This document shows positions 1 to 64,000 of a stretch of 64,000 nt of DNA, in pieces. A model generated the notes under the pieces. The model saw nothing but the letters and a program-made list of their open reading frames with translations, was not told the DNA's origin and ran no database searches. A program made the position numbers and the translations under genes. How positions within the stretch are numbered: the stretch's first letter is position 1; each line of letters opens with the position of its first letter. The stretch is from an uncultured delta proteobacterium (GTDB taxonomy: Bacteria; Desulfobacterota; Desulfuromonadia; Geobacterales; DSM-12255): the NCBI GenBank assembly GCA_963787125.1, contig CAWBBV010000004.1, positions 64,001 to 128,000 on the forward strand. The letters are read 5' to 3'.

Positions 1-713
1 AACATCTCAACGTCATCAAGATCGTCTTCGACCAGGCCAAGGGGCGCGTCCCGGTTATCGCCGGCACCGGCTCCAACTCCACCGCCGAGGCGATCGCCCT
101 GACCCGCGAAGCCAAAGAGATCGGTGTGGCCGGCGTACTGCTGGTGACCCCCTACTACAACAAGCCGACCCAGGAAGGGCTCTACCGCCACTACATGGCC
201 ATTGCCGATGCGGTGGAGATCCCCCAGATCCTCTACAACGTCCCGGGCCGCACCGGCGTCAACATGCTCCCCGAGACCGTGGCCCGTCTGGCCAAGCACA
301 AGAATATCGTCGCCGTCAAGGAGGCCACCGGCTCCCTTCAGCAGGCTTCCGAGATCATCGCCCTCTGCGGCAAAAGCATCGACGTCTTTTCCGGCGACGA
401 CTTCATCACCTACCCGATGATGGCCTGCGGCGCCGTCGGCATCATCTCCGTGCTCGCCAACATCATGCCCAAAGAGGTCGGCGACCTGACCGACGCCTTC
501 TTTAGCGGCGATCTGGAGAAGGCCCGCCAGCTCCACCTGGACACCTTGAAGATCGGCAACGCCATGTTCATCGAGTCCAACCCGGTTCCGGTGAAAACGG
601 CGCTGGGCCTCATGGGCAAGTGCTCCGACGAAGTCCGCCTGCCGCTGTGCGAAATGGGTGCAGCCAACAAGGCGAAGCTGGAAGCGATCATGAAAGAGTA
701 CAAGTTGATCTAG
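1..713 (+). CDS. dapA: 4-hydroxy-tetrahydrodipicolinate synthase (5' end outside window)
   Basis: Frame is open from position 3: VPVIAGTGSNST, VTPYYNKPTQEG, LYNVPGRTG, VAVKEATG motifs; adjacent to dapB. Confidence 0.97.
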   Translation, partial: HLNVIKIVFDQAKGRVPVIAGTGSNSTAEAIALTREAKEIGVAGVLLVTPYYNKPTQEGLYRHYMAIADAVEIPQILYNVPGRTGVNMLPETVARLAKHKNIVAVKEATGSLQQASEIIALCGKSIDVFSGDDFITYPMMACGAVGIISVLANIMPKEVGDLTDAFFSGDLEKARQLHLDTLKIGNAMFIESNPVPVKTALGLMGKCSDEVRLPLCEMGAANKAKLEAIMKEYKLI

Positions 714-812
714 GCTGAAGACTGAAGGTAGAAGGCTGAAGGTATTTTCAAAAACTATTTGAGGCGATCGTTGAATCTGAAGGTTTTCCCTTCAGCCTTC
801 AGCCTTCAGCCT
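712..812. repeat. Inverted arrays of the heptamer AGGCTGA / TCAGCCT
   Basis: AGGCTGA AGACTGA AGGTAGA AGGCTGA at 712-739; TCAGCCT x3 at 792-812. Confidence 0.85.
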
Positions 813-825
813 ATCGAGGCTAGTT

Positions 826-1626
826 ATGGTTAAAATAGCTGTCTGCGGTGCTGCCGGCCGCATGGGTCAAAGAATTATCGTCGCTGCCAAAGAAGCCGGT
901 TGCATCGTTTCCGGCGCCCTGGAGCGTCCCGGTCACGAACTGGTCGGCCAGGATGCCGGGATCATCGCCGGTTGCGGCAAACTGGACGTCCTTATTTCCG
1001 ACGACCTCAACAAGGTCGTAGAAGGCTGCGATGTGCTCATCGACTTCACCACCCCCAAGGTGTCCCTGAAGAATCTGGAAGTTTGCGGCCTGAAAGGCAA
1101 AGCCATCGTCATCGGCTCCACCGGTTTTACCCCGGAAGAGCGGATCTTTGCCGCCGAACTGGCCAAGGATATCCCCTGTGTGCTCGCCCCCAACATGAGC
1201 GTCGGCGTCAATGTCTGCTTCAAGGTGCTGAAAGACGTGGCCAAGACCCTCGGTGACGACTTCGACGTGGAGATAGTCGAGCTGCACCACAACAAGAAAA
1301 AGGACTCACCCAGTGGCACCGCCGTCCGTATGGGCGAAGTTGTTGCCGAGGCCCTCGGCCGCGACTACAACAAAGTGGCTAACTTCCACCGCGAAGGGCT
1401 CTGCGGCGAGCGGACCAAAGAAGAGATCGGCATGCAGACCGTCCGCGGTGGCGACATCATCGGCGAGCACACCGTCTACTTCATCGGCCAGGGGGAAAGG
1501 ATCGAGATTTCCCACCGCGCCATGACCCGCGACATGTTCTCCCGTGGTTCGGTGCGGGCGGCCCAGTGGGTTGTGGGGCAGAAACCGGGGATCTACGACA
1601 TGCAGGATGTGTTAGGTTTGCGCTAG
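826..1626 (+). CDS. dapB: 4-hydroxy-tetrahydrodipicolinate reductase
   Basis: GAAGRMG Rossmann motif, IDFT, ELHHNKKKDSPSGTA. Confidence 0.98.
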   Translation: MVKIAVCGAAGRMGQRIIVAAKEAGCIVSGALERPGHELVGQDAGIIAGCGKLDVLISDDLNKVVEGCDVLIDFTTPKVSLKNLEVCGLKGKAIVIGSTGFTPEERIFAAELAKDIPCVLAPNMSVGVNVCFKVLKDVAKTLGDDFDVEIVELHHNKKKDSPSGTAVRMGEVVAEALGRDYNKVANFHREGLCGERTKEEIGMQTVRGGDIIGEHTVYFIGQGERIEISHRAMTRDMFSRGSVRAAQWVVGQKPGIYDMQDVLGLR

Positions 1627-1634
1627 GAGAGGTC

Positions 1635-1946
1635 ATGCTTTCGACTTTCGACATAGATCAGCTGAAAGAGCGCATTGCCCAGGCCATGAAGCCGGAAAAA
1701 ATCTTCCTGTTCGGTTCCTATGCGGAAGACCGGGCAACAGAGGACAGCGATGTGGATCTGGTTGTGGTCATGGATTCGGCATTGGCGCCTCATCAGCGTA
1801 ATGTCGCCTTGAAACGGCTCTTTCCGCGGCGGTCGTTCTCCCTGGATGCCTTTGTCTTTACACCGCTGGAGTTTGCCCGCTACAAGGACATCCCCGGCAC
1901 CATCGTCTACAATGCCACCCATCACGGAAAGCTGCTGTATGGATGA
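1635..1946 (+). CDS. Minimal nucleotidyltransferase (MNT), putative antitoxin
   Basis: LFGSYAEDRATEDSDVDL fits GS-x10-DxD; AGGAGAGG RBS before ATG 1635; about 103 aa. Confidence 0.9.
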   Translation: MLSTFDIDQLKERIAQAMKPEKIFLFGSYAEDRATEDSDVDLVVVMDSALAPHQRNVALKRLFPRRSFSLDAFVFTPLEFARYKDIPGTIVYNATHHGKLLYG

Positions 1947-2334
1947 TGTTACGACTGAAATAGTCCGACAGTGGCTTCTCAAGGCCGAACACGATCTGCT
2001 CAATATCCGCAACAACCTTGCAGCTGAAAATGTCCCGACCGATACGGTCTGCTTCCATGCCCAGCAGGCTATCGAAAAACTGCTCAAAGGGCTGCTGGTC
2101 GCCAATGGCCGCAACGTAGCCAAAACGCACGACCTGGTGAAACTACTGTCGGATGTTGGCGACCTTGCTCCGGAACTGCTTCTCATGGAAGACCTGTTGG
2201 AAGAGATCTCCGAATATGGCGTTGGCATGCGCTATCCCGACGATTTCTATGAGCCTACCAGGGAAGAGGCAGCGCAGGCGTACGGCATCGCCATGCAGAT
2301 ACAAACGATCATCATGAACATACTTTCGTTCTGA
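1939..2334 (+). CDS. HEPN domain protein
   Basis: WLLKAEHDL, CFHAQQAIEKLLKG, KTHDL, RYP motifs; start overlaps the MNT 3' end. Confidence 0.9.
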   Translation: MDDVTTEIVRQWLLKAEHDLLNIRNNLAAENVPTDTVCFHAQQAIEKLLKGLLVANGRNVAKTHDLVKLLSDVGDLAPELLLMEDLLEEISEYGVGMRYPDDFYEPTREEAAQAYGIAMQIQTIIMNILSF

Positions 2335-2364
2335 ATAATACGCACCAAGGAGAACTGTAACGTA

Positions 2365-3598
<1,234 letters not shown>

Positions 3599-3605
3599 AT
3601 TAACG

Positions 3606-3630
3606 AAGGGCGCTGATTTCAGCGCCCTTT
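3606..3630 (+). terminator. Probable intrinsic terminator after dapL
   Basis: AAGGGCGCTG-ATTT-CAGCGCCCTT-T hairpin; T tail is short. Confidence 0.7.
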
Positions 3631-3690
3631 CTCGTAGCTAAATATTGCAGTTGTATTTACAAGATTGTATGTACATAATGTAGGTGTGAA

Positions 3691-3966
3691 ATGATATTCG
3701 AGTGGGATGAAAACAAGAACAGGAGCAATAAGGTAAAGCACGGTATTGACTTTGAATCGGCAATCACGATTTTTGACGATCCATTGATGCTGAGCCGGGT
3801 TGATAAAGATGGTCGTTGGCAGACCATAGGGTATTCCGAGGGCAGCATACTCTTGCTATTTGTGGCGCACACCTACCACGAAGCAGATGAAATCGTCGTC
3901 AGGATCATATCAGCGAGAAGGGCCAGCAAGCATGAAAGGGAACAGTATGAAAAAGGAAGCTTCTGA
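3691..3966 (+). CDS. BrnT family toxin
   Basis: FEWDENKNRSNKVKHGIDF...RIISARRA signature. Confidence 0.93.
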   Translation: MIFEWDENKNRSNKVKHGIDFESAITIFDDPLMLSRVDKDGRWQTIGYSEGSILLLFVAHTYHEADEIVVRIISARRASKHEREQYEKGSF

Positions 3967-4258
3967 AAATATTGTCAGGATCAAAGGGCTCCCAAATCTG
4001 ACAGAAGCACAGCTTGAAAATCTGAAGAGTCTCGCCGAGCGGCCGGATGATGAAATTGATTATTCAGACATCCCGGAAATCACCGACTTCAGCGGTTTTG
4101 AGGTTGGCAAGTTCTACCGTCCCGTGAAAGAGGCGGTTACGGTCAGGCTGGATGCGGATGTTGTTCATTGGCTCAAGCGTGAAGGTAAAGGGTATCAGAC
4201 TCGCCTCAATGCGATTTTGCGGCGGGAAATGGAAAGGAATAGCCGCAAGGCTGCGTAA
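3947..4258 (+). CDS. BrnA family antitoxin
   Basis: IDYSDIPE...RPVKEAVTVRLDADVVHWLK...GYQTRLNAILR; overlaps brnT. Confidence 0.93.
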   Translation: MKKEASENIVRIKGLPNLTEAQLENLKSLAERPDDEIDYSDIPEITDFSGFEVGKFYRPVKEAVTVRLDADVVHWLKREGKGYQTRLNAILRREMERNSRKAA

Positions 4259-4331
4259 CCGCTGAGAAGATTCCCCGGATGGTGCGGGAAGGGTTGGGTC
4301 TGTGATGGCGAGTTGGGGAAAACCGGGCTCA

Positions 4332-4523
4332 ATGAGTTCGGATAATGGTGATGATCGAATTGAGCTGATTGAGGATACTGCGGAAGCGCGGGCTGAGTTC
4401 GGCGAGAATTTTGGGGCGTACGAATTCCGGTTGACGCGGGAGCAAGTTGAAGGAATGCTTGCAGGAAAGGTAGTTGCGTTTGACATAAGCGGACGGGAAT
4501 ATGCCGGATTTATGTCTGTGTAG
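4332..4523 (+). CDS. Small hypothetical protein (start uncertain, 4302 or 4332)
   Basis: Protein-like acidic ORF whose TAG stop directly abuts a repeat A copy. Confidence 0.5.
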   Translation: MSSDNGDDRIELIEDTAEARAEFGENFGAYEFRLTREQVEGMLAGKVVAFDISGREYAGFMSV

Positions 4524-4548
4524 AAATAAGTATGGTGTCCTCGGAATT
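4524..4548 (-). repeat. Repeat A copy (inverted)
   Basis: Reverse complement reads AATTCCGAGGACACCATACTTATTT. A divergent variant, AAATCAGGGACACGTCCACGTTTTT, lies at 4561-4585 (-). Confidence 0.85.
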
Positions 4549-4583
4549 GGGGCGTCCGCGAAAAACGTGGACGTGTCCCTGAT

Positions 4584-4910
4584 TTACCCCTTTGTTTCGT
4601 CGGAGCCAGGCAAAATCGGAGACAAATAGTCTACATCTACAACAATCGCTTCACCACGCCGTACTTGTTCCTTCACTTGTTGACTGATTGCGCGATTATC
4701 GCTCCTGATGAGTTCAACCAGACGGGTGATGCGTTTGGCCTCCGATTGACCGTCGTACGTGGCGCTCCACAAGACCATTTCAAACAGCAGCGGAATAAGA
4801 TCCAGCCCCTTATCGGTAAGTATATAGCTGTCTTTCCTGCCGTCTGCATGTCCCTCACGCACAAGAATACCCGCCTCAATAAGTTGACTCAGGCGTGAGG
4901 CCACAGAGCT
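4584..4910 (-). pseudogene. 5'-truncated HxlR-type winged-helix regulator
   Basis: ASRLSQLIEAGIL...DGRKDSYILTDKGLDLIPLLFEMVLWS is the C-terminal half of an HxlR protein; the N-terminus is replaced by repeat A at 4911. Confidence 0.75.
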
Positions 4911-4963
4911 AATTCCGGGGACACCATACTTAATTCAATAGGCCACCAATCGATCGTATTTTG
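4911..4963 (+). repeat. Repeat A plus degenerate repeat B
   Basis: AATTCCGGGGACACCATACTTAATT then CAATAGGCCACCAATCGATCGTATTTT. Confidence 0.85.
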
Positions 4964-4974
4964 GCTTGAGTCAA

Positions 4975-6483
4975 TTATGTTAACCCGAAAACGCTCTTTA
5001 TACACTCTTCCAGTTTCGCAACTTCTTCATCAGTGAGTTTATCGAACATTGACTTGCGCTTGCCCTGTGAAAGCCTGCCTCCATTCTCGCGACACATCCG
5101 CATAAAGAGGTCAATCATGCGATCCGGCATATCAATAATTTCCTGCATACAGGACTTAGCTTTTTCATAGTTGGTCAAAAGATCCAGCTCTGAAACTAAT
5201 TCTTTTTCTATGGTAGTTTCTATGAACCTGAACATATTTTCCGCTATTGCTGTCATATCAATGTATCGGTAATACAAAGCACTCTCATTCATCACCGTCA
5301 TTTCGCCTGCTTCAGTTAGTTGGTAGTCTATAAGGTGGAGAAGCGGTTTTGAAAACAGCTCTAAAGTTTGATCGTACTCCTTTATATTTTGGACAAGCGT
5401 AGCTGAAACGGGGAAAATTAATCCTTCTGGTGTAAATTTGGTGTTTGCCAAAATATTATGAATCAGAAAACGGTGTATTCTTCCGTTACCATCATCAAAG
5501 GGATGCATAAAAACAAAACCAAACGCAATGATTGTCGCTGCAATGACCGGATGAACTTTAGACACGGCCATCCTCTTGTGGCATTCAAACATTCCTTCCA
5601 TTAGTTCTGGCAGATCTTCCGGTTTAGGAGAAATAAAATGTACAATTTCCCTACCAAAACCGATTGATTGTCCAACGTAATTTTGATCTTTCCGGAATTC
5701 CTCATTGGCAAACCTACTGTCTACAATACTCTGCTGAAGATTGATGAGACCGTCTTTTGTAAAAAAGTCTGTTGTTTCGGCACTCTTCAGCAATTCCACA
5801 AAACGAGCCGCACGCTTTTGGTCGGGAGTTGTCCGCTCAATCTCAAATGATGATTTGGTCTCCTTTGTGAAAAGGTACGAGATGGCTCGCTGTAGTATAT
5901 CTACCGGATATTTGTCTATAACCTGTTTGGTTCGCTCCTGAAAATCGATCTCCATATATTTTTTCAAGAAATCAGTCTTTCGTATCAACGGACAAAAGCG
6001 TCGACTCCCAGGAAGATTGTTATTCACCTTTTGACGAGCTACCGGTATTTTTTTGGCAGCTACATAAAGGTCTTCATCTAGCAGATCTACATAATTGGCG
6101 ACCTTAACAGGCTCTAAATCAAGTGTTTTCCCTATGAGAAATTCATAAAGGAACCAGATCTGCCGCGCATACTTGCCGGTTGGTGTCTTGCGAACTATAT
6201 CTTCGATTTCGTTAGGGGGAGTTTGTTCGAAAACGGCATTTATGATCTCTAGATTCAAGCCTTCATGTTTCAGCGCAAAGGTTAAATGGCCACCCAATTC
6301 ATCACCAGGATGGTAAGCCAAAGGGTAAAATTCCTTCCGTCTGTGTCCCTCTATAACCGTCTGACGCCTTCCCTTTGTTTCCGTGACGTACGAAGTGACA
6401 TAATGGGGCAACACCTGCAGAGAATAACGCCGGATCAATTCCTCGTATCCAACTGAACTGCTTTTTGAAGTGTTTTTATACAT
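4975..6483 (-). CDS. Fic family protein
   Basis: HPFDDGNGRIHR Fic motif; GGAGGAGG RBS; visibly AT-rich relative to flanks. Confidence 0.93.
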   Translation of the reverse strand: MYKNTSKSSSVGYEELIRRYSLQVLPHYVTSYVTETKGRRQTVIEGHRRKEFYPLAYHPGDELGGHLTFALKHEGLNLEIINAVFEQTPPNEIEDIVRKTPTGKYARQIWFLYEFLIGKTLDLEPVKVANYVDLLDEDLYVAAKKIPVARQKVNNNLPGSRRFCPLIRKTDFLKKYMEIDFQERTKQVIDKYPVDILQRAISYLFTKETKSSFEIERTTPDQKRAARFVELLKSAETTDFFTKDGLINLQQSIVDSRFANEEFRKDQNYVGQSIGFGREIVHFISPKPEDLPELMEGMFECHKRMAVSKVHPVIAATIIAFGFVFMHPFDDGNGRIHRFLIHNILANTKFTPEGLIFPVSATLVQNIKEYDQTLELFSKPLLHLIDYQLTEAGEMTVMNESALYYRYIDMTAIAENMFRFIETTIEKELVSELDLLTNYEKAKSCMQEIIDMPDRMIDLFMRMCRENGGRLSQGKRKSMFDKLTDEEVAKLEECIKSVFGLT

Positions 6484-6985
6484 TTGCCTCCTCCATGTAT
6501 CTCACAAAATACTGCATGATTTTGTTTTCCGCAAGAGATTCATGTGGATTTATAAGTTTATAGCTTGCTATATGCAAATTTTCAGTTTTAGAACATTTCT
6601 AAATTCATTCGTTAAGTTCCCAAGAACCTAGACGCCTCTAAACTAATTGGATTCATATCTGGGGACCAAAAATTTCAATTAATCCAATTCGTTCTAAAGC
6701 TATTTTCTATTTTCTGCCTAATTCAGCTAGAATGCCTTTATCCGGGCGGGTTTAGCTAGATGCACCAAACTAATTGGCTTTCATCGCTTGGTGCAAAAAA
6801 ACAATTTGGATTGTAAAAAAACAAATTCAATTGATCCAATTCGTTCCAAATCTATTTTCAAATTTCTTTCTAACTGCCTAGAAGTGCCATTGTTCAAGAG
6901 TGTGGCTAGAGAGACGTTCTTATCTATTTTTCTATTGCAGAATTCCTGGAACATTCCCCACATTTCCTGACTCCTGCGCCGTCCG

Positions 6986-7468
6986 CTACTCCTCCTCCAT
7001 CCGCGGCCGTAGCGGAATGACCTTCGCCGGCCCCTCCTTCAGGAAGCGCGCCTGCCTCTCCGCCCAATCACAAAAGCCGGCCACGCCCGTCTCCCCGGTT
7101 TCGGCGAGTTCGCCGGTCCAGTCTGTGCAGAGATCGGCAAGCATGAGATTGGAAACCGCCCCTATCCAGGGCTGGTACACTACTTCCCCTTCTCCGCAGC
7201 CGGTATCCGCCTTCAATAACAGGTATTTTTTCTCCTCCGCAGTCGCGGCGAACAGCTCTTCGTCGTCATCGGCCATCTCCGTTACGCAGACGGCGTCTAC
7301 GCCGTATTCCCCAGGAGCGAAATTTCCTCGCCACGCATCAGCGGCAATGGCATCCGCCCCTGCAAGGGCAGTAAAGACCGCCTCAAACTCCTCTCCGGCC
7401 TCCACCTCGACGTCTGCGTACTCGAAAACCGGCCGGACCAGCCTGACTCTGAATCTCTTTTTCTCCAT
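6986..7468 (-). CDS. Hypothetical protein
   Basis: 160-aa ORF with GGAGAG RBS, directly downstream of relE. Confidence 0.7.
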   Translation of the reverse strand: MEKKRFRVRLVRPVFEYADVEVEAGEEFEAVFTALAGADAIAADAWRGNFAPGEYGVDAVCVTEMADDDEELFAATAEEKKYLLLKADTGCGEGEVVYQPWIGAVSNLMLADLCTDWTGELAETGETGVAGFCDWAERQARFLKEGPAKVIPLRPRMEEE

Positions 7469-7488
7469 TGCGTTCTCTCCTGTCAGGA

Positions 7489-7779
7489 TCACTCTTTCAA
7501 CCTGCCCTCTGCCGATCGGTAAACGGCAAAATTTTCCCGCTTGCCCACGGCCACTACAATGACAACGATGCGCTGGTCGTTAACCTGGTAGACAAGCCGG
7601 TAACCGGCGTTTCTCAGTTTAATTTTGTAACAGTCGGCCATACCGGAAAGCCTGGCTGATGCCACACGGGGCTTGGTCAACCGTTCAGCCAGCTTTTTCT
7701 TGAACTGCGCGCGGATTGCGCCGTCCAGTTTCTGCCATTCCTTGAGGGCGGTCTCTTTGAACTCAAGACTATAGGTCAT
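7489..7779 (-). CDS. RelE/StbE family toxin
   Basis: MTYSLEFKETALKEWQKLD...CYKIKLRNAGYRLVYQV...VAVGKRE. Confidence 0.93.
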   Translation of the reverse strand: MTYSLEFKETALKEWQKLDGAIRAQFKKKLAERLTKPRVASARLSGMADCYKIKLRNAGYRLVYQVNDQRIVVIVVAVGKRENFAVYRSAEGRLKE

Positions 7780-8014
7780 CGAGGGAAACCTTGACCGTCG
7801 GCTCCTGCTCTCTTTCCTTGACAAGTTGCGCCAGATTGTAGTCCTCGAATCTTTCCATCAGCGTTTCAAAAGCATCGGCCGGAATAAGGTAGGCGCTGGG
7901 CTTGTTATGATTGAGAATGGCGACCGGTGCCCCTTCTGCTTCATTGATGATGCGGGAGGGGTTTTTCTTCAGTTCGCTGATACTGACGGAAGCACGAGCA
8001 TAGATTCTATCCAT
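7769..8014 (-). CDS. Phd/YefM (StbD-like) antitoxin
   Basis: SISELKKNP...PVAILNHNKPSAYL...VSLDDL; overlaps the relE start. Confidence 0.93.
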   Translation of the reverse strand: MDRIYARASVSISELKKNPSRIINEAEGAPVAILNHNKPSAYLIPADAFETLMERFEDYNLAQLVKEREQEPTVKVSLDDL

Positions 8015-8174
8015 AAATAACCTCTTTTAAGACTTAATACATGGTACAAATATAGGTCATATTTGCCGCTGCTGCTAGAAACATTTCCTCCTGCGAAGCG
8101 TTTTTTTTACAGAAGGGTCATCTATGGGGTCGGGAAAACGCGGGACACTTTCCATATTTCTGTTTGGCCGGGCC

Positions 8175-8977
8175 TCAGCCTATCCAGTACCCTTCCGCAC
8201 GCTCCTGCAGCAACCCTTCGCGCACAAGCGTCCCGAGCAGTGCCAGCACCCGCTCCCCGTCCCGGCCACTCTGCCGGACGATGTCTTCTGCCGAAAGTCC
8301 CGGCGTCGCCAGCAGCAGTCTGAGGAGTTCCCCCCGATCTCCCGGTTCGAACCGCGGAAGGGGGACTGGCGGCTGTGCCCCTTGCTGCGGCGCGACGGGT
8401 TGGAGGCGGTCTTCTTCAGCATGGCGCCGTAGTCCATCAGGGCATTGTACCAGTCACGGATATTGTCCCGGTCCATGGTCTGCTCCACCAGGGGGAGGAT
8501 CTCGCGGTCGCTGACAGCGGTCCTGTCATGAAAGAGCAGGTGGATGAAGACGCTGCGAATGTTGGTCTCGATGAACGGGGTCGCCCGGCCGAAGGCAAAG
8601 GTAGCGATCGCGCCTGCCGTGTAGACGCCGATGCCGGGGAGGCGGACCAGATCGGCAACAGCGTCCGGCACGACCCCGCCATGCCGCGCCGTGATCTCTA
8701 CCGCCGCCCGCTGCAGCATCAGAGCGCGGCGGTTGTAGCCGAGTCCCTGCCAGAGAGCAAGCAGATCGGCGAGCGGTGCTGCCGCCAGCGTCTCCACGGT
8801 CGGGAAGCGGTCCAGAAAGGCGGCATATCTGGGCAGAACACGCTCCACCTGGGTCTGCTGGAGCATGACCTCGGAGACCATGATGCAGTAGGGGTCGGTG
8901 GTGCTCCGCCACGGCAGGGAGCGGGAATGTTCGCGGAAATAGCAGTAGATGAGCTGCTGGAACTGGTCTGTATTCAT
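8175..8977 (-). CDS. mutY: A/G-specific adenine glycosylase (short MutY-like, HhH-GPD), apparent -1 frameshift near 8335
   Basis: LPWRSTTDPY, VSEVMLQQTQV, WQGLGYNRRA, LPGIGVYTA. The C-terminus (LLRLLLATPG...EGYWIG*) continues in another frame after a G6 run. Confidence 0.85.
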
Positions 8978-9074
8978 GGGAGGTATTCTAGCAACGGTTC
9001 CATTCCCTGGACAAGGAGATTTACAGGCAGGCGGCCGCCTTTTCTCTTTCCAGGCTACATTATGTTTGAATTCA

Positions 9075-9103
9075 AGTACTGATTGTGACACAATTACAGT
9101 ACT
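9075..9103. promoter_or_regulatory. Palindromic operator candidate upstream of the Phd-RelE/YafQ pair
   Basis: AGTACTG-ATTGTG-A-CACAAT-TA-CAGTACT inverted repeat just upstream of the antitoxin. Confidence 0.6.
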
Positions 9104-9130
9104 CAATCAAGTACAGTAAGGAGTCAGGAA

Positions 9131-9394
9131 ATGAATACCATTCCCGCACAGGAACTGAAACGGCGCGGTATAGCAGCGGTTGACAGCTTGATCGCTCATG
9201 GTGACGTCCATGTCATCCGCAACAACCGGCCCGAGTATGTGGTGCTGTCCGAGGCGCGCTACCAGGAGCTGGTGGCCGAGGCGGAGGAGGCATATGTGGC
9301 CCGGGTGAAGGCGTCGCTGGAGGATGTGAAGGCCGGACGGGTAAAGCGGGGCAGTGCCGCTGACCTGATCAAAGAGCTTGGGCTCACGGACTAA
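9131..9394 (+). CDS. Phd/YefM family antitoxin
   Basis: MNTIPAQELKRRG...VHVIRNNRPEYVVLSE; precedes a toxin. Confidence 0.85.
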   Translation: MNTIPAQELKRRGIAAVDSLIAHGDVHVIRNNRPEYVVLSEARYQELVAEAEEAYVARVKASLEDVKAGRVKRGSAADLIKELGLTD

Positions 9395-9396
9395 GC

Positions 9397-9672
9397 ATGT
9401 ACGAACTTGTCTGGACTTCCGGTTTTACACGCGCCGCGAAAAAATTCGTTGATCAGCATCGCGAACTGCGCACCAAATTCGCCACCATCCTGAGCGACCT
9501 GGAGATCGACCCGTTCCAGCCCCACCTCAAATATCACCATCTGACCGGTAAACTGAAGGGTGTCCAGGCGGTGAGCATCACCCACAGCTATCGGATTATC
9601 CTGACCGTTATGATCACCGACAAGGAAATCATCCTCCTCGACATTAGCAGCCATGATGAGGTGTACCGGTAG
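9397..9672 (+). CDS. RelE/YafQ-like mRNA interferase toxin
   Basis: DPFQPHLKYHHLTGKLKG...SITHSYRII...DISSHDEVY. Confidence 0.88.
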   Translation: MYELVWTSGFTRAAKKFVDQHRELRTKFATILSDLEIDPFQPHLKYHHLTGKLKGVQAVSITHSYRIILTVMITDKEIILLDISSHDEVYR

Positions 9673-9697
9673 CAGGAAAAACAGGGAGGTTCAGGGG

Positions 9698-9722
9698 AAT
9701 TCTGGGAACATCCACACCTATT
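9698..9722 (+). repeat. Divergent repeat A-like copy
   Basis: AATTCTGGGAACATCCACACCTATT; similar divergent copies at 6941-6965, about 8137-8159 and about 23357-23378. Confidence 0.55.
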
Positions 9723-9792
9723 CCCGCTTGACGACACCGCCCTTCGAGAGTAATTTCCAAGCCACGAAAAGCCGCATAATGGGAGGTAGACG

Positions 9793-10452
9793 ATGCAAGT
9801 AATCGGTATCAGCGGCAGTCCCCGCACACAATGGAACACGGCAACTCTGGTGGCAAAAGCCCTGGAGGGGGCCGCTGCACAGGGGGCTGAGACGGAAATG
9901 GTCAACCTGTACGACCTTGATTTCAAGGGGTGCACGAGCTGCTTCGCCTGCAAGACCAGAGGTGGGAAGAGCTACGGCCGCTGCGCCATGAAGGACGGTC
10001 TGACGCCGGTGCTGGAAAGTATCGCCACGGCCGACGCCCTGGTGGTCGGCTCGCCGGTCTATTTCGGCTCGGTCACCGGCGAGACGCGCAGCTTCATGGA
10101 ACGGCTGCTGTTCCCCTATCTGACCTACACCGTCCCCTACGGCACCCTCTTTCCGCAGAAGCTGGCCACGGCCTTCATCTACACCATGAACGTCAATGAA
10201 GAGCGGAGCCGGGAGTTCGGCTACGAGTACTTCATCAAAGCGAACGAACGCTATGCCCAGATGCTGCTCGGCACCGCCGAGTCGCTCTGTGCTTTCGATA
10301 CCTGCCAGGTGGACGACTATGCAAAAGTGGTGATCGAGAGCTTCGATCCGGTGCACAAGGCGAAGCGGCGGGCCGAGGCGCTGCCGCTGGACTGCCAGCG
10401 GGCCTTCGATCTGGGGAGACGGCTGGCCGGGGCGGAAACCGTCGCGGCGTAG
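9793..10452 (+). CDS. Flavodoxin family / iron-sulfur flavoprotein (NADPH-dependent FMN reductase fold)
   Basis: GISGSPRTQWNT, CTSCFACK...C, GSPVYFG. Confidence 0.9.
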   Translation: MQVIGISGSPRTQWNTATLVAKALEGAAAQGAETEMVNLYDLDFKGCTSCFACKTRGGKSYGRCAMKDGLTPVLESIATADALVVGSPVYFGSVTGETRSFMERLLFPYLTYTVPYGTLFPQKLATAFIYTMNVNEERSREFGYEYFIKANERYAQMLLGTAESLCAFDTCQVDDYAKVVIESFDPVHKAKRRAEALPLDCQRAFDLGRRLAGAETVAA

Positions 10453-10475
10453 GAGATTGCGGGGAGAGTTTACCT

Positions 10476-10513
10476 GAACAACAAAGGCGGCCAAACGGCC
10501 GCCTTTGTTGTTC
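10476..10513 (+). repeat. Repeat B palindrome (17-bp perfect stem)
   Basis: GAACAACAAAGGCGGCC-AAAC-GGCCGCCTTTGTTGTTC, preceded by a degenerate A (GATTGCGGGGAGAGTTTACCT). Confidence 0.9.
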
Positions 10514-10523
10514 TTTATCAAAA

Positions 10524-10843
10524 TCAGAACGGCTCGACCTGGATCCGTTGCCCCGTAGTCCTGGTTTCGGACGAGCGCACTTCCTTGCCGTCAAGATCGA
10601 GGGTGCTCACCTTGTCAAGACCGGTGAACTGGTTTTCGCCAGGGCCCGGGTTGATTCGTATCCGCGTCTTCTGGGTTCCGACGAACTTCTTAATATCGTC
10701 GAATTGCAACGCAATGTAGGTTGCATCGAATTCCTAGTCACTGTTGCGCTTCCATACGCCATGGCCTAAGCTAAGTATCTGGTGCGAATCTCCACTCCGA
10801 AAGAACTTTCCATCAGACGTGAACGTGAGTAATACTACGCTGT
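10524..10843 (-). pseudogene. Gene remnant with in-frame TAG and no start
   Basis: DSVVLLTFTSDGKFF...GHGVWKRNSD*EFDATYIALQFDD...RIQVEPF reads in one frame with TAG at 10734-10736. Confidence 0.5.
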
Positions 10844-11251
10844 CTATTCAGCTGCATCTGCCGGAGCCAACCGTATTTTGGGTATCAAGGCAACGGGAAC
10901 TTCTGCCATCCGTTCCGGGCCGAGTCTGGTGAGCTCAGTACGAAATGTAGCCGCTTCGGAAACAAGAGCCGCCACTTCGATCCTTTGGCAGACGGGACAG
11001 ACTCGCTGCAGGTAGTCTATGCCACTGCTGAGCAGAGAAACCGACCCGCCGAAGTTGCCGTTACGCCAATGCAGAAGGGCAACGGCAATCTGCAGTATTC
11101 CCTGATAGAACCGGCGGATTTCATCTTCGGAGCCGATCCAGAGATCTTCGAGAGTTTCGTGGCATTCATACCAATCGCCTCGATTGAATTCGCCGTATGC
11201 CTGCAAAATCTCTCCTGAAGGAGAACTGGAACAATCAAGCTGCTTTTTCAT
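10844..11251 (-). CDS. DUF309 domain protein
   Basis: FNRGDWYECHETLEDLW...FYQGILQIAVALLHWRNGN; AAGGAG RBS. Confidence 0.88.
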   Translation of the reverse strand: MKKQLDCSSSPSGEILQAYGEFNRGDWYECHETLEDLWIGSEDEIRRFYQGILQIAVALLHWRNGNFGGSVSLLSSGIDYLQRVCPVCQRIEVAALVSEAATFRTELTRLGPERMAEVPVALIPKIRLAPADAAE

Positions 11252-11339
11252 AAAGGCTACTCCTTCTACTGACAATTCACACGAACAGCTTCATTTATAT
11301 TATACCGCTGCCAGGGGAAATAGCCCGTAATTCCACACG

Positions 11340-11389
11340 AATTTCAGGGACACCATACCTAATTCTAAAGGCGGCCAAGCGGCAGACTT
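11340..11389 (+). repeat. Repeat A+B composite
   Basis: AATTTCAGGGACACCATACCTAATT-CTAAAGGCGGCCAAGCGGCAGACTT. Confidence 0.9.
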
Positions 11390-11395
11390 GGTTGT

Positions 11396-11968
11396 TTACT
11401 CGCCGCCTTTTGGTTCAGGGCAGACGCAAGAATCGAAATCTTCATTCAAACACTCTCTGCAGACCCCACCACTGTCAAGCCCGGTACCACGGCGCGCCGC
11501 TTCTATTGCCGCGATGTCGATCTTTTTCATCTCCATCATCGCCTCGAACGCCCGTTTGGCAGCGGCAGGATCGGGATCGCTTATCGCTTCAGTCAGGGCG
11601 ATCGGCGTGATCTGCCACGACAGCCCCCATTTGTCCTGGCACCAGCCGCACTCACTCTCTGCTCCGCCGTTGCCAACGATGGCGTTCCAGTAGCGATCCG
11701 TTTCATCCTGATCGACGGTTGCAACCTGGAACGAGAATGCGCAGTTGTGCGTGAACTCTGGGCCGCCATTAAGGCCAAGGCAGGGAATGCCCATGACGGT
11801 AAACTCGACCGTCAACAGATCCCCTTGCTTCCCGGACGGGTAGTCCCCCGGTGCGAGAAGCAGTGCGCCGACAGATGAATCAGGAAAGGTTCTGGCGTAA
11901 AACCGCGCCGCCTCTTCGGCGTCGCGGTCGTACCAAAGGCATATTGTATTCTTTACAGGCGTTTTCAT
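11396..11968 (-). CDS. VOC family protein (PhnB / 3-demethylubiquinone-9 3-methyltransferase-like)
   Basis: ICLWYDRDAEEAARFY, LNGGP, CGWCQDKWGLSWQI, MMEMKKIDIA. Confidence 0.9.
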   Translation of the reverse strand: MKTPVKNTICLWYDRDAEEAARFYARTFPDSSVGALLLAPGDYPSGKQGDLLTVEFTVMGIPCLGLNGGPEFTHNCAFSFQVATVDQDETDRYWNAIVGNGGAESECGWCQDKWGLSWQITPIALTEAISDPDPAAAKRAFEAMMEMKKIDIAAIEAARRGTGLDSGGVCRECLNEDFDSCVCPEPKGGE

Positions 11969-12075
11969 GTCATTTCTCCTTTGCGATGCGCCGCTCTGAA
12001 AAGAAGTGCCGGTAGTGAGCGGTCAGTCTGCCGGGCCCGTAACGTTTTCTCTGTTACCTTCTGCTGTGGCCGGTG

Positions 12076-12447
12076 CTATTTCAATGAATGCAGACCTATC
12101 ATGTTTCCTTCGATATCAACCACCAGGGCGATGAAGCCGTATTCACCGATGGACCATTTCTCCCGCTGCATCCGGCCGCCAGCCGCGGTGACTCTGCCGG
12201 ACTCGACAGCGCAGTCTTCGCAACTGAAGTAGACTAGCGTGCTGTTGCCGCCTGATGAAACACCGTCCATTTTGACCAAGGCACCACCGGCACCCCAGCG
12301 CTCCATATCCATCGGAAAGCTCCATAATTCCACTTCCGGATTGGCCAAGCGCTCCAGCTTTACCTGGAAGACCGTTTCGTAGAAAGCTTTGGCCCGCTCA
12401 ATGTCCTGTACATATATTTCATACCAGCATACCGCGTTGTTTTTCAT
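12076..12447 (-). CDS. VOC family (glyoxalase-like) protein
   Basis: WYEIYVQDIERAKAFYE...DIEGNMIGLHS. Confidence 0.92.
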   Translation of the reverse strand: MKNNAVCWYEIYVQDIERAKAFYETVFQVKLERLANPEVELWSFPMDMERWGAGGALVKMDGVSSGGNSTLVYFSCEDCAVESGRVTAAGGRMQREKWSIGEYGFIALVVDIEGNMIGLHSLK

Positions 12448-12514
12448 GGCTCACTCCCTTCATGCTCCCGGAGAATTAAACTGATGCATCTATGGTAATT
12501 ATACACCTCGGGCG

Positions 12515-12555
12515 AGTTCCGGGGACAGCATACTTATCTCCTAACCGCCTTTTTT
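12515..12555 (+). repeat. Repeat A plus right half of B
   Basis: AGTTCCGGGGACAGCATACTTATCT-CCTAACCGCCTTTTTT. Confidence 0.8.
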
Positions 12556-12650
12556 GCGACAATGGAATGAGCACAGGCTTTTGTGGAAATACGGGACGAT
12601 CAGGAGTAAACTATGAGTTAAGGAGAAACGTAGCATAAGGAGGTGTCATC

Positions 12651-13145
12651 ATGACAACATCACGTGGCAAAGAACTGGCCGCAATAATCGATCAGAAAGT
12701 TGCAGCCCTGAAACAGGTATGCCTGAGTGTGGACGAGACCCTGGCAGGCCGCGCACCGGCGGACCGGTGGTCAACCAAGGAGATTCTTTCCCACCTCTGC
12801 GGTCCCGAGGGGGTCGGCCACCTGCCGCTCCTCAAGGCTTTTGTGGACAAAGATATTCCGCAGTTGGTGCTGGATGCCGGTAATCCGTTTTATACCGAAC
12901 AGCGTGCCGCCATGAGCATTGTCGAGCTGGTTGCGGAGTGTGAACTGAATTACCGGCGGGTTGCCGACTTTGCGGCGGGACTGACCGATGTGCAGCTGGC
13001 CCGGACAGCGCATATCCCTGAATTGAAGGATTCGCCCCTGGGCGAGTACCCGACGCTGGAACAGATGATCTACGGGCTGGGTGAGTACCATATCCAGTTC
13101 CACATTGATCACTTGGGAGAGATCCTGACGGCCCTGGCAGGGTAG
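12651..13145 (+). CDS. DinB family protein
   Basis: WSTKEILSHL...YHIQFHIDHL pattern; AAGGAGG RBS. Confidence 0.8.
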   Translation: MTTSRGKELAAIIDQKVAALKQVCLSVDETLAGRAPADRWSTKEILSHLCGPEGVGHLPLLKAFVDKDIPQLVLDAGNPFYTEQRAAMSIVELVAECELNYRRVADFAAGLTDVQLARTAHIPELKDSPLGEYPTLEQMIYGLGEYHIQFHIDHLGEILTALAG

Positions 13146-13214
13146 GGACATGGGGTCAATGTGAGATTGTGTGTTTCCTACTCTCAGCATATCTAAGCAT
13201 TGGAGGTGATTGAC

Positions 13215-13673
13215 ATGGTTGACATTCTTCATCGTATCGGCATCAAGTCACCTGTCTCTCAAGTCTATAAGGCGTTGACCACGTTGGACGGCCTGGCAGG
13301 TTGGTGGACCGAGGAGGTTCGGGGAGATACCCGGGTCGGAAGCAGGATTGAATTCAGCTTTCGCACGAAAACAGGTGATCTGCTGGGCAGAATGGTAATG
13401 GAAGTGAATGAGCTTGGCGATAATAAAAATGTGCGCTGGCGGTGCATCGAGGGGCCGGAGGAGTGGGTGGGGACTGACATCACCTTTGAACTGTCGGGGC
13501 AGGATGGACAGACGATTATCCTCTTTGGCCACCGGAACTGGCGCGAGGCGGTTGAGGCCACCTATCACTGCAGTATGAAGTGGGCGACGTTCCTGTTAAG
13601 TCTGCGTAAGTATCTGGAAACGGGAACAGGGAAGCCCTCACCCCATGACCTGAAAATTGATAACTGGAATTAG
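13215..13673 (+). CDS. SRPBCC/AHSA1 domain protein
   Basis: VYKALTTLDGLAGWWT...EWVGTDITFEL...HCSMKWATFLLSL. Confidence 0.9.
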   Translation: MVDILHRIGIKSPVSQVYKALTTLDGLAGWWTEEVRGDTRVGSRIEFSFRTKTGDLLGRMVMEVNELGDNKNVRWRCIEGPEEWVGTDITFELSGQDGQTIILFGHRNWREAVEATYHCSMKWATFLLSLRKYLETGTGKPSPHDLKIDNWN

Positions 13674-13732
13674 CGTGGGGAACGAAGCCCCTGAAACTGA
13701 TCAGGTGCCACCCTGAGGAAGGAGAAATTATC

Positions 13733-14179
13733 ATGACTAACAACACCGTCACACTGCACCGTGTTATTCGCGCACCGGCTGAAAGGGTCTACCGGGCGTT
13801 TCTCGATGCCGATGCCATGGCCAAATGGATGCCGCCGCACGGCTTCACCGGCACGGTGCACCAGATTGACGCCAGGATCGGCGGGAGTTACAAGATGTCG
13901 TTCACCAACTTTTCGACCGGTCAAACCCACGCTTTTGGCGGTAGGTATCTTGAGCTGGTGCCCAATGAGCGCATCCGCAACACCGACCTGTTCGACGACC
14001 CAAACCTGCCCGGCGAAATGGTTACAACGGTCACTCTTAAAGTTGTGCCGTGCGGGACAGAACTGGAGATTGTGCAGGAAGGCATCCCGGAGGCCATCCC
14101 TCTTGAGGGGTGCTATGTTGGCTGGCAGGAATCGCTTTTACTGCTTGCCCAGCTGGTCGAGGCCGAGATTCCGGGGTGA
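13733..14179 (+). CDS. SRPBCC/AHSA1 domain protein
   Basis: LHRVIRAPAERVYRAF...GRYLELVPNERI...CYVGWQESL. Confidence 0.9.
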   Translation: MTNNTVTLHRVIRAPAERVYRAFLDADAMAKWMPPHGFTGTVHQIDARIGGSYKMSFTNFSTGQTHAFGGRYLELVPNERIRNTDLFDDPNLPGEMVTTVTLKVVPCGTELEIVQEGIPEAIPLEGCYVGWQESLLLLAQLVEAEIPG

Positions 14180-14189
14180 TGTCGCGCTG

Positions 14190-14243
14190 AATTCCGGAAA
14201 ATCCATACCTTATTCAAAAGGCGGCCAATCGGTCGCCTTTTTT
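14190..14243 (+). repeat. Repeat A+B composite
   Basis: AATTCCGGAAAATCCATACCTTATT-CAAAAGGCGGCCAATCGGTCGCCTTTTTT. Confidence 0.9.
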
Positions 14244-14330
14244 GCTTGGCAAATTGGCTACAACGAAAAGATATGGCATTATCTTTTCGTTAGCACCGAC
14301 GTAACGAAAAGTTTTCTCCGTAATTCCTTC

Positions 14331-14368
14331 AAATCCACAAGGCGGCTAAGCGGCCGCCTTGTGGATTT
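14331..14368 (+). repeat. Repeat B palindrome
   Basis: AAATCCACAAGGCGGCT-AAGC-GGCCGCCTTGTGGATTT. Confidence 0.9.
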
Positions 14369-14488
14369 TCGCGAATATCAAAACCTCTTGACCCGCCTAC
14401 CACTTTTTCAGTTTAACGTTGTCCTCATCATGACCATGAGTTGCAGCGAATCACTTGCTTTCCTGCCCGGTTGCTTTACCATTACTGC

Positions 14489-15692
14489 ATGAAAAAAATG
14501 ACGCTCAAAAACGCTGCTTTACCGGCAGCTGGGCCCCGTTCCCCCTTGCGGGTGCTGATCGGCGGGATACTCGGCATGATGGTGGCCATGGGGATCGGAC
14601 GATTTGCCTTTACGCCGATTCTGCCGCTGATGCAGCGGGATCTGGGGGTCAGTCACAGTCTGGCCGGCGGACTGGCTTCACTCAATTATAGCGGCTACCT
14701 TGCCGGAGCGCTTGTGTGTGCGATCTGGCCGCGGGTGCTGCGCAGTGTGCCGGTCAACATCGGGGCGCTGGCCGCCTGCATCGCCACTACCCTGCTGATG
14801 GCGCTGACGACCGACCCCTTCTGGTGGAGTGCTCTGCGGCTGTTGGGGGGGGCGTCCAGTGCGCTGCTCTTCGTGGTCATTGCCATCGAGGTGAGCGAGA
14901 TTCTGGCGCAGAGCCGCCATAGCCACTGGAGCAGCGCCCTCTACGGCGGCATCGGTCTGGGAATCGCCCTGAGTGGCGCGATGGTGCCACTGCTGGACCG
15001 TATTAACGGCTGGCGCGGTGCCTGGCTGGGGATGGGGGCTCTTTCCGTTGTGCTGGCCTTGATCGGCGTCACGGTTGCGGGGAAACGGCGCGGAGCAGTG
15101 GCAGTGGCTGACGGGGGGGCGGCGGCGCCAGCGGCGGGGGACTTCAGCGGCCTTGCCCGACTGGCCACGGCCTATCTGTGCGAAGGGGTCGGCTACATTG
15201 TCAGCGCTACTTTTCTGGTGACCATGGTGGCCCATACACCGGGGCTGGCAGGTTTTGCTTCCTGGAGCTGGGTGGCGGTGGGGCTGGCGGCAGCGCCGTC
15301 GACCGTCATCTGGCAGCGGACCGCTGCCAGGATCGGCGTCCGGCCGGCGCTGACCCTGGCCTACCTGCTCCAGGCGGTTGGCATCCTGCTCAGCATCAAT
15401 GCCGCCACCCCGTTCACGGCCGGTCTGGCGGCAATCATCTTCGGCGGCACCTTCCTCGGCATTGTCGCTCTCTCCATGGCCGAAGCGGTGCGGCGCTGCG
15501 CTGCTGGAGGGCCGGCGCGCCACGGCGGTCATGACCGTCTGTTTCGGCGCCGGGCAGGTGGCCGGTCCGTCTCTGGCCGGTTTTCTGGCCGACAGGCAGG
15601 GTGGCTTTGCCCTACCGCTCCTGCTGGCCGGCATCGTGGTGGCAAGCGGCGCTTTACTGACGGCATCGGACAGCCATTTTTCCAGGAAGTGA
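14489..15692 (+). CDS. YbfB/YjiJ family MFS transporter, apparent +1 frameshift near 15510
   Basis: AMGIGRFAFTPILPLM, LASLNYSGYLAGA. The last two TM helices (MTVCFGAGQVAGP...) are in the frame ending at 15692. Confidence 0.85.
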
Positions 15693-15742
15693 GCCATGGA
15701 AACCATACCTAATACACAAGGCGGCCAAGCGGCCGCCTTTGT
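15691..15742 (+). repeat. Repeat A+B composite
   Basis: GAGCCATGGAAACCATACCTAATA-CACAAGGCGGCCAAGCGGCCGCCTTTGT, abutting the MFS stop. Confidence 0.88.
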
Positions 15743-15861
15743 TTTTCCAGGACAGGCCGGGCAGATACTACCGGTCCCCGCTGCCTTATTCTTCCTGAAG
15801 TAATGCGCTGCCGGCAACAGCTGGTACACTGATAGAAACAGTCCATAATCGGAGTTGCAAT

Positions 15862-16353
15862 ATGAAAAGATTTTTGATGATGTGGACACTGCTGACGGCT
15901 GCCGTCAGCAGTGCCGTGGCGGCAAATTACACCATCAGTAATCCTGCTGACAAAATTGTCAACCCAGCCGGCAGAATCAGTAACCCCGCAGAAAAGATGT
16001 ATAACCCGGCCAGCAATATTGCAAACCCGGCAGAGCAGTTGGCAAATCCGAATCCGGTAATACCGGTGCAGACAAAGATACCTCTGCCTGTCGGGCAGGC
16101 AAAGCTGGCTGCTGAAAAACCGGCTCTACCGGTCGTACCGGCCAAATATTACACCTTCAAAAAGGTGAAAGAGTATCTGGAGGCAGCCAAAAAAGCCTTT
16201 GGCAAAGACGATTACACTGAATTTACCACCCTGTCAGAAGATGCCTTGCGGCGGATAAACAGCGGCGGGCTGAAGGCCTCCAGAAAGACGATCAAGAAGC
16301 TGGAAAAATTCAGGACCTTCGGCTATGCACTTTTGGCGAAGGATGAAGACTAA
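15862..16353 (+). CDS. Secreted hypothetical protein with 7-aa NPAxxxx repeats
   Basis: Signal peptide (MKRFLMMWTLLTAAVSSAVA), five NPA heptads, GGAG RBS. Confidence 0.75.
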   Translation: MKRFLMMWTLLTAAVSSAVAANYTISNPADKIVNPAGRISNPAEKMYNPASNIANPAEQLANPNPVIPVQTKIPLPVGQAKLAAEKPALPVVPAKYYTFKKVKEYLEAAKKAFGKDDYTEFTTLSEDALRRINSGGLKASRKTIKKLEKFRTFGYALLAKDED

Positions 16354-16642
16354 TGCTGAACGACATAGAGGTAAATACCGGATAGCTTCTGGGTTCCGGC
16401 TTCCAGGATGACAAGATTTGATGCAAAAGACTGCCCAGAACAATGTCAAACAAAAGCATGAACAGGGCTAATGACACCCCGAGCACTGCAAGCCCCCTGT
16501 CGGATGTGATCCCCGTAACCGGTACGTAAAAATAACAGGCAGCCAGGCAACGAGGATATATAAGCCGGCTATTTTCAGTGCCAGGTACAGTTCCATTTCA
16601 GCTCCGGGAAATCCGCTTGCAGATAGTTCCTTTCTTCATTTT

Positions 16643-17311
16643 TCAATACCGGCCAACCGTAATCGGCACTTCTGACTCGATTGCCTTTAGCCGGTTGCAG
16701 TAGGCTGCCAGCTCGGCAGCACGTTCTTTCTGGCTACTGTGAGCCGGGGCGTAAAACAGCTGCGGCAGCAACACCTCAAAACCGACAAACTCCAGCATTC
16801 CGCGCTGTATCGGCCTTAGAATGCCATTGATGTCGCCGTTGAAACCATCCGGTTGGTAAGAGTCTCCAGGCCCGCCGGTAGTCAGGGAAAGCAGGGCCTT
16901 TTTCCCCTTCATCAGACCTGTTTCGTAGATGTGACCATAGCCGTAGAAGCGCCCCATGGCGAAGACCCGGTCGAACCATCCTTTTAGAATGGCGGGAACG
17001 CTGAACCACCAGAGGGGAAACTGCCAGATCATCAGATCACACCACTCGACCTTGCCCATTTCAGCTTCGAGGTCGGCTGCAAATCCTCCCGCCTCGCTGG
17101 CGTGCATCTCCTCGATCTGCGATTTCAGGTAGTCCGGGTTCTTGATGGTTGTATAGTTTCTTCTGTCTGAAACAGGGTCGAACCCCATCCTGTAGAGATC
17201 GGATGTCTGAACCTGGTGGCCGTCCCGTTCCAGGGTGACAACTGCGGCTTGAAAAAGCGAAGAGCTGAAACTCTGCGGTTCAGGATGGGCATTGACGATA
17301 AGAATCTTCAT
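16643..17311 (-). CDS. NAD(P)H dehydrogenase (quinone), flavodoxin-2 fold
   Basis: ILIVNAHPEPQSF, QFPLWWFSVPAILKGWFDRV, LSLTTGG. Confidence 0.93.
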   Translation of the reverse strand: MKILIVNAHPEPQSFSSSLFQAAVVTLERDGHQVQTSDLYRMGFDPVSDRRNYTTIKNPDYLKSQIEEMHASEAGGFAADLEAEMGKVEWCDLMIWQFPLWWFSVPAILKGWFDRVFAMGRFYGYGHIYETGLMKGKKALLSLTTGGPGDSYQPDGFNGDINGILRPIQRGMLEFVGFEVLLPQLFYAPAHSSQKERAAELAAYCNRLKAIESEVPITVGRY

Positions 17312-17422
17312 GGAGACCTCGGTAACGTGTATTCAAAGGGCTCTGCTTCAATCGAAAAGCCCTCACTGTCAAGCATGAGAAAACGGGAGGCGACCCGCTT
17401 TAGCCGGTCGCCTCTGACAAGG

Positions 17423-17758
17423 CTATTTGCCGGTATCAGCCATTCTCTTTGTCTTGAGGCTCTTTAGGTAAAGAACCAGTGACTTCATTTCGGCTGATCC
17501 GGAATCGAGCTTTATCCCCTTGAGCGGACCGGCAATGCAGCGATTGATAATATCGGCCAGATCCTTTTCATCATATGTGGCTGCACCCTTGAGCTTGTCG
17601 GCGTCCATATGGCAGGTTGCGCAGCTCTTGCCGGATGTGCCGAGCTTATCATTGCTAAAAAGCAGTTTCCCCATTTCGATGGAGGGGACTTCGGCCCCTA
17701 TTACACTGCTGCACCAGACAATGCCTCCGCAAATAATCAACCCTGTCAGTTTTTTCAT
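17423..17758 (-). CDS. Monoheme c-type cytochrome
   Basis: Signal peptide plus GKSCATCH. Confidence 0.85.
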   Translation of the reverse strand: MKKLTGLIICGGIVWCSSVIGAEVPSIEMGKLLFSNDKLGTSGKSCATCHMDADKLKGAATYDEKDLADIINRCIAGPLKGIKLDSGSAEMKSLVLYLKSLKTKRMADTGK

Positions 17759-17858
17759 GTCTGTCTCCCTTTTGAATGTCTCTCTGAAGTCTAGATGACT
17801 TTGCAGTCAAGTCAATTGCGGCTCCGGGAGACGCAGCGTGCTGATGGATGAATATGGG

Positions 17859-17883
17859 CAAAGGCGGCCGATCGCCGCCTTTG
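17859..17883. repeat. Repeat B palindrome variant
   Basis: CAAAGGCGGCCGATCGCCGCCTTTG. Confidence 0.85.
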
Positions 17884-18214
17884 TTGTTTTGTCACGGATA
17901 AAAAACCTCTAGACCCATCTACCACTTCACAGTTTAGCATTGTCCTTGTCATGGCCATGATATAATCAGCTATACTTGTAAAAGATAACGAACTATGACG
18001 CCGCCATGAAAAAGCTCCACGTGGAGTTTGAACGGCGGGAGCCGGCGGTCTGCCACGTCTTTTTTGCTGCCGCTGGGCATCTCGGAAAAGAAAGCGCTGC
18101 TGATCCGCACGTGATCAGCCCCTCTGGTGAACGATATGGCTATAAATTCCTGTTCTGCAGAAAAGGTGAATGATCCGACTGAATAACCGGTCTTGATCAT
18201 GATAGGGAGCAAAA

Positions 18215-19291
18215 ATGTCTGCCCGACACGCAAAACTCGAACTTTTGGGGTGGAACCCATGGCTATCCGAAATAGCGGCGCTGCAGGGGCTACCTGTTGA
18301 GGCTATGGCGCGGGTGGCAACAGTTGACCGCGAGCAATTCGTACTTTTGAATGCTAACGGTGCGTTCCGGGCCAGGCTGTCCGGCAGCTACCTTCACCAC
18401 CGGCGGCGACCGGAAGAGTTCCCCTGTGTGGGGGATTGGGTGAGTGTGGAGAAAGGCGAAAATGACGACTTCGGTCTGATCCATGCTCTGATCGACCGCA
18501 GGACCAGCCTGCGCCGCAGGGCGATTGGCAGATCGGCTGAGGTACAGATGATCGCGGCCAATGTCGATTGCGTCATCATCGTGCAGTCGTGTCACTTCGA
18601 TTTCAATCTGAACCGCCTGGAACGCTATCTGGTAATGGTCGCCGAAGGGGGTGCTGAAGCGTATATCCTGCTTACCAAGACAGATCTGATCGGCCCTGAC
18701 GTTCTGGCTGACCAGCTTTCCCGGATTCATGCCGCTGGTATCATTGCGCCCGTGCTGACCTTGAGTAATGTCACCCGCAAAGGCGTTGACGAGTTGAAAC
18801 TCGTTTTGTTGCCCGGCAAAACCTACTGCTTAGTCGGTTCATCCGGAGTCGGCAAAAGTACGATCATCAACGAGCTGATCGGTCGGCAACAGCTTGAAAC
18901 AAAGGGAGTCAGTGCGAGCGGTGAGGGAAGGCACACGACCGTCCGCCGGGAGCTGATCGTTCTTGATAACGGTGCCATGGTTATTGATAATCCCGGGATG
19001 CGCGAATTCGGCATTTCTGCTGCGGAGGAAGGACTCAACGGGGGCTTCAGCGACATCACGAGCATTGCCTCCCGCTGCCGTTACCGGGATTGCACCCATA
19101 CGGATGAACCGGACTGTGCCGTACTCAGCGCTTTGGGGGCTGGAGGCATAAATCAGGCACATTATGAAAACTACCTAAAATTGAAGGGAGAGTCTGACTT
19201 CTACCGGTTGTCTCATGCAGAAAAGAGAAAGAAGGATCGCGATTTCGGCAAATTTATTAAATCGGCGAAGAAAGACCTGGTACGAGAATAA
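18215..19291 (+). CDS. rsgA: Ribosome small subunit-dependent GTPase A
   Basis: VGDWV, TKTDL, GSSGVGKST, GRHTT, DNPG, CRYRDCTHTDEPDC Zn site. Confidence 0.95.
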   Translation: MSARHAKLELLGWNPWLSEIAALQGLPVEAMARVATVDREQFVLLNANGAFRARLSGSYLHHRRRPEEFPCVGDWVSVEKGENDDFGLIHALIDRRTSLRRRAIGRSAEVQMIAANVDCVIIVQSCHFDFNLNRLERYLVMVAEGGAEAYILLTKTDLIGPDVLADQLSRIHAAGIIAPVLTLSNVTRKGVDELKLVLLPGKTYCLVGSSGVGKSTIINELIGRQQLETKGVSASGEGRHTTVRRELIVLDNGAMVIDNPGMREFGISAAEEGLNGGFSDITSIASRCRYRDCTHTDEPDCAVLSALGAGGINQAHYENYLKLKGESDFYRLSHAEKRKKDRDFGKFIKSAKKDLVRE

Positions 19292-19352
19292 AATTATGGC
19301 TACAGGAAAGAGGAATCAGCAGGGGCAGGTGCCAAGGTAACTGACAATAGTT

Positions 19353-19377
19353 AAAAGGCGGCCAAGCGGCCGCCTTT
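19353..19377 (+). repeat. Repeat B palindrome
   Basis: AAAAGGCGGCCAAGCGGCCGCCTTT. Confidence 0.9.
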
Positions 19378-19435
19378 ACTGCTTCCACACACGGGGTCTG
19401 CTGGCCGAGTTAGACGGTGCATTAGCAGCCGGGCA

Positions 19436-19732
19436 TCAGTTTACTTCCAGATAGGGGTGAGTAGTAATGCGGCAATCTTCCTTGCGACCGGTCCGGGCAA
19501 TGGCGCCAATTGCCTCAACGATTCTGCTGACCGATTCATCGGTCGCAATGATCTCCAGCTTGACCTTCTCGACGATGTTTGCCATGAACGTGGCGCCGCG
19601 AAACATCATCACCTGTCCTTTCTGGTGGCACTTGATCGTGCTCTCCATGAAGTTCTCGATACCCATATTCTCAAGGGCGCTTCGTACCTCGTGCATCTTG
19701 AACTGATCGATAACGGCTTCAATCTGCTGCAT
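19436..19732 (-). CDS. Divergent P-II family protein
   Basis: IEAVIDQFKMHEVRSAL...FRGATF...EKVKLEII...IVEAIGAIARTG aligns with the GlnB/GlnK layout; GGAGG RBS. Confidence 0.82.
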   Translation of the reverse strand: MQQIEAVIDQFKMHEVRSALENMGIENFMESTIKCHQKGQVMMFRGATFMANIVEKVKLEIIATDESVSRIVEAIGAIARTGRKEDCRITTHPYLEVN

Positions 19733-19795
19733 GGCCTACCTCCGTAGGCAGGCCCCATTGCCTACCGGCTGTGTTGTACATCCTGGCCAGGACAC

Positions 19796-19811
19796 TGCTT
19801 ATCTTGTGCCA
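19796..19811 (-). promoter_or_regulatory. Sigma-54 promoter candidate for the P-II-like gene
   Basis: TGGCACAAGATAAGCA with correct GG-N10-GC spacing, about 65 bp upstream of ATG. Confidence 0.6.
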
Positions 19812-19992
19812 AGAGCGCATAAAATAAATTGTTTGTAATTACGGAGAATTAGCTGCAAGAAGGCGACGCAGCGGGGATGACCGTGTGCCGGAAACTTGTG
19901 CTTCGGGGCGTCGGTCTGTCTAGTAAACAGTCAGTATGCTGCGCCGGCGAAATTATGAGGGGCGAACTCGGCGGCCACCATCCATGATTCAT

Positions 19993-20017
19993 AAGGTCGC
20001 CAATCGGCCGCCATTTT
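19993..20017 (+). repeat. Degenerate repeat B
   Basis: AAGGTCGCCAATCGGCCGCCATTTT. Confidence 0.75.
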
Positions 20018-20085
20018 AGCTCTTGTTGCCGACCGCCGCAATGGTGGTATGCTTACAACCGAAAACCAATAAAAGGAGACACGCC

Positions 20086-20508
20086 ATGTCAACATTGAAA
20101 GAGCAGATAGCCGCTATCATGGCCCCGTTGCAGCTCTCGGCAGTAGCCACCATCGCCGCCGGGAAACCGTGGGTCCGCTATGTGATGACGGTCGGCGGGA
20201 ACGACCTGAACGTCCGTTTCGCGACCTATGCGGGATCCCGCAAGGTTGCGCAGATAGCCGCCAACCCTGAGGTGCATGTGACGCTGGGAGTGAACGATCC
20301 GGCCACCATGACCCCGTACCTGCAGATCCAGGGACTGGCTCGCTTCTCCACTGAAGCGGCGGAGCGCCACGGGTTCTGGAGCGGGATGCTGGCCAACTAT
20401 TTCAGCGGGCCGGATGATCCGAACTACGGTGTGGTGATCGTGACCCCCTACCGAATCGAGCTGGCGAAGGCGGGCGTGCCGGTGCCGGAGGTCTGGACGG
20501 CGGGCTAG
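20086..20508 (+). CDS. Pyridoxamine 5'-phosphate oxidase-like / general stress FMN-binding protein
   Basis: KPWVRYV, SRKVAQIAANPEV, YFSGPDDPNY; AAGGAG RBS. Confidence 0.85.
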   Translation: MSTLKEQIAAIMAPLQLSAVATIAAGKPWVRYVMTVGGNDLNVRFATYAGSRKVAQIAANPEVHVTLGVNDPATMTPYLQIQGLARFSTEAAERHGFWSGMLANYFSGPDDPNYGVVIVTPYRIELAKAGVPVPEVWTAG

Positions 20509-20518
20509 AATCTGCGGT

Positions 20519-20568
20519 GATCCGGGGGCAGTTATTTAATTCAAAAGGCGGCCAAGCGGCCGCCTTTG
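20519..20568 (+). repeat. Repeat A+B composite
   Basis: GATCCGGGGGCAGTTATTTAATT-CAAAAGGCGGCCAAGCGGCCGCCTTTG. Confidence 0.9.
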
Positions 20569-20585
20569 TCGTTGTACGAAAGGGC

Positions 20586-21191
20586 TTACCGGCTCGCCCC
20601 GATCAGCCGCACGAAATCATCATAGGCGGCGAAACCGGTTAACCGCTTTCCGTCGCAGAGATGGGTGGGGACTGCGGTGATGCGCAGCTCCATGGCCAGC
20701 TGCCAATCGGCATCAACCGCTGCGGCATAGCTCCGCTCCAGCAGCACGGTCCGCGCCTCATCCGGGGACAGCCCGGCAACTGCGGCGATCCGGACCAACT
20801 CATCGACCAGGGCGATGTTGACCCCTTCGACGAAATATGCCCTGTAGACCGCATGGCGGAACTGTTCCCCCCGACCCTGCTCCTCCGCCCATTTCCCCAG
20901 TTCCTGGGCGAACCGGCTGTTGTAGGTACGGCTCCGTTCGACCAACGGCAGGTCCTCTGCCGCTGCTGTCTGCTGCAGCCGGGCCTGCATGTCGCGGATC
21001 ATTGCCTCCCGGCCGGCAAAGAGATCGGCAAGCTCCCTCCCCTCGGTTGGAGTCTCCGGGTGGAGCGGGAAAACTCTCCAGAGTAGCTGGACATTGTATT
21101 CCTTCTGGAGGCGATCGGTACGCACGGTACCGAGGTAGCACCAGGGTCAGATGTAATCGAAAAAGACCTCTACCACAGATGTGCTGTTCAT
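20586..21191 (-). CDS. DsbA/FrnE family oxidoreductase, selenoprotein candidate (UPWC)
   Basis: ATG 21191 with GGAGGAGG RBS gives MNSTSVVEVFFDYI-TGA-PWCYLG in frame with the 179-aa ORF; AVPT cis-Pro motif; hairpin just 3' of the TGA. Confidence 0.87.
21115..21133 (-). promoter_or_regulatory. SECIS-like hairpin
   Basis: TCGGTAC-CGTGC-GTACCGA, a perfect 7-bp stem beginning 13 nt after the in-frame TGA (21147-21149). Confidence 0.65.
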
Positions 21192-21214
21192 GGTGTCCTC
21201 CTCCCGGCAGTTTC

Positions 21215-21889
21215 TTAGAGCAGCCTCAATACCGCCTGCGCCGCCGGTTCCGATGAAGCGGGGTTCTGGCCGGTGATGAGATTACCGTCACTGATGACAT
21301 GGGACTGCCAGTCAGCCCCTTTGGAATATTTACCGCCGGTCTTGCGTAGTTCGTCCTCAACCAGGAACGGCACAATTGCAGTCAGACCGACCGCTGCTTC
21401 TTCGGTGTTTGAAAAGCCGGTGACTCCTTTTCCATTGACCAGCTGAGTACCATCTGCAGCCCGGGCATGGCGCAACACCCCGGGGGCATGACAAACCGCT
21501 GCAACCGGTTTCCCTTTGGCATACATGGTCTCGATCAGGGCGATGGAATCCCGGTCCTCTGCCAAATCCCACAAAGGCCCATGGCCGCCGGGATAAAAGA
21601 GCGCGTCATATTCATCCGCTATAACTGTCTTCAACGGTACGGTATGCTCCAGAATCGCCTGCGCTTCAGCGTCGTTGTTGAAACGCTCGGTGGCTGTTGT
21701 CTGGAAATCCTTTTCAGCACTCTTAGGGTCCAACGGCGGTTGTCCTCCTTTGGGCGAAGCCAGAGTGATCGTGGCTCCCGCATCCTTGAAGACATAGTAG
21801 GGGGCGGCGAACTCTTCCAGCCAGAAACCGGTCTTCTTTCCGGTTTTGCCAAGCTCATCGTGTGATGTCAGCACCATCAGTATCTTCAA
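21215..21889 (-). CDS. DJ-1/PfpI (Hsp31-like, class I glutamine amidotransferase fold) protein
   Basis: TGFWLEEFAAPY, PGGHGPLWDL, AVCHAP, ITGQNPASS; TTG start with GAGGAG RBS. Confidence 0.93.
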   Translation of the reverse strand: MKILMVLTSHDELGKTGKKTGFWLEEFAAPYYVFKDAGATITLASPKGGQPPLDPKSAEKDFQTTATERFNNDAEAQAILEHTVPLKTVIADEYDALFYPGGHGPLWDLAEDRDSIALIETMYAKGKPVAAVCHAPGVLRHARAADGTQLVNGKGVTGFSNTEEAAVGLTAIVPFLVEDELRKTGGKYSKGADWQSHVISDGNLITGQNPASSEPAAQAVLRLL

Positions 21890-22020
21890 GATCGGATCTC
21901 CTCGCGTGTGATGTCTCCGACTGCTCCGGCTTATGCCTGTCGGTTGATATATTGTACCTCATTTTGATTGAGTCACCAGATCGGGGCTAAAAATTGGAAG
22001 GGTCGTGACGGGGAGATCCT

Positions 22021-22060
22021 GGAACAGCAAAGGCGGCTGATTGGCCTCCTTTGCTGTTTC
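22021..22060 (-). repeat. Repeat B palindrome, inverted orientation
   Basis: Reverse complement GAAACAGCAAAGGAGGCCAATCAGCCGCCTTTGCTGTTCC. Confidence 0.85.
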
Positions 22061-22124
22061 AGACTATCTATCTGTGGCAATCATCCCGGCTACCCCGGCC
22101 ACCTGTCATAACAGGGCGCCACCC

Positions 22125-23171
22125 CTACTCCCGTACCCAGTGGCAGGTGTACCCTCCCGGGTTCTTCACCAGGTAGTCCTGATGATGCTCTTCAGCCCGC
22201 CACCAGGGACCGGCCGGGACGATCTCGGTGACGATCGGCCGCTTCCACTTGCCGCTGGCATCCACCTCGGCCTTGACCTTTTGGGCGATCCGCTGCTGCT
22301 CTGCGTCATGGTAGAAAATGGCGCTCCGATAGCTGGAGCCCGTATCGTTCCCCTGGCGGTTCAGGGTGGTCGGATCGTGCATCCGGAAGAAGAAGCGAAG
22401 CAGGGCCTCAAAGCTGGTCCTGGTCGGATCGAATTCGATCCGCACCGCTTCGGCATGCCCCTCATGGTTACCATAGGTGGCGTTCGCCACCTTCCCGCCG
22501 GTATAGCCCACCTCCGTGGCGATCACCCCCGGCTGCTGGCGCAACAGATCCTCCATCCCCCAGAAACAGCCGCCGGCCAGGGTTGCGAACTGCTGCGCCG
22601 CTGCTGCCGAGGCCTTCCGGCCGAAGAGGGGGAGCCAGGCGCCGTAGCCGGCCTTCTCCAGGTCATCCACCGGGATGAAGCGGAGCGAAGCGGAGTTGAT
22701 GCAGTAGCGTAGCCCCCCCTTGTCCCGCGGCCCGTCGGTGAAGATGTGCCCCAGATGGGAGTCGGCCTCGGCCGAGCGGACCTCGGTCCGGACCATGCCG
22801 AAGTTGCTGTCCTTGTTCTCCTTCACGTGGTCCGGGGCGACCGGCCTGGTAAAGCTGGGCCAACCGGTGCCGGACTCAAACTTGTCCAGGGAGGAGAAGA
22901 GCGGCTCGCCGCTGACAATGTCCACGTAGAGCCCTTCGCGATGATTGTTCCAGTATTCGTTGTCGAACGGCGGCTCGGTCCCCGCCTTCCGGGTGACGTT
23001 GTACTGCAGCGGCGTCAGGCGCTTTTGCAGCTCTTCGTCAGCATATTTTTTCCCTGTCATGGTCGTCTCCTTTCCGGCAACCTGGTCCACCACGCGGAGA
23101 GGACGAACCATCACCGCCAGCACCAGAAGTGCCGTCATAATTCCTAATACCGTCAATATTTTCCTTTTCAT
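22125..23171 (-). CDS. Bifunctional methionine sulfoxide reductase MsrB-MsrA with N-terminal signal/anchor
   Basis: [24 protein letters not shown] (MsrB) then [21 protein letters not shown] (MsrA). Confidence 0.95.
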
Positions 23172-23420
23172 GCTGGTGCCTCGCTGCCCGTTTCATTCTG
23201 CGTGGAGCAATTGAATCCCGCTTTGTATCCAGGCGTCACGGCTCCGTTCCCATTTCACCCCAACCGCCGGGATAAATTAAGCGCCTACATTTTTAGTATA
23301 ACATACCAATTAACTCCTGAGGCAAGAATATGGCAGTATCTACCTTTGTAATTTTATCCAGGGAACGCCCATATTTTCACTTGTAACATCTCAGGCTTTA
23401 CTGGAACAGCTTACTGATTA

Positions 23421-23450
23421 CAAAAGGGAGCCAATCGGCCGCCTTTGCTG
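23421..23450 (+). repeat. Degenerate repeat B
   Basis: CAAAAGGGAGCCAATCGGCCGCCTTTGCTG. Confidence 0.8.
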
Positions 23451-23555
23451 TATAGTAGTTAGCACCTGGATGACGTAGCTGTCTGACGCTGATATTCGAC
23501 CGACCGGTCATGACGAACTGTGCTGGGTACAAGATTCAGCGCGAGGAAAGGTTAC

Positions 23556-24437
23556 ATGGGAATAGCTAAACATCCTTCAGTAGTTACCATGCCTGAAACC
23601 GCCAGACCGTACCCGTCCCTCCTTGTTTTCCTGTGCGGGCGGTTCCCGGCCATTCCCCGGGAGATCTGGGCGCAAAGAATTGCCGCGGGAAAAGTCCTGG
23701 ACGAGCATGGCCAGCGACTGACGCAGGAGACTGAATACGCCCCTTTGCGGCGTATTTTTTATTTCCGCGAGGTTGTTTGTGAACCGCACATCCCTTTTGC
23801 CGAGAAAATCCTCTTTCTCGATGATGAGATTCTGGTCGCCTGCAAACCCCATTTCCTTCCGGTGACCCCGGGTGGACGCTATGTTGACGAATGTCTGTTG
23901 AACCGGTTGCGCAGCAGTACAGGAATTGAAGATCTGGTGCCGCTGCACCGTATAGATCGCGGCACAGCCGGCCTGGTTCTCTTCTCGGTCAATAAAAAGA
24001 GCAGGGGGCGCTACGCCGGACTCTTCCTGAACAGGCTGATTGAAAAGACCTATCAGGCAGTGGCGGCATGTCAGCCTCTGCAGGAAACAGCCTCATGGCA
24101 GGTGGAGACAAGAATAGAGCGGGGCGAACCGGGGTTTCTGATGAAGACGGCATCCGGCAGGGTCAATGCCAGTTCTTCCATCAAGCTGGTGGAAGTCAGG
24201 GGAGAACTGGCCCGCTTTACCCTGCGGCCGCACACCGGCAAAACCCATCAGCTGCGGATTCACATGAGCGGCATCGGCTTTGCGATACTAAATGACAGCT
24301 ACTATCCAAAGCTGCTGGCCGAAAGCGATGATAATTTTGCCGCACCGCTCCAGCTGCTGGCGCAAAGGCTCTGTTTCAAGGACCCTCTGAGCGGCAGGAG
24401 CAGAGAGTTCAGCTCCGGCCGCGAGCTGTTATGGTGA
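23556..24437 (+). CDS. RluA family pseudouridine synthase
   Basis: KPHFLPVTPGG, LHRIDRGTAGL, TGKTHQLRIHM. Confidence 0.93.
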   Translation: MGIAKHPSVVTMPETARPYPSLLVFLCGRFPAIPREIWAQRIAAGKVLDEHGQRLTQETEYAPLRRIFYFREVVCEPHIPFAEKILFLDDEILVACKPHFLPVTPGGRYVDECLLNRLRSSTGIEDLVPLHRIDRGTAGLVLFSVNKKSRGRYAGLFLNRLIEKTYQAVAACQPLQETASWQVETRIERGEPGFLMKTASGRVNASSSIKLVEVRGELARFTLRPHTGKTHQLRIHMSGIGFAILNDSYYPKLLAESDDNFAAPLQLLAQRLCFKDPLSGRSREFSSGRELLW

Positions 24438-24473
24438 TGATTTCACTGATATATGCAGGACATTTTTTCACTA

Positions 24474-24507
24474 CAAAAGGCAACCGATCGGCCGCCTTTG
24501 CTGTTTC
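24474..24507 (+). repeat. Degenerate repeat B
   Basis: CAAAAGGCAACCGATCGGCCGCCTTTGCTGTTTC. Confidence 0.8.
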
Positions 24508-24531
24508 TGCCTGCCACCCGCATGACTTCCC

Positions 24532-24798
24532 ATGCCCCCGCGGGAATGTGCCTTTCTCGCGGCCATGCTTCCAGGGCCACAAAAGGTTTACAATCCGTAC
24601 CGGCATCTGGATCGGGTGCTGAAGCGCTCCGACACCATCCTGGGACTGTTGCGCCAGAAGGGCGTACTGAACGAGGCGGAGTACCGGCTGGCCCTGGCGG
24701 AGACACCCAATATCACTGGGATGCAGCGGAAAGTGGACCAAAGCTTCACGGCCAAGGCAAGGCGATTCTTCAAGGATCTGTTCGGGTTTTTCCGGTGA
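24532..24798 (+). pseudogene. C-terminal fragment of a peptidoglycan transglycosylase (MtgA/PBP GT51-like)
   Basis: ECAFLAAMLPGPQKVYNPY...RSDTILGLLRQKGVLNEAEY resembles the GT51 motif-5 tail; the catalytic N-terminal part is absent. Confidence 0.7.
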
Positions 24799-24828
24799 GC
24801 AGGCAAGTTATTGGGTTCAGGAGGGTGG

Positions 24829-24878
24829 ACTTCAGGGGACAATACTATAATTCAAAAGGCAACAAACGGTGACTCTCT
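24829..24878 (+). repeat. Repeat A+B composite (last copy seen in the array)
   Basis: ACTTCAGGGGACAATACTATAATT-CAAAAGGCAACAAACGGTGACTCTC. Confidence 0.8.
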
Positions 24879-24895
24879 TATTCCTTAAAGCCAGC

Positions 24896-26965
24896 TCACA
24901 CCAGTGTCATCCTGGTCGGCTGAAAGGCGGCCGATAAATCAGCTTCAGAGCTGTTCTGGACTATTTCGTGAAGGACGATGCAATCGCGCCCCTCTGCTTT
25001 TGCCTGCTGGAGTGCGTTTTCAGCTGCGGCCAGCAGCACGGCAGCTTCCCTGGCATCTTCCGGAAAGGTTGCCACGCCGACGCTTGCCGACATTTTTTTG
25101 GCCGGGAGGCTCTCTTGCCCGGGGATTTTCAACCGTCTCACCGCTTTTCTGATCCGATCAGCCACGGGCAGTGCCGCTGCTTTCGGCGTTCCGGGCAGTA
25201 TCAGGCAAAAGGTTGCGCTATTCCAGCTGCAGACCACGTCCATCTCTCTTGACGAACGGTTAATCGCAGCAACTATCTTTTTGGTCAGGGCCGCAGCCGC
25301 ACCAGCGCCGCAGAGAGAAGCGTAGAGACTGAGATGATCCAGCTCTATAAACAACAGGGTAAATTGCAGCTCCTGGCGGAGACTTCGGTTGAGCTCTTCT
25401 GCCACTCTTTTATCGAGAAAACTCCGGTTATACAGATTCGTTACCGGGTCGACTGCAGACAGGTTAAGGAGCAGCTCGGTCTGCTGCCGGGACTCAGTCC
25501 TTTCCAGAACCATGACAGCCTGGCCAAGCAGCAAGGAGAGGAGTTGCAGGTCGTTTTCGGTGAAGATGTCCTGCCCGGCCTTATCTGCCAGATTCAAAAC
25601 GCCAAGAATCTTGTCACCACCCCGGAATGGGGCGCTGATGAAGGATTTTGTTTTGTAGCGCGGCCGGTTGGTTGTCGCCACCCTGCTGTCGGTCTCAATG
25701 TCATTTACTACTATCGCCTGACCGGTGGCGGCAACTTTACCGGCAATCCCTTCGCCAATCTTTATGTTGAAGCTTTTGGAAAGCTCTTTATTCAGTCCTA
25801 AAGCCGCAACTATTTTCAATGAGTGGCCGGACTCATCGAGCAGCATCAGCGACCCGGCTGACGCCCCAAGAAAATCGGCAGCTATGGAGAGTATTCTTGA
25901 GTGCAGTTCTTTGATGGTCCGGACTTCGAGCATGGTGGTAGTCATGGCAAGCAACCTTGCCGGCAAAGACGAACCGGAGTATTGGTTGGCCTCATTGTGC
26001 AGCTGCTGCAACCTGGATGCTGCCCGGCCGGTCAGGATCTCAGCCAGAAGGGCGTCTCTTGGTTGCAGCGCCAAATCAGGGAGGAGAATGCAGCCAAACA
26101 GTTCTGTCCCGGCCATGAGCGGAAGAAAGGTGGCACTCCGGGCACTGATCTCCCGGAACATTTCACCTGTTTCAGAGGCAAGTTGCAGGGAGCGTTCACC
26201 CGGATGCTCGGCCATGAGCTGCTGAATCGCGCATTTTGATGTTTGGCCAAGATCGGCAGGCAGCCCCCAGGTACCCCTGATCGTAAAAGCGTCGTTGTCA
26301 TGCCCGGAGATTGCAATTGCTATCTGTTGACAGTCAAAGAGAATTCCGAAAGATTCACTGAGCAACGAAATCACCTCGTCACGGGTTTCCCCTCTATCAA
26401 GCTGCGTGGAGATGCCGACAACAGAGTTGAGGCGCGACACAGTGGTTTCAAAGAGATGGTTATGCACGCTGGAGCTCATGATGGAAGGGAGAATGCGGTG
26501 GACTCTGTCTGCCGCTTCACGCACATCCTCCAGTTCAACCACCGGCAGATTGCCCAACCTGTCAAGAACAGTGAAAGGTTTTATCTTTGCTGAGCGACTC
26601 ATGCTTTCAAGATAGAAGAGATTTATGGAACTGGTTCTGACGCCCCAGGCTATGAGGCACCTGTTTGCAACTGCGGGGTCAGTGAGGCGGATGACAAAGC
26701 CAAGCAGGCCCAGGGGACAGCGGCCGACAACCGGAACATCCCGGGCAAATGCCTCGCGCAGGGCATCTTCAAGGGGGAGAGTACAACTCTTGCCGCAGCT
26801 GGCAGTTGCGCCGCGGAGCCCGCAGAGCTTGCCGGAAACCATATTTTTTGCCACAATACCTTCACCCTGCACGTAAAGCGCCAGGCTGTAAGGCGCTGTA
26901 AAGGAATACGTGCGGAGTGAATCGAGCATGTCAACAGGGTTTAAGGTGGTTGTTTTGCGCTGCAA
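24896..26965 (-). CDS. Sensor/GAF/GGDEF domain protein with a degenerate active site
   Basis: GEGIAGKVA GAF motif; DPVTNLYNR; REMDVVCSWNSATF in place of RxxDxxxRxGGDEF; TTG start with AGGAG RBS. Confidence 0.85.
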   Translation of the reverse strand: MQRKTTTLNPVDMLDSLRTYSFTAPYSLALYVQGEGIVAKNMVSGKLCGLRGATASCGKSCTLPLEDALREAFARDVPVVGRCPLGLLGFVIRLTDPAVANRCLIAWGVRTSSINLFYLESMSRSAKIKPFTVLDRLGNLPVVELEDVREAADRVHRILPSIMSSSVHNHLFETTVSRLNSVVGISTQLDRGETRDEVISLLSESFGILFDCQQIAIAISGHDNDAFTIRGTWGLPADLGQTSKCAIQQLMAEHPGERSLQLASETGEMFREISARSATFLPLMAGTELFGCILLPDLALQPRDALLAEILTGRAASRLQQLHNEANQYSGSSLPARLLAMTTTMLEVRTIKELHSRILSIAADFLGASAGSLMLLDESGHSLKIVAALGLNKELSKSFNIKIGEGIAGKVAATGQAIVVNDIETDSRVATTNRPRYKTKSFISAPFRGGDKILGVLNLADKAGQDIFTENDLQLLSLLLGQAVMVLERTESRQQTELLLNLSAVDPVTNLYNRSFLDKRVAEELNRSLRQELQFTLLFIELDHLSLYASLCGAGAAAALTKKIVAAINRSSREMDVVCSWNSATFCLILPGTPKAAALPVADRIRKAVRRLKIPGQESLPAKKMSASVGVATFPEDAREAAVLLAAAENALQQAKAEGRDCIVLHEIVQNSSEADLSAAFQPTRMTLV

Positions 26966-27006
26966 AGAGATCTCCTGGCCCTGACAAACAAATAACTTCC
27001 AGCTGA

Positions 27007-28389
27007 CTAAACAGCTCCGCCAACAGTCATCCCGCTGATTAACAACGTCGGCTGGGCATCAGAGACGGGCACCCCCTGCCCTTCTTTGCCGCAGGTGCCA
27101 ATACCGAAGCCAAGATCAGTGCCTACCATCAGGATATTTTTCAGAACCTCCGGACCGCTGCCGGTTAGGGTCGCCCCTCGTACCGGCTCACCGATAGCAC
27201 CGTTTTCCAGCATGTATCCTTCCGCCACTTCAAACATGAAATCGCCGGTAACGGTATTCACCTGTCCGCCCCCCATTTTCCTGACAAAAAGCCCCTTCTG
27301 CACGCTTTTGACGATCTCTTCGGGCGGAGTGGAGCCGGAGGCGATGAGCGTATTGGTCATCCGGACTATCGGTTTGGCCTGATATGACTCCCGGCGACCG
27401 TTGCCCGTTGAGTTGCAGCCAGCCTTCATGGCTGTCAGCCGGTCGTAAAGATACCCCTTGAGAATGCCATTTTCCACCAATATGTTTTTCTGCCCCGGGA
27501 CCCCTTCACTGTCATAGGGGTTCGAGCCCCTGGCGTAAGGGATGGTAGCATCATCTATGACCGTTACCAGTGGTGAGGCGACCTGCTCTCCCAGCCTGCC
27601 CTGATAAACCGAGACGCCCCCCTGCACCAGATCGGCTTCAAGCCCGTGACCGATCGCCTCATGGACCATTGTGCCGCCAGCCTCGGAAGAAAGGACTACC
27701 GGCATCATCCCGCCCGGCGCCCTTCTTGCCGTGAGCATCATGTCCGCACGCCGGGCTGCTGCCAGTGCGATCTCGACGGCGCTTCTCCCGCTGAAAAGCT
27801 CAAAGCCGCGGCAAGCTCCGGCAGACTCATAACCGGTCTGCATGACGTCGCCATTGCCGGCAACCACCTGGGCGGCGAACATCGTCCCGACCCGTCTGCT
27901 CTCAATAAACTCACCCAAAGAGTTGACGGTCTGGACCCTGGCTGCGCCGTCACGATAAACGGTCATTACCTGGCGAATAGAGGCGGACGACTGCCGTGCG
28001 CTCTTTTCTGCTTGCGCGACAAGAGCAACTTTGTCGGTGAGAGGCACCGTTTCAGGGTGCAGAGTTATTGGCAGAAAGCTGGCAATAACAGCCGGGTGGA
28101 TAATGATATCACGGTCGAAGTTTTTCCCTTTTACCCCGTTACTGACGGCTGTTGCCAGTTCAAGGAGTGCTTTCTCGGTCACGTCGTTGGTATAGCCGAA
28201 GGCGGTACGAAAATCACTTATTACCCTGATACTTGCGCCCCTGTCAGAAACACAGAGAACTCTTTCAATTTTGCCGTCTTCAGCAACTACCTGGGTTGAA
28301 GTGCCCTCTTCAAGATAAATCTCGGAGAACTCGCCCCCAGAGGCAAGCGCCTGGCGAAGAATCGCCGCTGTATTCATATTTTCTAGCAT
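27007..28389 (-). CDS. tldD: TldD/PmbA family metalloprotease (TldD type)
   Basis: HEAIGHGLEAD, STGNGRRESY, RMTNT, GTCGKEGQ. Confidence 0.92.
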   Translation of the reverse strand: MLENMNTAAILRQALASGGEFSEIYLEEGTSTQVVAEDGKIERVLCVSDRGASIRVISDFRTAFGYTNDVTEKALLELATAVSNGVKGKNFDRDIIIHPAVIASFLPITLHPETVPLTDKVALVAQAEKSARQSSASIRQVMTVYRDGAARVQTVNSLGEFIESRRVGTMFAAQVVAGNGDVMQTGYESAGACRGFELFSGRSAVEIALAAARRADMMLTARRAPGGMMPVVLSSEAGGTMVHEAIGHGLEADLVQGGVSVYQGRLGEQVASPLVTVIDDATIPYARGSNPYDSEGVPGQKNILVENGILKGYLYDRLTAMKAGCNSTGNGRRESYQAKPIVRMTNTLIASGSTPPEEIVKSVQKGLFVRKMGGGQVNTVTGDFMFEVAEGYMLENGAIGEPVRGATLTGSGPEVLKNILMVGTDLGFGIGTCGKEGQGVPVSDAQPTLLISGMTVGGAV

Positions 28390-28658
28390 GACTGGACTTC
28401 TCCGGGGGCAAAAAATAGTTCCTGAATAGTGATCTCTGCGCCGATTGCCTCTAAAACGGACTGGATGTCAGCTTCAAAACCAGCCTGAATTGACAGGCGG
28501 ACAACCCCTGCTTTAGGCTCAACAGTTGAAAGGGTCGACATCCCTTCATAAGCTTCAAGGATAAATTTCAGATAAACCAGGTCACAACGCTCTATTTTAA
28601 AAAAGCGGACAACGGCTTCCGGCAGTAACGTTGCGTCACTCTCCCTGGATGGCAACAT
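28383..28658 (-). CDS. DUF4911 domain protein (start uncertain)
   Basis: DLVYLKFILEAYEGMSTLST motif; sits between the deacetylase and tldD. Confidence 0.75.
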   Translation of the reverse strand: MLPSRESDATLLPEAVVRFFKIERCDLVYLKFILEAYEGMSTLSTVEPKAGVVRLSIQAGFEADIQSVLEAIGAEITIQELFFAPGEVQSC

Positions 28659-29532
28659 CGCCCGCCCTCCCGGGGAGTTCCCCCATCTCAATGGTGCAGG
28701 CAGGAGCCGAAGTGCCATGCTCGCATGCCGCTTCGGCAAGAGTTGTGAATGTGACGCCGGCAGCGACAAGTTTTTTCAGAAGGTCGATGAAAACTCCGGC
28801 AAGGATCCCGCCCTCCATCTCTGCATGAATAGTGTGGACATTCAGTCCCGGGACAAGCAAGGAGAGGTAGTGATCGTTTACTGTCTCCTCCGATATGCCG
28901 TTCTCGCCGAGGATCTCGTCCATGGTCGGCCAGGTCGTTGGAATCTGGAGAGTTCTGAAGCGCCTGCCGGCCATGACCGGATAAAAAGGGTGCCTGCCAC
29001 GACTGTCACTGCAGTAGTCAAGTCCCATGGCGTCCTGCACTTCCAGCGAATCTTGAGAGACTGTCCATCCGGGGGCAGCCGTGGTCCGGGCTCTTCTTTT
29101 GTAAATCGCCTCAAACTGGCTGCCGGCTTTGCCGAGCTCCATTGCGGTTACCGCTTTGGGAAACCAGGGGAGCAAGTCGTGCCATTTAACATGATCCCAG
29201 CAGTGGATGCCGGTTTCATGCCCTCGCTTCTCAGTCTCGCGCAGCATGTCAGGGAATGATTTTGCAATAAGTGGTGCGGGCAGGAGCGTGCCGTAGAGCA
29301 TTGTCTTCAGGCCGTAAGCCGCCGGAGCTCTTGTCCGCAGCATCTTTTTCAGAAACCCTTTTCGGGTAAAGAGTCGCCTTATCGCTTTTCCCGAGTTGTC
29401 AGGCCCCATTGAAAAGTAGAAAGTTGCCTTGATCCCGAAGCTGTCCAGAATTGAAAGCAGCTTGGGAACCCCGTCACGGGTCCCGGCATAGGTGTCCACA
29501 TCTACTTTAAGGGCTACAACTGAAGTTGACAT
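28636..29532 (-). CDS. ArnD-like polysaccharide deacetylase / Ara4FN deformylase
   Basis: LKVDVDTYAGTRDGVP, SMGPDNSG, HCWDHVKWHD, HTIHAEMEG. Confidence 0.87.
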   Translation of the reverse strand: MSTSVVALKVDVDTYAGTRDGVPKLLSILDSFGIKATFYFSMGPDNSGKAIRRLFTRKGFLKKMLRTRAPAAYGLKTMLYGTLLPAPLIAKSFPDMLRETEKRGHETGIHCWDHVKWHDLLPWFPKAVTAMELGKAGSQFEAIYKRRARTTAAPGWTVSQDSLEVQDAMGLDYCSDSRGRHPFYPVMAGRRFRTLQIPTTWPTMDEILGENGISEETVNDHYLSLLVPGLNVHTIHAEMEGGILAGVFIDLLKKLVAAGVTFTTLAEAACEHGTSAPACTIEMGELPGRAGDVAIQGE

Positions 29533-29753
29533 TTAGAGCCTGTTACCAGCGGTTTAATTGTTGATGATAAGTTGTCAAATGTAATATATAGTTCCGACTG
29601 TTGGCAAGCAGTTATGATTAGTAAAAATAATTCGGAAAACATGTCAGAAAAACATTGACTTTGCAGTTAGGGTAGGAATAATGTATCTATTCGATTGAAT
29701 CACACCCTGTTTTTAACAGTGGTCAATAAACAAAAGGAAAGAGGTAGTATCAA

Positions 29754-29990
29754 ATGAAAAAGATGATTTCGCTCGCACTTTGCCTGTCCCTGGCTCTTGC
29801 ATTCGCAGCTGGCTGCAAGAAAAAAGAAGAAGCACCAGCTCCTGCACCAGCTCCTGCTGCTGCTCCTGCACCAGTTCAGGGTCAGTCCACATCCAAGCAG
29901 ACTCCAGCACCGGCTGCTGCACCTGCAGCTGCTCCTGCTGAGAAAGCTCCTGCTGCACCAGCAGCACCTGCTGCTCCTGCTAAGAAGTAA
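29754..29990 (+). CDS. Small Ala/Pro-rich lipoprotein
   Basis: Lipobox FAAGC followed by KKKEE and APAPA low complexity; GAGG RBS; followed by a terminator. Confidence 0.85.
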   Translation: MKKMISLALCLSLALAFAAGCKKKEEAPAPAPAPAAAPAPVQGQSTSKQTPAPAAAPAAAPAEKAPAAPAAPAAPAKK

Positions 29991-30017
29991 TTCAGGCTTC
30001 CAAGTAATTGGAATCGG

Positions 30018-30049
30018 TGGCTCGCAGGTAACTGCGAGCCATTTTTTTT
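30018..30049 (+). terminator. Intrinsic terminator
   Basis: TGGCTCGCAG-GTAA-CTGCGAGCCA-T8. Confidence 0.88.
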
Positions 30050-30076
30050 AAATCAATCTAACTTTTGGAGAATTTT

Positions 30077-30490
30077 ATGGAAAGAACATTCGCAATTATC
30101 AAACCTGATGCAGTTGAAAGAAATCTTATCGGCAAGGTTCTCGACAAAATCGAAACTGCCGGTTTCAAAATTGTCGGCATGAAGAAGATGCAGCTCAGCC
30201 TTGCTCAGGCAGAAGGCTTCTACTATGTTCACAAAGAGCGTCCTTTTTTCGGCGAGCTCTGCGCGTTCATGTCGCGTAGCCCGGTAGTTCTTCTTTGCCT
30301 TGAAAAAAAGAATGCAATAGCTGACTGGCGTACGCTGATGGGGGCAACTAATCCGGCTAACGCCGACGCCGGCACCATCCGCAAAGAGTTTGCCAAAAAC
30401 ATCGAAGAGAATACGGTTCACGGCTCTGATGCAACCGAGACCGCTGCTTTCGAAATTCCCTACTTCTTCAGCGGCCTTGAACTTGTTTAA
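30077..30490 (+). CDS. ndk: Nucleoside diphosphate kinase
   Basis: [30 protein letters not shown]. Confidence 0.98.
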
Positions 30491-30560
30491 GCGCTGAAAC
30501 CATGTCCGTAAACAATGAACCTGCCAACTGACCAGGCAAGGGTTTACCAAAATTGAGCTG

Positions 30561-30596
30561 AAAATGGCCGTCCACTCACTGGATGGCCATTTTTTT
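30561..30596 (+). terminator. Intrinsic terminator after ndk
   Basis: AAAATGGCCGTCCA-CTCAC-TGGATGGCCATTTTTTT. Confidence 0.82.
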
Positions 30597-30704
30597 ATAT
30601 GTAGCTGACAGGCTCATCCTTTACATTGAATTCAGCTCACCATTGAACATATCTCATTTTGTGTTAAGATTTTGGCCATATTCAGGAATCAGGGGGATTA
30701 ACCT

Positions 30705-32327
30705 ATGTCGGATTGGAATCGTTACCGTAAATATCTTTGTCATGTCGGTGAAATGGGGCTTTCGCTCGACATCAGCAGAATGAAGTTTGACGACGGTTTT
30801 TTCGAGCGGATGGAGCCCAACATGCAACAAGCTTTCGCTTCAATGAAGGCGCTTGAAGGCGGGGCTATCGCCAATCCGGACGAAGGGAGAATGGTGGGAC
30901 ACTACTGGCTGAGAGCTGCGGAGCTTGCACCGAACCAGGCAATGTCAACTGAGATCGAGTTTGCCATTCGTGCTATCAGGGAGTTCACCGCTGATTTGCA
31001 CGAAAGGATCATAACTCCCGCAAATGGGCACAGATTCTCTAAAATGCTGATAATCGGCATTGGGGGTTCGGCCCTCGGGCCGCAATTCGTCCTGGATGCG
31101 CTCAGCGGCTCCGGAGACTTTCTCAGACCCTTTTTCCTGGATAACAGCGATCCCGATGGGATGGAACGAGTTTTCGGGGAGATCGGTTCCGGACTCAAAG
31201 AGACACTGACGATTGTCATATCCAAGAGTGGCGGCACTAAAGAGACCCGTAACGGGATGCTTGAAACCATGGCCGCCTACAACAGCCGGGGGCTGGATTT
31301 TGCCAAACATGCTGTAGCGATTACCGGCGCTGGCAGTGAACTTGATGCCGTTGCCCTTGAACAGGGGTGGCTGGCACGGTTTCCGATGTGGGACTGGGTA
31401 GGTGGCCGCACTTCAGTCACTTCCGCAGTTGGACTGCTTCCGGCAGCCCTGCAGGGGATAGACATCGATGCGCTCCTGGAAGGGGCACGGATCTGTGACT
31501 CGATAACAAGGCGTCAGGAAACGTGCAAAAATCCGGCGGCACTCCTTGCACTTATGTGGTATTGCGGCTGCGGCGGCAACGGCGGGCGCGACATGGTGCT
31601 GCTCCCCTATAAAGACAGACTGCTCCTTTTTTCGCGCTATCTGCAACAGCTGATTATGGAGTCGATCGGCAAAGAGAAAGATCTATCCGGCAGAGTTGTC
31701 AACCAGGGGCTTTCTGTCTACGGCAACAAAGGGTCCACCGATCAGCATGCGTATGTCCAGCAGCTGCGCGAAGGGGTGAACAACTTTTTTGTGACGTTCA
31801 TAGAGGTGCTGAAGGAACGTGACGGCGAGCCGCTCATGGTTGAACCGGGGATCACAAGCGGCGACTATCTTTCAGGTTTCCTGCAGGGGACAAGGGAAGC
31901 GCTGGCTGAAGCAGGTCGGGAGTCGATGACAATAACTGTAGAGAAAATAGATGCTAAAACAATAGGTGTGCTGATAGCACTTTATGAACGTGCTGTCGGC
32001 CTCTACGCTTCGCTGGTAAACATTAATGCCTATCATCAGCCCGGGGTGGAAGCCGGCAAGAAAGCTGCTACGCAGGTGCTGCTGTTACAGGCGCAAGTGA
32101 TTGACTTTTTGGGAGCTGCTCCCGGCAACAACTTCACTGCGGAAGATATTGCCAAAGGTCTTGCTCTACCGGAAAAGGCGGAACAGGTGTTCAGAATCCT
32201 GCAGCATCTCGCGGCAAATCCGGGGCACCGGGTAAGGATGGAGGGAAAAGAGCCTCGCTGGGAGAGTTTATTTAGGGCCGATTCTCAAGTTAAGGGTGGC
32301 GAGGAACACTTCCTGAAGAAAGCATAG
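30705..32327 (+). CDS. pgi: Glucose-6-phosphate isomerase
   Basis: [46 protein letters not shown]. Confidence 0.97.
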
Positions 32328-32708
32328 CAGACCGACCATCAGTGAGAACATCGCCAAGATGAAGATCAGGGAGACGGCCACTTTTGTGTCGATATTAGCG
32401 TAGGAACCGAAGAAAAGGATAGCGATGACTGCACAGACCATGAGGGCGGTAATGACGCAAGCTGTGATGGCAATATTTATGTAGCGGGCCCTGCGGGATA
32501 GTACTTTGAGGTTTTCCTTCAATGGCGCATCAGTTGCCGGCTCCGCAGCCTCAAGTCTCCCCTCCAGCAGCCGTGCCCGATCTATCACCCTCGCGAGCCG
32601 GTTGGTCATGACACTCAGGAACGCCCCGACGGCTGTCAGGAGGAATACCGGGGCGACTGACAACTGGATAGCATGGGCGACATCGCTGATGTCGGCAAGT
32701 GGACGCAT
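32268..32708 (-). CDS. DUF2721 family membrane protein
   Basis: [33 protein letters not shown]; three hydrophobic helices. Confidence 0.85.
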
Positions 32709-32788
32709 GAAAAGTCTCCTCTGAACTAATTTAGTTTAAAACATTAACCCATTCTCAGACCGCTGTAACTTTAAAAGGAGCTTCTCCC

Positions 32789-35740
32789 ATGATGAATGAA
32801 CCGGCAATAGTCAGGAGCAAATCACCGCTAGCGGCAAATCGTGCCTGGCTGCGTGAAAACATGCACCCCTATTACTTCATAAGCATGCAGGACGAGCCAA
32901 AAGCAAACGCCATGCTTGAGCGCGAACTGCAGATGCTGCGCGAAAATCGGCGAATGGTGCTGGCTGACAGGGAAAACTCCCTGGTGATAGCTCTGGTTAA
33001 CCATCCCGGGACGCTTTATGCAACTTTAAGTCGCCTCCACGAACGCGAAATATCATATGCCATGATTGCTCATTCAGAAGGGCCTCTGCCCGGCCTCGAG
33101 CAGTCGCTTGAGATCCAGCGTTTTGAATTTGACCGCAAAAGCAATCTGGAGATCATCGCCGGGAAAAATGTTAGCGTGCCGGAAGCGCTAAAGCGCAAAG
33201 TCAAAGCCGACTTGAAGAACAATTTCCCCGAATTCGTCATGAGCGATTTTGATCGATTACTCCAGTTACTCTGGCTTAACAATCAGAACTATGTCAAAAC
33301 CTCCAACCCTACAAGAGTAGCACAGATCCTGCTCCTTTTGCAGCGGGGAAACCGGAGCGGCGGTTTTTATCTTGGCTTTGAAGAGATGCCGGGGAGCAGA
33401 GAGTACCGGGTGCTGCTGGCGGTTGGCAACCCTCCGCAGCGGGATTTCCTGCTGCAGATAATGGAGATCTTCAACCGTCTCGATCTCGGGGTAAACAGGG
33501 CCTATTGCCTTACCATCTGTAACGGCACGCACCCCTACTTCCTCGGGACGTTTTACGTCAGAAGGCGTGACGGAGGAGTTCTTGATAAAGATAGTGAGGA
33601 TTTTACCAAACTCCGCAATGAACTCTCCACCACCCAGATTCTTGCAACTAGGTCGCACAGTTACCAGGAGTTCGTTGTCCCGCAGGTCATGGACGGTGAA
33701 GACGCCGCCCTGATGAACGTATTCATCGCCTTCTGCCATACCAATCTTGCCCACAACCGGCCTGACCGCTTCGGTCTGGATGATGTGGAGAGCGCCTTTC
33801 ATTCCCATCCGGAAATCTCGATGCAGCTTGCACGGCTGTTCCGGGCCCGTTTCGAGCCGGGAATAGCCGCCCGCGAGCAACTCTACGGCGCGCAGCTGCT
33901 TGAGTGCCGCCGCGCTGTCGAGGAATACAACACCGGCCATCGCTACCTTGACGGGGTTCGCCGGACAATCTTCTCCTGCTGCCTGGAATTCATCGTTCAC
34001 ACCCTCAAAACAAATTTCTTTGTTCTGGAAAAGCAGGCTGTTGCCTTCCGTCTCGATCCGGCGTACCTGGCAAAACTCGGCGATGAAGCAACCTCTGATC
34101 TCCCGGCCGCGACCCCCTTCAGGGTCACCTTCTTCTTCAGCCGTTTTGGCTTTGGCTATCACATCGGTTTTTCCGATATTGCCCGCGGTGGCTGGCGTAC
34201 AGTTATTGCCCGTACTGAAGACGACTTCATCACCTCTGCCAACAATCTATTCCGGGAAAATTTTGTCCTCGCCCATACCCAGCATTTCAAGAACAAGGAT
34301 ATCTATGAAGGTGGTTCAAAACTTGTAACCGTCCTGAATGTATCGGATCTGAAGCGTGAGGAGAGACCCCTTGAGGAATTGCGGCTCTTCAAACTCCAGT
34401 ACGGGATCACCAACGCCTTCCTCGACATTTATGTCACAAAAGACGGGGTTGCCGTTCATCCACAGGTTGTCGATTACTACCTTGAAGATGAGCCGATTGA
34501 GCTGGGGCCGGATGAAAACATGCATGACAGCATGGTCGAGGTGATCGCCCGAACCTCTGAAAAAAGGGGCTATATCCTTGGAATCGGGATTATGTCCAGC
34601 AAAAAAGTCGGCATAAACCATAAGGAGTATGGGGTCACCTCCGCCGGAGTGGTCAAATTCGCCGAAATAACCATGGAGGAGCTGGGGATAGATATTCGCC
34701 ACGACTGTTACAGCGTCAAGTTTACCGGCGGCACCAATGGTGATGTGGCCGGCAATGCGATGCGGCTGCTGCTGGAGCGCTCACCAAAAGTAAAGATTAC
34801 CCTGATACTTGACGGGACTGCCGCCCTTTACGACCCTCAAGGGGCGGATCACAAGGAGCTGCAGCGGATTCTTCTTAAGGAGGATCTTGACCGGTTTTCC
34901 CCGACGGCGCTTCACTCCGGCGGCTTCATGCTCTTTAGAAGCGGCAGTCAACGGGATGGACTGCGGGAACGCTACCGCAAGGTGAGCTGCACATCAGCCG
35001 GGCTCAAGGAGGAGTGGCTCTCGGTGGATGAGTTCTCCCGTGAATATGCGGCACTCCCCTTCAGCGTCAATGCCGATCTCTTTATTCCGGCCGGCGGCAG
35101 ACCTGAGACCATCGATGCCACCAATTGGGAGCGGTTTTTCCTGGATGACGGCACCCCTTCAGCCAAAGTGATCATCGAGGGCGCAAATTCATTCATAACC
35201 CCGGACGCCCGGACTTTGCTCCAGAAACGCGGCGTCATAATTATGAGGGATGCTTCGGCTAACAAATGCGGGGTTATCTCCTCTTCCTACGAAATCATCG
35301 CGAATCTGCTCCTTTCCAAAGAAGAGTTTCTGGCAGAAAAAGAGCGTTATGTCGGCGATGTTTTGGAGATTCTTGAGAAAAGGGCAGAAGACGAAGCACG
35401 GCTTATCTTGAGAAGACGACGCGAGCAACCGGGAACCCTTTGTACCGAGCTGTCAGATGCCATTAGCACCGATATAAATGCCAATTACAGCAGACTTTTC
35501 CGCTTCTTTCAGGAAAGACCGGAACTGGCGCTGCAGCCGCTTTACAAAAAGGCGATCCTTTCGCATCTGCCTAAAATGCTCCGGGAAGAACCACGCTACA
35601 GGCAACGGCTGAAGCGCCTCCCGCAAAAGTATCTCTCGGCAATTCTTGCCGCCGAGATAGGCTCGTCAATGGTTTATCGGGGTGATCGGGATGCAGCTTT
35701 CAACGATGAGGTGAAGTTGCATCTGGAGAGAAACTTCTGA
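32789..35740 (+). CDS. Large NAD-specific glutamate dehydrogenase
   Basis: DIARGGWR, KNKDIYEGGSK, LGPDENM, INHKEYGVTS, GDVAGN, IEGAN, DASANKCGV. Confidence 0.9.
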   Translation: MMNEPAIVRSKSPLAANRAWLRENMHPYYFISMQDEPKANAMLERELQMLRENRRMVLADRENSLVIALVNHPGTLYATLSRLHEREISYAMIAHSEGPLPGLEQSLEIQRFEFDRKSNLEIIAGKNVSVPEALKRKVKADLKNNFPEFVMSDFDRLLQLLWLNNQNYVKTSNPTRVAQILLLLQRGNRSGGFYLGFEEMPGSREYRVLLAVGNPPQRDFLLQIMEIFNRLDLGVNRAYCLTICNGTHPYFLGTFYVRRRDGGVLDKDSEDFTKLRNELSTTQILATRSHSYQEFVVPQVMDGEDAALMNVFIAFCHTNLAHNRPDRFGLDDVESAFHSHPEISMQLARLFRARFEPGIAAREQLYGAQLLECRRAVEEYNTGHRYLDGVRRTIFSCCLEFIVHTLKTNFFVLEKQAVAFRLDPAYLAKLGDEATSDLPAATPFRVTFFFSRFGFGYHIGFSDIARGGWRTVIARTEDDFITSANNLFRENFVLAHTQHFKNKDIYEGGSKLVTVLNVSDLKREERPLEELRLFKLQYGITNAFLDIYVTKDGVAVHPQVVDYYLEDEPIELGPDENMHDSMVEVIARTSEKRGYILGIGIMSSKKVGINHKEYGVTSAGVVKFAEITMEELGIDIRHDCYSVKFTGGTNGDVAGNAMRLLLERSPKVKITLILDGTAALYDPQGADHKELQRILLKEDLDRFSPTALHSGGFMLFRSGSQRDGLRERYRKVSCTSAGLKEEWLSVDEFSREYAALPFSVNADLFIPAGGRPETIDATNWERFFLDDGTPSAKVIIEGANSFITPDARTLLQKRGVIIMRDASANKCGVISSSYEIIANLLLSKEEFLAEKERYVGDVLEILEKRAEDEARLILRRRREQPGTLCTELSDAISTDINANYSRLFRFFQERPELALQPLYKKAILSHLPKMLREEPRYRQRLKRLPQKYLSAILAAEIGSSMVYRGDRDAAFNDEVKLHLERNF

Positions 35741-35742
35741 AA

Positions 35743-36009
35743 TCAAGGTTTGTAAACGCTTGCCAGATAATTGACAAGGACATGCATCTCTTCAGGAGAG
35801 AGTTTAGCCCCCTTGGTGATCATTCTGTCTACGCACTCGCGCCATTGGCTTTTTGACTTTCTGGCACTTTTGGGAATGTCCGTTTTGTGGCATACCCCGC
35901 AGCGGGCTTCCAGCAGTGAAGCACCGTCAACCGTCGTGCTTGTTTTGTTGCCGCCGGAACAGCCAAAAAGGAAAGTGACGGCTGCTAAAGTTAAACCCAG
36001 CTTTCCCAT
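35743..36009 (-). CDS. Monoheme cytochrome c lipoprotein
   Basis: Lipobox LFGC; CGVCH; W...VDRM. Confidence 0.85.
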   Translation of the reverse strand: MGKLGLTLAAVTFLFGCSGGNKTSTTVDGASLLEARCGVCHKTDIPKSARKSKSQWRECVDRMITKGAKLSPEEMHVLVNYLASVYKP

Positions 36010-36012
36010 GGA

Positions 36013-36399
36013 TTAACCGGCCGCCTGCTTGTCAAGAATACGCTGCCGATACTCAACTATCTCTGTCCGGAGCGCAGTCAGATTGGAGACCCTGCCATCA
36101 AGCGTTTCGATGTGGCTGTCCAGGGTCTTTAAGAGGGCGGGTATAAGTTTCTCGGTCTGCTTTGTCTCGCCGTAGAAAGAGTAAAGCGACTGCATCTCCT
36201 TGATGGTCAGGCCAAGATGTTTCAATTTCATAATGAACTTGATGCGTCTTACAAAGTAGGGGGTGTAGCCTCTGGCAGCGCCGTCGGCACGCTCTGCAGA
36301 TTCAATGATACCGACCTCTTCCCAATAGCGCAGGGTTCTGGTAGTGAGTCCGAGAGTCGCGGAGAGTTCGCTGATGGACGTCAACTGTTCTTCTGTCAT
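36013..36399 (-). CDS. MerR family transcriptional regulator
   Basis: SISELSATLGLTTRTLRYWEEVGII...LGLTIKEM; AAGGA RBS. Confidence 0.92.
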   Translation of the reverse strand: MTEEQLTSISELSATLGLTTRTLRYWEEVGIIESAERADGAARGYTPYFVRRIKFIMKLKHLGLTIKEMQSLYSFYGETKQTEKLIPALLKTLDSHIETLDGRVSNLTALRTEIVEYRQRILDKQAAG

Positions 36400-36422
36400 C
36401 TGATTTCCTTTTACGTAAAGTT

Positions 36423-36456
36423 TTGACAGTTTAGAATAGGCTCCATTTAATGTCAA
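36423..36456. promoter_or_regulatory. Superimposed divergent sigma-70 promoters
   Basis: Plus strand: TTGACA-17-TTTAAT. Minus strand: TTGACA-17-TAAACT, in the same 34 bp. Confidence 0.6.
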
Positions 36457-36534
36457 ACTCTTTGGCCTTAATGGTCTTTTTGCTAAGGTAACAAGCTTTT
36501 TACGTGATATGATGCCGTCCAATTAAACCGGTAA

Positions 36535-39500
36535 ATGAGGCAGATAATGAGAGATTCTGATAACATGAGAGAGTATTTCCCTTATTCAGTGCAGATCAGA
36601 AAGGCTGCATGGGAACGTTTCTCCCTTGCTGAAGTTCACAATGATCTGCGCCGTTCAGCTAAGCCCCGGATCATGTTCTACCGGGAACTTGCAGCAAGAC
36701 TGTCAAGCGGTGGAACAGCCGTTTTCGCCGGCGAGCTGAATCTTTACGCACTGCAACTAACCGTGCAGCGGCATCTGGTCAGCCTTTACCTGGAAAAGCA
36801 ATGTCCCGAAATCTTTCCCGCCCTGCTTGCCGTAGCCGGCATCTCTCCCGGATCAGCCCCTCTTGAAAAGCTTGCCGTTGCCTTTTGCAGGCTCTTCCCG
36901 GGCACCCCCTTTATCGACGACCCGGGGCTTGATCCGGTATGGTGGATTAAAAGCGGCGACAGTGAACTTGAGCGGGCGAAGATGCTTGTTACGGAGATAC
37001 TGATTCTCTCCGTTGCCGCATCAAACAGGGCACTAGAAAGCTTCAGAGAGGTAATCGACTGGAACGGCCTGCTGCTGGAAAGCTCATCAAAGGAGGTGGC
37101 TGACAGCGTTGAAAAGTTTCTTGACGCCGCCCCACCATTAACAGCTTTAGGGCTGACTCTTCCTGAAATCCTCCGTATGCCACAGAAGGCAGCGCCCAAC
37201 TCTCTTTACGAACAGCTTAAATTCATGACAGATCGTTGGCAGAGTGCGCTGCCGGCAGAAATTCTACCCGAGATTCTGGGCGCCTTTACCCTTGCCGAAG
37301 AAGAGGGGCGGATGTTCGCCCACCATGGTGAATTCACAGCCTCGGCGCCGGTGCTCCAGTTCGGCGCGCCTGCTGCCGACCCCGGAACTAATGACTATTA
37401 TCCTGAACCGGAAAGTTTCTCTGCCGATACCGACTGGATGCCGAATGTCGTCCTTTTGGCAAAGATGGTTTATGTCTGGCTCGGACAGCTCTCAAAAAAA
37501 TACGCTGTCGAGATAACAACCCTTGACCAGATACCGGATGAAGAGCTGGACCTGCTGGCCGGGTGGGGGGTTACCGGACTCTGGTTGATCGGACTCTGGG
37601 AGCGTTCCCCGGCATCTCAGCATATCAAGCAGATCTGCGGCAATCCCGAAGCTATTTCGTCAGCATATTCACTCTTCGACTATAGTATTGCCGCCGATCT
37701 TGGCGGGGAGGAGGCACTCTGGAAGTTCAGGGAGAAGGCCCTCAAGCGAGGCATCAGGCTGGCCAGCGACATGGTGCCGAACCATACCGGCCTTTATTCA
37801 AAGTGGATCATCGAGCATCCTGACTGGTTTGTGCAGCTAGAATACCCACCCTACCCTGCCTACCGCTTTACCGGGGTCGATCTCTCCTCCAATCCGGATA
37901 TCAGCCTGCAGATAGAGGACGGCTACTGGGAGCAACGGGATGCCGCCGTTGTTTTCAAGCACTACGATCACCGCGATGGCCGCACCCGCTATATCTACCA
38001 CGGCAATGACGGCAGCAGCACCCCCTGGAACGATACCGCCCAACTGAACTATCTGAATCCTGAAGTGCGTCAGGCTGTTATCGGCACCATTCTCCATGTG
38101 GCGCGGATGTTCCCGATAATCCGCTTTGATGCGGCCATGACTCTGGCGAAGAAGCATTATCAGCGGCTCTGGTTTCCGCAGCCGGGTCATGGCGGGATCC
38201 CTTCCCGGCCTGAGCACGGCATGACACGGGGCGAGTTTGATGCTGCCATGCCCGAGGAGTTCTGGCGGCAGGTGGTTGATACTATTGCCACCGATGCACC
38301 TGACACGCTGCTTCTGGCAGAAGCATTCTGGCTCATGGAAGGGTATTTCGTCCGGACGCTGGGGATGCACCGGGTCTACAACAGCGCCTTCATGAATATG
38401 CTGAAGATGGAGGAGAATGCCAAGTACCGCCAGACAATCAGGAACGTGCTGGAGTTCAATCCCCAGGTGCTGCAGCGTTTCGTCAACTTCATGAATAATC
38501 CCGACGAAAAGACAGCGGTAGAACAGTTCGGCAAGGAGAGCAAGTATATCGGTGCCGCAGTGCTGCTCGTTACCATGCCCGGCCTGCCGATGATCGGCCA
38601 TGGACAGATCGAGGGGTTCCATGAAAAATACGGGATGGAATACAAAAAATCCTACTGGGATGAGCCGGTTGACGAACACCTGGTAAAAGAACATGAAAGA
38701 AGGGTCTTCCCGCTGATGCGGCGGCGCTGGTTATTTTCAGGGGCAGATAATTTCAGGCTTTATGACTTTCTTGCAGGAGGGCATCCAAATGAGGATGTTT
38801 TTGCCTACTCAAACCGGGCGGGAGATCAAAGGGCGATTGTCCTTTACCATAATCGTTTTGCCTCGACTAGCGGCTACATCAACCACTCAACCTCTTTCGC
38901 CGTAAAAAATGACGCGGGCGAAATGGAGCAACGCTCAGCCACGCTCGGCGAGTCCCTTGGGTTTAATGGCGATGGGCGCCATTATTACGTTTACAGGGAT
39001 TATGCCGACGACAGCGAGTATATCCGTAATGGCAGAGAGCTTTGCAATGATGGATTTTCTATGGCCCTTTCCGCCTATGATTATCATGTGTTCATGGATT
39101 TCCGCGAAATCCGTGATGATGACTACGGCACATGGGGGAAGCTCTGTCACGCGCTTGAGGGGAGCGGAGTTCCCTCCATTGATGAGGAGGTCAAACAGAT
39201 CAGTTATGGGGCGCTCATCGACCTTTTGAGAATCCATCTGGAAAAGAGTCATGCGCTCCTTGCGGAGGGATTTGACCGGCTTTCACAGCAAGAGCTTCAC
39301 TCTGCCAGAACTGCGTTTGCGGCAAGGCAAGGGGAGTTTATGCATCAGCTGGCGACGCTTGCTTGTCCTGATGAACCTTTGCAAGATGCAGTCGCAGCGA
39401 TAGCAAAAGAGCTTGAATATATTGAAGCGGTAATTGCTGCGCAAGAGAAGATTCTGAAAGGGGAGACTGCAAGGCTGCTTGCTGCTGCATGGCTCGTTCT

Positions 39501-39972
39501 TCATCGGGTTGCCTTGAGTGGCGGTCAAGCAACCTCCTCAGAATTGGTGCACCGCTACGGCCTTGGAAGACCTCTTCAGGAGGAACTATCCGGAGAGGCT
39601 GCAGCGACTGGTGACGCGCTTGCCGAGCTGAATATCCCTGCTGTCATGGCGCTTTTCCGGCTGCTTCTCAAGTGGGAGGCTTTCCTGACGGCAGAGCGCA
39701 AAATTCTGGCAGTCGATATTGCCCTGCTATTTGAAGACCGGGATGTTGCTCTTTTCATCGGTCTCCATAAAGGGGATGGTCATCAGTGGTTTATCAAGGA
39801 GCGCTGGGAGATGATGTTTGCCTGGCTAAAATTTGCAGCCAAAATCAGCGCATCCGGCAGCAGTAAAGTTTTTGACGACAAAGAGACCGACAAGTTTATC
39901 AAGCTGCTTGTCGCTGCTGCCGAGGTTGCCGGCTACCGACTTGACAGGCTGCTGAAGGGTTTTGAATGCTGA
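36535..39972 (+). CDS. Alpha-amylase family (GH13) glycoside hydrolase
   Basis: DMVPNHTG, WNDTAQLNY, IRFDAAM, LAEAFW, FMNNPDE. Confidence 0.88.
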   Translation: MRQIMRDSDNMREYFPYSVQIRKAAWERFSLAEVHNDLRRSAKPRIMFYRELAARLSSGGTAVFAGELNLYALQLTVQRHLVSLYLEKQCPEIFPALLAVAGISPGSAPLEKLAVAFCRLFPGTPFIDDPGLDPVWWIKSGDSELERAKMLVTEILILSVAASNRALESFREVIDWNGLLLESSSKEVADSVEKFLDAAPPLTALGLTLPEILRMPQKAAPNSLYEQLKFMTDRWQSALPAEILPEILGAFTLAEEEGRMFAHHGEFTASAPVLQFGAPAADPGTNDYYPEPESFSADTDWMPNVVLLAKMVYVWLGQLSKKYAVEITTLDQIPDEELDLLAGWGVTGLWLIGLWERSPASQHIKQICGNPEAISSAYSLFDYSIAADLGGEEALWKFREKALKRGIRLASDMVPNHTGLYSKWIIEHPDWFVQLEYPPYPAYRFTGVDLSSNPDISLQIEDGYWEQRDAAVVFKHYDHRDGRTRYIYHGNDGSSTPWNDTAQLNYLNPEVRQAVIGTILHVARMFPIIRFDAAMTLAKKHYQRLWFPQPGHGGIPSRPEHGMTRGEFDAAMPEEFWRQVVDTIATDAPDTLLLAEAFWLMEGYFVRTLGMHRVYNSAFMNMLKMEENAKYRQTIRNVLEFNPQVLQRFVNFMNNPDEKTAVEQFGKESKYIGAAVLLVTMPGLPMIGHGQIEGFHEKYGMEYKKSYWDEPVDEHLVKEHERRVFPLMRRRWLFSGADNFRLYDFLAGGHPNEDVFAYSNRAGDQRAIVLYHNRFASTSGYINHSTSFAVKNDAGEMEQRSATLGESLGFNGDGRHYYVYRDYADDSEYIRNGRELCNDGFSMALSAYDYHVFMDFREIRDDDYGTWGKLCHALEGSGVPSIDEEVKQISYGALIDLLRIHLEKSHALLAEGFDRLSQQELHSARTAFAARQGEFMHQLATLACPDEPLQDAVAAIAKELEYIEAVIAAQEKILKGETARLLAAAWLVLHRVALSGGQATSSELVHRYGLGRPLQEELSGEAAATGDALAELNIPAVMALFRLLLKWEAFLTAERKILAVDIALLFEDRDVALFIGLHKGDGHQWFIKERWEMMFAWLKFAAKISASGSSKVFDDKETDKFIKLLVAAAEVAGYRLDRLLKGFEC

Positions 39973-40649
39973 AACGATGCTTTCTGTTTCTCACAGTTTT
40001 AACAGTCCTTGCAAGCTGTGCATCTGCGCCGCTGCAGCAAAATGCAGTTCACGGGCTTGCCATTGATACTCTTCAGGGATCCGTAAACATCTCCCTCTCT
40101 TCTCCTGCCGGTCAGATGGCTGGCAATGGCGCGCTCTTCTATAAACGACCGGACAGCTTCCGCATCTCCATTCTCGCTCCGTTTGGTCAAGTTATTTTTG
40201 ACATAATCGTCGAGGGGGAGCAGGTGCTCTGTCTTATGGAGAGCCGTAAAAAGGGGTGGCAGGGGAACGTAAGCGATATTCCTGGCTCCCTCGGCACGAA
40301 AATATGGCCGCTCCTGAAGTGGGTGATGGAGCCGCCGCATCCGCCCGGCCCCGCACTTGAGAGGGTTTTTAGTCGCAATAACGGAACAGTTGAAAAGATT
40401 TACTATGACACATCTGGTTTTGTGCTGCGCAAAGTCAATAATTTCAGCGACGAAATACTTTACAGCGACTATCAAATTGTCGAGAATATTGCATTTCCGG
40501 GCAAGATTGTCATAAAGACTGCTGCAGGGGACACTCTTGAGCTGGTATTTAACGAACCGGAGCTGAACCATCCAGTTGAAAGCGGCATTTTCACCCCGAA
40601 TCACGAAGGCTTTGATATTCTTCCCCTTGCTGAATTCAAAGGGTTTTGA
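39966..40649 (+). CDS. LolB/LolA-fold lipoprotein
   Basis: Lipobox LASC; KRPDSFRISILAPFGQ; YSDYQ...FPGKI. Confidence 0.7.
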   Translation: MLKRCFLFLTVLTVLASCASAPLQQNAVHGLAIDTLQGSVNISLSSPAGQMAGNGALFYKRPDSFRISILAPFGQVIFDIIVEGEQVLCLMESRKKGWQGNVSDIPGSLGTKIWPLLKWVMEPPHPPGPALERVFSRNNGTVEKIYYDTSGFVLRKVNNFSDEILYSDYQIVENIAFPGKIVIKTAAGDTLELVFNEPELNHPVESGIFTPNHEGFDILPLAEFKGF

Positions 40650-40698
40650 AACTGGCAATTAGCGTTTTCTTCTGCTATAAGAATTTAGTTTTTGGGTA

Positions 40699-40773
40699 CC
40701 CTGATAAACAGGATAAGTGCGTTAGCAAAGATATTTTCTGCCAGAAATGCACAGAAAATAACTTCTAACTTAC
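40699..40773 (+). repeat. 75-bp upstream element, copy 1
   Basis: CCCTGATAAACAGGATAAGTGCGTTAGCAAAGATATTTTCTG...CAGAAAATAACTTCTAACTTAC; near-identical to 52060-52134. Confidence 0.92.
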
Positions 40774-40789
40774 TAAAAGGAGATCTTCC

Positions 40790-41809
40790 ATGGCACATCA
40801 TTTGCGCAATATGTTGTTCCTCACCCTGCTGGTCATTGTGAACGGCTGTGCATCCAATTACTACAATGTTCCGCGGGAAACCTTCGAGAAAAAGGTACGG
40901 GTTCTCGGTGTTGCCCCGATCATGCTTGATGCAGATTCGGACATTCGCCATCCTGACAAGGGTGAAATTGTCAAAATTATCCGCGAAGCAAATCGTAAAA
41001 ACGAAAAAGAGCTTGTCGATATTCTTAAAAGTAACGGCGAGTACTTCTCGGTACGCTTTCTCGATGATGAGGCTGACCAACTCTTTGCGACCGTGGTCTC
41101 AAGGCGGGAGCGGCGCGATGATGCCGGAGTTGTTTATAACAAATATTTTTATAAACCCGATGAGCTTAAAAAATATATCGAACGGCACAACATCGATGCA
41201 GTCATGCTGGTAACGGTCAGCGGCATCTCCATGAACGAGAAGATCTACTCCAATAATTTCATGGCGTACCTTGAAGAAAATTACAACAACATGATCATGA
41301 CTTCCCAGATACTTGATTCTGAAGGAACGCTGCTCTGGGAGTACCCGAATTTCCGCCAACGGTTTATCACCTTCTCCCCGTTGTTTGCACTGCAATACCC
41401 TGATTTTGAGGAGGCGCGGGCGAATCTGACCGATCAGGTAAAGATCAAGTACAAGTCGGTGCCAGGAGTAAACCGTGCTTTTACCCGGAGTGAAAGCTCG
41501 TCCGTCAAGGGTTCCAGGCAGGTGTCAGTGCTTTACAATAAGCAGTTTGCTGACATGACCTCTTTCCTGCAGTATTTCCGCAACCCGTTTGAAGATAAGA
41601 AACCTGCCAGGAAAACCGATGCGGCGCCAACCCCTTCAAAAGAAAATGACGGTGCACGTATTCAGTCAGCACCATCTGCAGTGACACAACCGCCTCCGAC
41701 CCCGCTAGCACCGGCAGCAGTACCTGGCAAACCGGCACCGCGCGAATTTGAGCCGGTTAAGCCGCTTGAACCGGGCATACAAGTGATCAAGGAGCCGGAG
41801 ATAAAATAG
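40790..41809 (+). CDS. Hypothetical lipoprotein with a Pro-rich tail
   Basis: Lipobox VNGC; AAGGAG RBS; 339 aa. Confidence 0.8.
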   Translation: MAHHLRNMLFLTLLVIVNGCASNYYNVPRETFEKKVRVLGVAPIMLDADSDIRHPDKGEIVKIIREANRKNEKELVDILKSNGEYFSVRFLDDEADQLFATVVSRRERRDDAGVVYNKYFYKPDELKKYIERHNIDAVMLVTVSGISMNEKIYSNNFMAYLEENYNNMIMTSQILDSEGTLLWEYPNFRQRFITFSPLFALQYPDFEEARANLTDQVKIKYKSVPGVNRAFTRSESSSVKGSRQVSVLYNKQFADMTSFLQYFRNPFEDKKPARKTDAAPTPSKENDGARIQSAPSAVTQPPPTPLAPAAVPGKPAPREFEPVKPLEPGIQVIKEPEIK

Positions 41810-41842
41810 TTTTGGGATGGTGAATCGCTTTAACGTTGGCAG

Positions 41843-41893
41843 AAACCAAAGAGAGCCCCGGCAGATAAGATCTGCCGGGGCTCTCTTTGGTTT
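41843..41893. terminator. Bidirectional terminator-like hairpin between convergent genes
   Basis: AAACCAAAGAGAGCCCCGGCAGAT-AAG-ATCTGCCGGGGCTCTCTTTGGTTT. Confidence 0.85.
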
Positions 41894-41908
41894 AGTTGCG
41901 GGTGAGAA

Positions 41909-42124
41909 TTACTTGGCTGCAGGAGCTGCTGGTGCTTCAGCAGGTTTGGCAGTTTCTTTTTTCTCGGCTTTCTTGACTTTTTTTGCCTTTTTGGCAGGCT
42001 TCTTTCCTTCAGCTTTTACCGGCGGGTGACCTGCAGGCATTGCAGTTGGCTCAGCGGCGAGAACAACACCGGCAAAAGAGAGGGTTACGAGAGTGGCTAC
42101 GATCATGGAGAGTGCTTTTTTCAT
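41909..42124 (-). CDS. Small secreted Lys/Ala/Pro-rich protein
   Basis: Signal peptide ending VLA; MPAGHPP; AAGGAG RBS. Confidence 0.8.
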   Translation of the reverse strand: MKKALSMIVATLVTLSFAGVVLAAEPTAMPAGHPPVKAEGKKPAKKAKKVKKAEKKETAKPAEAPAAPAAK

Positions 42125-42172
42125 TGGGAAGCTCCTTGTATGAGTTTGTTTGTGTTGCGATAATTTCTATAT

Positions 42173-42188
42173 TGCAGGTGCCGTGCCA
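42173..42188 (-). promoter_or_regulatory. Sigma-54 promoter candidate
   Basis: TGGCACGGCACCTGCA, about 50 bp upstream of ATG 42124. Confidence 0.7.
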
Positions 42189-42325
42189 CCAGCCTCACAT
42201 TTCATAAGTGGCTGAAATGCTTGCGCACTAGTTGCAGCGCCTACCCGTCGGCAACAGAAGCTACCCCATTAGAGACAACGCATGCTGCAATTGGGGTATA
42301 TTCCCGGTCCGGCAGACACCTCGCA

Positions 42326-42865
42326 TCACCATTTCATCATGGGGAGCGGATTACGGTGATTAATAAACAGCTCCTTCGTCCCCAGCCGCAGCAGGTTTTT
42401 GTGAAAACCCAAATTCGGAAATGCGCTTTGCACCTGGTGAATAACTTCTATTGCCAAGCCGAATTTTCTGATTCCCAGTGAGGCATCAACCCAGTCACCT
42501 TTTCTAAAGATTTCGACCAGAGGGTACGGACAGTTTTTAACTGTCGTGAGTTTATGATGCTGATCAATCATGGTAGCGATCTCGGCTGCCCACCCTTCCT
42601 TGCCCACTTCGAGCAGATACTTTTTTGCCAACTCAATAGATGGCGCCAGGTAGTCGATAATTCCACCCGGCCAGATACCAAGATCATGGAAACACCCGGC
42701 AATAATCAACTTCTCTTTATCATCCGGGCGGCACTCATGGAAGGCGCAACAGAAGTGCAGCATTCGATAGACGTGGTTTTTGTAAGGCTCAAAATCGCGG
42801 CCAAGCGCCTGCTGCCGGTTGTCAAGAATGCTGTCAAGCAGGGGCAGCCTTGTTTCAATTTTCAT
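42326..42865 (-). CDS. HD domain protein
   Basis: YKNHVYR, FHDLGIW, IDQHHK, FRKGDWVD; start overlaps the lipA stop. Confidence 0.8.
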   Translation of the reverse strand: MKIETRLPLLDSILDNRQQALGRDFEPYKNHVYRMLHFCCAFHECRPDDKEKLIIAGCFHDLGIWPGGIIDYLAPSIELAKKYLLEVGKEGWAAEIATMIDQHHKLTTVKNCPYPLVEIFRKGDWVDASLGIRKFGLAIEVIHQVQSAFPNLGFHKNLLRLGTKELFINHRNPLPMMKW

Positions 42866-43755
42866 TGTTTTCCACCTGAAAAGGTGAAATTGTCATTCTG
42901 CCGCTCAGCGCTGTTCCCGTAGCGATCTGCATGATAAGAACTCCTGACATACGGGGCGCTTTCCACGTGGGAGAAACCGAGCGCCAGAGCTTGGTCCCTA
43001 TAGCGGTCAAACTCGGCAGGTTCGATAAATTCCGCCACCGGATAGTGTTTACGGCTGGGGGCCAGATACTGGCCGATACTGAGATAATTGCAGCCTGTTG
43101 CCCGGATGGCGGCAAGAGTTGAGATGATCTCTGCAGATGATTCGCCGAGTCCCAGCATGATACCGGTTTTTGTCGGGATAGCTGGGGCGATGCTTTTCGC
43201 GGCAATTAGAAGGTCAAGCGAGCGCTGGTAATCGGCACCGGCCCGAATTGAGTAGAGCCTTGGCACTGTTTCGATATTGTGACCGAGAATATCCGGTTTA
43301 GCCTCAAGCACTATCCTTAGGCTCTCAAGCTCTCCCAGAAAATCCGGAATGAGCAGTTCGATGACAGTCGGAGGTGCAGCAGCCCTGATTGCGGCAACAG
43401 TTGCGGCAAAATGCCCGGCGCCGCCGTCAGGCAGATCATCACGGGTGGGGCTGGTGATGACCACATGTTGCAAGGAAAGCTTCAACACGGCTATGGCAAC
43501 CCTTGCCGGTTCAGCTGCGTCGAGCGGCGCCGGCAAACTGGATGACACATTGCAGAAACTGCAGCTACGGGTGCACTCCTTGCCCATAATGAGAAAGGTT
43601 GCCTGTTTCTGGCGAAAACATTCGGAGATATTGGGACAGGAGGCTTCCCGGCAGACCGTGTTGAGCTGCAGCGAAGTGAGCAGGCGGTCCATGTCGGTGT
43701 GCTCTTTTGGGGAGACTTTTTTCTGGAGCCAGTCTGGTTTACGGCGAATCTGCAT
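42862..43755 (-). CDS. lipA: Lipoyl synthase
   Basis: TVCREASCPNISEC, CTRSCSFC, RDDLPDGGA, HNIETV, VRSSYHA. Confidence 0.97.
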   Translation of the reverse strand: MQIRRKPDWLQKKVSPKEHTDMDRLLTSLQLNTVCREASCPNISECFRQKQATFLIMGKECTRSCSFCNVSSSLPAPLDAAEPARVAIAVLKLSLQHVVITSPTRDDLPDGGAGHFAATVAAIRAAAPPTVIELLIPDFLGELESLRIVLEAKPDILGHNIETVPRLYSIRAGADYQRSLDLLIAAKSIAPAIPTKTGIMLGLGESSAEIISTLAAIRATGCNYLSIGQYLAPSRKHYPVAEFIEPAEFDRYRDQALALGFSHVESAPYVRSSYHADRYGNSAERQNDNFTFSGGKQ

Positions 43756-43966
43756 TTTTCTCCATAAGTGGTTGGGTGTAATTTACCTGCCGGAACTGTA
43801 CCCAAAAATAACACAACCATGCCGTAGAGAAAAGAGCTGTTCGCACTTACCCAATTAGTGGTAAATATAAGTATATAAAAACTGTTGCCCGATATAATTT
43901 TTAGTTTACAATCATCTGCGCTATAAACTTTTCTCCTCCTTGATTCATAACTAACGGAGCGTTGCA

Positions 43967-45838
43967 ATGTTAATATCCCGCTCGAATTATTCGCCTCTAT
44001 TCCTCCCCATTTTCCTTTTAGCATTATTGACCTTTTCAACCCAGGCTGTTGCAGCAGAGCTTGAAGACGGGCTTTCCGCCTATCGCCGGGCTGACTATGT
44101 GACCGCTCTCAAGCTGCTGCTGCCGCTTGCGGAGGGGGGTGGCGCCGATGCCAGCTTCAGGGTTGCAGAGATATATTACAACGGTTTCGGTGTGCCAAAA
44201 GATACTCTCCAGGCGTTCAAATGGGCTAAAATTGCCGCTGACCAGGGGAACGGCAGCGCCCTGCGAAGAGTGGCAACGCTTTATGAGGCAGGCAATTCCG
44301 TCGCAAAGGATTTGACAGAAGCAAAACGCCTTTACAGCGAAGCTCTTGTCAAACTCCGCCTGGGGGCTGAGCAGGGAGATGACCAAGCCGAGTATGATCT
44401 GGCGAGGATGCTGGAATTCGGCGATGGTGTGGCTAAAAATCCGGCAGAAGCTTTCGTCTGGTTCACCAGGGCGGCAGAGCATGGCAACGTTGTCGCCCAG
44501 AATAATCTCGGCTGGAAATATGCCAATGGCAGTACGGTGCCGAAAAATGAACTGCAGGCCGTCTACTGGTATAACAGGGCCGCCGGGCAGGGGAGCCCGA
44601 GTGCGAAGCTTGGACTTGACAAACTGAAAGCGGTCGGCTGCACAGTCACGCTTCAGGAAGCGGAAACGTTTTACAACCAGCGCCGCTCAGCTGAAAGAGG
44701 GGATATTACTGCCCAGTATAATCTGGGCTGGATGTACGACAATGGCCGTGAAGGCTTGAAAAATGAAGCTGAAGCGGTCTATTGGTATAAAAAGGCTGCA
44801 GAAAAAGGTAACAGTGCGGCACAACTTAACCTTGGCAATATGTATTCTAACGGTCGTGGCGCTGTTAAGGATGAAACGGAAGCTCTTTACTGGTATCGCA
44901 AGGCGGCCGAGGACGGCAATGCCGCGGCACAGACCAACCTTGCCATCATGTTTGCCGGCGGCAGAGGCACAGTAAAAGATGAGCTGCGGGCATTCTTCTG
45001 GTATAAAAAGGCCGCCGAGCAGGGGAATATGATGGCTCAGGCCAACCTTGGGTGGATGTACGCCAATGGCAGCGGGACTGACAAAGATGCAGCGCAGGCG
45101 CTGAACTGGTATCGCAAGGCAGCCGAAAAAGGCGATGTGGCCGCTTCATACAACCTGGGCTGGATGTATGACAACGGTAGTGGTGTTGAGAAAGATGACT
45201 CAGCTGCTTTTTCCTGGTACTTAAAGGCGGCTGAAAAAGGTAACGCAGCTGCACAGGGGAATCTTGGCCTCATGTATTCTAATGGTCGGGGTACTGCAAA
45301 GAATCTGACCCAGGCGCTGCTCTGGCTGAAGAAGGCTGCTGCGCAGGGAGACCCGGTTGCCCAGACAAATCTTGGCTGGCTGTATGAGAATGGCGATGAC
45401 CAGATCCGAAACGAGGCTGAAGCAGTTATCTGGTATCTTAAAGGTGCTGAACAGGGGAATGTCATTGCTCAGGCGAATCTGGGGAATATGTACGCCAATG
45501 GCCGAGGTACGTCCCAGAATGAGACAAAAGCCTTTGTCTGGCTGCTGAAAGCGGCGGCAAAAGGTAACGCTGCGGCGCAAAACAATATCGGCCTTATGTA
45601 TGCTGGCGGCAAAGGGGTTGAGAAGAACGAGGTGACAGCTGCATCCTGGTATCTGAAGGCGGCGGCACAAGGTAATCCGCAGGCTTTGACGAATCTTGGC
45701 TACATGTATGAAAACGGCAGTGGTGTCGTCAAAAATGAACCGGAAGCGATCAAGTGCTATGAAAAGGCTGCCGGGCTGGGGTATCAGGACGCCAAATTTG
45801 CACTGGACAGGTTGACCGCAACTAAAACGGTCAAGTAG
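43967..45838 (+). CDS. Secreted Sel1-like repeat (SLR) protein
   Basis: Signal peptide; many 36-aa AQxNLGxMYxNGxG...WYxKAAxxG repeats. Confidence 0.95.
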   Translation: MLISRSNYSPLFLPIFLLALLTFSTQAVAAELEDGLSAYRRADYVTALKLLLPLAEGGGADASFRVAEIYYNGFGVPKDTLQAFKWAKIAADQGNGSALRRVATLYEAGNSVAKDLTEAKRLYSEALVKLRLGAEQGDDQAEYDLARMLEFGDGVAKNPAEAFVWFTRAAEHGNVVAQNNLGWKYANGSTVPKNELQAVYWYNRAAGQGSPSAKLGLDKLKAVGCTVTLQEAETFYNQRRSAERGDITAQYNLGWMYDNGREGLKNEAEAVYWYKKAAEKGNSAAQLNLGNMYSNGRGAVKDETEALYWYRKAAEDGNAAAQTNLAIMFAGGRGTVKDELRAFFWYKKAAEQGNMMAQANLGWMYANGSGTDKDAAQALNWYRKAAEKGDVAASYNLGWMYDNGSGVEKDDSAAFSWYLKAAEKGNAAAQGNLGLMYSNGRGTAKNLTQALLWLKKAAAQGDPVAQTNLGWLYENGDDQIRNEAEAVIWYLKGAEQGNVIAQANLGNMYANGRGTSQNETKAFVWLLKAAAKGNAAAQNNIGLMYAGGKGVEKNEVTAASWYLKAAAQGNPQALTNLGYMYENGSGVVKNEPEAIKCYEKAAGLGYQDAKFALDRLTATKTVK

Positions 45839-45850
45839 ACAGGGAATTTT

Positions 45851-47488
45851 ATGGGCCATGAATTCAAGCCGCGCAAGGTTTATGTAGCTGCATCGTGGAT
45901 GGCTCCCGTGGGGAGATATAGCGGTAGCGAGCGGGAAAAGCTCTCATTTCTACAGATGGCTGCCAAGGCTGCAACCGTCTTTGGCGAAACCACCATCAAA
46001 CAAAAAGATATCGAGGCGGTAATTGTCGGCTGCCAGAACCCGGTTGCCTTCTCGGGAGTTGACAACACGGCGGCAAAGGTCTCGGGGGTGCTTGGAATCT
46101 CCGGGGCCAAATCGGTACTGATTGATACCGCGTCCTCATCAGGTGCTTCTGCTGTGGAGTATGCCTATCTGCAGGTCGCTTCCGGGCGCTGCGACAATGT
46201 TCTGGCTATCGGCATCCAGAAGATGAGCGATGCCTCGACACCGGAAGCAACGAGGATCGTGGCAGGCGTCATCGACCGTGATGAGGCAGAGTACGGACTG
46301 TCAATGCCGGCCTGCGGAGCGTTGGTGGCGAGATCACTCATTGAGAGACTGAAACTCTCTCCCGACGAATGGACAGCGTTTTCTGCCCTCCTGACCCAGA
46401 GAGCGCACGGTTTTGCGGCCAGAAACCCTGATGCCCACCTCAACTTCGAGCTGCCGATGACTGAATACTACCGGCAGATTGCCAGCGGCAAAAACTACCT
46501 TTACTGGTCGCCTCTCCGCCTGCACGATTTTTGCCCCATGTCTGACGGCGTTGCCTGCATTATCCTGACCTCCAAACCCCATGAAGTCCTTGTTTCAGGA
46601 GTCGGCAGTGCGACCGACATCCCGACTATTGCCGATCGACTCTATTTCCACTCTTTTCCGGCCACAGTCCGGGCTGCGGCAGAAGCCTACGGCATGGCCG
46701 GGATCAAAGATATCAGGAGCTTTGCCGGGGCTCTGCATGTAAACATGCACGACCCTTTCAACGGTTTCGGGCCGATCAACATGGTCGATCTGGGGCTTGT
46801 GCCCCAATCTAAAATTATTACGGCTCTGCTTGAAGACTCGATTACCGGTGAGCGCGGTATGTTCCCGACTAATCTTACCGGCGGCCTGAAGGGACGCGGC
46901 CACCCTCTTGGGGCAACCGGCATGATTCAGGTTGTGGAAAACCACCAGATGCTGTTGACGAGGCGTTTTAAGGCCGGACTTTCCCATTCCATCGGCGGCC
47001 CGATCAATAATAACGTCGTCATCCTGCTTGAGCGGAGTGAAAGCTACGCCGCCCGCAACCCTAAATTATTCAAACCGTGGGGGATGCCAGCCCTTGGCCG
47101 CCTAAAACCTGCCGACATAGTGCTGGAGAAAATTATCGGTGATGATGGGCTGGAAGGCTCCTTTGTCACTGCAACTACCCGCTTCGATCACAGAAGCGGC
47201 GCAGCCCTTAATTCGATTCTGCTTGTCTCCTGCCCGACTGCCGCCGGTAAATTCAATTTTCTCTTCGGGATTGGCGGCGAACATTACGCTGCAGTCAGCC
47301 TGTTGAAAAAAGGTGAACGGGTAAATCTTGAAAAATCCGAAGGGACGTTCCTGGTCAACCGGATGCCTGCCAGGAGACTGTATCAGCGAACTCTGGCCGG
47401 CCTTGTCGAGATGGCCGGGACGGGGTGGCGCAAGCTGACGGGTCGAAACATGATAAACGGAAAAACTCCGAATAATCCCCCCGAATAG
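45851..47488 (+). CDS. Thiolase-like protein (SCP2/SCP-x type) with a C-terminal extension
   Basis: CPMSDGVA, HDPF, NLTGGLKGRGHPLGATG; the nucleophile position reads TASSSGA. Confidence 0.8.
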   Translation: MGHEFKPRKVYVAASWMAPVGRYSGSEREKLSFLQMAAKAATVFGETTIKQKDIEAVIVGCQNPVAFSGVDNTAAKVSGVLGISGAKSVLIDTASSSGASAVEYAYLQVASGRCDNVLAIGIQKMSDASTPEATRIVAGVIDRDEAEYGLSMPACGALVARSLIERLKLSPDEWTAFSALLTQRAHGFAARNPDAHLNFELPMTEYYRQIASGKNYLYWSPLRLHDFCPMSDGVACIILTSKPHEVLVSGVGSATDIPTIADRLYFHSFPATVRAAAEAYGMAGIKDIRSFAGALHVNMHDPFNGFGPINMVDLGLVPQSKIITALLEDSITGERGMFPTNLTGGLKGRGHPLGATGMIQVVENHQMLLTRRFKAGLSHSIGGPINNNVVILLERSESYAARNPKLFKPWGMPALGRLKPADIVLEKIIGDDGLEGSFVTATTRFDHRSGAALNSILLVSCPTAAGKFNFLFGIGGEHYAAVSLLKKGERVNLEKSEGTFLVNRMPARRLYQRTLAGLVEMAGTGWRKLTGRNMINGKTPNNPPE

Positions 47489-47591
47489 ATTTACAAAAGC
47501 GCCTATATGGCTTAAAGTGATCAACCTCTAAAAATCGTGATACTGACTCACAGTTTTCGCGGAAAACGGTTTTTTTTACAGGAGCGTTTCA

Positions 47592-48680
47592 ATGGAACAG
47601 CTTAAAAGCACCCCTCTTGCTTCACATCACCGCGCGCTTGGCGCGCTGATGGCTCCTTTCGGCGGGTGGGACATGCCGATCCAGTACGAAGGGATCATTG
47701 CCGAACATCGCGCCTGCCGGCAGCAGGCAGCTCTTTTCGATATCTGTCACATGGGCGAGTTCATCTTCAGCGGGGATATCGCTCTGGATGGGCTTGAAGA
47801 CGTCTTTACGTTTTCCGTGCTGACAATTCCGCCTGGCCGCTCCCGCTACGGCTTCCTTTTGAACGAAGCCGGCGGAATCATCGACGACCTGATAGTTTTT
47901 CGCCTGGCGGAAGACAAAGTTATGATTGTCGTTAACGCCGCCACGGCAGGCAACGATTTTGAAGTCATAAAGAGCCGTCTGAAAGGGGGCATACTGGAAG
48001 ATGTGACCGCTCAGACCGGCAAACTTGACCTGCAGGGACCGCTTGCCCGCGAAGTCATGGGGAGACTCTTTGAACCGGCGGTCTGTAATCTGCCCTACTT
48101 CAAGTTTACCAAAGCTCAAATCCTCGGGTTTGAAGCAATTGTCAGCCGTACCGGTTATACCGGTGAACTCGGTTTCGAGATTTTCATTCCGGCAGAAAAG
48201 ATCCCTGAACTGTGGGAACTGATCCTCAGCGATGACCGGGTCAAACCGGCCGGCCTTGGCAGCCGCGATCTTTTGCGACTGGAAGTTGGTTACAGTCTCT
48301 ACGGCAGCGACCTGAGTGAGACCATAACGCCGCTTGAAGCCGGTCTTGAGAGTTTTGTCAATTTCGAGAAAAACTTTGTTGGTAAGGATGCGCTTGTGAA
48401 GCTGAAGCAGAATGGCCTTACCAGAGTCAAGGTCCCGTTTAAAGTCTCTTCACGCCGCTCGCCACGCCATGATTACACCATTGCCAGCGGCAGTGATGCT
48501 GTCGGCGTTGTGACCAGTGGCGCTTTTTCGCCGATGCTCGGCTGCGGTATCGGTATAGGTTTTGTGCCGCCACAGTTGGCGGTGCCGGGAACAGCGCTGA
48601 CAATCGGCCACGACAGGGTGTCCATGGATGCAGAAGTTTGTCAGTTGCCTTTCTTTAAAGGCGGATCGCTGCGCAGTTGA
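47592..48680 (+). CDS. gcvT: Glycine cleavage system aminomethyltransferase T
   Basis: FGGWDMPIQY, FDICHMGE, SRTGYTGELGFE, RDLLRLE. Confidence 0.97.
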   Translation: MEQLKSTPLASHHRALGALMAPFGGWDMPIQYEGIIAEHRACRQQAALFDICHMGEFIFSGDIALDGLEDVFTFSVLTIPPGRSRYGFLLNEAGGIIDDLIVFRLAEDKVMIVVNAATAGNDFEVIKSRLKGGILEDVTAQTGKLDLQGPLAREVMGRLFEPAVCNLPYFKFTKAQILGFEAIVSRTGYTGELGFEIFIPAEKIPELWELILSDDRVKPAGLGSRDLLRLEVGYSLYGSDLSETITPLEAGLESFVNFEKNFVGKDALVKLKQNGLTRVKVPFKVSSRRSPRHDYTIASGSDAVGVVTSGAFSPMLGCGIGIGFVPPQLAVPGTALTIGHDRVSMDAEVCQLPFFKGGSLRS

Positions 48681-48733
48681 AAAAATAGGGTCGGAAGTCA
48701 GAATAAAGAAAAGAATTTTGGAGGAGTTAATTC

Positions 48734-49105
48734 ATGGAGTATTTTTTCACAAAAGAGCACGAATGGGTCAAGATCAGCGGTACAACCGCAACAGTCGGCA
48801 TCAGTGATCATGCAGCGCATGAACTTGGCGACGTTACTTTCGTTGAGCTGCCACAGGTCGGCAAAACAGTAAAGCAGTTCGAGACGCTGGCAGCGATTGA
48901 ATCCGTCAAAGCAGCCAGCGACATCTATTCACCTGTCTCTGGCAAGGTGATCGCTGTAAACGAGACCCTTGAAAGCACTCCTGAGGTGGTTAATGAGTCA
49001 GCCGAAGAGTCAGGCTGGATCTGCGTCCTTGAAGTTGCCGGGTCAGATGAACTTGCCAACCTCATGAACAGAAGTGCATACGAGGAATATCTCAAAAATC
49101 ACTGA
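48734..49105 (+). CDS. gcvH: Glycine cleavage system H protein
   Basis: TKEHEWV, IESVKAASDIYSPVSG lipoyl-Lys motif. Confidence 0.98.
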   Translation: MEYFFTKEHEWVKISGTTATVGISDHAAHELGDVTFVELPQVGKTVKQFETLAAIESVKAASDIYSPVSGKVIAVNETLESTPEVVNESAEESGWICVLEVAGSDELANLMNRSAYEEYLKNH

Positions 49106-49197
49106 ATCTATCATGCGGGAGCTGAGAACTGTGAAGATGCTTCTGATCCCTGATCCCGCAGTCAGGTTTTACAATTCCCGCTTTTAAGGAAAATACA

Positions 49198-50538
49198 ATG
49201 AGCTACTGTCCCAATACAGAAAACGAACAGCGGGAAATGCTCGCCGTCATTGGCGCTGCGTCCGTAGAAGAGCTGTTTACTGCAATTCCTGCCCCCTTGC
49301 GAGCCAAGAGCTTTGAGCTCCCTGCCGGGATGTCTGAGTTTGAACTCTTTGACAGAATGAAGGCGCTCGCCGGAGCTAATGCCGGCGATACACTGAATTT
49401 CATCGGTGGCGGCTTTTACGACCATATCATCCCTGCAGCCGTTGATCACCTTTCCGGCAGGGCTGAGTTCTATACCGCCTATACACCCTATCAGCCGGAA
49501 TGTTCACAGGGGACACTCCAGGCGCTTTTCGAATACCAGACTGCCATCTGCCGTTTGACTGGGCTGGACGTCTCCAACGCCTCTCTTTATGACGGCGCCA
49601 CTGCCTGCGCAGAAGCGGCGATGATGGCTCTGCGGGTGACCGGCAGAAACAGAATCATCGTTGACGCTTCGGTCAGCCCCTTCTCACGGCAGGTCCTGAA
49701 AACATATCTCTTTAATCTTGATATTGACATTATTGAGATCCAACCGGTTGACGCAGCGCTGGACAGAGATGAATTAAGCCGCCTGCTTGACGACACTGTA
49801 GCCGGAGTTCTCGTCCAGAATCCGAACTTCTTTGGCACTGTTGAAGATTTTACAGCTGTTGCCGCAGCAGCCCACGCCAAAGGGGCGCTCCTGATCGCCT
49901 CTGTCTACCCGATTTCACTCGGCATGCTCAAATCGCCCGGCGAGATGGGGGTGGATATTGCTATTGGTGACGGCCAGAGTCTCGGTAATCCGCTCTGCTT
50001 CGGTGGACCGTCCTTCGGCTTCATAGCCGCTAGAAAAACCTTCATCAGAAATATGCCCGGTAGAATTGTCGGCGAAACCGTTGACAAAAACGGTAAACGC
50101 GGCTTTGTTCTGACCCTGCAGGCGCGGGAGCAGCATATCAAACGCCACAAAGCGACCTCCAACATCTGCAGCAACCAGGGCCTCTGCGCTCTGCGCGGAC
50201 TTATCTTCCTTTCCCTGATCGGCAAAGAAGGCCTCGTTGAACTGGCCGCCCAGAACCGTGACAAGGCAGAGTACGCCAAAACCCGCCTGGCAGCAATTCC
50301 CGGCGTCAGGCTGCTGCAGTCAGCTCCGACTTTTAACGAGTTCACGATTACTCTGCCAAAATCTTCCCCGCCGATAGTTTCAGCTCTCCTGAAGAAAGGC
50401 TTTGCTGCCGGTGTGCCGGCTGGTGACTACTATAAAGGGCTTGAAAACGGTCTTATTGTGACCGTTACCGAGAAACGGTCGAAAAGTGAGATTGACCGCT
50501 TTGCCCAGGCGCTGCAGGAGGTGCTTCAATGCAACTGA
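49198..50538 (+). CDS. gcvPA: Glycine dehydrogenase subunit 1
   Basis: [41 protein letters not shown]. Confidence 0.97.
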
Positions 50539-51977
50539 TCTATGAGAAATCGATACCTGGGCGTCTCGGGGTAAAACTACCCGCCTCCGATGTTGCTGTT
50601 GCCGCTCCGCTTCCTCAAGGGCTTCTTCGCAAAGAGGCCGCGGCTTTGCCGGAGATATCCGAACTGGATGCCGTGCGTCATTTTACCAATCTATCCCGCC
50701 GCAACTTTTCGGTAGATACGAACTTCTACCCGCTCGGCTCCTGTACCATGAAATACAACGCCAAAATATTGGAAAACGCCGCAACACTTTTTGCGCCGTT
50801 CCACCCAATGACGGCCCTTTTGCCGGGCGGTGAGGCGTTCTGTCAGGGGACGCTCGGAATGCTGCAGGATCTCGGGAGCCTGTTGGCAGAGATCACCGGC
50901 ATGGATGAAGTGACGACCCAGCCTTTGGCGGGCGCCCACGGCGAGATGACCGGGATACTCCTGATTGCCGCCTACCATGCCGCTAAAGGGAACAAGGCCA
51001 AGAAGCGCTACGTCGTTGTCCCTGACTCGTCCCATGGGACGAATCCTGCTTCCGCAGCTATTGCCGGTTACGAGATCATAACCATTCCCACTGCTCCGTA
51101 CGGCGACATGGATCTGGAGCTGTTCAAAAAGGCGATGAGCGATGAAGTGGCAGCAGTCATGATGACCTGTCCCAACACCCTTGGGCTCTTCAACCCACAT
51201 ATTAAAGAGATTGCCGATATTGCCCACTCCCATGATGCCCTCATGTATTACGACGGCGCCAACCTTAACGCCATTATGGGAAAGGTTAAGCCGGGCGATG
51301 TGGGCTTCGATGTCATCCATGTGAATCTTCACAAAACCTTTGGCACCCCCCACGGCGGCGGCGGACCCGGTTCCGGGCCGGTCGGGGTGAAGAAGTCGCT
51401 GATTCCGTTTCTCCCCTCCCCGCGCATCATCAAAAACGGCAGCGGCAAACTCTCCATCGAAAGCGACAATGGCGCCAGCATCGGTCGTACCGCCAGTTTC
51501 TTCGGCAACTTCGGTGTCATGGTCAAGGCGTACGCCTACATCATTATGCTCGGCAAAGCCGGACTGATTGAAGTCTCTGAACAGGCCGTCCTCAATGCCA
51601 ACTATATCAAGGAGCGGCTCAAAGCCTACTACGACCTCCCCTACGACGTGACCTGCATGCATGAATGTGTTTTTTCCGCTGCAAAACAGGCCGCAAACGG
51701 CGTCCATGCGATCGATATCGCCAAGTTCCTCATTGACAAGGGGTATCATCCGCCGACCGTCTATTTCCCTCTGATTGTCAAAGAGGCGATCATGATCGAA
51801 CCGACCGAAACCGAAAGCAAGGCAACAATGGACGCTTTTATCGAGATCATGATCGAAGCGGCCAAGCTGGCAGAAAGCAATCCGGGAGCATTTGCCGCCA
51901 TGCCGGTCACCATGCCGGTGACCAGGCTTGACGAAACAAAGGCGGCACGCGAGCAGAAGATCTGCTGCATTGACTGA
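50529..51977 (+). CDS. gcvPB: Glycine dehydrogenase subunit 2
   Basis: [42 protein letters not shown]. Confidence 0.97.
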
Positions 51978-52013
51978 AGTCGAGTTTATCTTAACCGGTA
52001 AGAACTGATAAGT

Positions 52014-52047
52014 AGCGCCCTGGCAGATAATTGTCAGGGCGTTTTTT
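52014..52047 (+). terminator. Intrinsic terminator after gcvPB (repeated at 57198)
   Basis: AGCGCCCTGGCA-GATAAT-TGTCAGGGCGTT-TTTT. Confidence 0.82.
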
Positions 52048-52059
52048 GATGAGTCCTAA

Positions 52060-52134
52060 CCCTGATAAACAGGATAAGTGCGTTAACGAAGATATTGTCT
52101 GCCTGAAAAGCACAGAAAATATCTTCTAACTTAC
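52060..52134 (+). repeat. 75-bp upstream element, copy 2
   Basis: CCCTGATAAACAGGATAAGTGCGTTAACGAAGATATTGTCTG...CAGAAAATATCTTCTAACTTAC. Confidence 0.92.
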
Positions 52135-52151
52135 GAAGGAATCGGTTTGCA

Positions 52152-53381
52152 ATGAAAATCCTCCACACCTCTGACTGGCACATCGGTCGGGCCCTTTACG
52201 GCCGCAAACGCTACGAGGAGTTCGAGCGCTTTCTCGACTGGCTGCTCGACTGCATTGCAGCCGAAGGGGTCGAAGCGCTGCTGATTGCCGGTGATGTTTT
52301 TGACAACAGCACCCCCAGTAACCGGGCGCTGGAACTTTATTACCGTTTTCTCTGCCGCTGCGCCGGGGCGGGGTGTCGCCACGTGGTGGTGACCGCGGGG
52401 AACCACGATTCACCCTCTCTCCTTAATGCTCCCCGCGAGCTGCTGCGGTTTCTCCATGTCCATGTGGTCGGCTGCATGACCGCCCCGACGGATGAGCTGG
52501 TGGTGCTGAATTCGGCTGCCGGCAGACCGGAGCTGCTTGTCTGTGCCGTCCCCTATCTGCGTGATCGCGATATCCGCCGGGCCGAGGCGGGCGAAACCTG
52601 TGAGGACAAAGGGCGCAAGTTGGTGGATGGTATTCGCGAGCACTACCTCCAGGTAGGCGCCGCAGCCCTTGCCAGACGCACCGAACTGGGGGGCAGTCTT
52701 CCCATTATCGCCATGGGGCACCTGTTTGCCAGCGGTGGTCAGACTGTTGAAGGAGACGGAGTGCGGGAGCTGTACGTCGGTTCCCTCGGCCAGGTTCGTG
52801 CCGATCTCTTCCCTGACTGCTTCGACTACCTCGCCCTCGGCCATCTGCACCTCGGCCAACTTGTGGGTGGCTCCGATGTCCGCCGCTATTCAGGGGCCCC
52901 TCTGGCGATGAGTTTCGGTGAAGCCGGCCAGCGCAAGACCGTGATCGCGGTGACGCTGGATGTTAACGGCATAACTGCCGCGGAAATAGCTGTGCCATGC
53001 TTTCAGACGCTGGCCACGGTGCGCGGCGACTGGCGGCAGATCAGCGAGCGAATTGCCGCGCTGAAAAAAGAGACTGTTCCGGTCTGGCTGGAGGTTATCT
53101 ATGAAGGGCTTGAGGTCATCGGCGACCTGCAAGAGCGTTTGCGGAACCTGATCGACGGCTCGCGCCTGGAAATTCTGCGCACCAAGAACATGCGTCTTGT
53201 GGCACAGACCCTGAGCCGGATGGCGACGGAAGAGACCCTCGATGATCTCAGCGTCGATGATGTCTTTGCCCGCTGTCTCAGCGCCCATGAAGTGCCGCCG
53301 GAGCAGCAGGCCGAGCTGGTGGCGACCTTTCGCGAGACTGTTGCTGCGCTCCATGAAGACACCTCATCGGGGGGGTTATGA
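52152..53381 (+). CDS. sbcD: Exonuclease SbcCD subunit D
   Basis: HTSDWHIG, IAGDVFD, AGNHDS, YLALGHLH. Confidence 0.96.
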   Translation: MKILHTSDWHIGRALYGRKRYEEFERFLDWLLDCIAAEGVEALLIAGDVFDNSTPSNRALELYYRFLCRCAGAGCRHVVVTAGNHDSPSLLNAPRELLRFLHVHVVGCMTAPTDELVVLNSAAGRPELLVCAVPYLRDRDIRRAEAGETCEDKGRKLVDGIREHYLQVGAAALARRTELGGSLPIIAMGHLFASGGQTVEGDGVRELYVGSLGQVRADLFPDCFDYLALGHLHLGQLVGGSDVRRYSGAPLAMSFGEAGQRKTVIAVTLDVNGITAAEIAVPCFQTLATVRGDWRQISERIAALKKETVPVWLEVIYEGLEVIGDLQERLRNLIDGSRLEILRTKNMRLVAQTLSRMATEETLDDLSVDDVFARCLSAHEVPPEQQAELVATFRETVAALHEDTSSGGL

Positions 53382-56300
53382 AAGTTCTCCGTCTCTCCTT
53401 CAAGAACCTCAATTCCCTGGCCGGGATCTGGGAAATAGATTTCAGGCACCCCGACTATGTTTCCAGCGGTATCTTTGCCATCACCGGACCGACCGGTGCC
53501 GGCAAGACCACCATTCTCGATGCCATCTGTCTGGCTCTCTACGGCCAGACCCCCCGTTTGGGGAGGATCACCCAGAGTGACAACGAAATCATGGCGCGGC
53601 AGAGCGGCGAATGTTTTGCTGAGATTGAATTTGAAACGGCCAGGGGGCGCTTTCGCTGCCACTGGAGCCAGCACCGCTCGCGCAAATTGGCAGACGGCCA
53701 GCTGCAGGCACCGAAACATGAAATTGCCGTGGCTGAAAGCGGCCTGATCCTCGAATCAAAGCTGCGCGCCGTGGCCGACAAGGTTGAGGAAGTCACCGGC
53801 ATGGACTTCGATCGCTTCACCCGCTCCATGCTCCTGGCGCAAGGGGGCTTTGCCGCCTTTTTGCAGGCCCGTCCCGATGAGCGGGCACCGATTCTGGAAC
53901 AGATCACCGGTACCGCCATCTACAGCCGGATTTCCATTAAGGTTCATGAGCGGCGCAGCGAAGAGAACAGGTTACTCGGGGAGTTACGCGCCGAGCTTGA
54001 CGGCATCCAGCTGCTTGCTCCCGGGGAACTGGAGGGCCTCTTTGCTGAGCAGTCTGATCTGCAAAAGGCTGAAAGCGCCCTGAGCAGTGCTGCCTTGATA
54101 ATTCGCGCAGCCCAGTCCTGGCGTGAACGGATTGCGAACCTTGAGAATGAACTGCTGCAGCTGCAGCAGGAGAGGCTTGTCTTTGAAGAGCGCAAGGAGG
54201 GGGCTGCCGGGGAACTGGCGCAGCTGGCGCTGGCCGGCCGTGCCCTGAAACTTGGCGGTGACCATGCCCATATTCTTTTGCTCCGCTCCCAGCAGGCGGG
54301 TGAGCAGGAGGAACTGACCCGTGCCGCCGAACACCGCCCCCAACTGCAACTCGGCTGGCAGGCGGCTTTTGATGGCTGCCAGTTGGCAGAGGCCGGACTG
54401 AAGGCCGCCGGGGAAGAGCAGGCAGCTGAGGCAGAACTGATTCGCCGCACGCGCGAGCTTGATGTCAGGCTTAAGGAAGCTACGACCCAGCTGAACGGCT
54501 TAACGGCAGGGATCGAAAGAGACGGTCAGCAGAACAACGGCTTTCGCACGGCAATAACCGGCTGCGAGCAGCGTCTTCAGAGTAGCGGAGAAGAGTTGCA
54601 AACGGTTGTGGCTTTTCTGGAGCGGCATCAGGATGATGCCGGTCTGGTAGCGGCGCTCACCGGGATCGAGCAACAGCTGCAGGCGCTTACGGCCCAGACT
54701 AAACAGTGCAGTGAAGTCAGTGTCAAACTGGACCGACAGGCCGGTCTGAATGAGGCTGCCGGGTTGACCTGCGGCAAGGCAGATGGAGCCTGGCAGGCGG
54801 TTCAGCAGGCTGTCGCCGATGCTGAAGAGCGACTGTCAGTATTATGTGCAGAGGGTGAAGCTGCATTGCAAGGACGTGATCTGTCTATATGGCGCGCTGA
54901 AGCGGAAACGTTGGTAAGCAGGCAGGAACGGTTGCGGACGGTGCAGGAAGCAGTGGCGCGACTCGATGGTGATAGCGCAACGCTGGCAGCGGTCAAAGAG
55001 CGGCAGGAAGAGCTTGAGCGCAAGCGGCAAACGCTTGTCCGGCAGCAACTCTCCCTGAGCAGCGAAACTGAGCTGCGTGAGCAGGTCGCTGCTCAGTTGC
55101 AGGCAAATGTTCTGCTACTAAACCGGGTGCGCAGTCTGGAAGAGGATCGTCGCCAGCTTCAAGACGGAGTGCCGTGCCCTTTGTGCGGTGCCAGTGAGCA
55201 CCCGTATGCCGCCGGTAATCTACCACAGGCGGATACTGCCCAAAAGGAGCTGGAGCTGGCTGCCGCCGCGGTCAGGCTGGTGCGGGAGCAGCTTGCCGGA
55301 ACCAGACAGGAACTGGTCGCTGTTGACAAGGATCTGGCTCATGCCGGCCAGGAAGTGAACGAACTTCAGGCGCGGCAGCAGCGGGACAGCGCCTTCTGCG
55401 CTGCCGGTTTTGTTGAGCTGGGGGTTAGCATCGCCGCAACTGCCTGGGCGGAAGCCATTCGCAGAGAGTCTGACGCTTGCCAGTCGGCTCTGCTCATGCT
55501 GCGGAGTTTTATTCAGAGTGGCGAACAGCACGCAGAGGCAGAGCGGAGCGCCCAACTGAAACTTCACAAACTAAAAGAAGAACTGGCAGAGCATGATAAG
55601 ACCCGGCTAACCGCCCGCCTGGGGGCAGAAGCGGCGCTGGCGGAGCTGCATCGTCTGGAGGTGGAGGCGGTAACTCTTCACGCAGAATTTGAGCGGCTGC
55701 TGGCCAACGTCGCCCAAGTGGTGGCCGAATTCGGCTATACGGAGATCACTGCGGAGGGTGCTGCGGGGCTCTTGGCAGCCCTGACTGCCCGGCGCGACGC
55801 CTACGGGCAACAGCTGCAGACCAGAGAGCGTCTGGAAAAAGTGCGGGCAGAATTAATCGCTGATAAGGCACAACAGCAGGCGCTACTGGCGGCAGCTGAA
55901 AAGATGCTCAATGAGAAGGAACAGGAGCTGCGCGACATAAGCTCCGGCCGTGCTGCCCTGGTTGAGCTGCGACTGGAACTTTACGGCGAGCGCAGTCCGG
56001 ATCTGGAGGAAAAACGGCTGACTGATGCATTACGCGTTGCCTCTGAACGGCGTGAAGAGGCACTCAAGGAGCTGAACCGCTTTCAGGCTGAGCTGGATGC
56101 CCTGACCGGGCAGATTGGACGGCTTAACAGCGCTATTGATCAGAGAGGCAGGCAGTTGTCTGGACTGGAAGGTGCTTTTCGTGTGCGTCTCAGTGAGAAC
56201 GGTTTTGTCGATGAGGCAGCTTATCTGCAGGCGTGCCTGCCCCAAGAGCGCTTCGAGGCGCTGGCACAAATGGCTGACAGCCTGCGGCAGACGGAAACCG

Positions 56301-57052
56301 CCCTGCAGACCCGGCAGCAGGACCGCCGTGACTCTTTGGCGGCTGAACTGGCCAGGAATCTGACCGACAAACCGCTTGACCTGCTCCGGGTTGAGAACGC
56401 CGCTGTCAGCGGGGAGCTGAGCGAGCTGCACAAGGGGCTGGGTGCTCTTGAGCAGAGACTGCAGCAGCACGCGCAGCAGCAGGAGCGCCATCAGAGCCGG
56501 CTTCTGGCCATTGAACGGCAAAGACGGGAATGTGAGCGCTGGGAGAAACTGCACAGCCTGATAGGTTCCAGCGACGGCAAGAAGTTCCGTAATTTTGCCC
56601 AGGGGCTGACCTTCGAGCTGATGGTGGCCCACGCCAACCGTCAGCTGCAGAAGATGAGCGACCGTTATATCCTGATTCGGGACAGTTCTGAACCGCTGGA
56701 GCTGAACGTCATCGACAACTATCAGGCCGGGGAGATCCGCTCCACCAAGAACCTGTCCGGGGGCGAGAGTTTCATCGCCAGCCTTGCCCTTTCTCTCGGC
56801 CTCTCCAGCATGGCGAGCCGCAACGTCCGGGTAGATTCCCTCTTCCTCGACGAAGGCTTCGGCACCCTTGATGAAGACGCTCTGGAAACCGCCCTGGAAA
56901 CCCTTTCCGGGCTGCAGCAGGACGGCAAGCTGATCGGCATCATCTCCCATGTCCCGGCCCTCAAGGAGCGAATCGGCACCCAGATTCAGGTGGAGGCCGG
57001 CAGCGGTGGCCGCAGCCGGTTGAGCGGGCCGGGTTGCCGGGCGGTGGATTGA
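53378..57052 (+). CDS. sbcC: Exonuclease SbcCD subunit C (SMC-like ATPase)
   Basis: GPTGAGKTT, long coiled coil, CPLCG zinc hook, LSGGE, FLDEGFGTLD, ISH. Confidence 0.96.
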   Translation: MKVLRLSFKNLNSLAGIWEIDFRHPDYVSSGIFAITGPTGAGKTTILDAICLALYGQTPRLGRITQSDNEIMARQSGECFAEIEFETARGRFRCHWSQHRSRKLADGQLQAPKHEIAVAESGLILESKLRAVADKVEEVTGMDFDRFTRSMLLAQGGFAAFLQARPDERAPILEQITGTAIYSRISIKVHERRSEENRLLGELRAELDGIQLLAPGELEGLFAEQSDLQKAESALSSAALIIRAAQSWRERIANLENELLQLQQERLVFEERKEGAAGELAQLALAGRALKLGGDHAHILLLRSQQAGEQEELTRAAEHRPQLQLGWQAAFDGCQLAEAGLKAAGEEQAAEAELIRRTRELDVRLKEATTQLNGLTAGIERDGQQNNGFRTAITGCEQRLQSSGEELQTVVAFLERHQDDAGLVAALTGIEQQLQALTAQTKQCSEVSVKLDRQAGLNEAAGLTCGKADGAWQAVQQAVADAEERLSVLCAEGEAALQGRDLSIWRAEAETLVSRQERLRTVQEAVARLDGDSATLAAVKERQEELERKRQTLVRQQLSLSSETELREQVAAQLQANVLLLNRVRSLEEDRRQLQDGVPCPLCGASEHPYAAGNLPQADTAQKELELAAAAVRLVREQLAGTRQELVAVDKDLAHAGQEVNELQARQQRDSAFCAAGFVELGVSIAATAWAEAIRRESDACQSALLMLRSFIQSGEQHAEAERSAQLKLHKLKEELAEHDKTRLTARLGAEAALAELHRLEVEAVTLHAEFERLLANVAQVVAEFGYTEITAEGAAGLLAALTARRDAYGQQLQTRERLEKVRAELIADKAQQQALLAAAEKMLNEKEQELRDISSGRAALVELRLELYGERSPDLEEKRLTDALRVASERREEALKELNRFQAELDALTGQIGRLNSAIDQRGRQLSGLEGAFRVRLSENGFVDEAAYLQACLPQERFEALAQMADSLRQTETALQTRQQDRRDSLAAELARNLTDKPLDLLRVENAAVSGELSELHKGLGALEQRLQQHAQQQERHQSRLLAIERQRRECERWEKLHSLIGSSDGKKFRNFAQGLTFELMVAHANRQLQKMSDRYILIRDSSEPLELNVIDNYQAGEIRSTKNLSGGESFIASLALSLGLSSMASRNVRVDSLFLDEGFGTLDEDALETALETLSGLQQDGKLIGIISHVPALKERIGTQIQVEAGSGGRSRLSGPGCRAVD

Positions 57053-57197
57053 TGGACAACGCTCGCTGGTGGCCTGGCTGTTGGCGCGCCCTAGAGTAGA
57101 GGGGAGTTAGATGGCGTCAGATTGGGAGTTTCAGGAAGATTCCACAGAATTCGGAAATGCTTAAACCTTGAACTGTTTTTAATTGGCGGAATGTGAT

Positions 57198-57236
57198 AAA
57201 AAGCACCCTGGCAGATAATGTCAGGGTGCTTTTTTT
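57198..57236 (+). terminator. Intrinsic terminator after sbcC
   Basis: AAAAAGCACCCTGGCA-GATAA-TGTCAGGGTGCTTTTTTT. Confidence 0.85.
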
Positions 57237-57248
57237 GTTGAGGTGTCA

Positions 57249-58816
57249 ATGATGACAAGGAAACAGATATTCATCAGTTCCGTGCAGAAAGAACTGGCTG
57301 ACGACCGTCGGGCGCTGAAAGAGTACGTGCATGGTGATCCACTGCTCCGCCGCTTTTTCGAGGTGTTTCTCTTCGAGGATCTACCTGCTTCCGACCGGTG
57401 TGCTGATGAAGTCTACTTGTCTGAGGTGGAGCAAAGCGCCATCTATGTTGGCCTTTTCGGCAATGACTATGGCTACGTTAACGCTGATGGGATTTCGCCC
57501 ACTGAACGGGAATTCGACCATGCCACAACCAGTGGCAAGGAACGGCTCATCTTAGTCAAAGGGAATGATGACTCTTCCCGTCATCCCGGAATGCAGGCTC
57601 TGATCCGCAAGGCGGGTGAACAGCTCATCCGCCGCCGTTTCAATGCTATTACTGAATTGATAACCAGTCTTTATGCCGCACTGGTGCAGTATCTGGTGGC
57701 TAATGAGTTGATCCGTAGCGGACCATTTGATGCCGCGCCTTGCCTGAAGGCTACCATTAAAGATCTTGACGAAGAAAAAATTCGGTCATTTCTTCGGAGT
57801 GCCCGTCGGGCGCGGGGCTTTGCTCTTGATGAAGATACAACTCCGGCCTCAGTTCTGGAGCATTTGAACCTGCTTGATCATGGTCGCCCTTCTCAAGCAG
57901 CAGTCCTGCTTTTCGGAGTACAGCCTCAGCGCTACCTGCTTTCATCCGAAGTGAAGTGTATGCATTTTCACGCCACACACGTTCATAAACCGATCCCCTC
58001 CTACCATATCTTCAAGGGACACTCTTCGAACTGGTTGATCAGGCGGTGGATTTCGTGATGTCCAAGATCGATCTCTGGGTGGGAACACGGAAAGACGGTC
58101 CACAGGCGCCGGTGGCCTATGAAATTCCCCGTGAGGTCGTGTCTGAGGCAATTGTCAACGCCGTTGCGCATCGAGATTACACCAGTACCGGCAGCGTCCA
58201 GGTGATGCTGTTTTCAGATCGGCTTGAGATCTGGAGCCCAGGCGAATTGCGACCCCCCATGACTCTGGCCAAATTGATCAGGCCGCACCCCTCCTTGCCG
58301 GTTAATCCGCTCATTGCAGAACCACTTTACCTGAGCAAATATATCGAAAAGGCAGGATCCGGCACCCTCGACATGCTGGAGCTCTGCCGATCAACCGGAC
58401 TGCATCCGCCGGAATTCCGCGTGGATGTTGGTTGTTTCATCGTGACCATCCGTCGCAAGCAGCGCGCGGGTACCGCGAAAAGCATGCAGCCAGAGTCACA
58501 ATCAGAGTCGATGACCCAAGTCATAGGGCTAGAGTCGGGGCTAGAGTCGGGGCTAGAGTCGGGGCTAGAGTCGGGGCTAGAGTCGGAAATATCACAAAAG
58601 GCTTTGGTGGCTCTCACTGCCGGAGCGATGGGGCGTTCGGAGATCGCTGAAGCAGTTGGACATGAGCGAATTTCCGGTGCTATCAATCGTGCAATTAAGG
58701 AACTTTTGCAAAAGAGGCTAATCGCATACACTATTCCCGACAAGCCCAACAGCCGTTTGCAAAAATACCAGCTCACTACAGAAGGCAGGGCTTGGCTGGC
58801 AGGACGACAAAAATGA
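57249..58816 (+). CDS. DUF4062-like + ATP-binding (HATPase_c_4-like) + C-terminal HTH protein, apparent -1 frameshift near 58017
   Basis: IFISSVQKEL, SPTEREFD; EAIVNAVAHRDY, DRLEIWSPG, EKAGSG; TIPDKPNSRLQKY. Adding one G to AAG-GG-ACA joins the two ORFs (IFKGTLFELVDQAVDFV). Confidence 0.82.
58526..58585 (+). repeat. 12-bp tandem repeat x5 (GGGCTAGAGTCG), in frame, encoding GLES
   Basis: Five perfect copies read directly. Confidence 0.95.
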
Positions 58817-59016
58817 AATACCCTCCGCATTGTTGTCAACTGTGACTATTATGAATAATCATTTGTCGAGGGCTGTCTTCCATGACAGGTCTAAAATGTC
58901 CCGAAAGCGCAGGAATCCGAACTGGTGAAACTGCGCAGTGCCGTATACCAGAAAATGAAGCTGTTTAAGGGGTGAACCAAACGGGATGTTTATTAAAAGG
59001 GAGACAAAGGGGACAT

Positions 59017-60703
59017 TCTATAGTCCACCTGTCAACTGAAAATATCGCTCTTTTAAAATCAAATAGTTAGTCATCCTTGCGGATTGCGGGCGCAGCTATC
59101 CCTTGCTTTGGTGAAATGGCGAGTCTCTCACTTACGGCAAACCTTGAGCTTAATCGTTACTTGTATCCGACATCCCCCGCCCGCATCGGGAACTGGGTTG
59201 TCTATCATTCCTTATCAAAGCTCCAAGATTTTAGTGAGATGCCCGGTATTGTCCCTCCCGAGGTCATTGCTGCCTCTACGTTGTTAAACGGGCTTATCTC
59301 GCCTACTGCCTGCCTCTAGGGTGGTTATCCCGTGAAGCAGGAAGGATTAAATGGTTCTCTCTTCTTCATAAGTGTCCAGGCCACAACCAAAAGCTTTGCC
59401 GCCAGCTTGACTTTCATCTTCAGGTTGATGCCGCGCTCAAGCTCGCGACCTCTGATTAATTTGCTAAAGTAAGTCCTGATAACCGGATTCGCTGTGGAGG
59501 CAACCATTGCCGCTTGCACCAGGGCGTAACGCAGTGCCGCTTTCCCTTGCTTGGAGATCACCGGCTTGGCACTGTTGCTGTTCTTGCCGCTCCGCTCGGC
59601 ACTTAAGTCCAGTCCGGCCAGACGCACTACCTGTCCCTGATTCTGAAACCGGACAGGATTGCCGATGGCGGCAAGAACCATGGCCGAAATAATCGGACCG
59701 AATCCGGGAATAGACAGAAGGCACTCATATTCAGAAAACTGCTTTGCTGCTTTTGCCATCAACTGCTCATTACCCTTGACCGTTTCACGAATCGACTTCA
59801 GCTGGCAGACGAGACTCTTGGCCTCCCATCTGGCGGCGTCATGAACAAGGCAACCAACGGACTCTCCGGCAGTCTCCCAAAGCTCGCGCAGACGTCTTTC
59901 CTGTTCTATCCTGATCTTGCGTTTTGTAATGAGCTTCAGGAAGGCGTCGAACTCCATCCCGGCAATTTCCCTCGGGTCCAGACAATGTTCGGCAATTGAA
60001 AGAATCAGGTCGTCCGGTTGCCCTGCTTTGATGTAGAGCTGGTCCAATTCGGGAAAGAACTGGGCAAGAACATTATTTCTCAGCCGCATTTTCAGTGCGT
60101 GCTCTTCCTTCTTCAGCCTGATCCTGAAACCAATCAGGCTGCGTAATTCACGCAGGTTCTCTTGCGGTAGCTCATAGAAGAGGCAGCGGCTCTGGCCCAC
60201 CAGATCGGCAACATTGGCGGCATCCTTCTTGTCGTTCTTGTCCCAACGGCCATCCAGTAGCGCTCGATTCTTTGCCACGGCCACATTGGATACATAGACA
60301 ACCTGCTCCTTCTGTCGCAGCAGATATTCGGCTAAGGGCTTGTGGTAGGAGGCTGTAGGCTCAAGTCCATACACAACCTCGACCAGGCCATGTTGATTCT
60401 TGAGATCTCCGGCTAAACTGCGCAGATTCTCGAATCCTTGTAAGCTGTTGTCAAAGATCATGTTCTTGCGTAGCGTTCTGCCATTGGGTGTTCCAAAGAA
60501 AGCATGGTGCTTGTTCTTGGCAACATCGATGCCGACTAGCAGATGTTTTTCCGAGCCCCTGACTGATGCCTTCATCTGTCTGAACAACGCCAGACTATCC
60601 GTTACAGCTTCCATTCTGTCCTCCTGGTATGTTGAATAAATGGCTATTCAATAACAGGCTGACAATAGAACTACAAGACTGGTAACTTATTATTTTATCT
60701 ATA
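59017..60703 (-). mobile_element. IS110-family insertion sequence
   Basis: Transposase bracketed by a TCTATA direct repeat (59017-59022, 60698-60703); about 300-bp non-coding region 3' of the gene; TTGACA pointing out of the right end. Confidence 0.8.
59325..60614 (-). CDS. IS110 family DEDD recombinase/transposase
   Basis: VGIDVAK, LEPTASYH, KNDKKDA, SIPGFG, AGLDLSAERSGK; GGAGG RBS. Confidence 0.95.
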   Translation of the reverse strand: MEAVTDSLALFRQMKASVRGSEKHLLVGIDVAKNKHHAFFGTPNGRTLRKNMIFDNSLQGFENLRSLAGDLKNQHGLVEVVYGLEPTASYHKPLAEYLLRQKEQVVYVSNVAVAKNRALLDGRWDKNDKKDAANVADLVGQSRCLFYELPQENLRELRSLIGFRIRLKKEEHALKMRLRNNVLAQFFPELDQLYIKAGQPDDLILSIAEHCLDPREIAGMEFDAFLKLITKRKIRIEQERRLRELWETAGESVGCLVHDAARWEAKSLVCQLKSIRETVKGNEQLMAKAAKQFSEYECLLSIPGFGPIISAMVLAAIGNPVRFQNQGQVVRLAGLDLSAERSGKNSNSAKPVISKQGKAALRYALVQAAMVASTANPVIRTYFSKLIRGRELERGINLKMKVKLAAKLLVVAWTLMKKREPFNPSCFTG

Positions 60704-60759
60704 ATTTCCGGGGAAAAATCTGTAGCTCTCAGTCATATATAACGTTGCTTGCTAATCAA

Positions 60760-61749
60760 CTAACCACCTACTTTCAGCAACTTTATTCGCAGTTCCTGAT
60801 CATCTTTCAGCAGTTCTCCACCCCGTCGGACCGCCATTGATGCGCCTGCCGAGCCAATTACCACAATTTTTCCGGCCTCAGTCGCCGTATAGTCGTACTC
60901 ACGCACAGCACAGTAGCAGAAGATGGCTTTGGCTCGTGCGATGGCCCGTTCCTTGCCGGGACTCTGCAGTTTTTCTAAAGGTGCTCCGGTTACGGCACTG
61001 ACTTTATCGAGAAGAGCACTCAATGTAAGTCGCGGTTTATGCAGCTCACCCTGTCTGGCTCCACCGGTCAGTAGTTCGACAAATTCGCCACTGCCGAGTA
61101 TGCGCTCGTCAAAGGCTGCTATTTCTCCGCTCTCCATACAATCAGGCTGGCTGCGCTTCAGTCCGCCTCCAATCAGATCGTTGCGCTGTCCGGCAGCAAC
61201 ACCGTCGGCAATGAACTGCTGATAGGCATGCATTGAGCGGGCTCTTTCCAGCCCAAATCGTGCCAGTATCTCTTCTGTTTCCTGACCTTCCATGGTCCGC
61301 TTACCAAGTAAAACTGCATGGCCGCTCCAGAGGTAGTGCTCCAGTCCGTCCAGATCGGCAACCATTCCGGCCCGTAACGGATTCAGGTGGATATAACGGA
61401 CAAGTTCAAGCAGGTACGGTTCTTCCTCGCAGAGGATGGATTTGTAGCGGTTCTGGAACAGATGACCGCAGCGGTTGTATTTCCGGTTGAAATAGACAGC
61501 ATAGCCGGTGAGCAGGCGACGCATGGTCTCTGCAAGGGAAACAGTGGTCGGCATAAGCAGCAGATGAAAATGGTTCGACATGAGCGCCCAGGCATAACAC
61601 TTTGTGGCGCTTTTAGAGAGCAGGGCAGACAGGCTTGCCACAAAGCGTTCCTTGTCAGCGTCATCAGCGAAAATATCGCGGCGTTCAATCCCGCGAACGA
61701 TGACGTGCTGCAGGACGTGTGGTATGTCAAGGCGTGGTTGGCGTGGCAT
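60760..61749 (-). CDS. REP-associated tyrosine (Y1 HUH, IS200-like) transposase with a C-terminal DnaA-C-like HTH
   Basis: MPRQPR, HVIVRG, MSNHFHLL (HUH), GHLFQNRYKS, YIHLNPLRAG (catalytic Tyr), YLWSGH; tail ERAIARAKAIFCY. Confidence 0.92.
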   Translation of the reverse strand: MPRQPRLDIPHVLQHVIVRGIERRDIFADDADKERFVASLSALLSKSATKCYAWALMSNHFHLLLMPTTVSLAETMRRLLTGYAVYFNRKYNRCGHLFQNRYKSILCEEEPYLLELVRYIHLNPLRAGMVADLDGLEHYLWSGHAVLLGKRTMEGQETEEILARFGLERARSMHAYQQFIADGVAAGQRNDLIGGGLKRSQPDCMESGEIAAFDERILGSGEFVELLTGGARQGELHKPRLTLSALLDKVSAVTGAPLEKLQSPGKERAIARAKAIFCYCAVREYDYTATEAGKIVVIGSAGASMAVRRGGELLKDDQELRIKLLKVGG

Positions 61750-61755
61750 GAGAGG

Positions 61756-61784
61756 AGAATAGCACTGGCGTGGATTGGTGGCAA
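61756..61784 (-). promoter_or_regulatory. Sigma-70 promoter candidate for the RAYT, probably leaderless
   Basis: TTGCCA-17-TATTCT with an extended TG; ATG 6 nt after the -10; no Shine-Dalgarno. Confidence 0.6.
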
Positions 61785-61811
61785 TAGTTAATTAGTGAGC
61801 AACGTCCCCCC

Positions 61812-62110
61812 AAGCTTCGCACTTCAACTTTAGATTGCGGCGTTGAAAAGATCTGTTCCGGAACGCTGTGCTCCAATGCCGACGAAGTCATACCACTTGA
61901 GAGCATATACTGTTTGACAGTCTCACTGTTGCCATCTTTCGCCTTCACCACTTGCATCAGATAATCTGCGTCCATGTTCAGTCCGCCGGAACGGATATAA
62001 CGGGGTATTCCCCAAAGCATCATCACCTTGAGCTTGGTTGCAAAGATAGTTTCTGACGGAACAGTGATAGCGTTGACGTTCAAGGTATTTGCAGCAACGG
62101 CTGAGAGCAC
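61812..62110 (-). pseudogene. Internal fragment of a larger protein
   Basis: Open protein-like frame (GGLNMDADYL...GMTSSALEHSVPEQIF) lacking a start context and running into the RAYT end. It recalls large transglutaminase-domain/toxin-carrier proteins (from memory, unverified). Confidence 0.4.
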
Positions 62111-62147
62111 ACCGGCGGCGGGTTTTTGCCGACCGGTGCTGCGCTTA

Positions 62148-64000
62148 GTGTACGCCCGTCATGGGCGTGAACTTATGGGGTGCAAGTCCCCTGTACGGTG
62201 AATCCAACACTGTCGCGAGACAGCGTAAACCAAGTACTAGCCGAAGGCAAGGGCGTCTCCGCGAGGAGGGGGCTGGAGGAAGCCGGAGCGCAAAGCTATG
62301 AGCCGACGAACAGAAACAGCATACAAGGCCATCATCCGGGCAAGTCAGCACAACATGACGAAGTCCCTCGGGTTCAGGAGAAATGGTAAATGCTGCGGTT
62401 GTGTAGCCACAGTTCACGTTCTTATCCGGGGAGATCTGCTCCGCATGCCATTGATTCCTGATGGCGCGGCATCTGGTAACAGCTGCCGTGATGGAGCAGA
62501 AGTCAGCAGAAGCCATAGTAGGCGAAGGACGTTGCCGCAAGCGATCCGGCAACTGGAAACAAGCCCGGGAGAGTCCGGGAAGCCTTACCCCGCCGAAGGG
62601 CCGAACGATAGAAAAGGGGAGGAGCCCCAATGAGCTTTCATGACATATCGAACCCGTCCGGGGGAATGCCCATGGAGCGCGTCATTGACCAGCCAACCCC
62701 GGAGCAGCACCTACTGGAGCGGATATTATCCAGTGTGAACATGGAGCAAGCGTGGAAACGGGTCAAAGCCAATAAGGGCGCACCCGGCGTCGATGGCATC
62801 ACCATCGAACAATTCCCCGACCATACCCGTTCTCACTGGAACACTATTCGCGAATCGCTAATGACAGGCAGTTACCAACCTTTGCCGGTAAAGCGGGTAG
62901 AGATTCCCAAAGCAACGGGTGGAACCCGTCCGCTGGGGATACCCACTGTACTTGACCGGCTGATCCAACAGTCCATTGCCCAAGTGTTGACACCGATCTT
63001 CGATCCGGACTTCTCCGCATCGAGCTTCGGTTTCCGTCCCCGTCGGTCAGCAAAAGATGCTGTCCGAAAGGTGCGGGAGTACATCCAGCAGGGATACCGG
63101 ATTGCCGTGGATATTGACCTTGCCAAGTTCTTCGACACGGTCAACCATGATCTGCTCATGCACCTTGTGAGCAAGAAAGTTCACGACAAGCGGGTACTAG
63201 CCCTGATCGGCAAGTACTTACGGGCAGGTGTAGAGGTAAAAGGGCGTCTTGAAAAGACCAGACTGGGTGTCCCCCAGGGTGGCCCACTCTCGCCGCTTCT
63301 AGCCAACATCCTGCTCGACACACTGGACAAAGAACTTGAGAAACGCGGTCACAAATTCGTCCGCTATGCAGACGACTTCGTCATCCTCGTCAAAAGCCAG
63401 CGCGCCGGCGACCGGGTAATGGAAGGAATGAAAACCTTCCTGACCAGCAAACTCAAGCTCACAGTCAATGAAACCAAGAGTGCGGTAGCAAGAACATCCC
63501 GCATCGACTTCCTTGGTTTTATCTTCAGTGGCACCCGCATCATCTGGTCTGACAAGGCATACAAGGAATTCAGACGCCGCGTCAAACAGTATACCGGAAG
63601 AAGCTGGCGGGTCTCCATGAAGTACCGGATGTACAAACTGGCTCAATATCTCCGTGGCTGGATGGGGTACTTCGGCATCTCGGAGTATTACCGGGAAATC
63701 CCGGAAATAGACGGCTGGATACGGCGCAGGATACGGCTCTGCTACTGGAAGCAGTGGCGCTGGTGTCGTACCAAGATTCGGGAGCTGCTCAAGTTGGGGA
63801 CGGAGAAATTCACCGCCATCCGAGCGGGCCTGAATAGAAGTGGCCCGTGGGCCATGTCCCGAAGACTTGCAGCCCATACCGGTTTGACCAACAAATGTCT
63901 GAAGGATCAAGGTTTATTATCTGTCAAAGAACTGTGGGTGAAGCTTCACTACCCGGCTACGGCCCGGTAATTCTATCGAACCGCCGGATGCGGACCCGCA
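62148..64000 (+). mobile_element. Group II intron, class C (3' end outside window)
   Basis: 5' end GTGTACGCCCGTCATGGGCGTG...GGGTGCAAGTCCC just after a hairpin; RT ORF; start of domain V GAACCGCCGGATGCGGACCCGCA at the window end. Confidence 0.9.
62630..63970 (+). CDS. ltrA: Group II intron reverse transcriptase/maturase, no endonuclease domain
   Basis: NKGAPGVDG, RPLGIPTVLDRLIQQ, SFGFRP, GVPQGGPLSPLL, RYADD, FLGF, RGWMGYF; 446 aa. Confidence 0.96.
   Translation: MSFHDISNPSGGMPMERVIDQPTPEQHLLERILSSVNMEQAWKRVKANKGAPGVDGITIEQFPDHTRSHWNTIRESLMTGSYQPLPVKRVEIPKATGGTRPLGIPTVLDRLIQQSIAQVLTPIFDPDFSASSFGFRPRRSAKDAVRKVREYIQQGYRIAVDIDLAKFFDTVNHDLLMHLVSKKVHDKRVLALIGKYLRAGVEVKGRLEKTRLGVPQGGPLSPLLANILLDTLDKELEKRGHKFVRYADDFVILVKSQRAGDRVMEGMKTFLTSKLKLTVNETKSAVARTSRIDFLGFIFSGTRIIWSDKAYKEFRRRVKQYTGRSWRVSMKYRMYKLAQYLRGWMGYFGISEYYREIPEIDGWIRRRIRLCYWKQWRWCRTKIRELLKLGTEKFTAIRAGLNRSGPWAMSRRLAAHTGLTNKCLKDQGLLSVKELWVKLHYPATAR

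Follow-up and report, generated by a model that had tools for sequence, protein, structure and literature searches.

What organises the accessory genes that follow dapL in this genome, where one hairpin-bearing repeat recurs between gene after gene? The initial annotation of the window (the whole 64,000-nt stretch that was analysed) had proposed a gene-cassette array without integrase, its repeats being recombination or capture junctions possibly served by an HUH (RAYT) enzyme. We find that interpretation partly supported. The array is real and cassette-like, and it is apparently undescribed.

The repeat is about 60 nt long and consists of box A (25 nt, unpaired), hairpin B and a GCTGTTT tail. 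Hairpin B is a perfect palindrome with a G+C stem of 10-11 bp and a 4-nt loop; its centre varies among copies (4-6 nt; AATC, AAGC, GATC, GATT and others), and its T-rich sides make it resemble a two-way intrinsic terminator. Among 101 distinct sequences, 94.7% of its cells are paired yet only 7 are compensatory, so B is conserved in sequence and not in structure alone. The repeats are confirmed as real and non-random: with up to 3 mismatches, the box A 25-mer has 3 matches and palindrome B has 8, against 0 expected for each, and repeat detection over 4910-24505 returned one 48-nt family (12 copies) and one 59-nt family (7 copies).

Individual copies of box A were graded by local score against null percentiles. 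Those at 6941, 8137 and 9698, reported as solo or A-like, and those at 15691, 20519 and 24829, reported as A+B, reach at least the 99th percentile. Box A alone is borderline (local score 8) at 10455, reported as A+B, and at 23357, reported as solo, and the A-like sequence at 4561, with a local score of 7 (near the 90th percentile), falls short of significance. The copy at 19993 had been taken for B alone and is an A+B copy, with its A at 19965. As to orientation, the copy at 4524 is inverted, as first read; that at 22021 is not, since its right flank aligns with + copies in two relatives, its box A being degenerate.

The element is confined to one locus. The genome-wide profile scan that the initial annotation had called for (nhmmer, 4.2 Mb) found full-length matches only in the array: all 12 matches to box A + B lie within C4:68906-88510 (window 4906-24510), one extra B-only match lies on the opposite strand in the same range, and matches elsewhere span palindrome B only. 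The B core (up to 3 mismatches) occurs at 11 loci in the array vs. 6 in the remaining 4.2 Mb. B-only look-alikes are met outside the arrays as terminators, one of them on a viral contig. All window matches of covariance model R1 fall at 4904-24515 and none in 25-64 kb, in keeping with the earlier observation of no B copies in 25-57 kb.

Similarity between genomes stops just past the dapL terminator, and the variable region therefore begins there. Its features, in window coordinates, are as follows:

2365..3598, +, dapL (LL-diaminopimelate aminotransferase; Pfam Aminotran_1_2), conserved anchor on the proximal side
3604..3632, +, dapL terminator hairpin (downstream sequences of 7 genomes set side by side)
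3691..3966 and within 3860..4258, +, BrnT toxin (PF04365, E 8.5e-23) and BrnA antitoxin (PF14384, E 6.3e-17)
4524..4548, -, inverted solo box A (2 mismatches)
4584..4904, -, HxlR-type regulator fragment (Pfam HxlR, profile positions 37-88 only)
4911..4968, +, junction element, box A perfect, hairpin B degenerate
4975..6483, -, Fic/DOC-domain protein unit (Pfam)
6941..6966, +, degenerate solo box A (local score 10, about the 99.9th null percentile)
6986..8014, -, 168-aa ORF of unknown kind, then ParE toxin and Phd antitoxin
8137..8165, +, degenerate solo box A (local score 9, 99th percentile)
8180..9106, -, HhH-GPD base-excision glycosylase unit (Pfam)
9131..9672, +, Phd/YafQ toxin-antitoxin unit, also in the arrays of 6 other genomes
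9698..10452, +, FMN-reductase unit (gene 9793-10452)
10455..10512, +, junction element
10844..11275, -, DUF309 unit (Pfam)
11340..11397, +, junction element
11396..12447, -, VOC-family (3-dmu-9_3-mt) gene and glyoxalase-family gene (Pfam)
12512..12539, +, box A, then only half a hairpin (repeat family D18)
12651..14179, +, DinB-like gene, SRPBCC gene, second SRPBCC gene (Pfam)
14190..14247, +, junction element
14320..14367, +, junction element, hairpin with degenerate box A
14441..15712, +, MFS transporter unit (Pfam MFS_4)
15689..15747, +, junction element
15862..17758, 163-aa ORF of unknown kind (+), flavodoxin-like quinone reductase (-), c-type cytochrome (-) (Pfam)
17851..17896, +, junction element, hairpin only
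18215..19291, +, RsgA-like GTPase
19336..19383, +, junction element, hairpin only
19436..19732, -, P-II-like protein unit (Pfam)
19964..20022, +, junction element
20023..20508, +, PNPOx-like flavoprotein unit (Pfam)
20516..20574, +, junction element, hairpin B perfect
20586..21889, -, DsbA-like and DJ-1/PfpI genes (Pfam)
22011..22058, +, junction element, box A degenerate and replaced by a palindrome extension
22125..23171, -, MsrB-MsrA fusion unit (Pfam)
23395..23453, +, junction element
23520..24437, +, RluA-type pseudouridine synthase unit (Pfam)
24458..24505, +, junction element, hairpin with weak box A
24829..24878, +, decayed A+B copy, last of the array (box A local score 16)
24896..26965, -, GAF-GGDEF protein, distal flank

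In the present assembly dapL carries a 1-nt insertion near 2651 (frameshift). The first reading frame after it is the BrnT/BrnA pair on the + strand, which corrects the earlier reading. Genes truncated at a repeat had been noted, and the HxlR fragment is an instance: its 5′-end is missing where it adjoins the repeat at 4911, and a full-length form (134 aa) occurs in genome G031. The reported closeness of repeats to stop codons holds as well, at 0-12 bp for the FMN-reductase, PNPOx, second SRPBCC, VOC, Fic and DsbA genes. The FMN-reductase unit runs from an A-like box directly into a promoter-like leader (TTGACG...TAATTT) and then the gene, with which the box A variant AGTTTACC of the element at 10455 co-travels. 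The RsgA-like GTPase has a 35%-identical paralogue elsewhere in the genome.

The repeat family was found in 36 of 41 relatives (none of 4 in family f2, all but one genome in the other four families), a wider range than the initial annotation of a bipartite A+B array had seen. It is always clustered and always starts just downstream of dapL. The latter lies upstream on the same strand in 7/7 arrays whose proximal flank was captured and in 5/5 complete genomes, where 15/16, 3/3, 4/4, 3/3 and 3/4 of the model matches fall 0.5-45 kb downstream of it. A search of a genome collection for the exact pattern gave 82 loci, nearly all titled Geobacter, Geobacteraceae or Desulfuromonadales. Copies bearing box A share one direction in 30 of 31 segments. 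Units hold one to a few genes on either strand, their orientation relative to the array is fixed, and the element sits at the dapL-distal end of each. Their divergence across genomes (76-93% nucleotide identity) is of the same order as that of dapL (88-92%, with the array downstream there too), and their G+C (0.55) is native. Counterparts of individual units recur in other arrays: the P-II-like unit in G028, G031 and G004, the MsrB-MsrA unit, again bounded by repeats, in G004 and G006, and the 168-aa frame of the ParE/Phd unit in G006 (82% amino acid identity). The GAF-GGDEF gene was not found next to the arrays of the relatives fetched. On the reading we favour, 3.6-24.9 kb of the window represents this genome's copy of a hypervariable array that is found throughout the lineage and has its first unit directly after the dapL terminator.

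Judged from comparison of the genomes, the elements mark the sites at which units reassort. Gene content and order differ among genomes, and the order is broken at the repeats. At repeat centres, 11 of 426 comparisons show the two flanks conserved together, vs. 364 of 622 at random non-repeat points. Of the cross-genome element pairs with a shared flank, 39 had only the left one in common, 42 only the right one and 1 both; in a larger set (167 elements) the counts are 77, 141 and 3. Of 663 BLAST block ends, 229 lie no further than 100 bp from a repeat (10% expected); the other 65% have no detected repeat that close. Across its 15 copies, the FMN-reductase unit is followed on the right by nine or more different neighbours. 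Some adjoining units have no repeat between them (VOC|glyoxalase, DinB|SRPBCC); the VOC and glyoxalase genes lie apart in relatives, and the DinB-like and SRPBCC genes are separate units there. FMN-reductase, VOC, glyoxalase and DinB retain partial collinearity in several genomes. None of the contrary patterns named beforehand (even scatter, conserved order, breakpoints independent of repeats) was found. The recombination half of the earlier interpretation is supported; capture of outside DNA is not, the units having native G+C and having been seen in records of Geobacterales type only.

Flank linkage places the exchange point in or at hairpin B. The identity excess tied to the left flank occupies columns -28 to -8 (box A), and that tied to the right flank begins at +26, in the tail; box A belongs with the unit to its left and the tail with that to its right, which puts the exchange within B. 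Assembled metagenome contigs of related organisms (90% likeness) diverge at 20536 and 20567/8, both edges of one hairpin; their joints may belong to other organisms or be products of assembling across repeats, and no direct sign of activity was seen in them. Such contigs also have joints at 9030 and 9033, in a half-hairpin remnant (9028-9052, repeat family D10) of the glycosylase unit, bypass the Phd/YafQ unit (9033 to 9716) and omit the second SRPBCC gene (13673 to 14212).

How might units move? The whole explanation that we favour, at roughly an even chance, is a reassorting array of units worked by a trans-encoded, hairpin-recognising enzyme. Units would be excised and reinserted, or swapped, between hairpins by an enzyme that recognises the hairpin when the DNA is single-stranded. 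Flanked by its T-rich sides, the hairpin would double as a two-way terminator insulating adjacent units, and the toxin-antitoxin pairs may stabilise the array. The best candidate enzyme would be a RAYT-like Y1 (HUH) transposase, whose single gene (G000:C12:217641-218297; Pfam Y1_Tnp, E 1.8e-13) is bracketed by inverted box A. Its best NCBIfam match is the REP-associated tyrosine transposase (66 bits, below the family cut-off of 80), and its translation contains HVH and Y-x-x-x-N-P motifs. Inverted box A brackets the gene on both sides in 7 of 12 ortholog loci examined, those of this genome and 6 others, which favours the HUH/RAYT suggestion of the initial annotation; hairpin B is missing from these flanks. 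In G028 a Y1 paralogue (284 aa) sits in the interval from dapL to the array, and in G001 two copies are on the contig that carries the array. Box A as it occurs in the arrays is degenerate and does not track the lineage-specific variants of the Y1-gene flanks. Against the suggestion, arrays remain where both enzymes are missing: G031 (complete, one contig; 13-16 elements) and G014 (100% complete; 10 elements) yield neither a Pfam Y1_Tnp match at E ≤ 0.001 nor an IntI match at E ≤ 1e-30. G003 and G006, both with large arrays, gave no orthologue of the gene bracketed by box A. The link between Y1 and the arrays is thus a weak one. Where the enzyme has been lost, arrays would persist and alter only by slower homology-driven exchange and deletion.

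Perhaps no dedicated enzyme is needed. Accessory genes, each with a related two-way terminator behind it, could form an old array that has been thinned and reshuffled through ordinary recombination over the short homology of the ~26-nt near-identical hairpins, by deletion, by circle excision and re-entry, or by exchange with DNA of relatives. We consider this possible but doubtful. It would fit the coincidence of the exchange zone with the longest near-identical stretch (hairpin B), the persistence of arrays without Y1 and IntI, the dapL-like divergence and native G+C of units, the partial collinearity, and the fixed orientation, which direct-repeat recombination preserves. But it leaves unexplained the unpaired box A and exact hairpin sequence kept across four families, the confinement of the family to a single locus and the same box A around the Y1 gene, and terminators elsewhere in the genome are rarely B-like. 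Moreover, a stretch of 26 nt with about 90% identity comes close to the shortest that RecA-dependent exchange can use, and still 97% of the repeats are synteny breaks. A plain REP or terminator family in an ordinary conserved neighbourhood, with no role in rearrangement, would account for the terminator-like hairpin and for the B-only look-alikes that serve as terminators elsewhere. This reading is contradicted by the single-locus clustering, the unconserved gene order with its breaks at repeats, and the flank-sharing data, and the element accompanies 1 of 28 FMN-reductase homologues at ≤84% identity vs. 9 of 11 at ≥90%; we give it hardly any weight.

A host tyrosine recombinase (XerC/XerD or another conserved one) might instead use B as a double-stranded core site, two ~11-bp arms flanking a short variable centre. 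The perfect palindrome with its centre of 4-6 nt suits such a site, and the two best Phage_integrase matches occur in each of 5 genomes examined, including those without IntI and Y1; none of the five has a tyrosine recombinase within or next to its array. However, centres vary between copies, and differing centres hinder complete exchange by such enzymes. Orientation is uniform although the palindrome is directionless, so box A or the tail must supply the direction. Nothing ties Xer to B, and we regard this reading as improbable.

In its layout the array looks like an integron, including toxin-antitoxin units and elements abutting stop codons. It could in principle be a cassette array lacking its integrase (CALIN) and served in trans, as two IntI genes of this genome exceed the TIGR02249 cut-off, one of them on the array contig, 73 kb away; the window itself holds none, as first reported. 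This, too, is very improbable. The attC ends had been noted as absent, and the relaxed core motifs (YYYAAC left, GTTRRR right) occur together in 0 of 172 elements vs. 6 of 8 and 6 of 9 real attC sites beside IntI in G024 and G032, array-bearing genomes whose attC arrays lie elsewhere. A real attC pairs along its whole length and is bulged; A+B forms only the short perfect hairpin. No attC-like array adjoins this genome's two IntI genes. IntI above the cut-off occurs in 22 of 41 genomes, unrelated to array presence (by hand cross-tabulation, 17 array genomes lack it and 3 of 5 array-less genomes have it), and never near an array in the genomes examined. The array is not an integron. Without integrase or integron recombination sites, its interchangeable dapL-adjacent units, each ending in the one hairpin repeat, nevertheless resemble integron cassettes.

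The genes behind dapL in the window are divided by copies of an element of about 60 nt, made up of a 25-nt box A, a G+C-rich hairpin (palindrome B) and a GCTGTTT tail. The resulting array is real, order-wide and anchored at dapL, and the junction element that delimits its exchangeable units, of one to a few genes each, is of a new kind. The window corresponds to G000:C4:64001-128000 of the source genome. By Pfam, the region reads as follows:

2365-3598: dapL, the proximal flank
3.6-24.9 kb: the array, with BrnTA, HxlR fragment, Fic, unknown ORF, ParE/Phd, HhH-GPD glycosylase, Phd/YafQ, FMN reductase, DUF309, two VOC-family genes, DinB, two SRPBCC genes, MFS transporter, unknown ORF, flavodoxin-like reductase, cytochrome c, RsgA-like GTPase, P-II, PNPOx, DsbA, DJ-1, MsrBA and RluA-type synthase
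24896-26965: GAF-GGDEF gene, the distal flank

Gene orientation is mixed, as the initial annotation had it: both strands are used, with about half of the genes on the opposite one, and multi-gene units with promoters of their own are common. Nearly all array genes are single-copy within the source genome (G000), and the G+C content of the array (0.55) is not below that of the genome. The first unit after dapL had to be corrected to a BrnT/BrnA pair; a 140-aa ORF at 4064-4486 (-) was discarded as antisense to brnA. In G000 and in the related genome G031, most of the units serve redox reactions, detoxification or repair (FMN and quinone reductases, VOC/glyoxalase, DinB, SRPBCC, DsbA, DJ-1, MsrBA, KatG). 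This may thus be the locus at which Geobacter anaerobes diversify their protection against stress from strain to strain.

Some features of the window should be noted apart from the array. Relative to G031, dapL carries a 1-nt insertion near 2651 that leaves overlapping ORFs (2365-2652 and 2597-3598), reflecting an assembly error or, alternatively, decay of this lysine-pathway gene into a pseudogene. At 44450-45770 there are at least nine in-frame copies of a 108-nt coding repeat, in a gene whose product we take to resemble a Sel1/TPR-like repeat protein. A 79-nt sequence occurs twice, 11.4 kb apart and with 91% identity (40698-40776 and 52059-52137), and 58526-58586 is a perfect tandem array of about 5 copies of the 12-nt unit GGGCTAGAGTCG.

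The repeats themselves, first seen by inspection of the sequence, are real: at up to 3 mismatches, the box A 25-mer matches 3 times and palindrome B 8 times, where shuffles predict 0 for either. A repeat search recovered families of 12 copies (48 nt) and 7 copies (59 nt), all within 4910-24505. The initial annotation had proposed a whole-genome profile scan for clustering. With an nhmmer profile built from 12 element copies and run on G000 (4.2 Mb, 30 contigs), all 12 hits that include box A fall in C4:68906-88510, as does one palindrome-only hit on the opposite strand; hits elsewhere are palindrome only. The B core, searched with up to 3 mismatches, is found at 11 loci in the array vs. 6 in the remaining genome, and the box A core has 8 matches in the genome, at two places plus one stray. 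R1, a covariance model of the element, has no match in 25-64 kb of the window at E ≤ 0.001, in line with the earlier statement that no B copies were seen in 25-57 kb. Individual copies needed revision. The copy at 22021, thought to be inverted, is in the + orientation with a decayed box A; the A copy proposed at 4561 is not significant; and the copy at 19993, listed as B alone, has a box A at 19965.

The consensus of 172 elements from 24 genomes is GAATTCCGGGGACACCATACTTAATTC AAAAGGCGGCC AATC GGCCGCCTTT GCTGTTTC. The hairpin is rich in G+C, has a 4-nt loop and is flanked by T-rich sides on both strands. It hardly varies in sequence: across 101 distinct sequences, 94.7% of cells are paired and only 7 are compensatory. 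Terminators elsewhere in G000 seldom resemble B. No Rfam family fits the element (one match, to sraL, was below threshold at E 0.14), and the element was not found in a plasmid collection. The single match in viral contigs is a hairpin without box A, which we read as an ordinary terminator. The GC skew of contig C4 stays within ±0.05 and is trendless, so that leading and lagging strands of the elements are indistinguishable. Behind two junction elements, at 14368-14440 and 17897-17960 of the window, there is a common promoter-like stretch of about 45 nt (AAAACCTCT[T/A]GACCC..CTACCACTT..CAGTTTA), which could represent a further conserved module with which some units begin.

The element is widespread among relatives. 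R1 matches are present in 36 of 41 related genomes (by family, 21/22 in f1, 0/4 in f2, 7/7 in f3, 1/1 in f4 and 6/6 in f5) and are clustered within each genome. For seven genomes the proximal flank was recovered, and in each of them dapL is immediately upstream, on the strand of the array; between-genome similarity ends directly behind the dapL terminator hairpin. Counting all R1 hits at E ≤ 0.01, those lying 0.5-45 kb downstream of dapL on the same strand are 15/16, 3/3, 4/4, 3/3 and 3/4 in five complete genomes. The shared orientation of the copies, already remarked in the window, holds generally: in 30 of 31 array segments, all copies with a box A face the same direction. The elements are a one-locus, one-orientation family. 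A scan with an exact pattern, one genome per species, returned 82 loci, nearly all in records titled Geobacter, Geobacteraceae, Geobacterales, Desulfuromonadaceae or Desulfuromonadales, with Geotalea, Pelotalea, Trichlorobacter and 'delta proteobacterium' as further titles; a few are on short contigs binned to other phyla. Isolates with the pattern include Geotalea toluenoxydans JCM 15764, Trichlorobacter thiogenes ATCC BAA-34 and Pelotalea chapellei DSM 13688.

Units of the window recur in other arrays in new order and with new neighbors, keeping their orientation relative to the array (e.g., FMN reductase, VOC, DinB, P-II, DsbA, MsrBA, RluA and Phd/YafQ). When elements were paired across genomes, a first set shared the left flank only in 39 cases, the right only in 42 and both in 1; with 167 elements from 24 genomes, grouped into 22 left and 22 right flank clusters, the counts were 77, 141 and 3. 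The initial annotation had asked whether breakpoints between relatives fall at the repeats, and synteny does break there: both flanks are adjacent in the other genome at 11/426 repeat centers vs. 364/622 random points (taken within the array, at least 300 nt from any repeat). BLAST block ends lie within 100 bp of a detected repeat in 229/663 cases vs. 10% expected. Counting against the junction reading, 65% of the block ends are farther away than that, and some units adjoin with no repeat between them.

Metagenomes extend the picture. Of 80 listed loci with FMN-reductase homologs, 39 were examined (4 cut at a contig end and 37 with ≤63% identity were left out); A+B follows the gene in 9/11 at ≥90% identity and in 1/28 at ≤84%. 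Across genomes and metagenomes, the FMN-reductase unit has at least nine different right-hand neighbors. Sequencing runs gave small shares (0.19 or less), all in the form of assembled contigs. Those of four metagenome runs, compared with the window at 90% likeness, join distinct window repeats (9033>9716, which skips Phd/YafQ; 10476>20543; 10456>15715; 13673>14212). Stacks of them also diverge at 20536 and at 20567/8, which are the edges of a single hairpin. The contigs belong to relatives of the source organism, and repeats can cause assembly artifacts; the joints show alternative arrangements, not activity in the source strain.

The point of exchange can be narrowed down, since variants of the element travel with their neighbors. 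Box A variants go with the left-hand unit: the AGTTTACC form is found behind FMN reductase in 4 genomes, with further occurrences in one more genome and among metagenome loci. Tail variants go with the right-hand unit, as with the shortened tail TTTTGTTT ahead of a short VOC gene in 3 genomes. In a column-wise analysis, excess identity is linked to the left flank at -28 to -8 and to the right flank from +26; the loop and arms of the hairpin show no clear linkage to either side. As box A is linked to the left and the tail to the right, the switch is in or at hairpin B, with a resolution of about the hairpin plus a few bases of box A and tail.

Box A is also found away from the array in G000. 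It brackets, in inverted copies, a 219-aa gene at G000:C12:217641-218297, and these are the only perfect copies outside the array. The protein matches Pfam Y1_Tnp (E 1.8e-13); its best NCBIfam match is the REP-associated tyrosine transposase NF047646, at 66.4 bits, below the cut-off of 80. It carries HVH and Y-x-x-x-N-P, which we take to be the catalytic motifs of a Y1 (HUH) enzyme. Orthologs with 68-81% identity are found in 11 other genomes, and among the 12 ortholog loci inverted box A is on both sides at 7, on one side at 3 and on neither at 2. It is absent beside all 3 loci of paralogs with 47-51% identity, and is rare in general (0-10 copies in each of five other genomes). Hairpin B is absent from the flanks of the Y1 gene. 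We also looked for array box A sequences tracking the lineage-specific variants at the Y1 flanks, and they do not.

Box A-like sequences also lie directly upstream of a promoter-like -35/-10 pair, TTGAC(G/T)...TAATTT, in the FMN-reductase leader and upstream of the Y1 gene (window 9698-9792, G000:C12:218298-218362 and loci L170-L178). To judge from this arrangement, regulation or protein binding may be a further role of box A. Other Y1_Tnp proteins occur as well. One type (284-292 aa, HTH at the C-terminus) is encoded as a 284-aa paralog in G028, in the interval from dapL to the first junction element (G028:C1:195885-196736), and twice on the array contig of G001 (G001:C90:4687-5535 and 8984-9769). 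A second type, of 329 aa, is encoded in the window at 60760-61749 (-) as one of five paralogs of 325-343 aa; no box A was seen beside it.

Integron integrases do not follow the array. TIGR02249 is over its cut-off for two IntI genes in G000, at C4:161732, 73 kb from the array, and on C23 (G000:C4:161318-162673, or L008:11318-12673, and G000:C23:106715-107650). Both have an N-terminal extension of about 130 aa (451-aa ORF), a long form also present in many relatives as open frames of 457-513 aa. No repeat or attC-like array lies beside either gene, only short iterons upstream of each (4-6 of about 20 nt, GTTTCTAT..TAAAC). IntI is over the cut-off in 22/41 genomes; cross-tabulated by hand, it is missing from 17/36 array genomes and present in 3/5 array-free ones. 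At E ≤ 1e-30, it is absent from 4/5 array genomes examined. It is never near the array, five complete genomes included, and no tyrosine recombinase gene was found in or adjoining the arrays of five genomes.

True integrons do exist elsewhere in two of the related genomes. G024 (L165:3110-10313, repeats of about 60 nt) has 8 repeats and G032 (L167:4137-11216, repeats of about 131 nt) has 9-10 beside a high-scoring IntI (about 480 bits). In both, the array is upstream of intI in the same orientation and the attC repeats end in CCTAAC...GTTGGG/GTTAGG. The strict expressions RYYYAAC/GTTRRRY missed these real attC controls, and relaxed motifs were therefore used. Both relaxed core motifs are present in 0/172 elements vs. 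6/8 and 6/9 real attC, so the earlier remark that the repeats lack attC ends stands. When folded as single-stranded DNA, A+B forms only a short perfect hairpin of 10 bp with box A unpaired; the real attC of G024, folded alike, pairs end to end with bulges.

In sum, units are reassorted at the elements, the exchange falls within the hairpin zone, and the process is independent of IntI. The hairpin would be a recombination site on single-stranded DNA for an enzyme encoded in trans, the best candidate being the Y1 protein associated with box A. It may double as a two-way terminator, and the toxin-antitoxin pairs would stabilize the array. Our strongest argument for a protein partner is that an unpaired box A and a near-invariant hairpin sequence have both been retained across four families. 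The initial annotation had suggested an HUH (RAYT) enzyme. This agrees with the inverted box A copies that bracket the Y1 gene, but arrays also occur in G031 and G014, which have no Y1_Tnp match at all, and in G003 and G006, which have no ortholog of the Y1 gene.

We consider the case for an enzyme-driven system to be evenly balanced, and give the Y1 protein roughly half of that weight. The full proposal is more tentative: that the Geobacterales possess, beside true integrons, a second, integrase-free cassette system. Behind dapL, at a fixed site in the chromosome, a single-strand hairpin enzyme would excise, insert and exchange units tagged with the 60-nt element; a RAYT-like Y1 HUH transposase that has been domesticated, or else a protein not yet known, would be this enzyme. 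If true, the system would be a functional analog of the integron built on another recombinase and another site. The main rival, in our opinion also a serious possibility but short of a probable one, is that exchange driven by homology, together with differential loss from an array of great age, is enough by itself. Two observations speak for it: arrays are still present in genomes that lack every candidate enzyme, and the exchange zone is also where the longest stretch of identity lies; the retention of box A speaks for a protein partner. Xer-type recombination, IntI acting in trans, or no role at all jointly take up the small remainder. The uniform orientation and the hairpin nature of the site do not fit a Xer/dif module as such, and IntI is missing from many array genomes.

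Our literature searches returned no description of the dapL cassette array or of its HUH/RAYT link. Papers on Geobacter/Pelobacter genomes (PMC2700814, PMC2996986, PMC3543383) describe numerous 'multicopy nucleotide sequences'; one family among them contains a palindrome and is common to several species. The available portions of their main texts mention no dapL cassette array, and the element may figure in the supplementary alignments. The accessible parts of PMC3184786 and PMC3403914 hold nothing bearing on the array. A group IIC-attC intron is listed for G. sulfurreducens (PMC3001079), and complete integrons (IntegronFinder) are reported in >50% of strains of one Geobacteraceae subclade (PMC11434368).

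Even without a dedicated enzyme, the element marks a precise recombination hot spot for comparative genomics and is a candidate portable two-way terminator. To our knowledge, integrons are the sole well-understood platforms by which bacterial chromosomes keep a store of single-gene units and reshuffle them. The same logic with another site, no integrase and an order-wide anchor would show that the architecture arose more than once. The cellular role of RAYT-type domesticated transposases is still debated, and the array would offer them a testable function.

Among known systems, REP/RAYT (REPtrons, REPINs) also has a single-copy Y1 gene flanked on both sides, in inverted orientation, by a short sequence of which further copies lie beside GC hairpins elsewhere in the genome. 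There, however, the copies are dispersed in the hundreds, whereas here about 4-20 per genome share one locus and separate exchangeable gene units. The REP repeat is palindromic, whereas box A is not and the Y1 gene flanks have no hairpin, and the Y1 protein is under the NCBIfam RAYT cut-off. In IS200/IS605 'peel and paste' transposition, the Y1 enzyme reads a DNA hairpin and neighboring bases on one strand. As a working analogy, such a mechanism would account for the uniform orientation and for exchange at the hairpin. Those elements have a left and a right end, whereas array units share one hairpin element between them and carry ordinary genes, as a rule with no transposase inside. The Xer/dif modules of Acinetobacter plasmids, with 28-bp XerC/XerD sites in alternating orientation, are likewise gene modules, often of toxin-antitoxin or stress genes, with short sites, reassorted without a linked recombinase. 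The sites of the array, in contrast, are chromosomal GC hairpins in one orientation.

The closest likeness is to sedentary chromosomal integrons and CALINs: one-way short units, a structured repeat abutting the stop codon, toxin-antitoxin units, a fixed chromosomal site, and reassortment between genomes with orientation retained. Unlike integrons, the array has no adjacent IntI and is unrelated to IntI presence, its element has neither the core sites nor the fold of attC, about half of its genes are on the opposite strand, and many of its units are multi-gene with their own promoters. Integron repeats are species-specific, whereas the array element is conserved across an order, and real integrons coexist with the dapL array elsewhere in the same genomes. 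The dapL array is therefore integron-like in architecture, but it is not an integron.

Follow-up and report, generated by a model that had tools for sequence, protein, structure and literature searches.

IS621 from E. coli, an element of the IS110 group for which structures are available (8wt6-8wt9), targets REP sequences. Its pairing rule assigns the left guide to the target's bottom strand and the right guide to the top strand, with the core contained in both (excerpts of PMC11208160). In the IS110 type, a non-coding region is found at the 3' side of some elements, and the transposases of the IS110 subgroup comprise 395-455 aa, according to excerpts of Siddiquee et al. 2024 (PMC11187229). 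ISPpu9 and ISPpu10 form circles, and ISPpu10 makes a strong hybrid promoter, which, in the excerpted text of PMC12288879, is not formed by ISPpu9, a REP-targeting IS110 element. We searched the literature for a Geobacter IS110/REP element already on record, and nothing specific emerged.

Here we analyse an IS from an uncultured delta proteobacterium of the Geobacterales (assembly GCA_963787125.1, contig CAWBBV010000004.1, positions 64,001 to 128,000); this whole stretch of 64,000 nucleotides is referred to as the window, and all coordinates are given in its numbering. The IS belongs to an already known kind, i.e. the bridge/seek-RNA-guided, REP-targeting IS110 family, and it is very probably an RNA-guided element aimed at the heads of REP-like repeats. 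The features of the locus are summarized in Table 1.

Table 1 Features of the IS and of the neighbouring RAYT/REP region
Feature	Position	Strand	Remark
Whole IS	59015-60743	-	1,729 bp, one copy of the 2-bp core counted
Left half of split REP head, GGGGAC	59009-59014	+	at 8/8 copies
Right half of split REP, GTTGCTTGCTAATCAACTA	60744-60762	+	inverted partner of 61785-61805
Transposase-sense left end			129 nt
Transposase-sense right end			310 nt, non-coding, downstream of the gene, holds the predicted RNA
Transposase/recombinase gene	59325-60614	-	429 aa; DEDD RuvC-like N-terminal and C-terminal Tnp domain, SG motif
Predicted bridge/seek RNA, ~187 nt	59117-59303	-	within the 310-nt right end
Left target guide (predicted), AACAACGT	59278-59285	-	identical to left target + core
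Right target guide (predicted), GGGAC	59251-59255	-	reverse complement of core + right target, GT+CCC
Putative left donor guide, ATAAGGAATGA	59205-59215	-	second internal loop, 5' strand
Putative right donor guide region, ATACAAGTAAC	59156-59166	-	second internal loop, 3' strand
-35 TTGACA	59030-59035	-	15 nt from right-end terminus
-10-like TATATA	60736-60741	-	first bases of left end
RAYT-like Y1 (HUH) transposase gene	60760-61749	-	329 aa; HFH and NRYKS motifs
Intact REP head, GGGGACGTTGCTCACTAATTAAC...	61785-61811	-	upstream of the RAYT-like gene

Results

Extent of the element and its insertion point

A preliminary description of this DNA had assigned the element to the IS110 family, and the gene that lies between the two TCTATA hexamers discussed below indeed matches both PF01548 (97.2 bits, E 1.1e-27) and PF02371 (73.2 bits, E 2.3e-20). 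Moreover, the transposase scores 180.7 bits, above the cut-off of 140, with the model NF033542 ('IS110 family RNA-guided transposase') and can be aligned in both its domains with the IS621 transposase (8wt6; E 1.9e-17), including the GID, E, D..DA and SG stretches, i.e. it combines the DEDD RuvC-like domain and the Tnp domain with SG motif that characterize the IS110 family.

Other copies were collected and their flanks compared, as had been proposed. The genome itself contains eight full copies of the IS, all of identical extent, differing by 0-5 substitutions and having the same ends and the same target: each sits between GGGGAC and GTTG (insertion point GGGGAC^GTTG), and the flanks diverge directly outside these two motifs, the sequence upstream of GGGGAC being different at each copy. 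In the transposase sense all eight are directly followed by GTCCCC. The last two bases of GGGGAC are one of the two copies of the core (2 bp; AC on the plus strand, GT in the transposase sense), and owing to the ambiguity of this core a placement at 59013-60741 is equally valid. As is characteristic of the IS110 family, the end and the target share this short core, with neither a target duplication nor terminal inverted repeats; among exact inverted matches between the 70 nt at either terminus of the IS, the longest comprises 6 nt, a length equalled in 400 of 500 shuffles. The ends and the target are thus established, and this IS of the IS110 family is either active or was so recently.

The ends had been placed differently before, namely at a pair of TCTATA hexamers (~59017/59023 to 60703), with GGGGAC..TAATT as target and TTGACA-16-AATAAT as junction. 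The hexamers exist (59017-59022 and 60698-60703), as does the sequence at 24834; as a rough estimate, the chance that a given 6-mer turns up again within ~1.7 kb is about one in three. As all eight copies share 59015-60743, both hexamers are internal to the IS and mark neither ends nor a duplication, the right boundary lying 40 bp past position 60703. These 40 bp (60704-60743), formerly regarded as flank, are part of the IS, being 100% identical in 8/8 copies and found nowhere in the genome without it. The empty site reconstructed from the TCTATA ends fares no better: a 27-mer over the join has no match with up to five mismatches in the genome and the fetched loci, and the homologous RAYT flank in relatives is instead intact as GGGGAC^GTTGCT. 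An empty site in relatives unlike the reconstruction had been named beforehand as its refutation, and by this measure the reconstruction fails. The motif GGGGAC..TAATT comes from a real but separate family of small REP-like repeats, TTCCGGGGACACCATACTTAATTC (GGGGACA..ATACT.TAATT), which has seven copies in the genome; in the window, copies lie at 4917 and 12521, and a diverged copy at 24835. Its members are found beside another paralogue of the Y1 transposase (contig C12), and none of them holds the IS. At 24834-24852 AGGGGACAATACTATAATT is present as described, once in the window; its proposed likeness to the empty site is not supported, and Tandem Repeats Finder lists no array there. An element bounded by the TCTATA pair is therefore practically untenable.

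The assembled Logan contigs of four runs (X1-X4) include none that spans the window locus or a circle junction. A 236-nt contig of run X1 that lacks the IS reads ...GGGGGG^ACGTTGC. On a contig of run X3 two copies of a ~90%-identical relative lie in tandem, 47 bp apart; the joint that 'goes back 1739' has 36 extra letters and represents this tandem pair instead of a circle.

The target is the head of a REP-like repeat

The target sequence in the transposase sense is AACAAC-GT-CCC(C), corresponding to GGGGAC^GTTGTT if the complementary strand is read. The targeted repeat, GGGGAC^GTTG(T/C)T..., forms the head of REP-like palindromes, a low-copy family whose members are also located beside RAYT-like Y1 transposase genes. 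The genome contains 18 uninterrupted GGGGACGTTG, compared with ~8.5 expected from base composition, in addition to the eight occupied sites, and several of the uninterrupted ones constitute one palindrome arm, left intact, while the IS occupies the opposite arm. All six occupied sites that are fully readable match AACAAC at five or more of the six positions, a match found at only 38 of the 4,801 free N9+GTCCC sites (11 of them perfect).

The protein encoded next to the window copy matches PF01797 (E 2.4e-12; 47.5 bits, above the cut-off of 23) and reaches 58.5 bits with NF047646 (REP-associated tyrosine transposase), below the cut-off of 80. Paralogues elsewhere in the genome share 31-49% identity, and four of these RAYT-like paralogues (on contigs C3 and C23 and two on C16) have GGGGACGTTG heads alongside. 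As expected for a RAYT/REP system, the gene in the window is flanked by inverted repeat copies (I1; 60742-60762 and 61785-61805, 21 nt, 86% complementary); the high repeat copy number of such systems (typically at least 100) is not reached. The REP lying 3' of the gene is interrupted by the IS. The occupied REP and the bracketing inverted copies thus bear out the claim that the IS inserts site-specifically into repeats of a family found on the flanks of the adjacent RAYT-like gene, and the general idea that the IS is programmed to target RAYT-side repeats stands, although its original specifics do not. RAYT-bracketing REPs are occupied by the IS in the window, on contig C24 and at 3 of 27 related loci, and at these REPs the left end of the IS always points toward the RAYT.

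Beside RAYT homologues of the relatives L015 and L017 the repeat is found uninterrupted (ggggac^GTTGCT...), and the corrected join, i.e. GGGGAC followed by the 21 nt from 60744, recurs beside relatives' RAYTs with one mismatch in L017 and two each in L015 and L018. No orthologous empty allele of the exact locus, with the left-flank gene next to the RAYT, turned up in the 41 related genomes searched, the RAYT flanks recovered from relatives being paralogous or homologous ones only.

In principle, the mobile unit might be larger than the IS, i.e. a composite or REPIN-like unit mobilized by the RAYT, in which the conserved flanks would be cargo and not target. Such a unit would account for the presence of GGGGAC and GTTG at 8/8 copies, for the two copies that adjoin RAYT or RAYT-remnant sequence, for a third copy (C2:7835) with a flank that resembles, by eye, the 3' region of the C3 RAYT, and for the tandem copies 47 bp apart on the X3 contig. 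However, identity ends at GGGGAC and after GTTG, and the stems beyond differ (TTGATTAG.., CTTGCTAAT.., CTTTCTAAT..); unoccupied intact GGGGACGTTG with those same stems exist, and the copies are near-identical whereas the surrounding REPs are diverged. A larger unit is thus highly unlikely, leaving the REP-like head as target of the IS itself.

A predicted guide RNA in the downstream end

The non-coding end that follows the transposase gene is conserved among relatives down to 48% transposase identity. RNAalifold, applied to an alignment of 21 homologues (A1) from which alone the structure was derived, yields an RNA with a closing stem (GGCG/CGCC), a target-binding hairpin and a donor-binding hairpin, in this order. 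The consensus contains 39 pairs, with 94.1% of the cells paired as compared to 31-48% with slid partners, and 22 pairs have changed on both sides as compared to 4-9 in the slid controls, which establishes the covariation of the RNA. None of 500 shuffles reaches the observed level, a figure that, like the permutation figures given below, overstates independence as the homologues are mutually related. A search of 58800-60950 against Rfam (evalue mode) gave no match, and the single-sequence fold of the 309-nt end is uninformative (z-score -0.03).

Both predicted target guides lie in one internal loop. AACAACGT, which equals the consensus copy flank ...AACAAC^GT, would pair with the target's bottom strand; it constitutes a hypervariable stretch within an otherwise conserved internal loop and is the only such stretch in the RNA. 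The guide follows the flanks of relatives, its identity to the flank being 6.06/9 in 16 cognate pairs and 5.17 in non-cognate ones, and only 7 of 20,000 permutations reach the observed guide-flank correlation, which is likewise established. For example, TCAAGAAC is present in both guide and flank of L061, as are AAGAAC in L065 and AAGAGC in L067. In G001 the agreement is partial, the guide reading AGCTAC and the flanks AGCAAC (three) and AAGAAC (one), and at four related loci a flank ..CAGC stands against a guide ..CAAC. The second guide, GGGAC, would pair with the top strand across core and right target; it is unchanged throughout the 21-sequence alignment, and the right-end flanks in relatives are GTCCC or GTTCC (n=18).

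The second internal loop of the RNA resembles the IS's own ends. Its putative left donor guide is identical to the right-end terminus plus core, CTATAGAATGT, at 7 of 11 positions, and guide and end have changed together in L063 and L064 (T to C) and in L058 (A to G); 206 of 20,000 permutations reach the observed covariation (n=18), which is broken by L062 and L068 and requires a shifted register in L067. On the opposite strand of the loop GTAAC could, judged by eye, pair over ~5 nt, including one G-T wobble, with GTTAT of the core and left end, and this putative right donor guide is the weakest of the four guide assignments. Hence, the locus has what is expected of the IS110 family, i.e. a predicted structured RNA with loops complementary to target and donor, the support being weaker for the donor loop.

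The structured RNA is most probably the guide that sets the target choice of the IS; its expression and its complex with the protein are inferred from sequence. Alternatively, the protein might read the target or the REP hairpin, with the corrected ends still valid and the RNA serving, instead of as a guide, in the regulation or processing of the transposase mRNA. This would be compatible with the invariance of both GTCCC and the presumed right guide, which leaves the right half of the target without covariation, with the imperfect guide-flank matches in several relatives and with the precedent of Ssr9, the downstream RNA of ISPpu9, which is regulatory or selfish and dispensable for transposition (excerpts of PMC12288879). 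Against it, the sole hypervariable part of the RNA belongs to an internal loop and follows the left flank across hosts, a loop with both target matches is the published arrangement of IS621 and ISEc21, and the transposase passes the curated model for RNA-guided IS110 transposases. We therefore regard recognition by the protein as improbable and favour target recognition by the guides, as suggested by sequence and covariation.

A putative junction promoter

The preliminary description had also proposed a junction promoter, of which the -35 box TTGACA (59035->59030, minus strand) is real; the -10 box AATAAT at a distance of 16 bp results from joining at the wrong left end. TTGAC[AG], followed by 14-15 nt of variable sequence and GT(C/T)C, is found in 18 of 20 sequences (the window and 19 loci), the exceptions being L055 and L061, and the left end starts with GT^TATAT in all 15 sequences readable there with the motif. 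Correctly joined, the circle junction would be TTGACA-17-TATATA. TATATA matches TATAAT at 4/6 positions and lacks the T at -7. In favour of a junction promoter, a simple sigma-70 scan of the 129-nt left end found no promoter-like site. Under a strict sigma-70 rule, applied by hand to the corrected junction with spacers of 15-19 bp, no candidate hexamer combines A as its second base with T as its sixth, for which reason promoter activity remains a prediction, as does circle formation.

Discussion

Based on our findings and on homology, the following course of events may be envisaged. A bridge/seek RNA from the downstream non-coding end of the IS would select the target, its left guide pairing with the bottom strand and its right guide with the top strand, the core lying within both. 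The DEDD/Ser recombinase would then, by homology, swap strands at the 2-bp core without duplicating the target. Upon circular excision the -35 box of the right end would be brought to a distance of 17 bp from TATATA of the left end, and the resulting junction promoter may drive expression of the transposase and, by read-through, of the RNA.

IS621 is similar in many respects: it has a recombinase with DEDD and Tnp domains, a 2-bp core and no target duplication, and, in the excerpts of PMC11208160, an RNA with two internal loops, the target loop being located 5' of the donor loop, a left guide that equals the top strand of left target and core, a right guide complementary to core and right target, and a natural -35 box in the right end. 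Nevertheless, the RNA is found downstream of the gene here (with a 310-nt right and a 129-nt left end) and upstream in IS621, the recombinase has 429 aa instead of the 328 in the solved chain, the core is GT and not CT, and the entire clade has one fixed right target, GTCCC. The order of the guides, i.e. the bottom-strand match 5' and the top-strand match 3', is that of the seekRNAs of ISEc21 and the IS110 type (excerpts of PMC11187229), with which the IS also shares the absence of long subterminal inverted repeats. ISEc21 differs, according to the same excerpts, in that its non-coding region is upstream and its target lies inside IS3-family transposase genes.

With the IS1111 group (ISEc11, ISPa11, ISKpn4, IS4321/IS5075) the IS shares the guide RNA in a long end downstream of the gene and a junction promoter upon circularization (excerpts of PMC11187229 and PMC11208160), the latter being a matter of geometry only in our case. 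However, the 7-17-bp subterminal inverted repeats of that group are missing, the transposase comprises 429 aa compared to 330-350, and the top-strand match is 5' in IS1111, whereas here the bottom-strand match (AACAACGT) is 5' and the top-strand match (GGGAC) 3' (group data from excerpts of PMC11187229); moreover, both guides are located in simple internal loops here. ISPpu9 and ISPpu10 of Pseudomonas putida KT2440 are also multi-copy IS110-family elements at a fixed position within REPs, their end and target sharing a dinucleotide (excerpts of PMC12288879). In ISPpu9, however, the bridge RNA is upstream and has a strong native promoter, and the downstream Ssr9 is a separate MITE-like module that is dispensable for transposition (same source, excerpted), whereas the downstream RNA described here itself bears the target and donor matches.

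The neighbouring region resembles RAYT/REP (REPIN) systems in its Y1 HUH gene bracketed by inverted palindromic repeats and in the occurrence of the repeat in inverted doublets elsewhere. It deviates from these systems by having ~18 intact and 8 occupied GGGGACGTTG instead of hundreds, by several diverged paralogues per genome and by its score below the cut-off of the NCBIfam RAYT model.

Tentatively, the IS may represent a distinct IS110-type clade, with a 429-aa recombinase, loops and order in IS110 style and a downstream RNA, that is specialized on RAYT-associated repeats. In such a clade the right guide might, as one possibility, be fixed on the conserved REP head, as GTCCC complementary to GGGGAC, from Geobacter-like genomes to distant MAGs, and the left guide could conceivably evolve after the REP stem of each host. 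The IS cuts exactly between REP head and stem and has repeatedly landed in RAYT-bracketing REPs, and thus it might live as a parasite on the RAYT/REP system, perhaps disabling RAYT/REP or competing with it, although we regard this, too, as a speculative reading.

Our findings contain no new principle. They illustrate that the ends of IS110-family elements cannot be read from short repeats, as a chance pair of hexamers had shifted one end by 40 bp, and the misplaced end gave rise to an erroneous empty site and to a spurious connection with a second family of repeats. Furthermore, they provide a natural example of bridge/seek-RNA targeting beyond the well-studied Enterobacteria and Pseudomonas, and the 21 homologous RNAs, with one guide variable and the other fixed, can help to find out which loop positions are programmable. 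An IS110-type guide architecture downstream of the gene bears on the movement of the RNA between the ends in the history of the family. Finally, an IS lineage that is found repeatedly in RAYT-bracketing repeats offers a testable interaction of two kinds of selfish or domesticated elements.

Ends of the element

The window corresponds to G000:C4:64001-128000, and this genome carries eight full copies of the IS110-family element (IS), each of 1,729 bp, which differ by 0-5 substitutions and have none in the RNA region. In the copy alignment identity begins directly after GGGGAC (59009-59014) and stops at ...CATATATAAC (60743), and GTTG lies directly beyond the equivalent of 60743 in every copy with a readable flank. 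Outside GGGGAC the left flanks of the eight copies bear no relation to one another; on the right, the flanks are REP stems that resemble one another but have diverged (TTGATTAG.., CTTGCTAAT.., CTTTCTAAT..). As AC is the terminal dinucleotide of both left flank and IS, the crossover position is ambiguous by 2 bp, which resembles the core dinucleotide of IS110 elements in general.

The preliminary description had rightly located two TCTATA hexamers and a 19-mer (24834-24852), but the hexamers, read as IS ends, both lie within 59015-60743 in the copy alignment, and the 40 bp at 60704-60743, regarded as flank, were never found without the IS in the genome. Its reconstructed empty site is matched nowhere in the genome and the extracted loci, even with 5 mismatches allowed; the 27-mer of the corrected join matches L017 at 1 mismatch and L015 and L018 at 2 (all extracted loci). 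The motif GGGGAC..TAATT, proposed as target, belongs to a different small repeat family beside another Y1 paralogue on contig C12, and the supposed array copy at 24834 lies in no tandem array. The preliminary observation is right in part and errs as to the IS ends, its empty site, its -10 and the link to 24834; that the IS targets RAYT-adjoining repeats is correct in outline only, the specifics being wrong.

Features of the window (arrows give the direction of reading)
Feature	Position	Strand	Remarks
First overlapping ORF	57243-58058		DUF4062
Second overlapping ORF	58046-58816		HATPase_c_4 + Fic-like_C
Right target guide GGGAC	59255->59251	minus	first loop, 3' strand; complement of GT+CCC
Left target guide AACAACGT	59285->59278	minus	first loop, 5' strand
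Transposase ORF, 429 aa	59325-60614	minus	PF01548 + PF02371
Y1 HUH transposase gene (RAYT-like)	60760-61749	minus	PF01797 above cut-off
Inverted arms bracketing RAYT gene	60742-60762, 61785-61805		heads outward; 86% complementary
TTCCGGGGACACCATACTTAATTC family copies	4917-4942, 12521-12546, 24835-24852		last one diverged

REP targets and the neighbouring RAYT gene

IS621 targets REP sequences, and REP targeting by IS110-family elements is reportedly also covered by Tobes and Pareja (2006). Uninterrupted GGGGACGTTG occurs at 18 sites of the present genome versus about 8.5 expected by composition, most of these free sites continuing into the same kinds of stem. At three loci (contigs C1, C12 and C16) the IS occupies one arm of a ~55-bp palindrome, and uninterrupted GGGGACGTTG makes up the other. 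Beside RAYT homologues in related genomes, intact sites read ggggac|GTTGCTAACTAATCAAC (L015) and ggggac|GTTGCTTGCTAATCAAC (L017), and in metagenome run X1 a contig of 236 nt reads ...GGGGGG|ACGTTGC, with the IS absent. AACAAC is matched in at least 5 of 6 positions at all six fully readable occupied sites in the genome; only 38 of 4,801 free N9+GTCCC sites match it as well, 11 of them perfectly.

GGGGAC heads often lie within short tandem arrays, as seen on C12 and C16: the 19-bp unit GAGGGAACCTTAAGGGGAC is repeated at least five times beside the C12 copy (G000:C12:36306-36420, own genome), and doubled GGACGTGAGGGGGACGTTGTTAAGTTT and GCGGGGCATAGGGGAC units occur on G000:C16:125226-125280 and 131336-131380. 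A contig of sequencing run X3, placed on 59009-59192 and 60520-60747, holds a ~90%-identical relative as two head-to-tail copies 47 bp apart (GTTG + 36 nt + AGGGGAC); this pair represents insertions in two successive REPs and no circle junction.

The RAYT-like gene scores 58.5 bits with the NCBIfam RAYT model (cut-off 80), and the head of its 3'-side arm is split by the IS. Further Y1 paralogues in the genome are 31-49% identical to it, those on C3, C16 and C23 being adjoined by GGGGACGTTG heads, and the IS copy on C24 occupies the same position in the flank of a RAYT remnant. Among 27 related public-genome loci, three (L052, L057, L066) have a RAYT homologue directly past the IS left end, i.e. 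the transposase-upstream end. In every RAYT-adjoining case this end faces the RAYT, the orientation expected from outward-pointing heads.

A second REP-like family, TTCCGGGGACACCATACTTAATTC, to which the GGGGAC..TAATT motif of the preliminary description belongs, has seven genome copies versus two for a reversed-pattern control and brackets the Y1_Tnp paralogue C12:217902-218264 (within G000:C12:217582-218356). TTCCGGGGA, similar to this family, lies in the IS left end (60707-60715, plus strand), and a CCCCGGAA motif is kept in the left ends of relatives.

Predicted structured RNA and its probable guides

The non-coding ends of the IS comprise 310 nt downstream and 129 nt upstream of the gene, the former being conserved in relatives as far as 48% transposase identity. 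An alignment of 21 homologues predicts a consensus fold of a closing stem and two hairpins, each interrupted by an internal loop and the second longer than the first. In its 39 helix pairs 94.1% of cells are paired versus 31-48% with partners slid by 1-3 columns, and 22 pairs have changes on both sides versus 4-9 for slid partners. None of 500 shuffles attains any measure of the fold, a control that overstates independence as the homologues are related; the slid-partner controls preserve this relatedness, yet remain far below the real pairing. An Rfam search of the IS region returned no family matching the RNA.

Written in transposase sense, the target is ...AACAAC-GT-CCCC. In IS621 the left guide pairs with the bottom strand and the right guide with the top one, each including the core (PMC11208160); the present IS has the same arrangement, and its guide order equals that reported for the IS110-type ISEc21 (PMC11187229). 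The left guide is the single hypervariable stretch among relatives (AACAAC, AGCAAC, AAGAAC, ATGGAC, ATGAGC, AAGAGC and others), and GGGAC is invariant across the 21 homologues. The left flank tracks the guide, both having TCAAGAAC in L061, AAGAAC in L065 and AAGAGC in L067, with matches of 6/8 in L056 and in L058. Cognate flank-guide identity is 6.06/9 versus 5.17 for non-cognate pairs (16 loci), attained by 7 of 20,000 permutations, whose independence is overstated as the loci are related. Several cognate pairs mismatch at one or two positions; at four loci guide ..CAAC faces flank ..CAGC, and in genome G001 guide AGCTAC meets flanks AGCAAC three times and AAGAAC once.

In the second loop, ATAAGGAATGA is identical to the right-end terminus plus core, CTATAGAATGT, at 7 of 11 positions. 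This putative donor guide and the right end change together in L063/L064 and L058; this covariation is absent in L062/L068, and L067 fits only with a shifted register (206 of 20,000 permutations attain the observed value, n=18). The weakest assignment is GTAAC on the opposite strand of this loop, with a putative pairing to GT+TAT of the left end including one wobble.

Transcription

The distance from TTGACA to the right-end terminus is 15 nt, and TATATA opens the left end; a circle with the 2-bp core would read TTGACA-17-TATATA, from which we infer a junction promoter. The AATAAT proposed earlier as -10 is wrong; TATATA lacks the T at -7. Of 20 sequences, 18 retain the -35 and its distance to the right end, the spacer sequence being variable, and GT|TATAT starts the left end in 15 of 15 sequences readable there with that motif. 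Hybrid promoters are not universal among REP-targeting IS110 elements, as the example of ISPpu9 demonstrates (PMC12288879). A simple scan found no promoter-like site in the linear left end; possibly, the window copy is transcribed by read-through from the RAYT gene, upstream on the same strand. An outward-facing promoter-like TTTTCA-16-TAGAAT (59015-59042, minus strand), whose -10 is the right end's last six bases, is a candidate that could drive transcription into the flank.

Remnants and neighbourhood

At L011:1501-1535 (G000:C4:195382-195416) a solo 29-nt right-end terminus, 100% identical and followed by GTCCCC, lies between short GTCCCCC(C/T)ATGGTC repeats and adjoins a REP palindrome; a deletion or an aberrant recombination may have left it behind. 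Isolated right-end fragments in the own genome (L010:1501-1583, G000:C24:65761-65843; 83 nt, 83% identity) and in a congener (L028, G007:C206:577-656; 80 nt, 95%) both end ...CTATAGAAT|GT, and similar pieces of ~135 nt lie at G001 contig ends. L009 (G000:C14:70300-70591) is a decayed copy, a related transposase gene fragment of about 89% nucleotide identity over 231 bp that spans residues about 14-106. Within the window, the two overlapping ORFs at 57243-58816 are in different frames and resemble one split or frameshifted gene, the second containing a perfect tandem repeat (12-bp x 5.1, 58526-58586) that encodes (GLES)n. Just left of the IS, 58912-58994 (83 bp) is 89% identical to G000:C1:4292-4374, 264 bp past the right end of the C1 copy.

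Family assignment

By all family features open to testing here, the sequence identifies an IS110-family element: NF033542 (NCBIfam, 'IS110 family RNA-guided transposase') scores 180.7 bits (cut-off 140), and the solved IS621 transposase 8wt6 matches across both domains (E 1.9e-17). The IS shares the downstream RNA position with the IS1111 subgroup, but does not fit it in the 429-aa protein, the reversed guide order and the lack of subterminal inverted repeats of at least 7 bp between its ends. A 3' non-coding region is known in some IS110-type elements, and transposases of the IS110 subgroup have 395-455 aa (Siddiquee et al., PMC11187229). REPs are established targets of IS110-family elements, e.g. 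ISPpu9/10 (PMC12288879), and the clade of the present IS may already be catalogued in the supplements of two 2024 papers (PMC11208160, PMC11187229). The IS is an ordinary, though neatly documented, representative of a known kind that is at present under intensive study.
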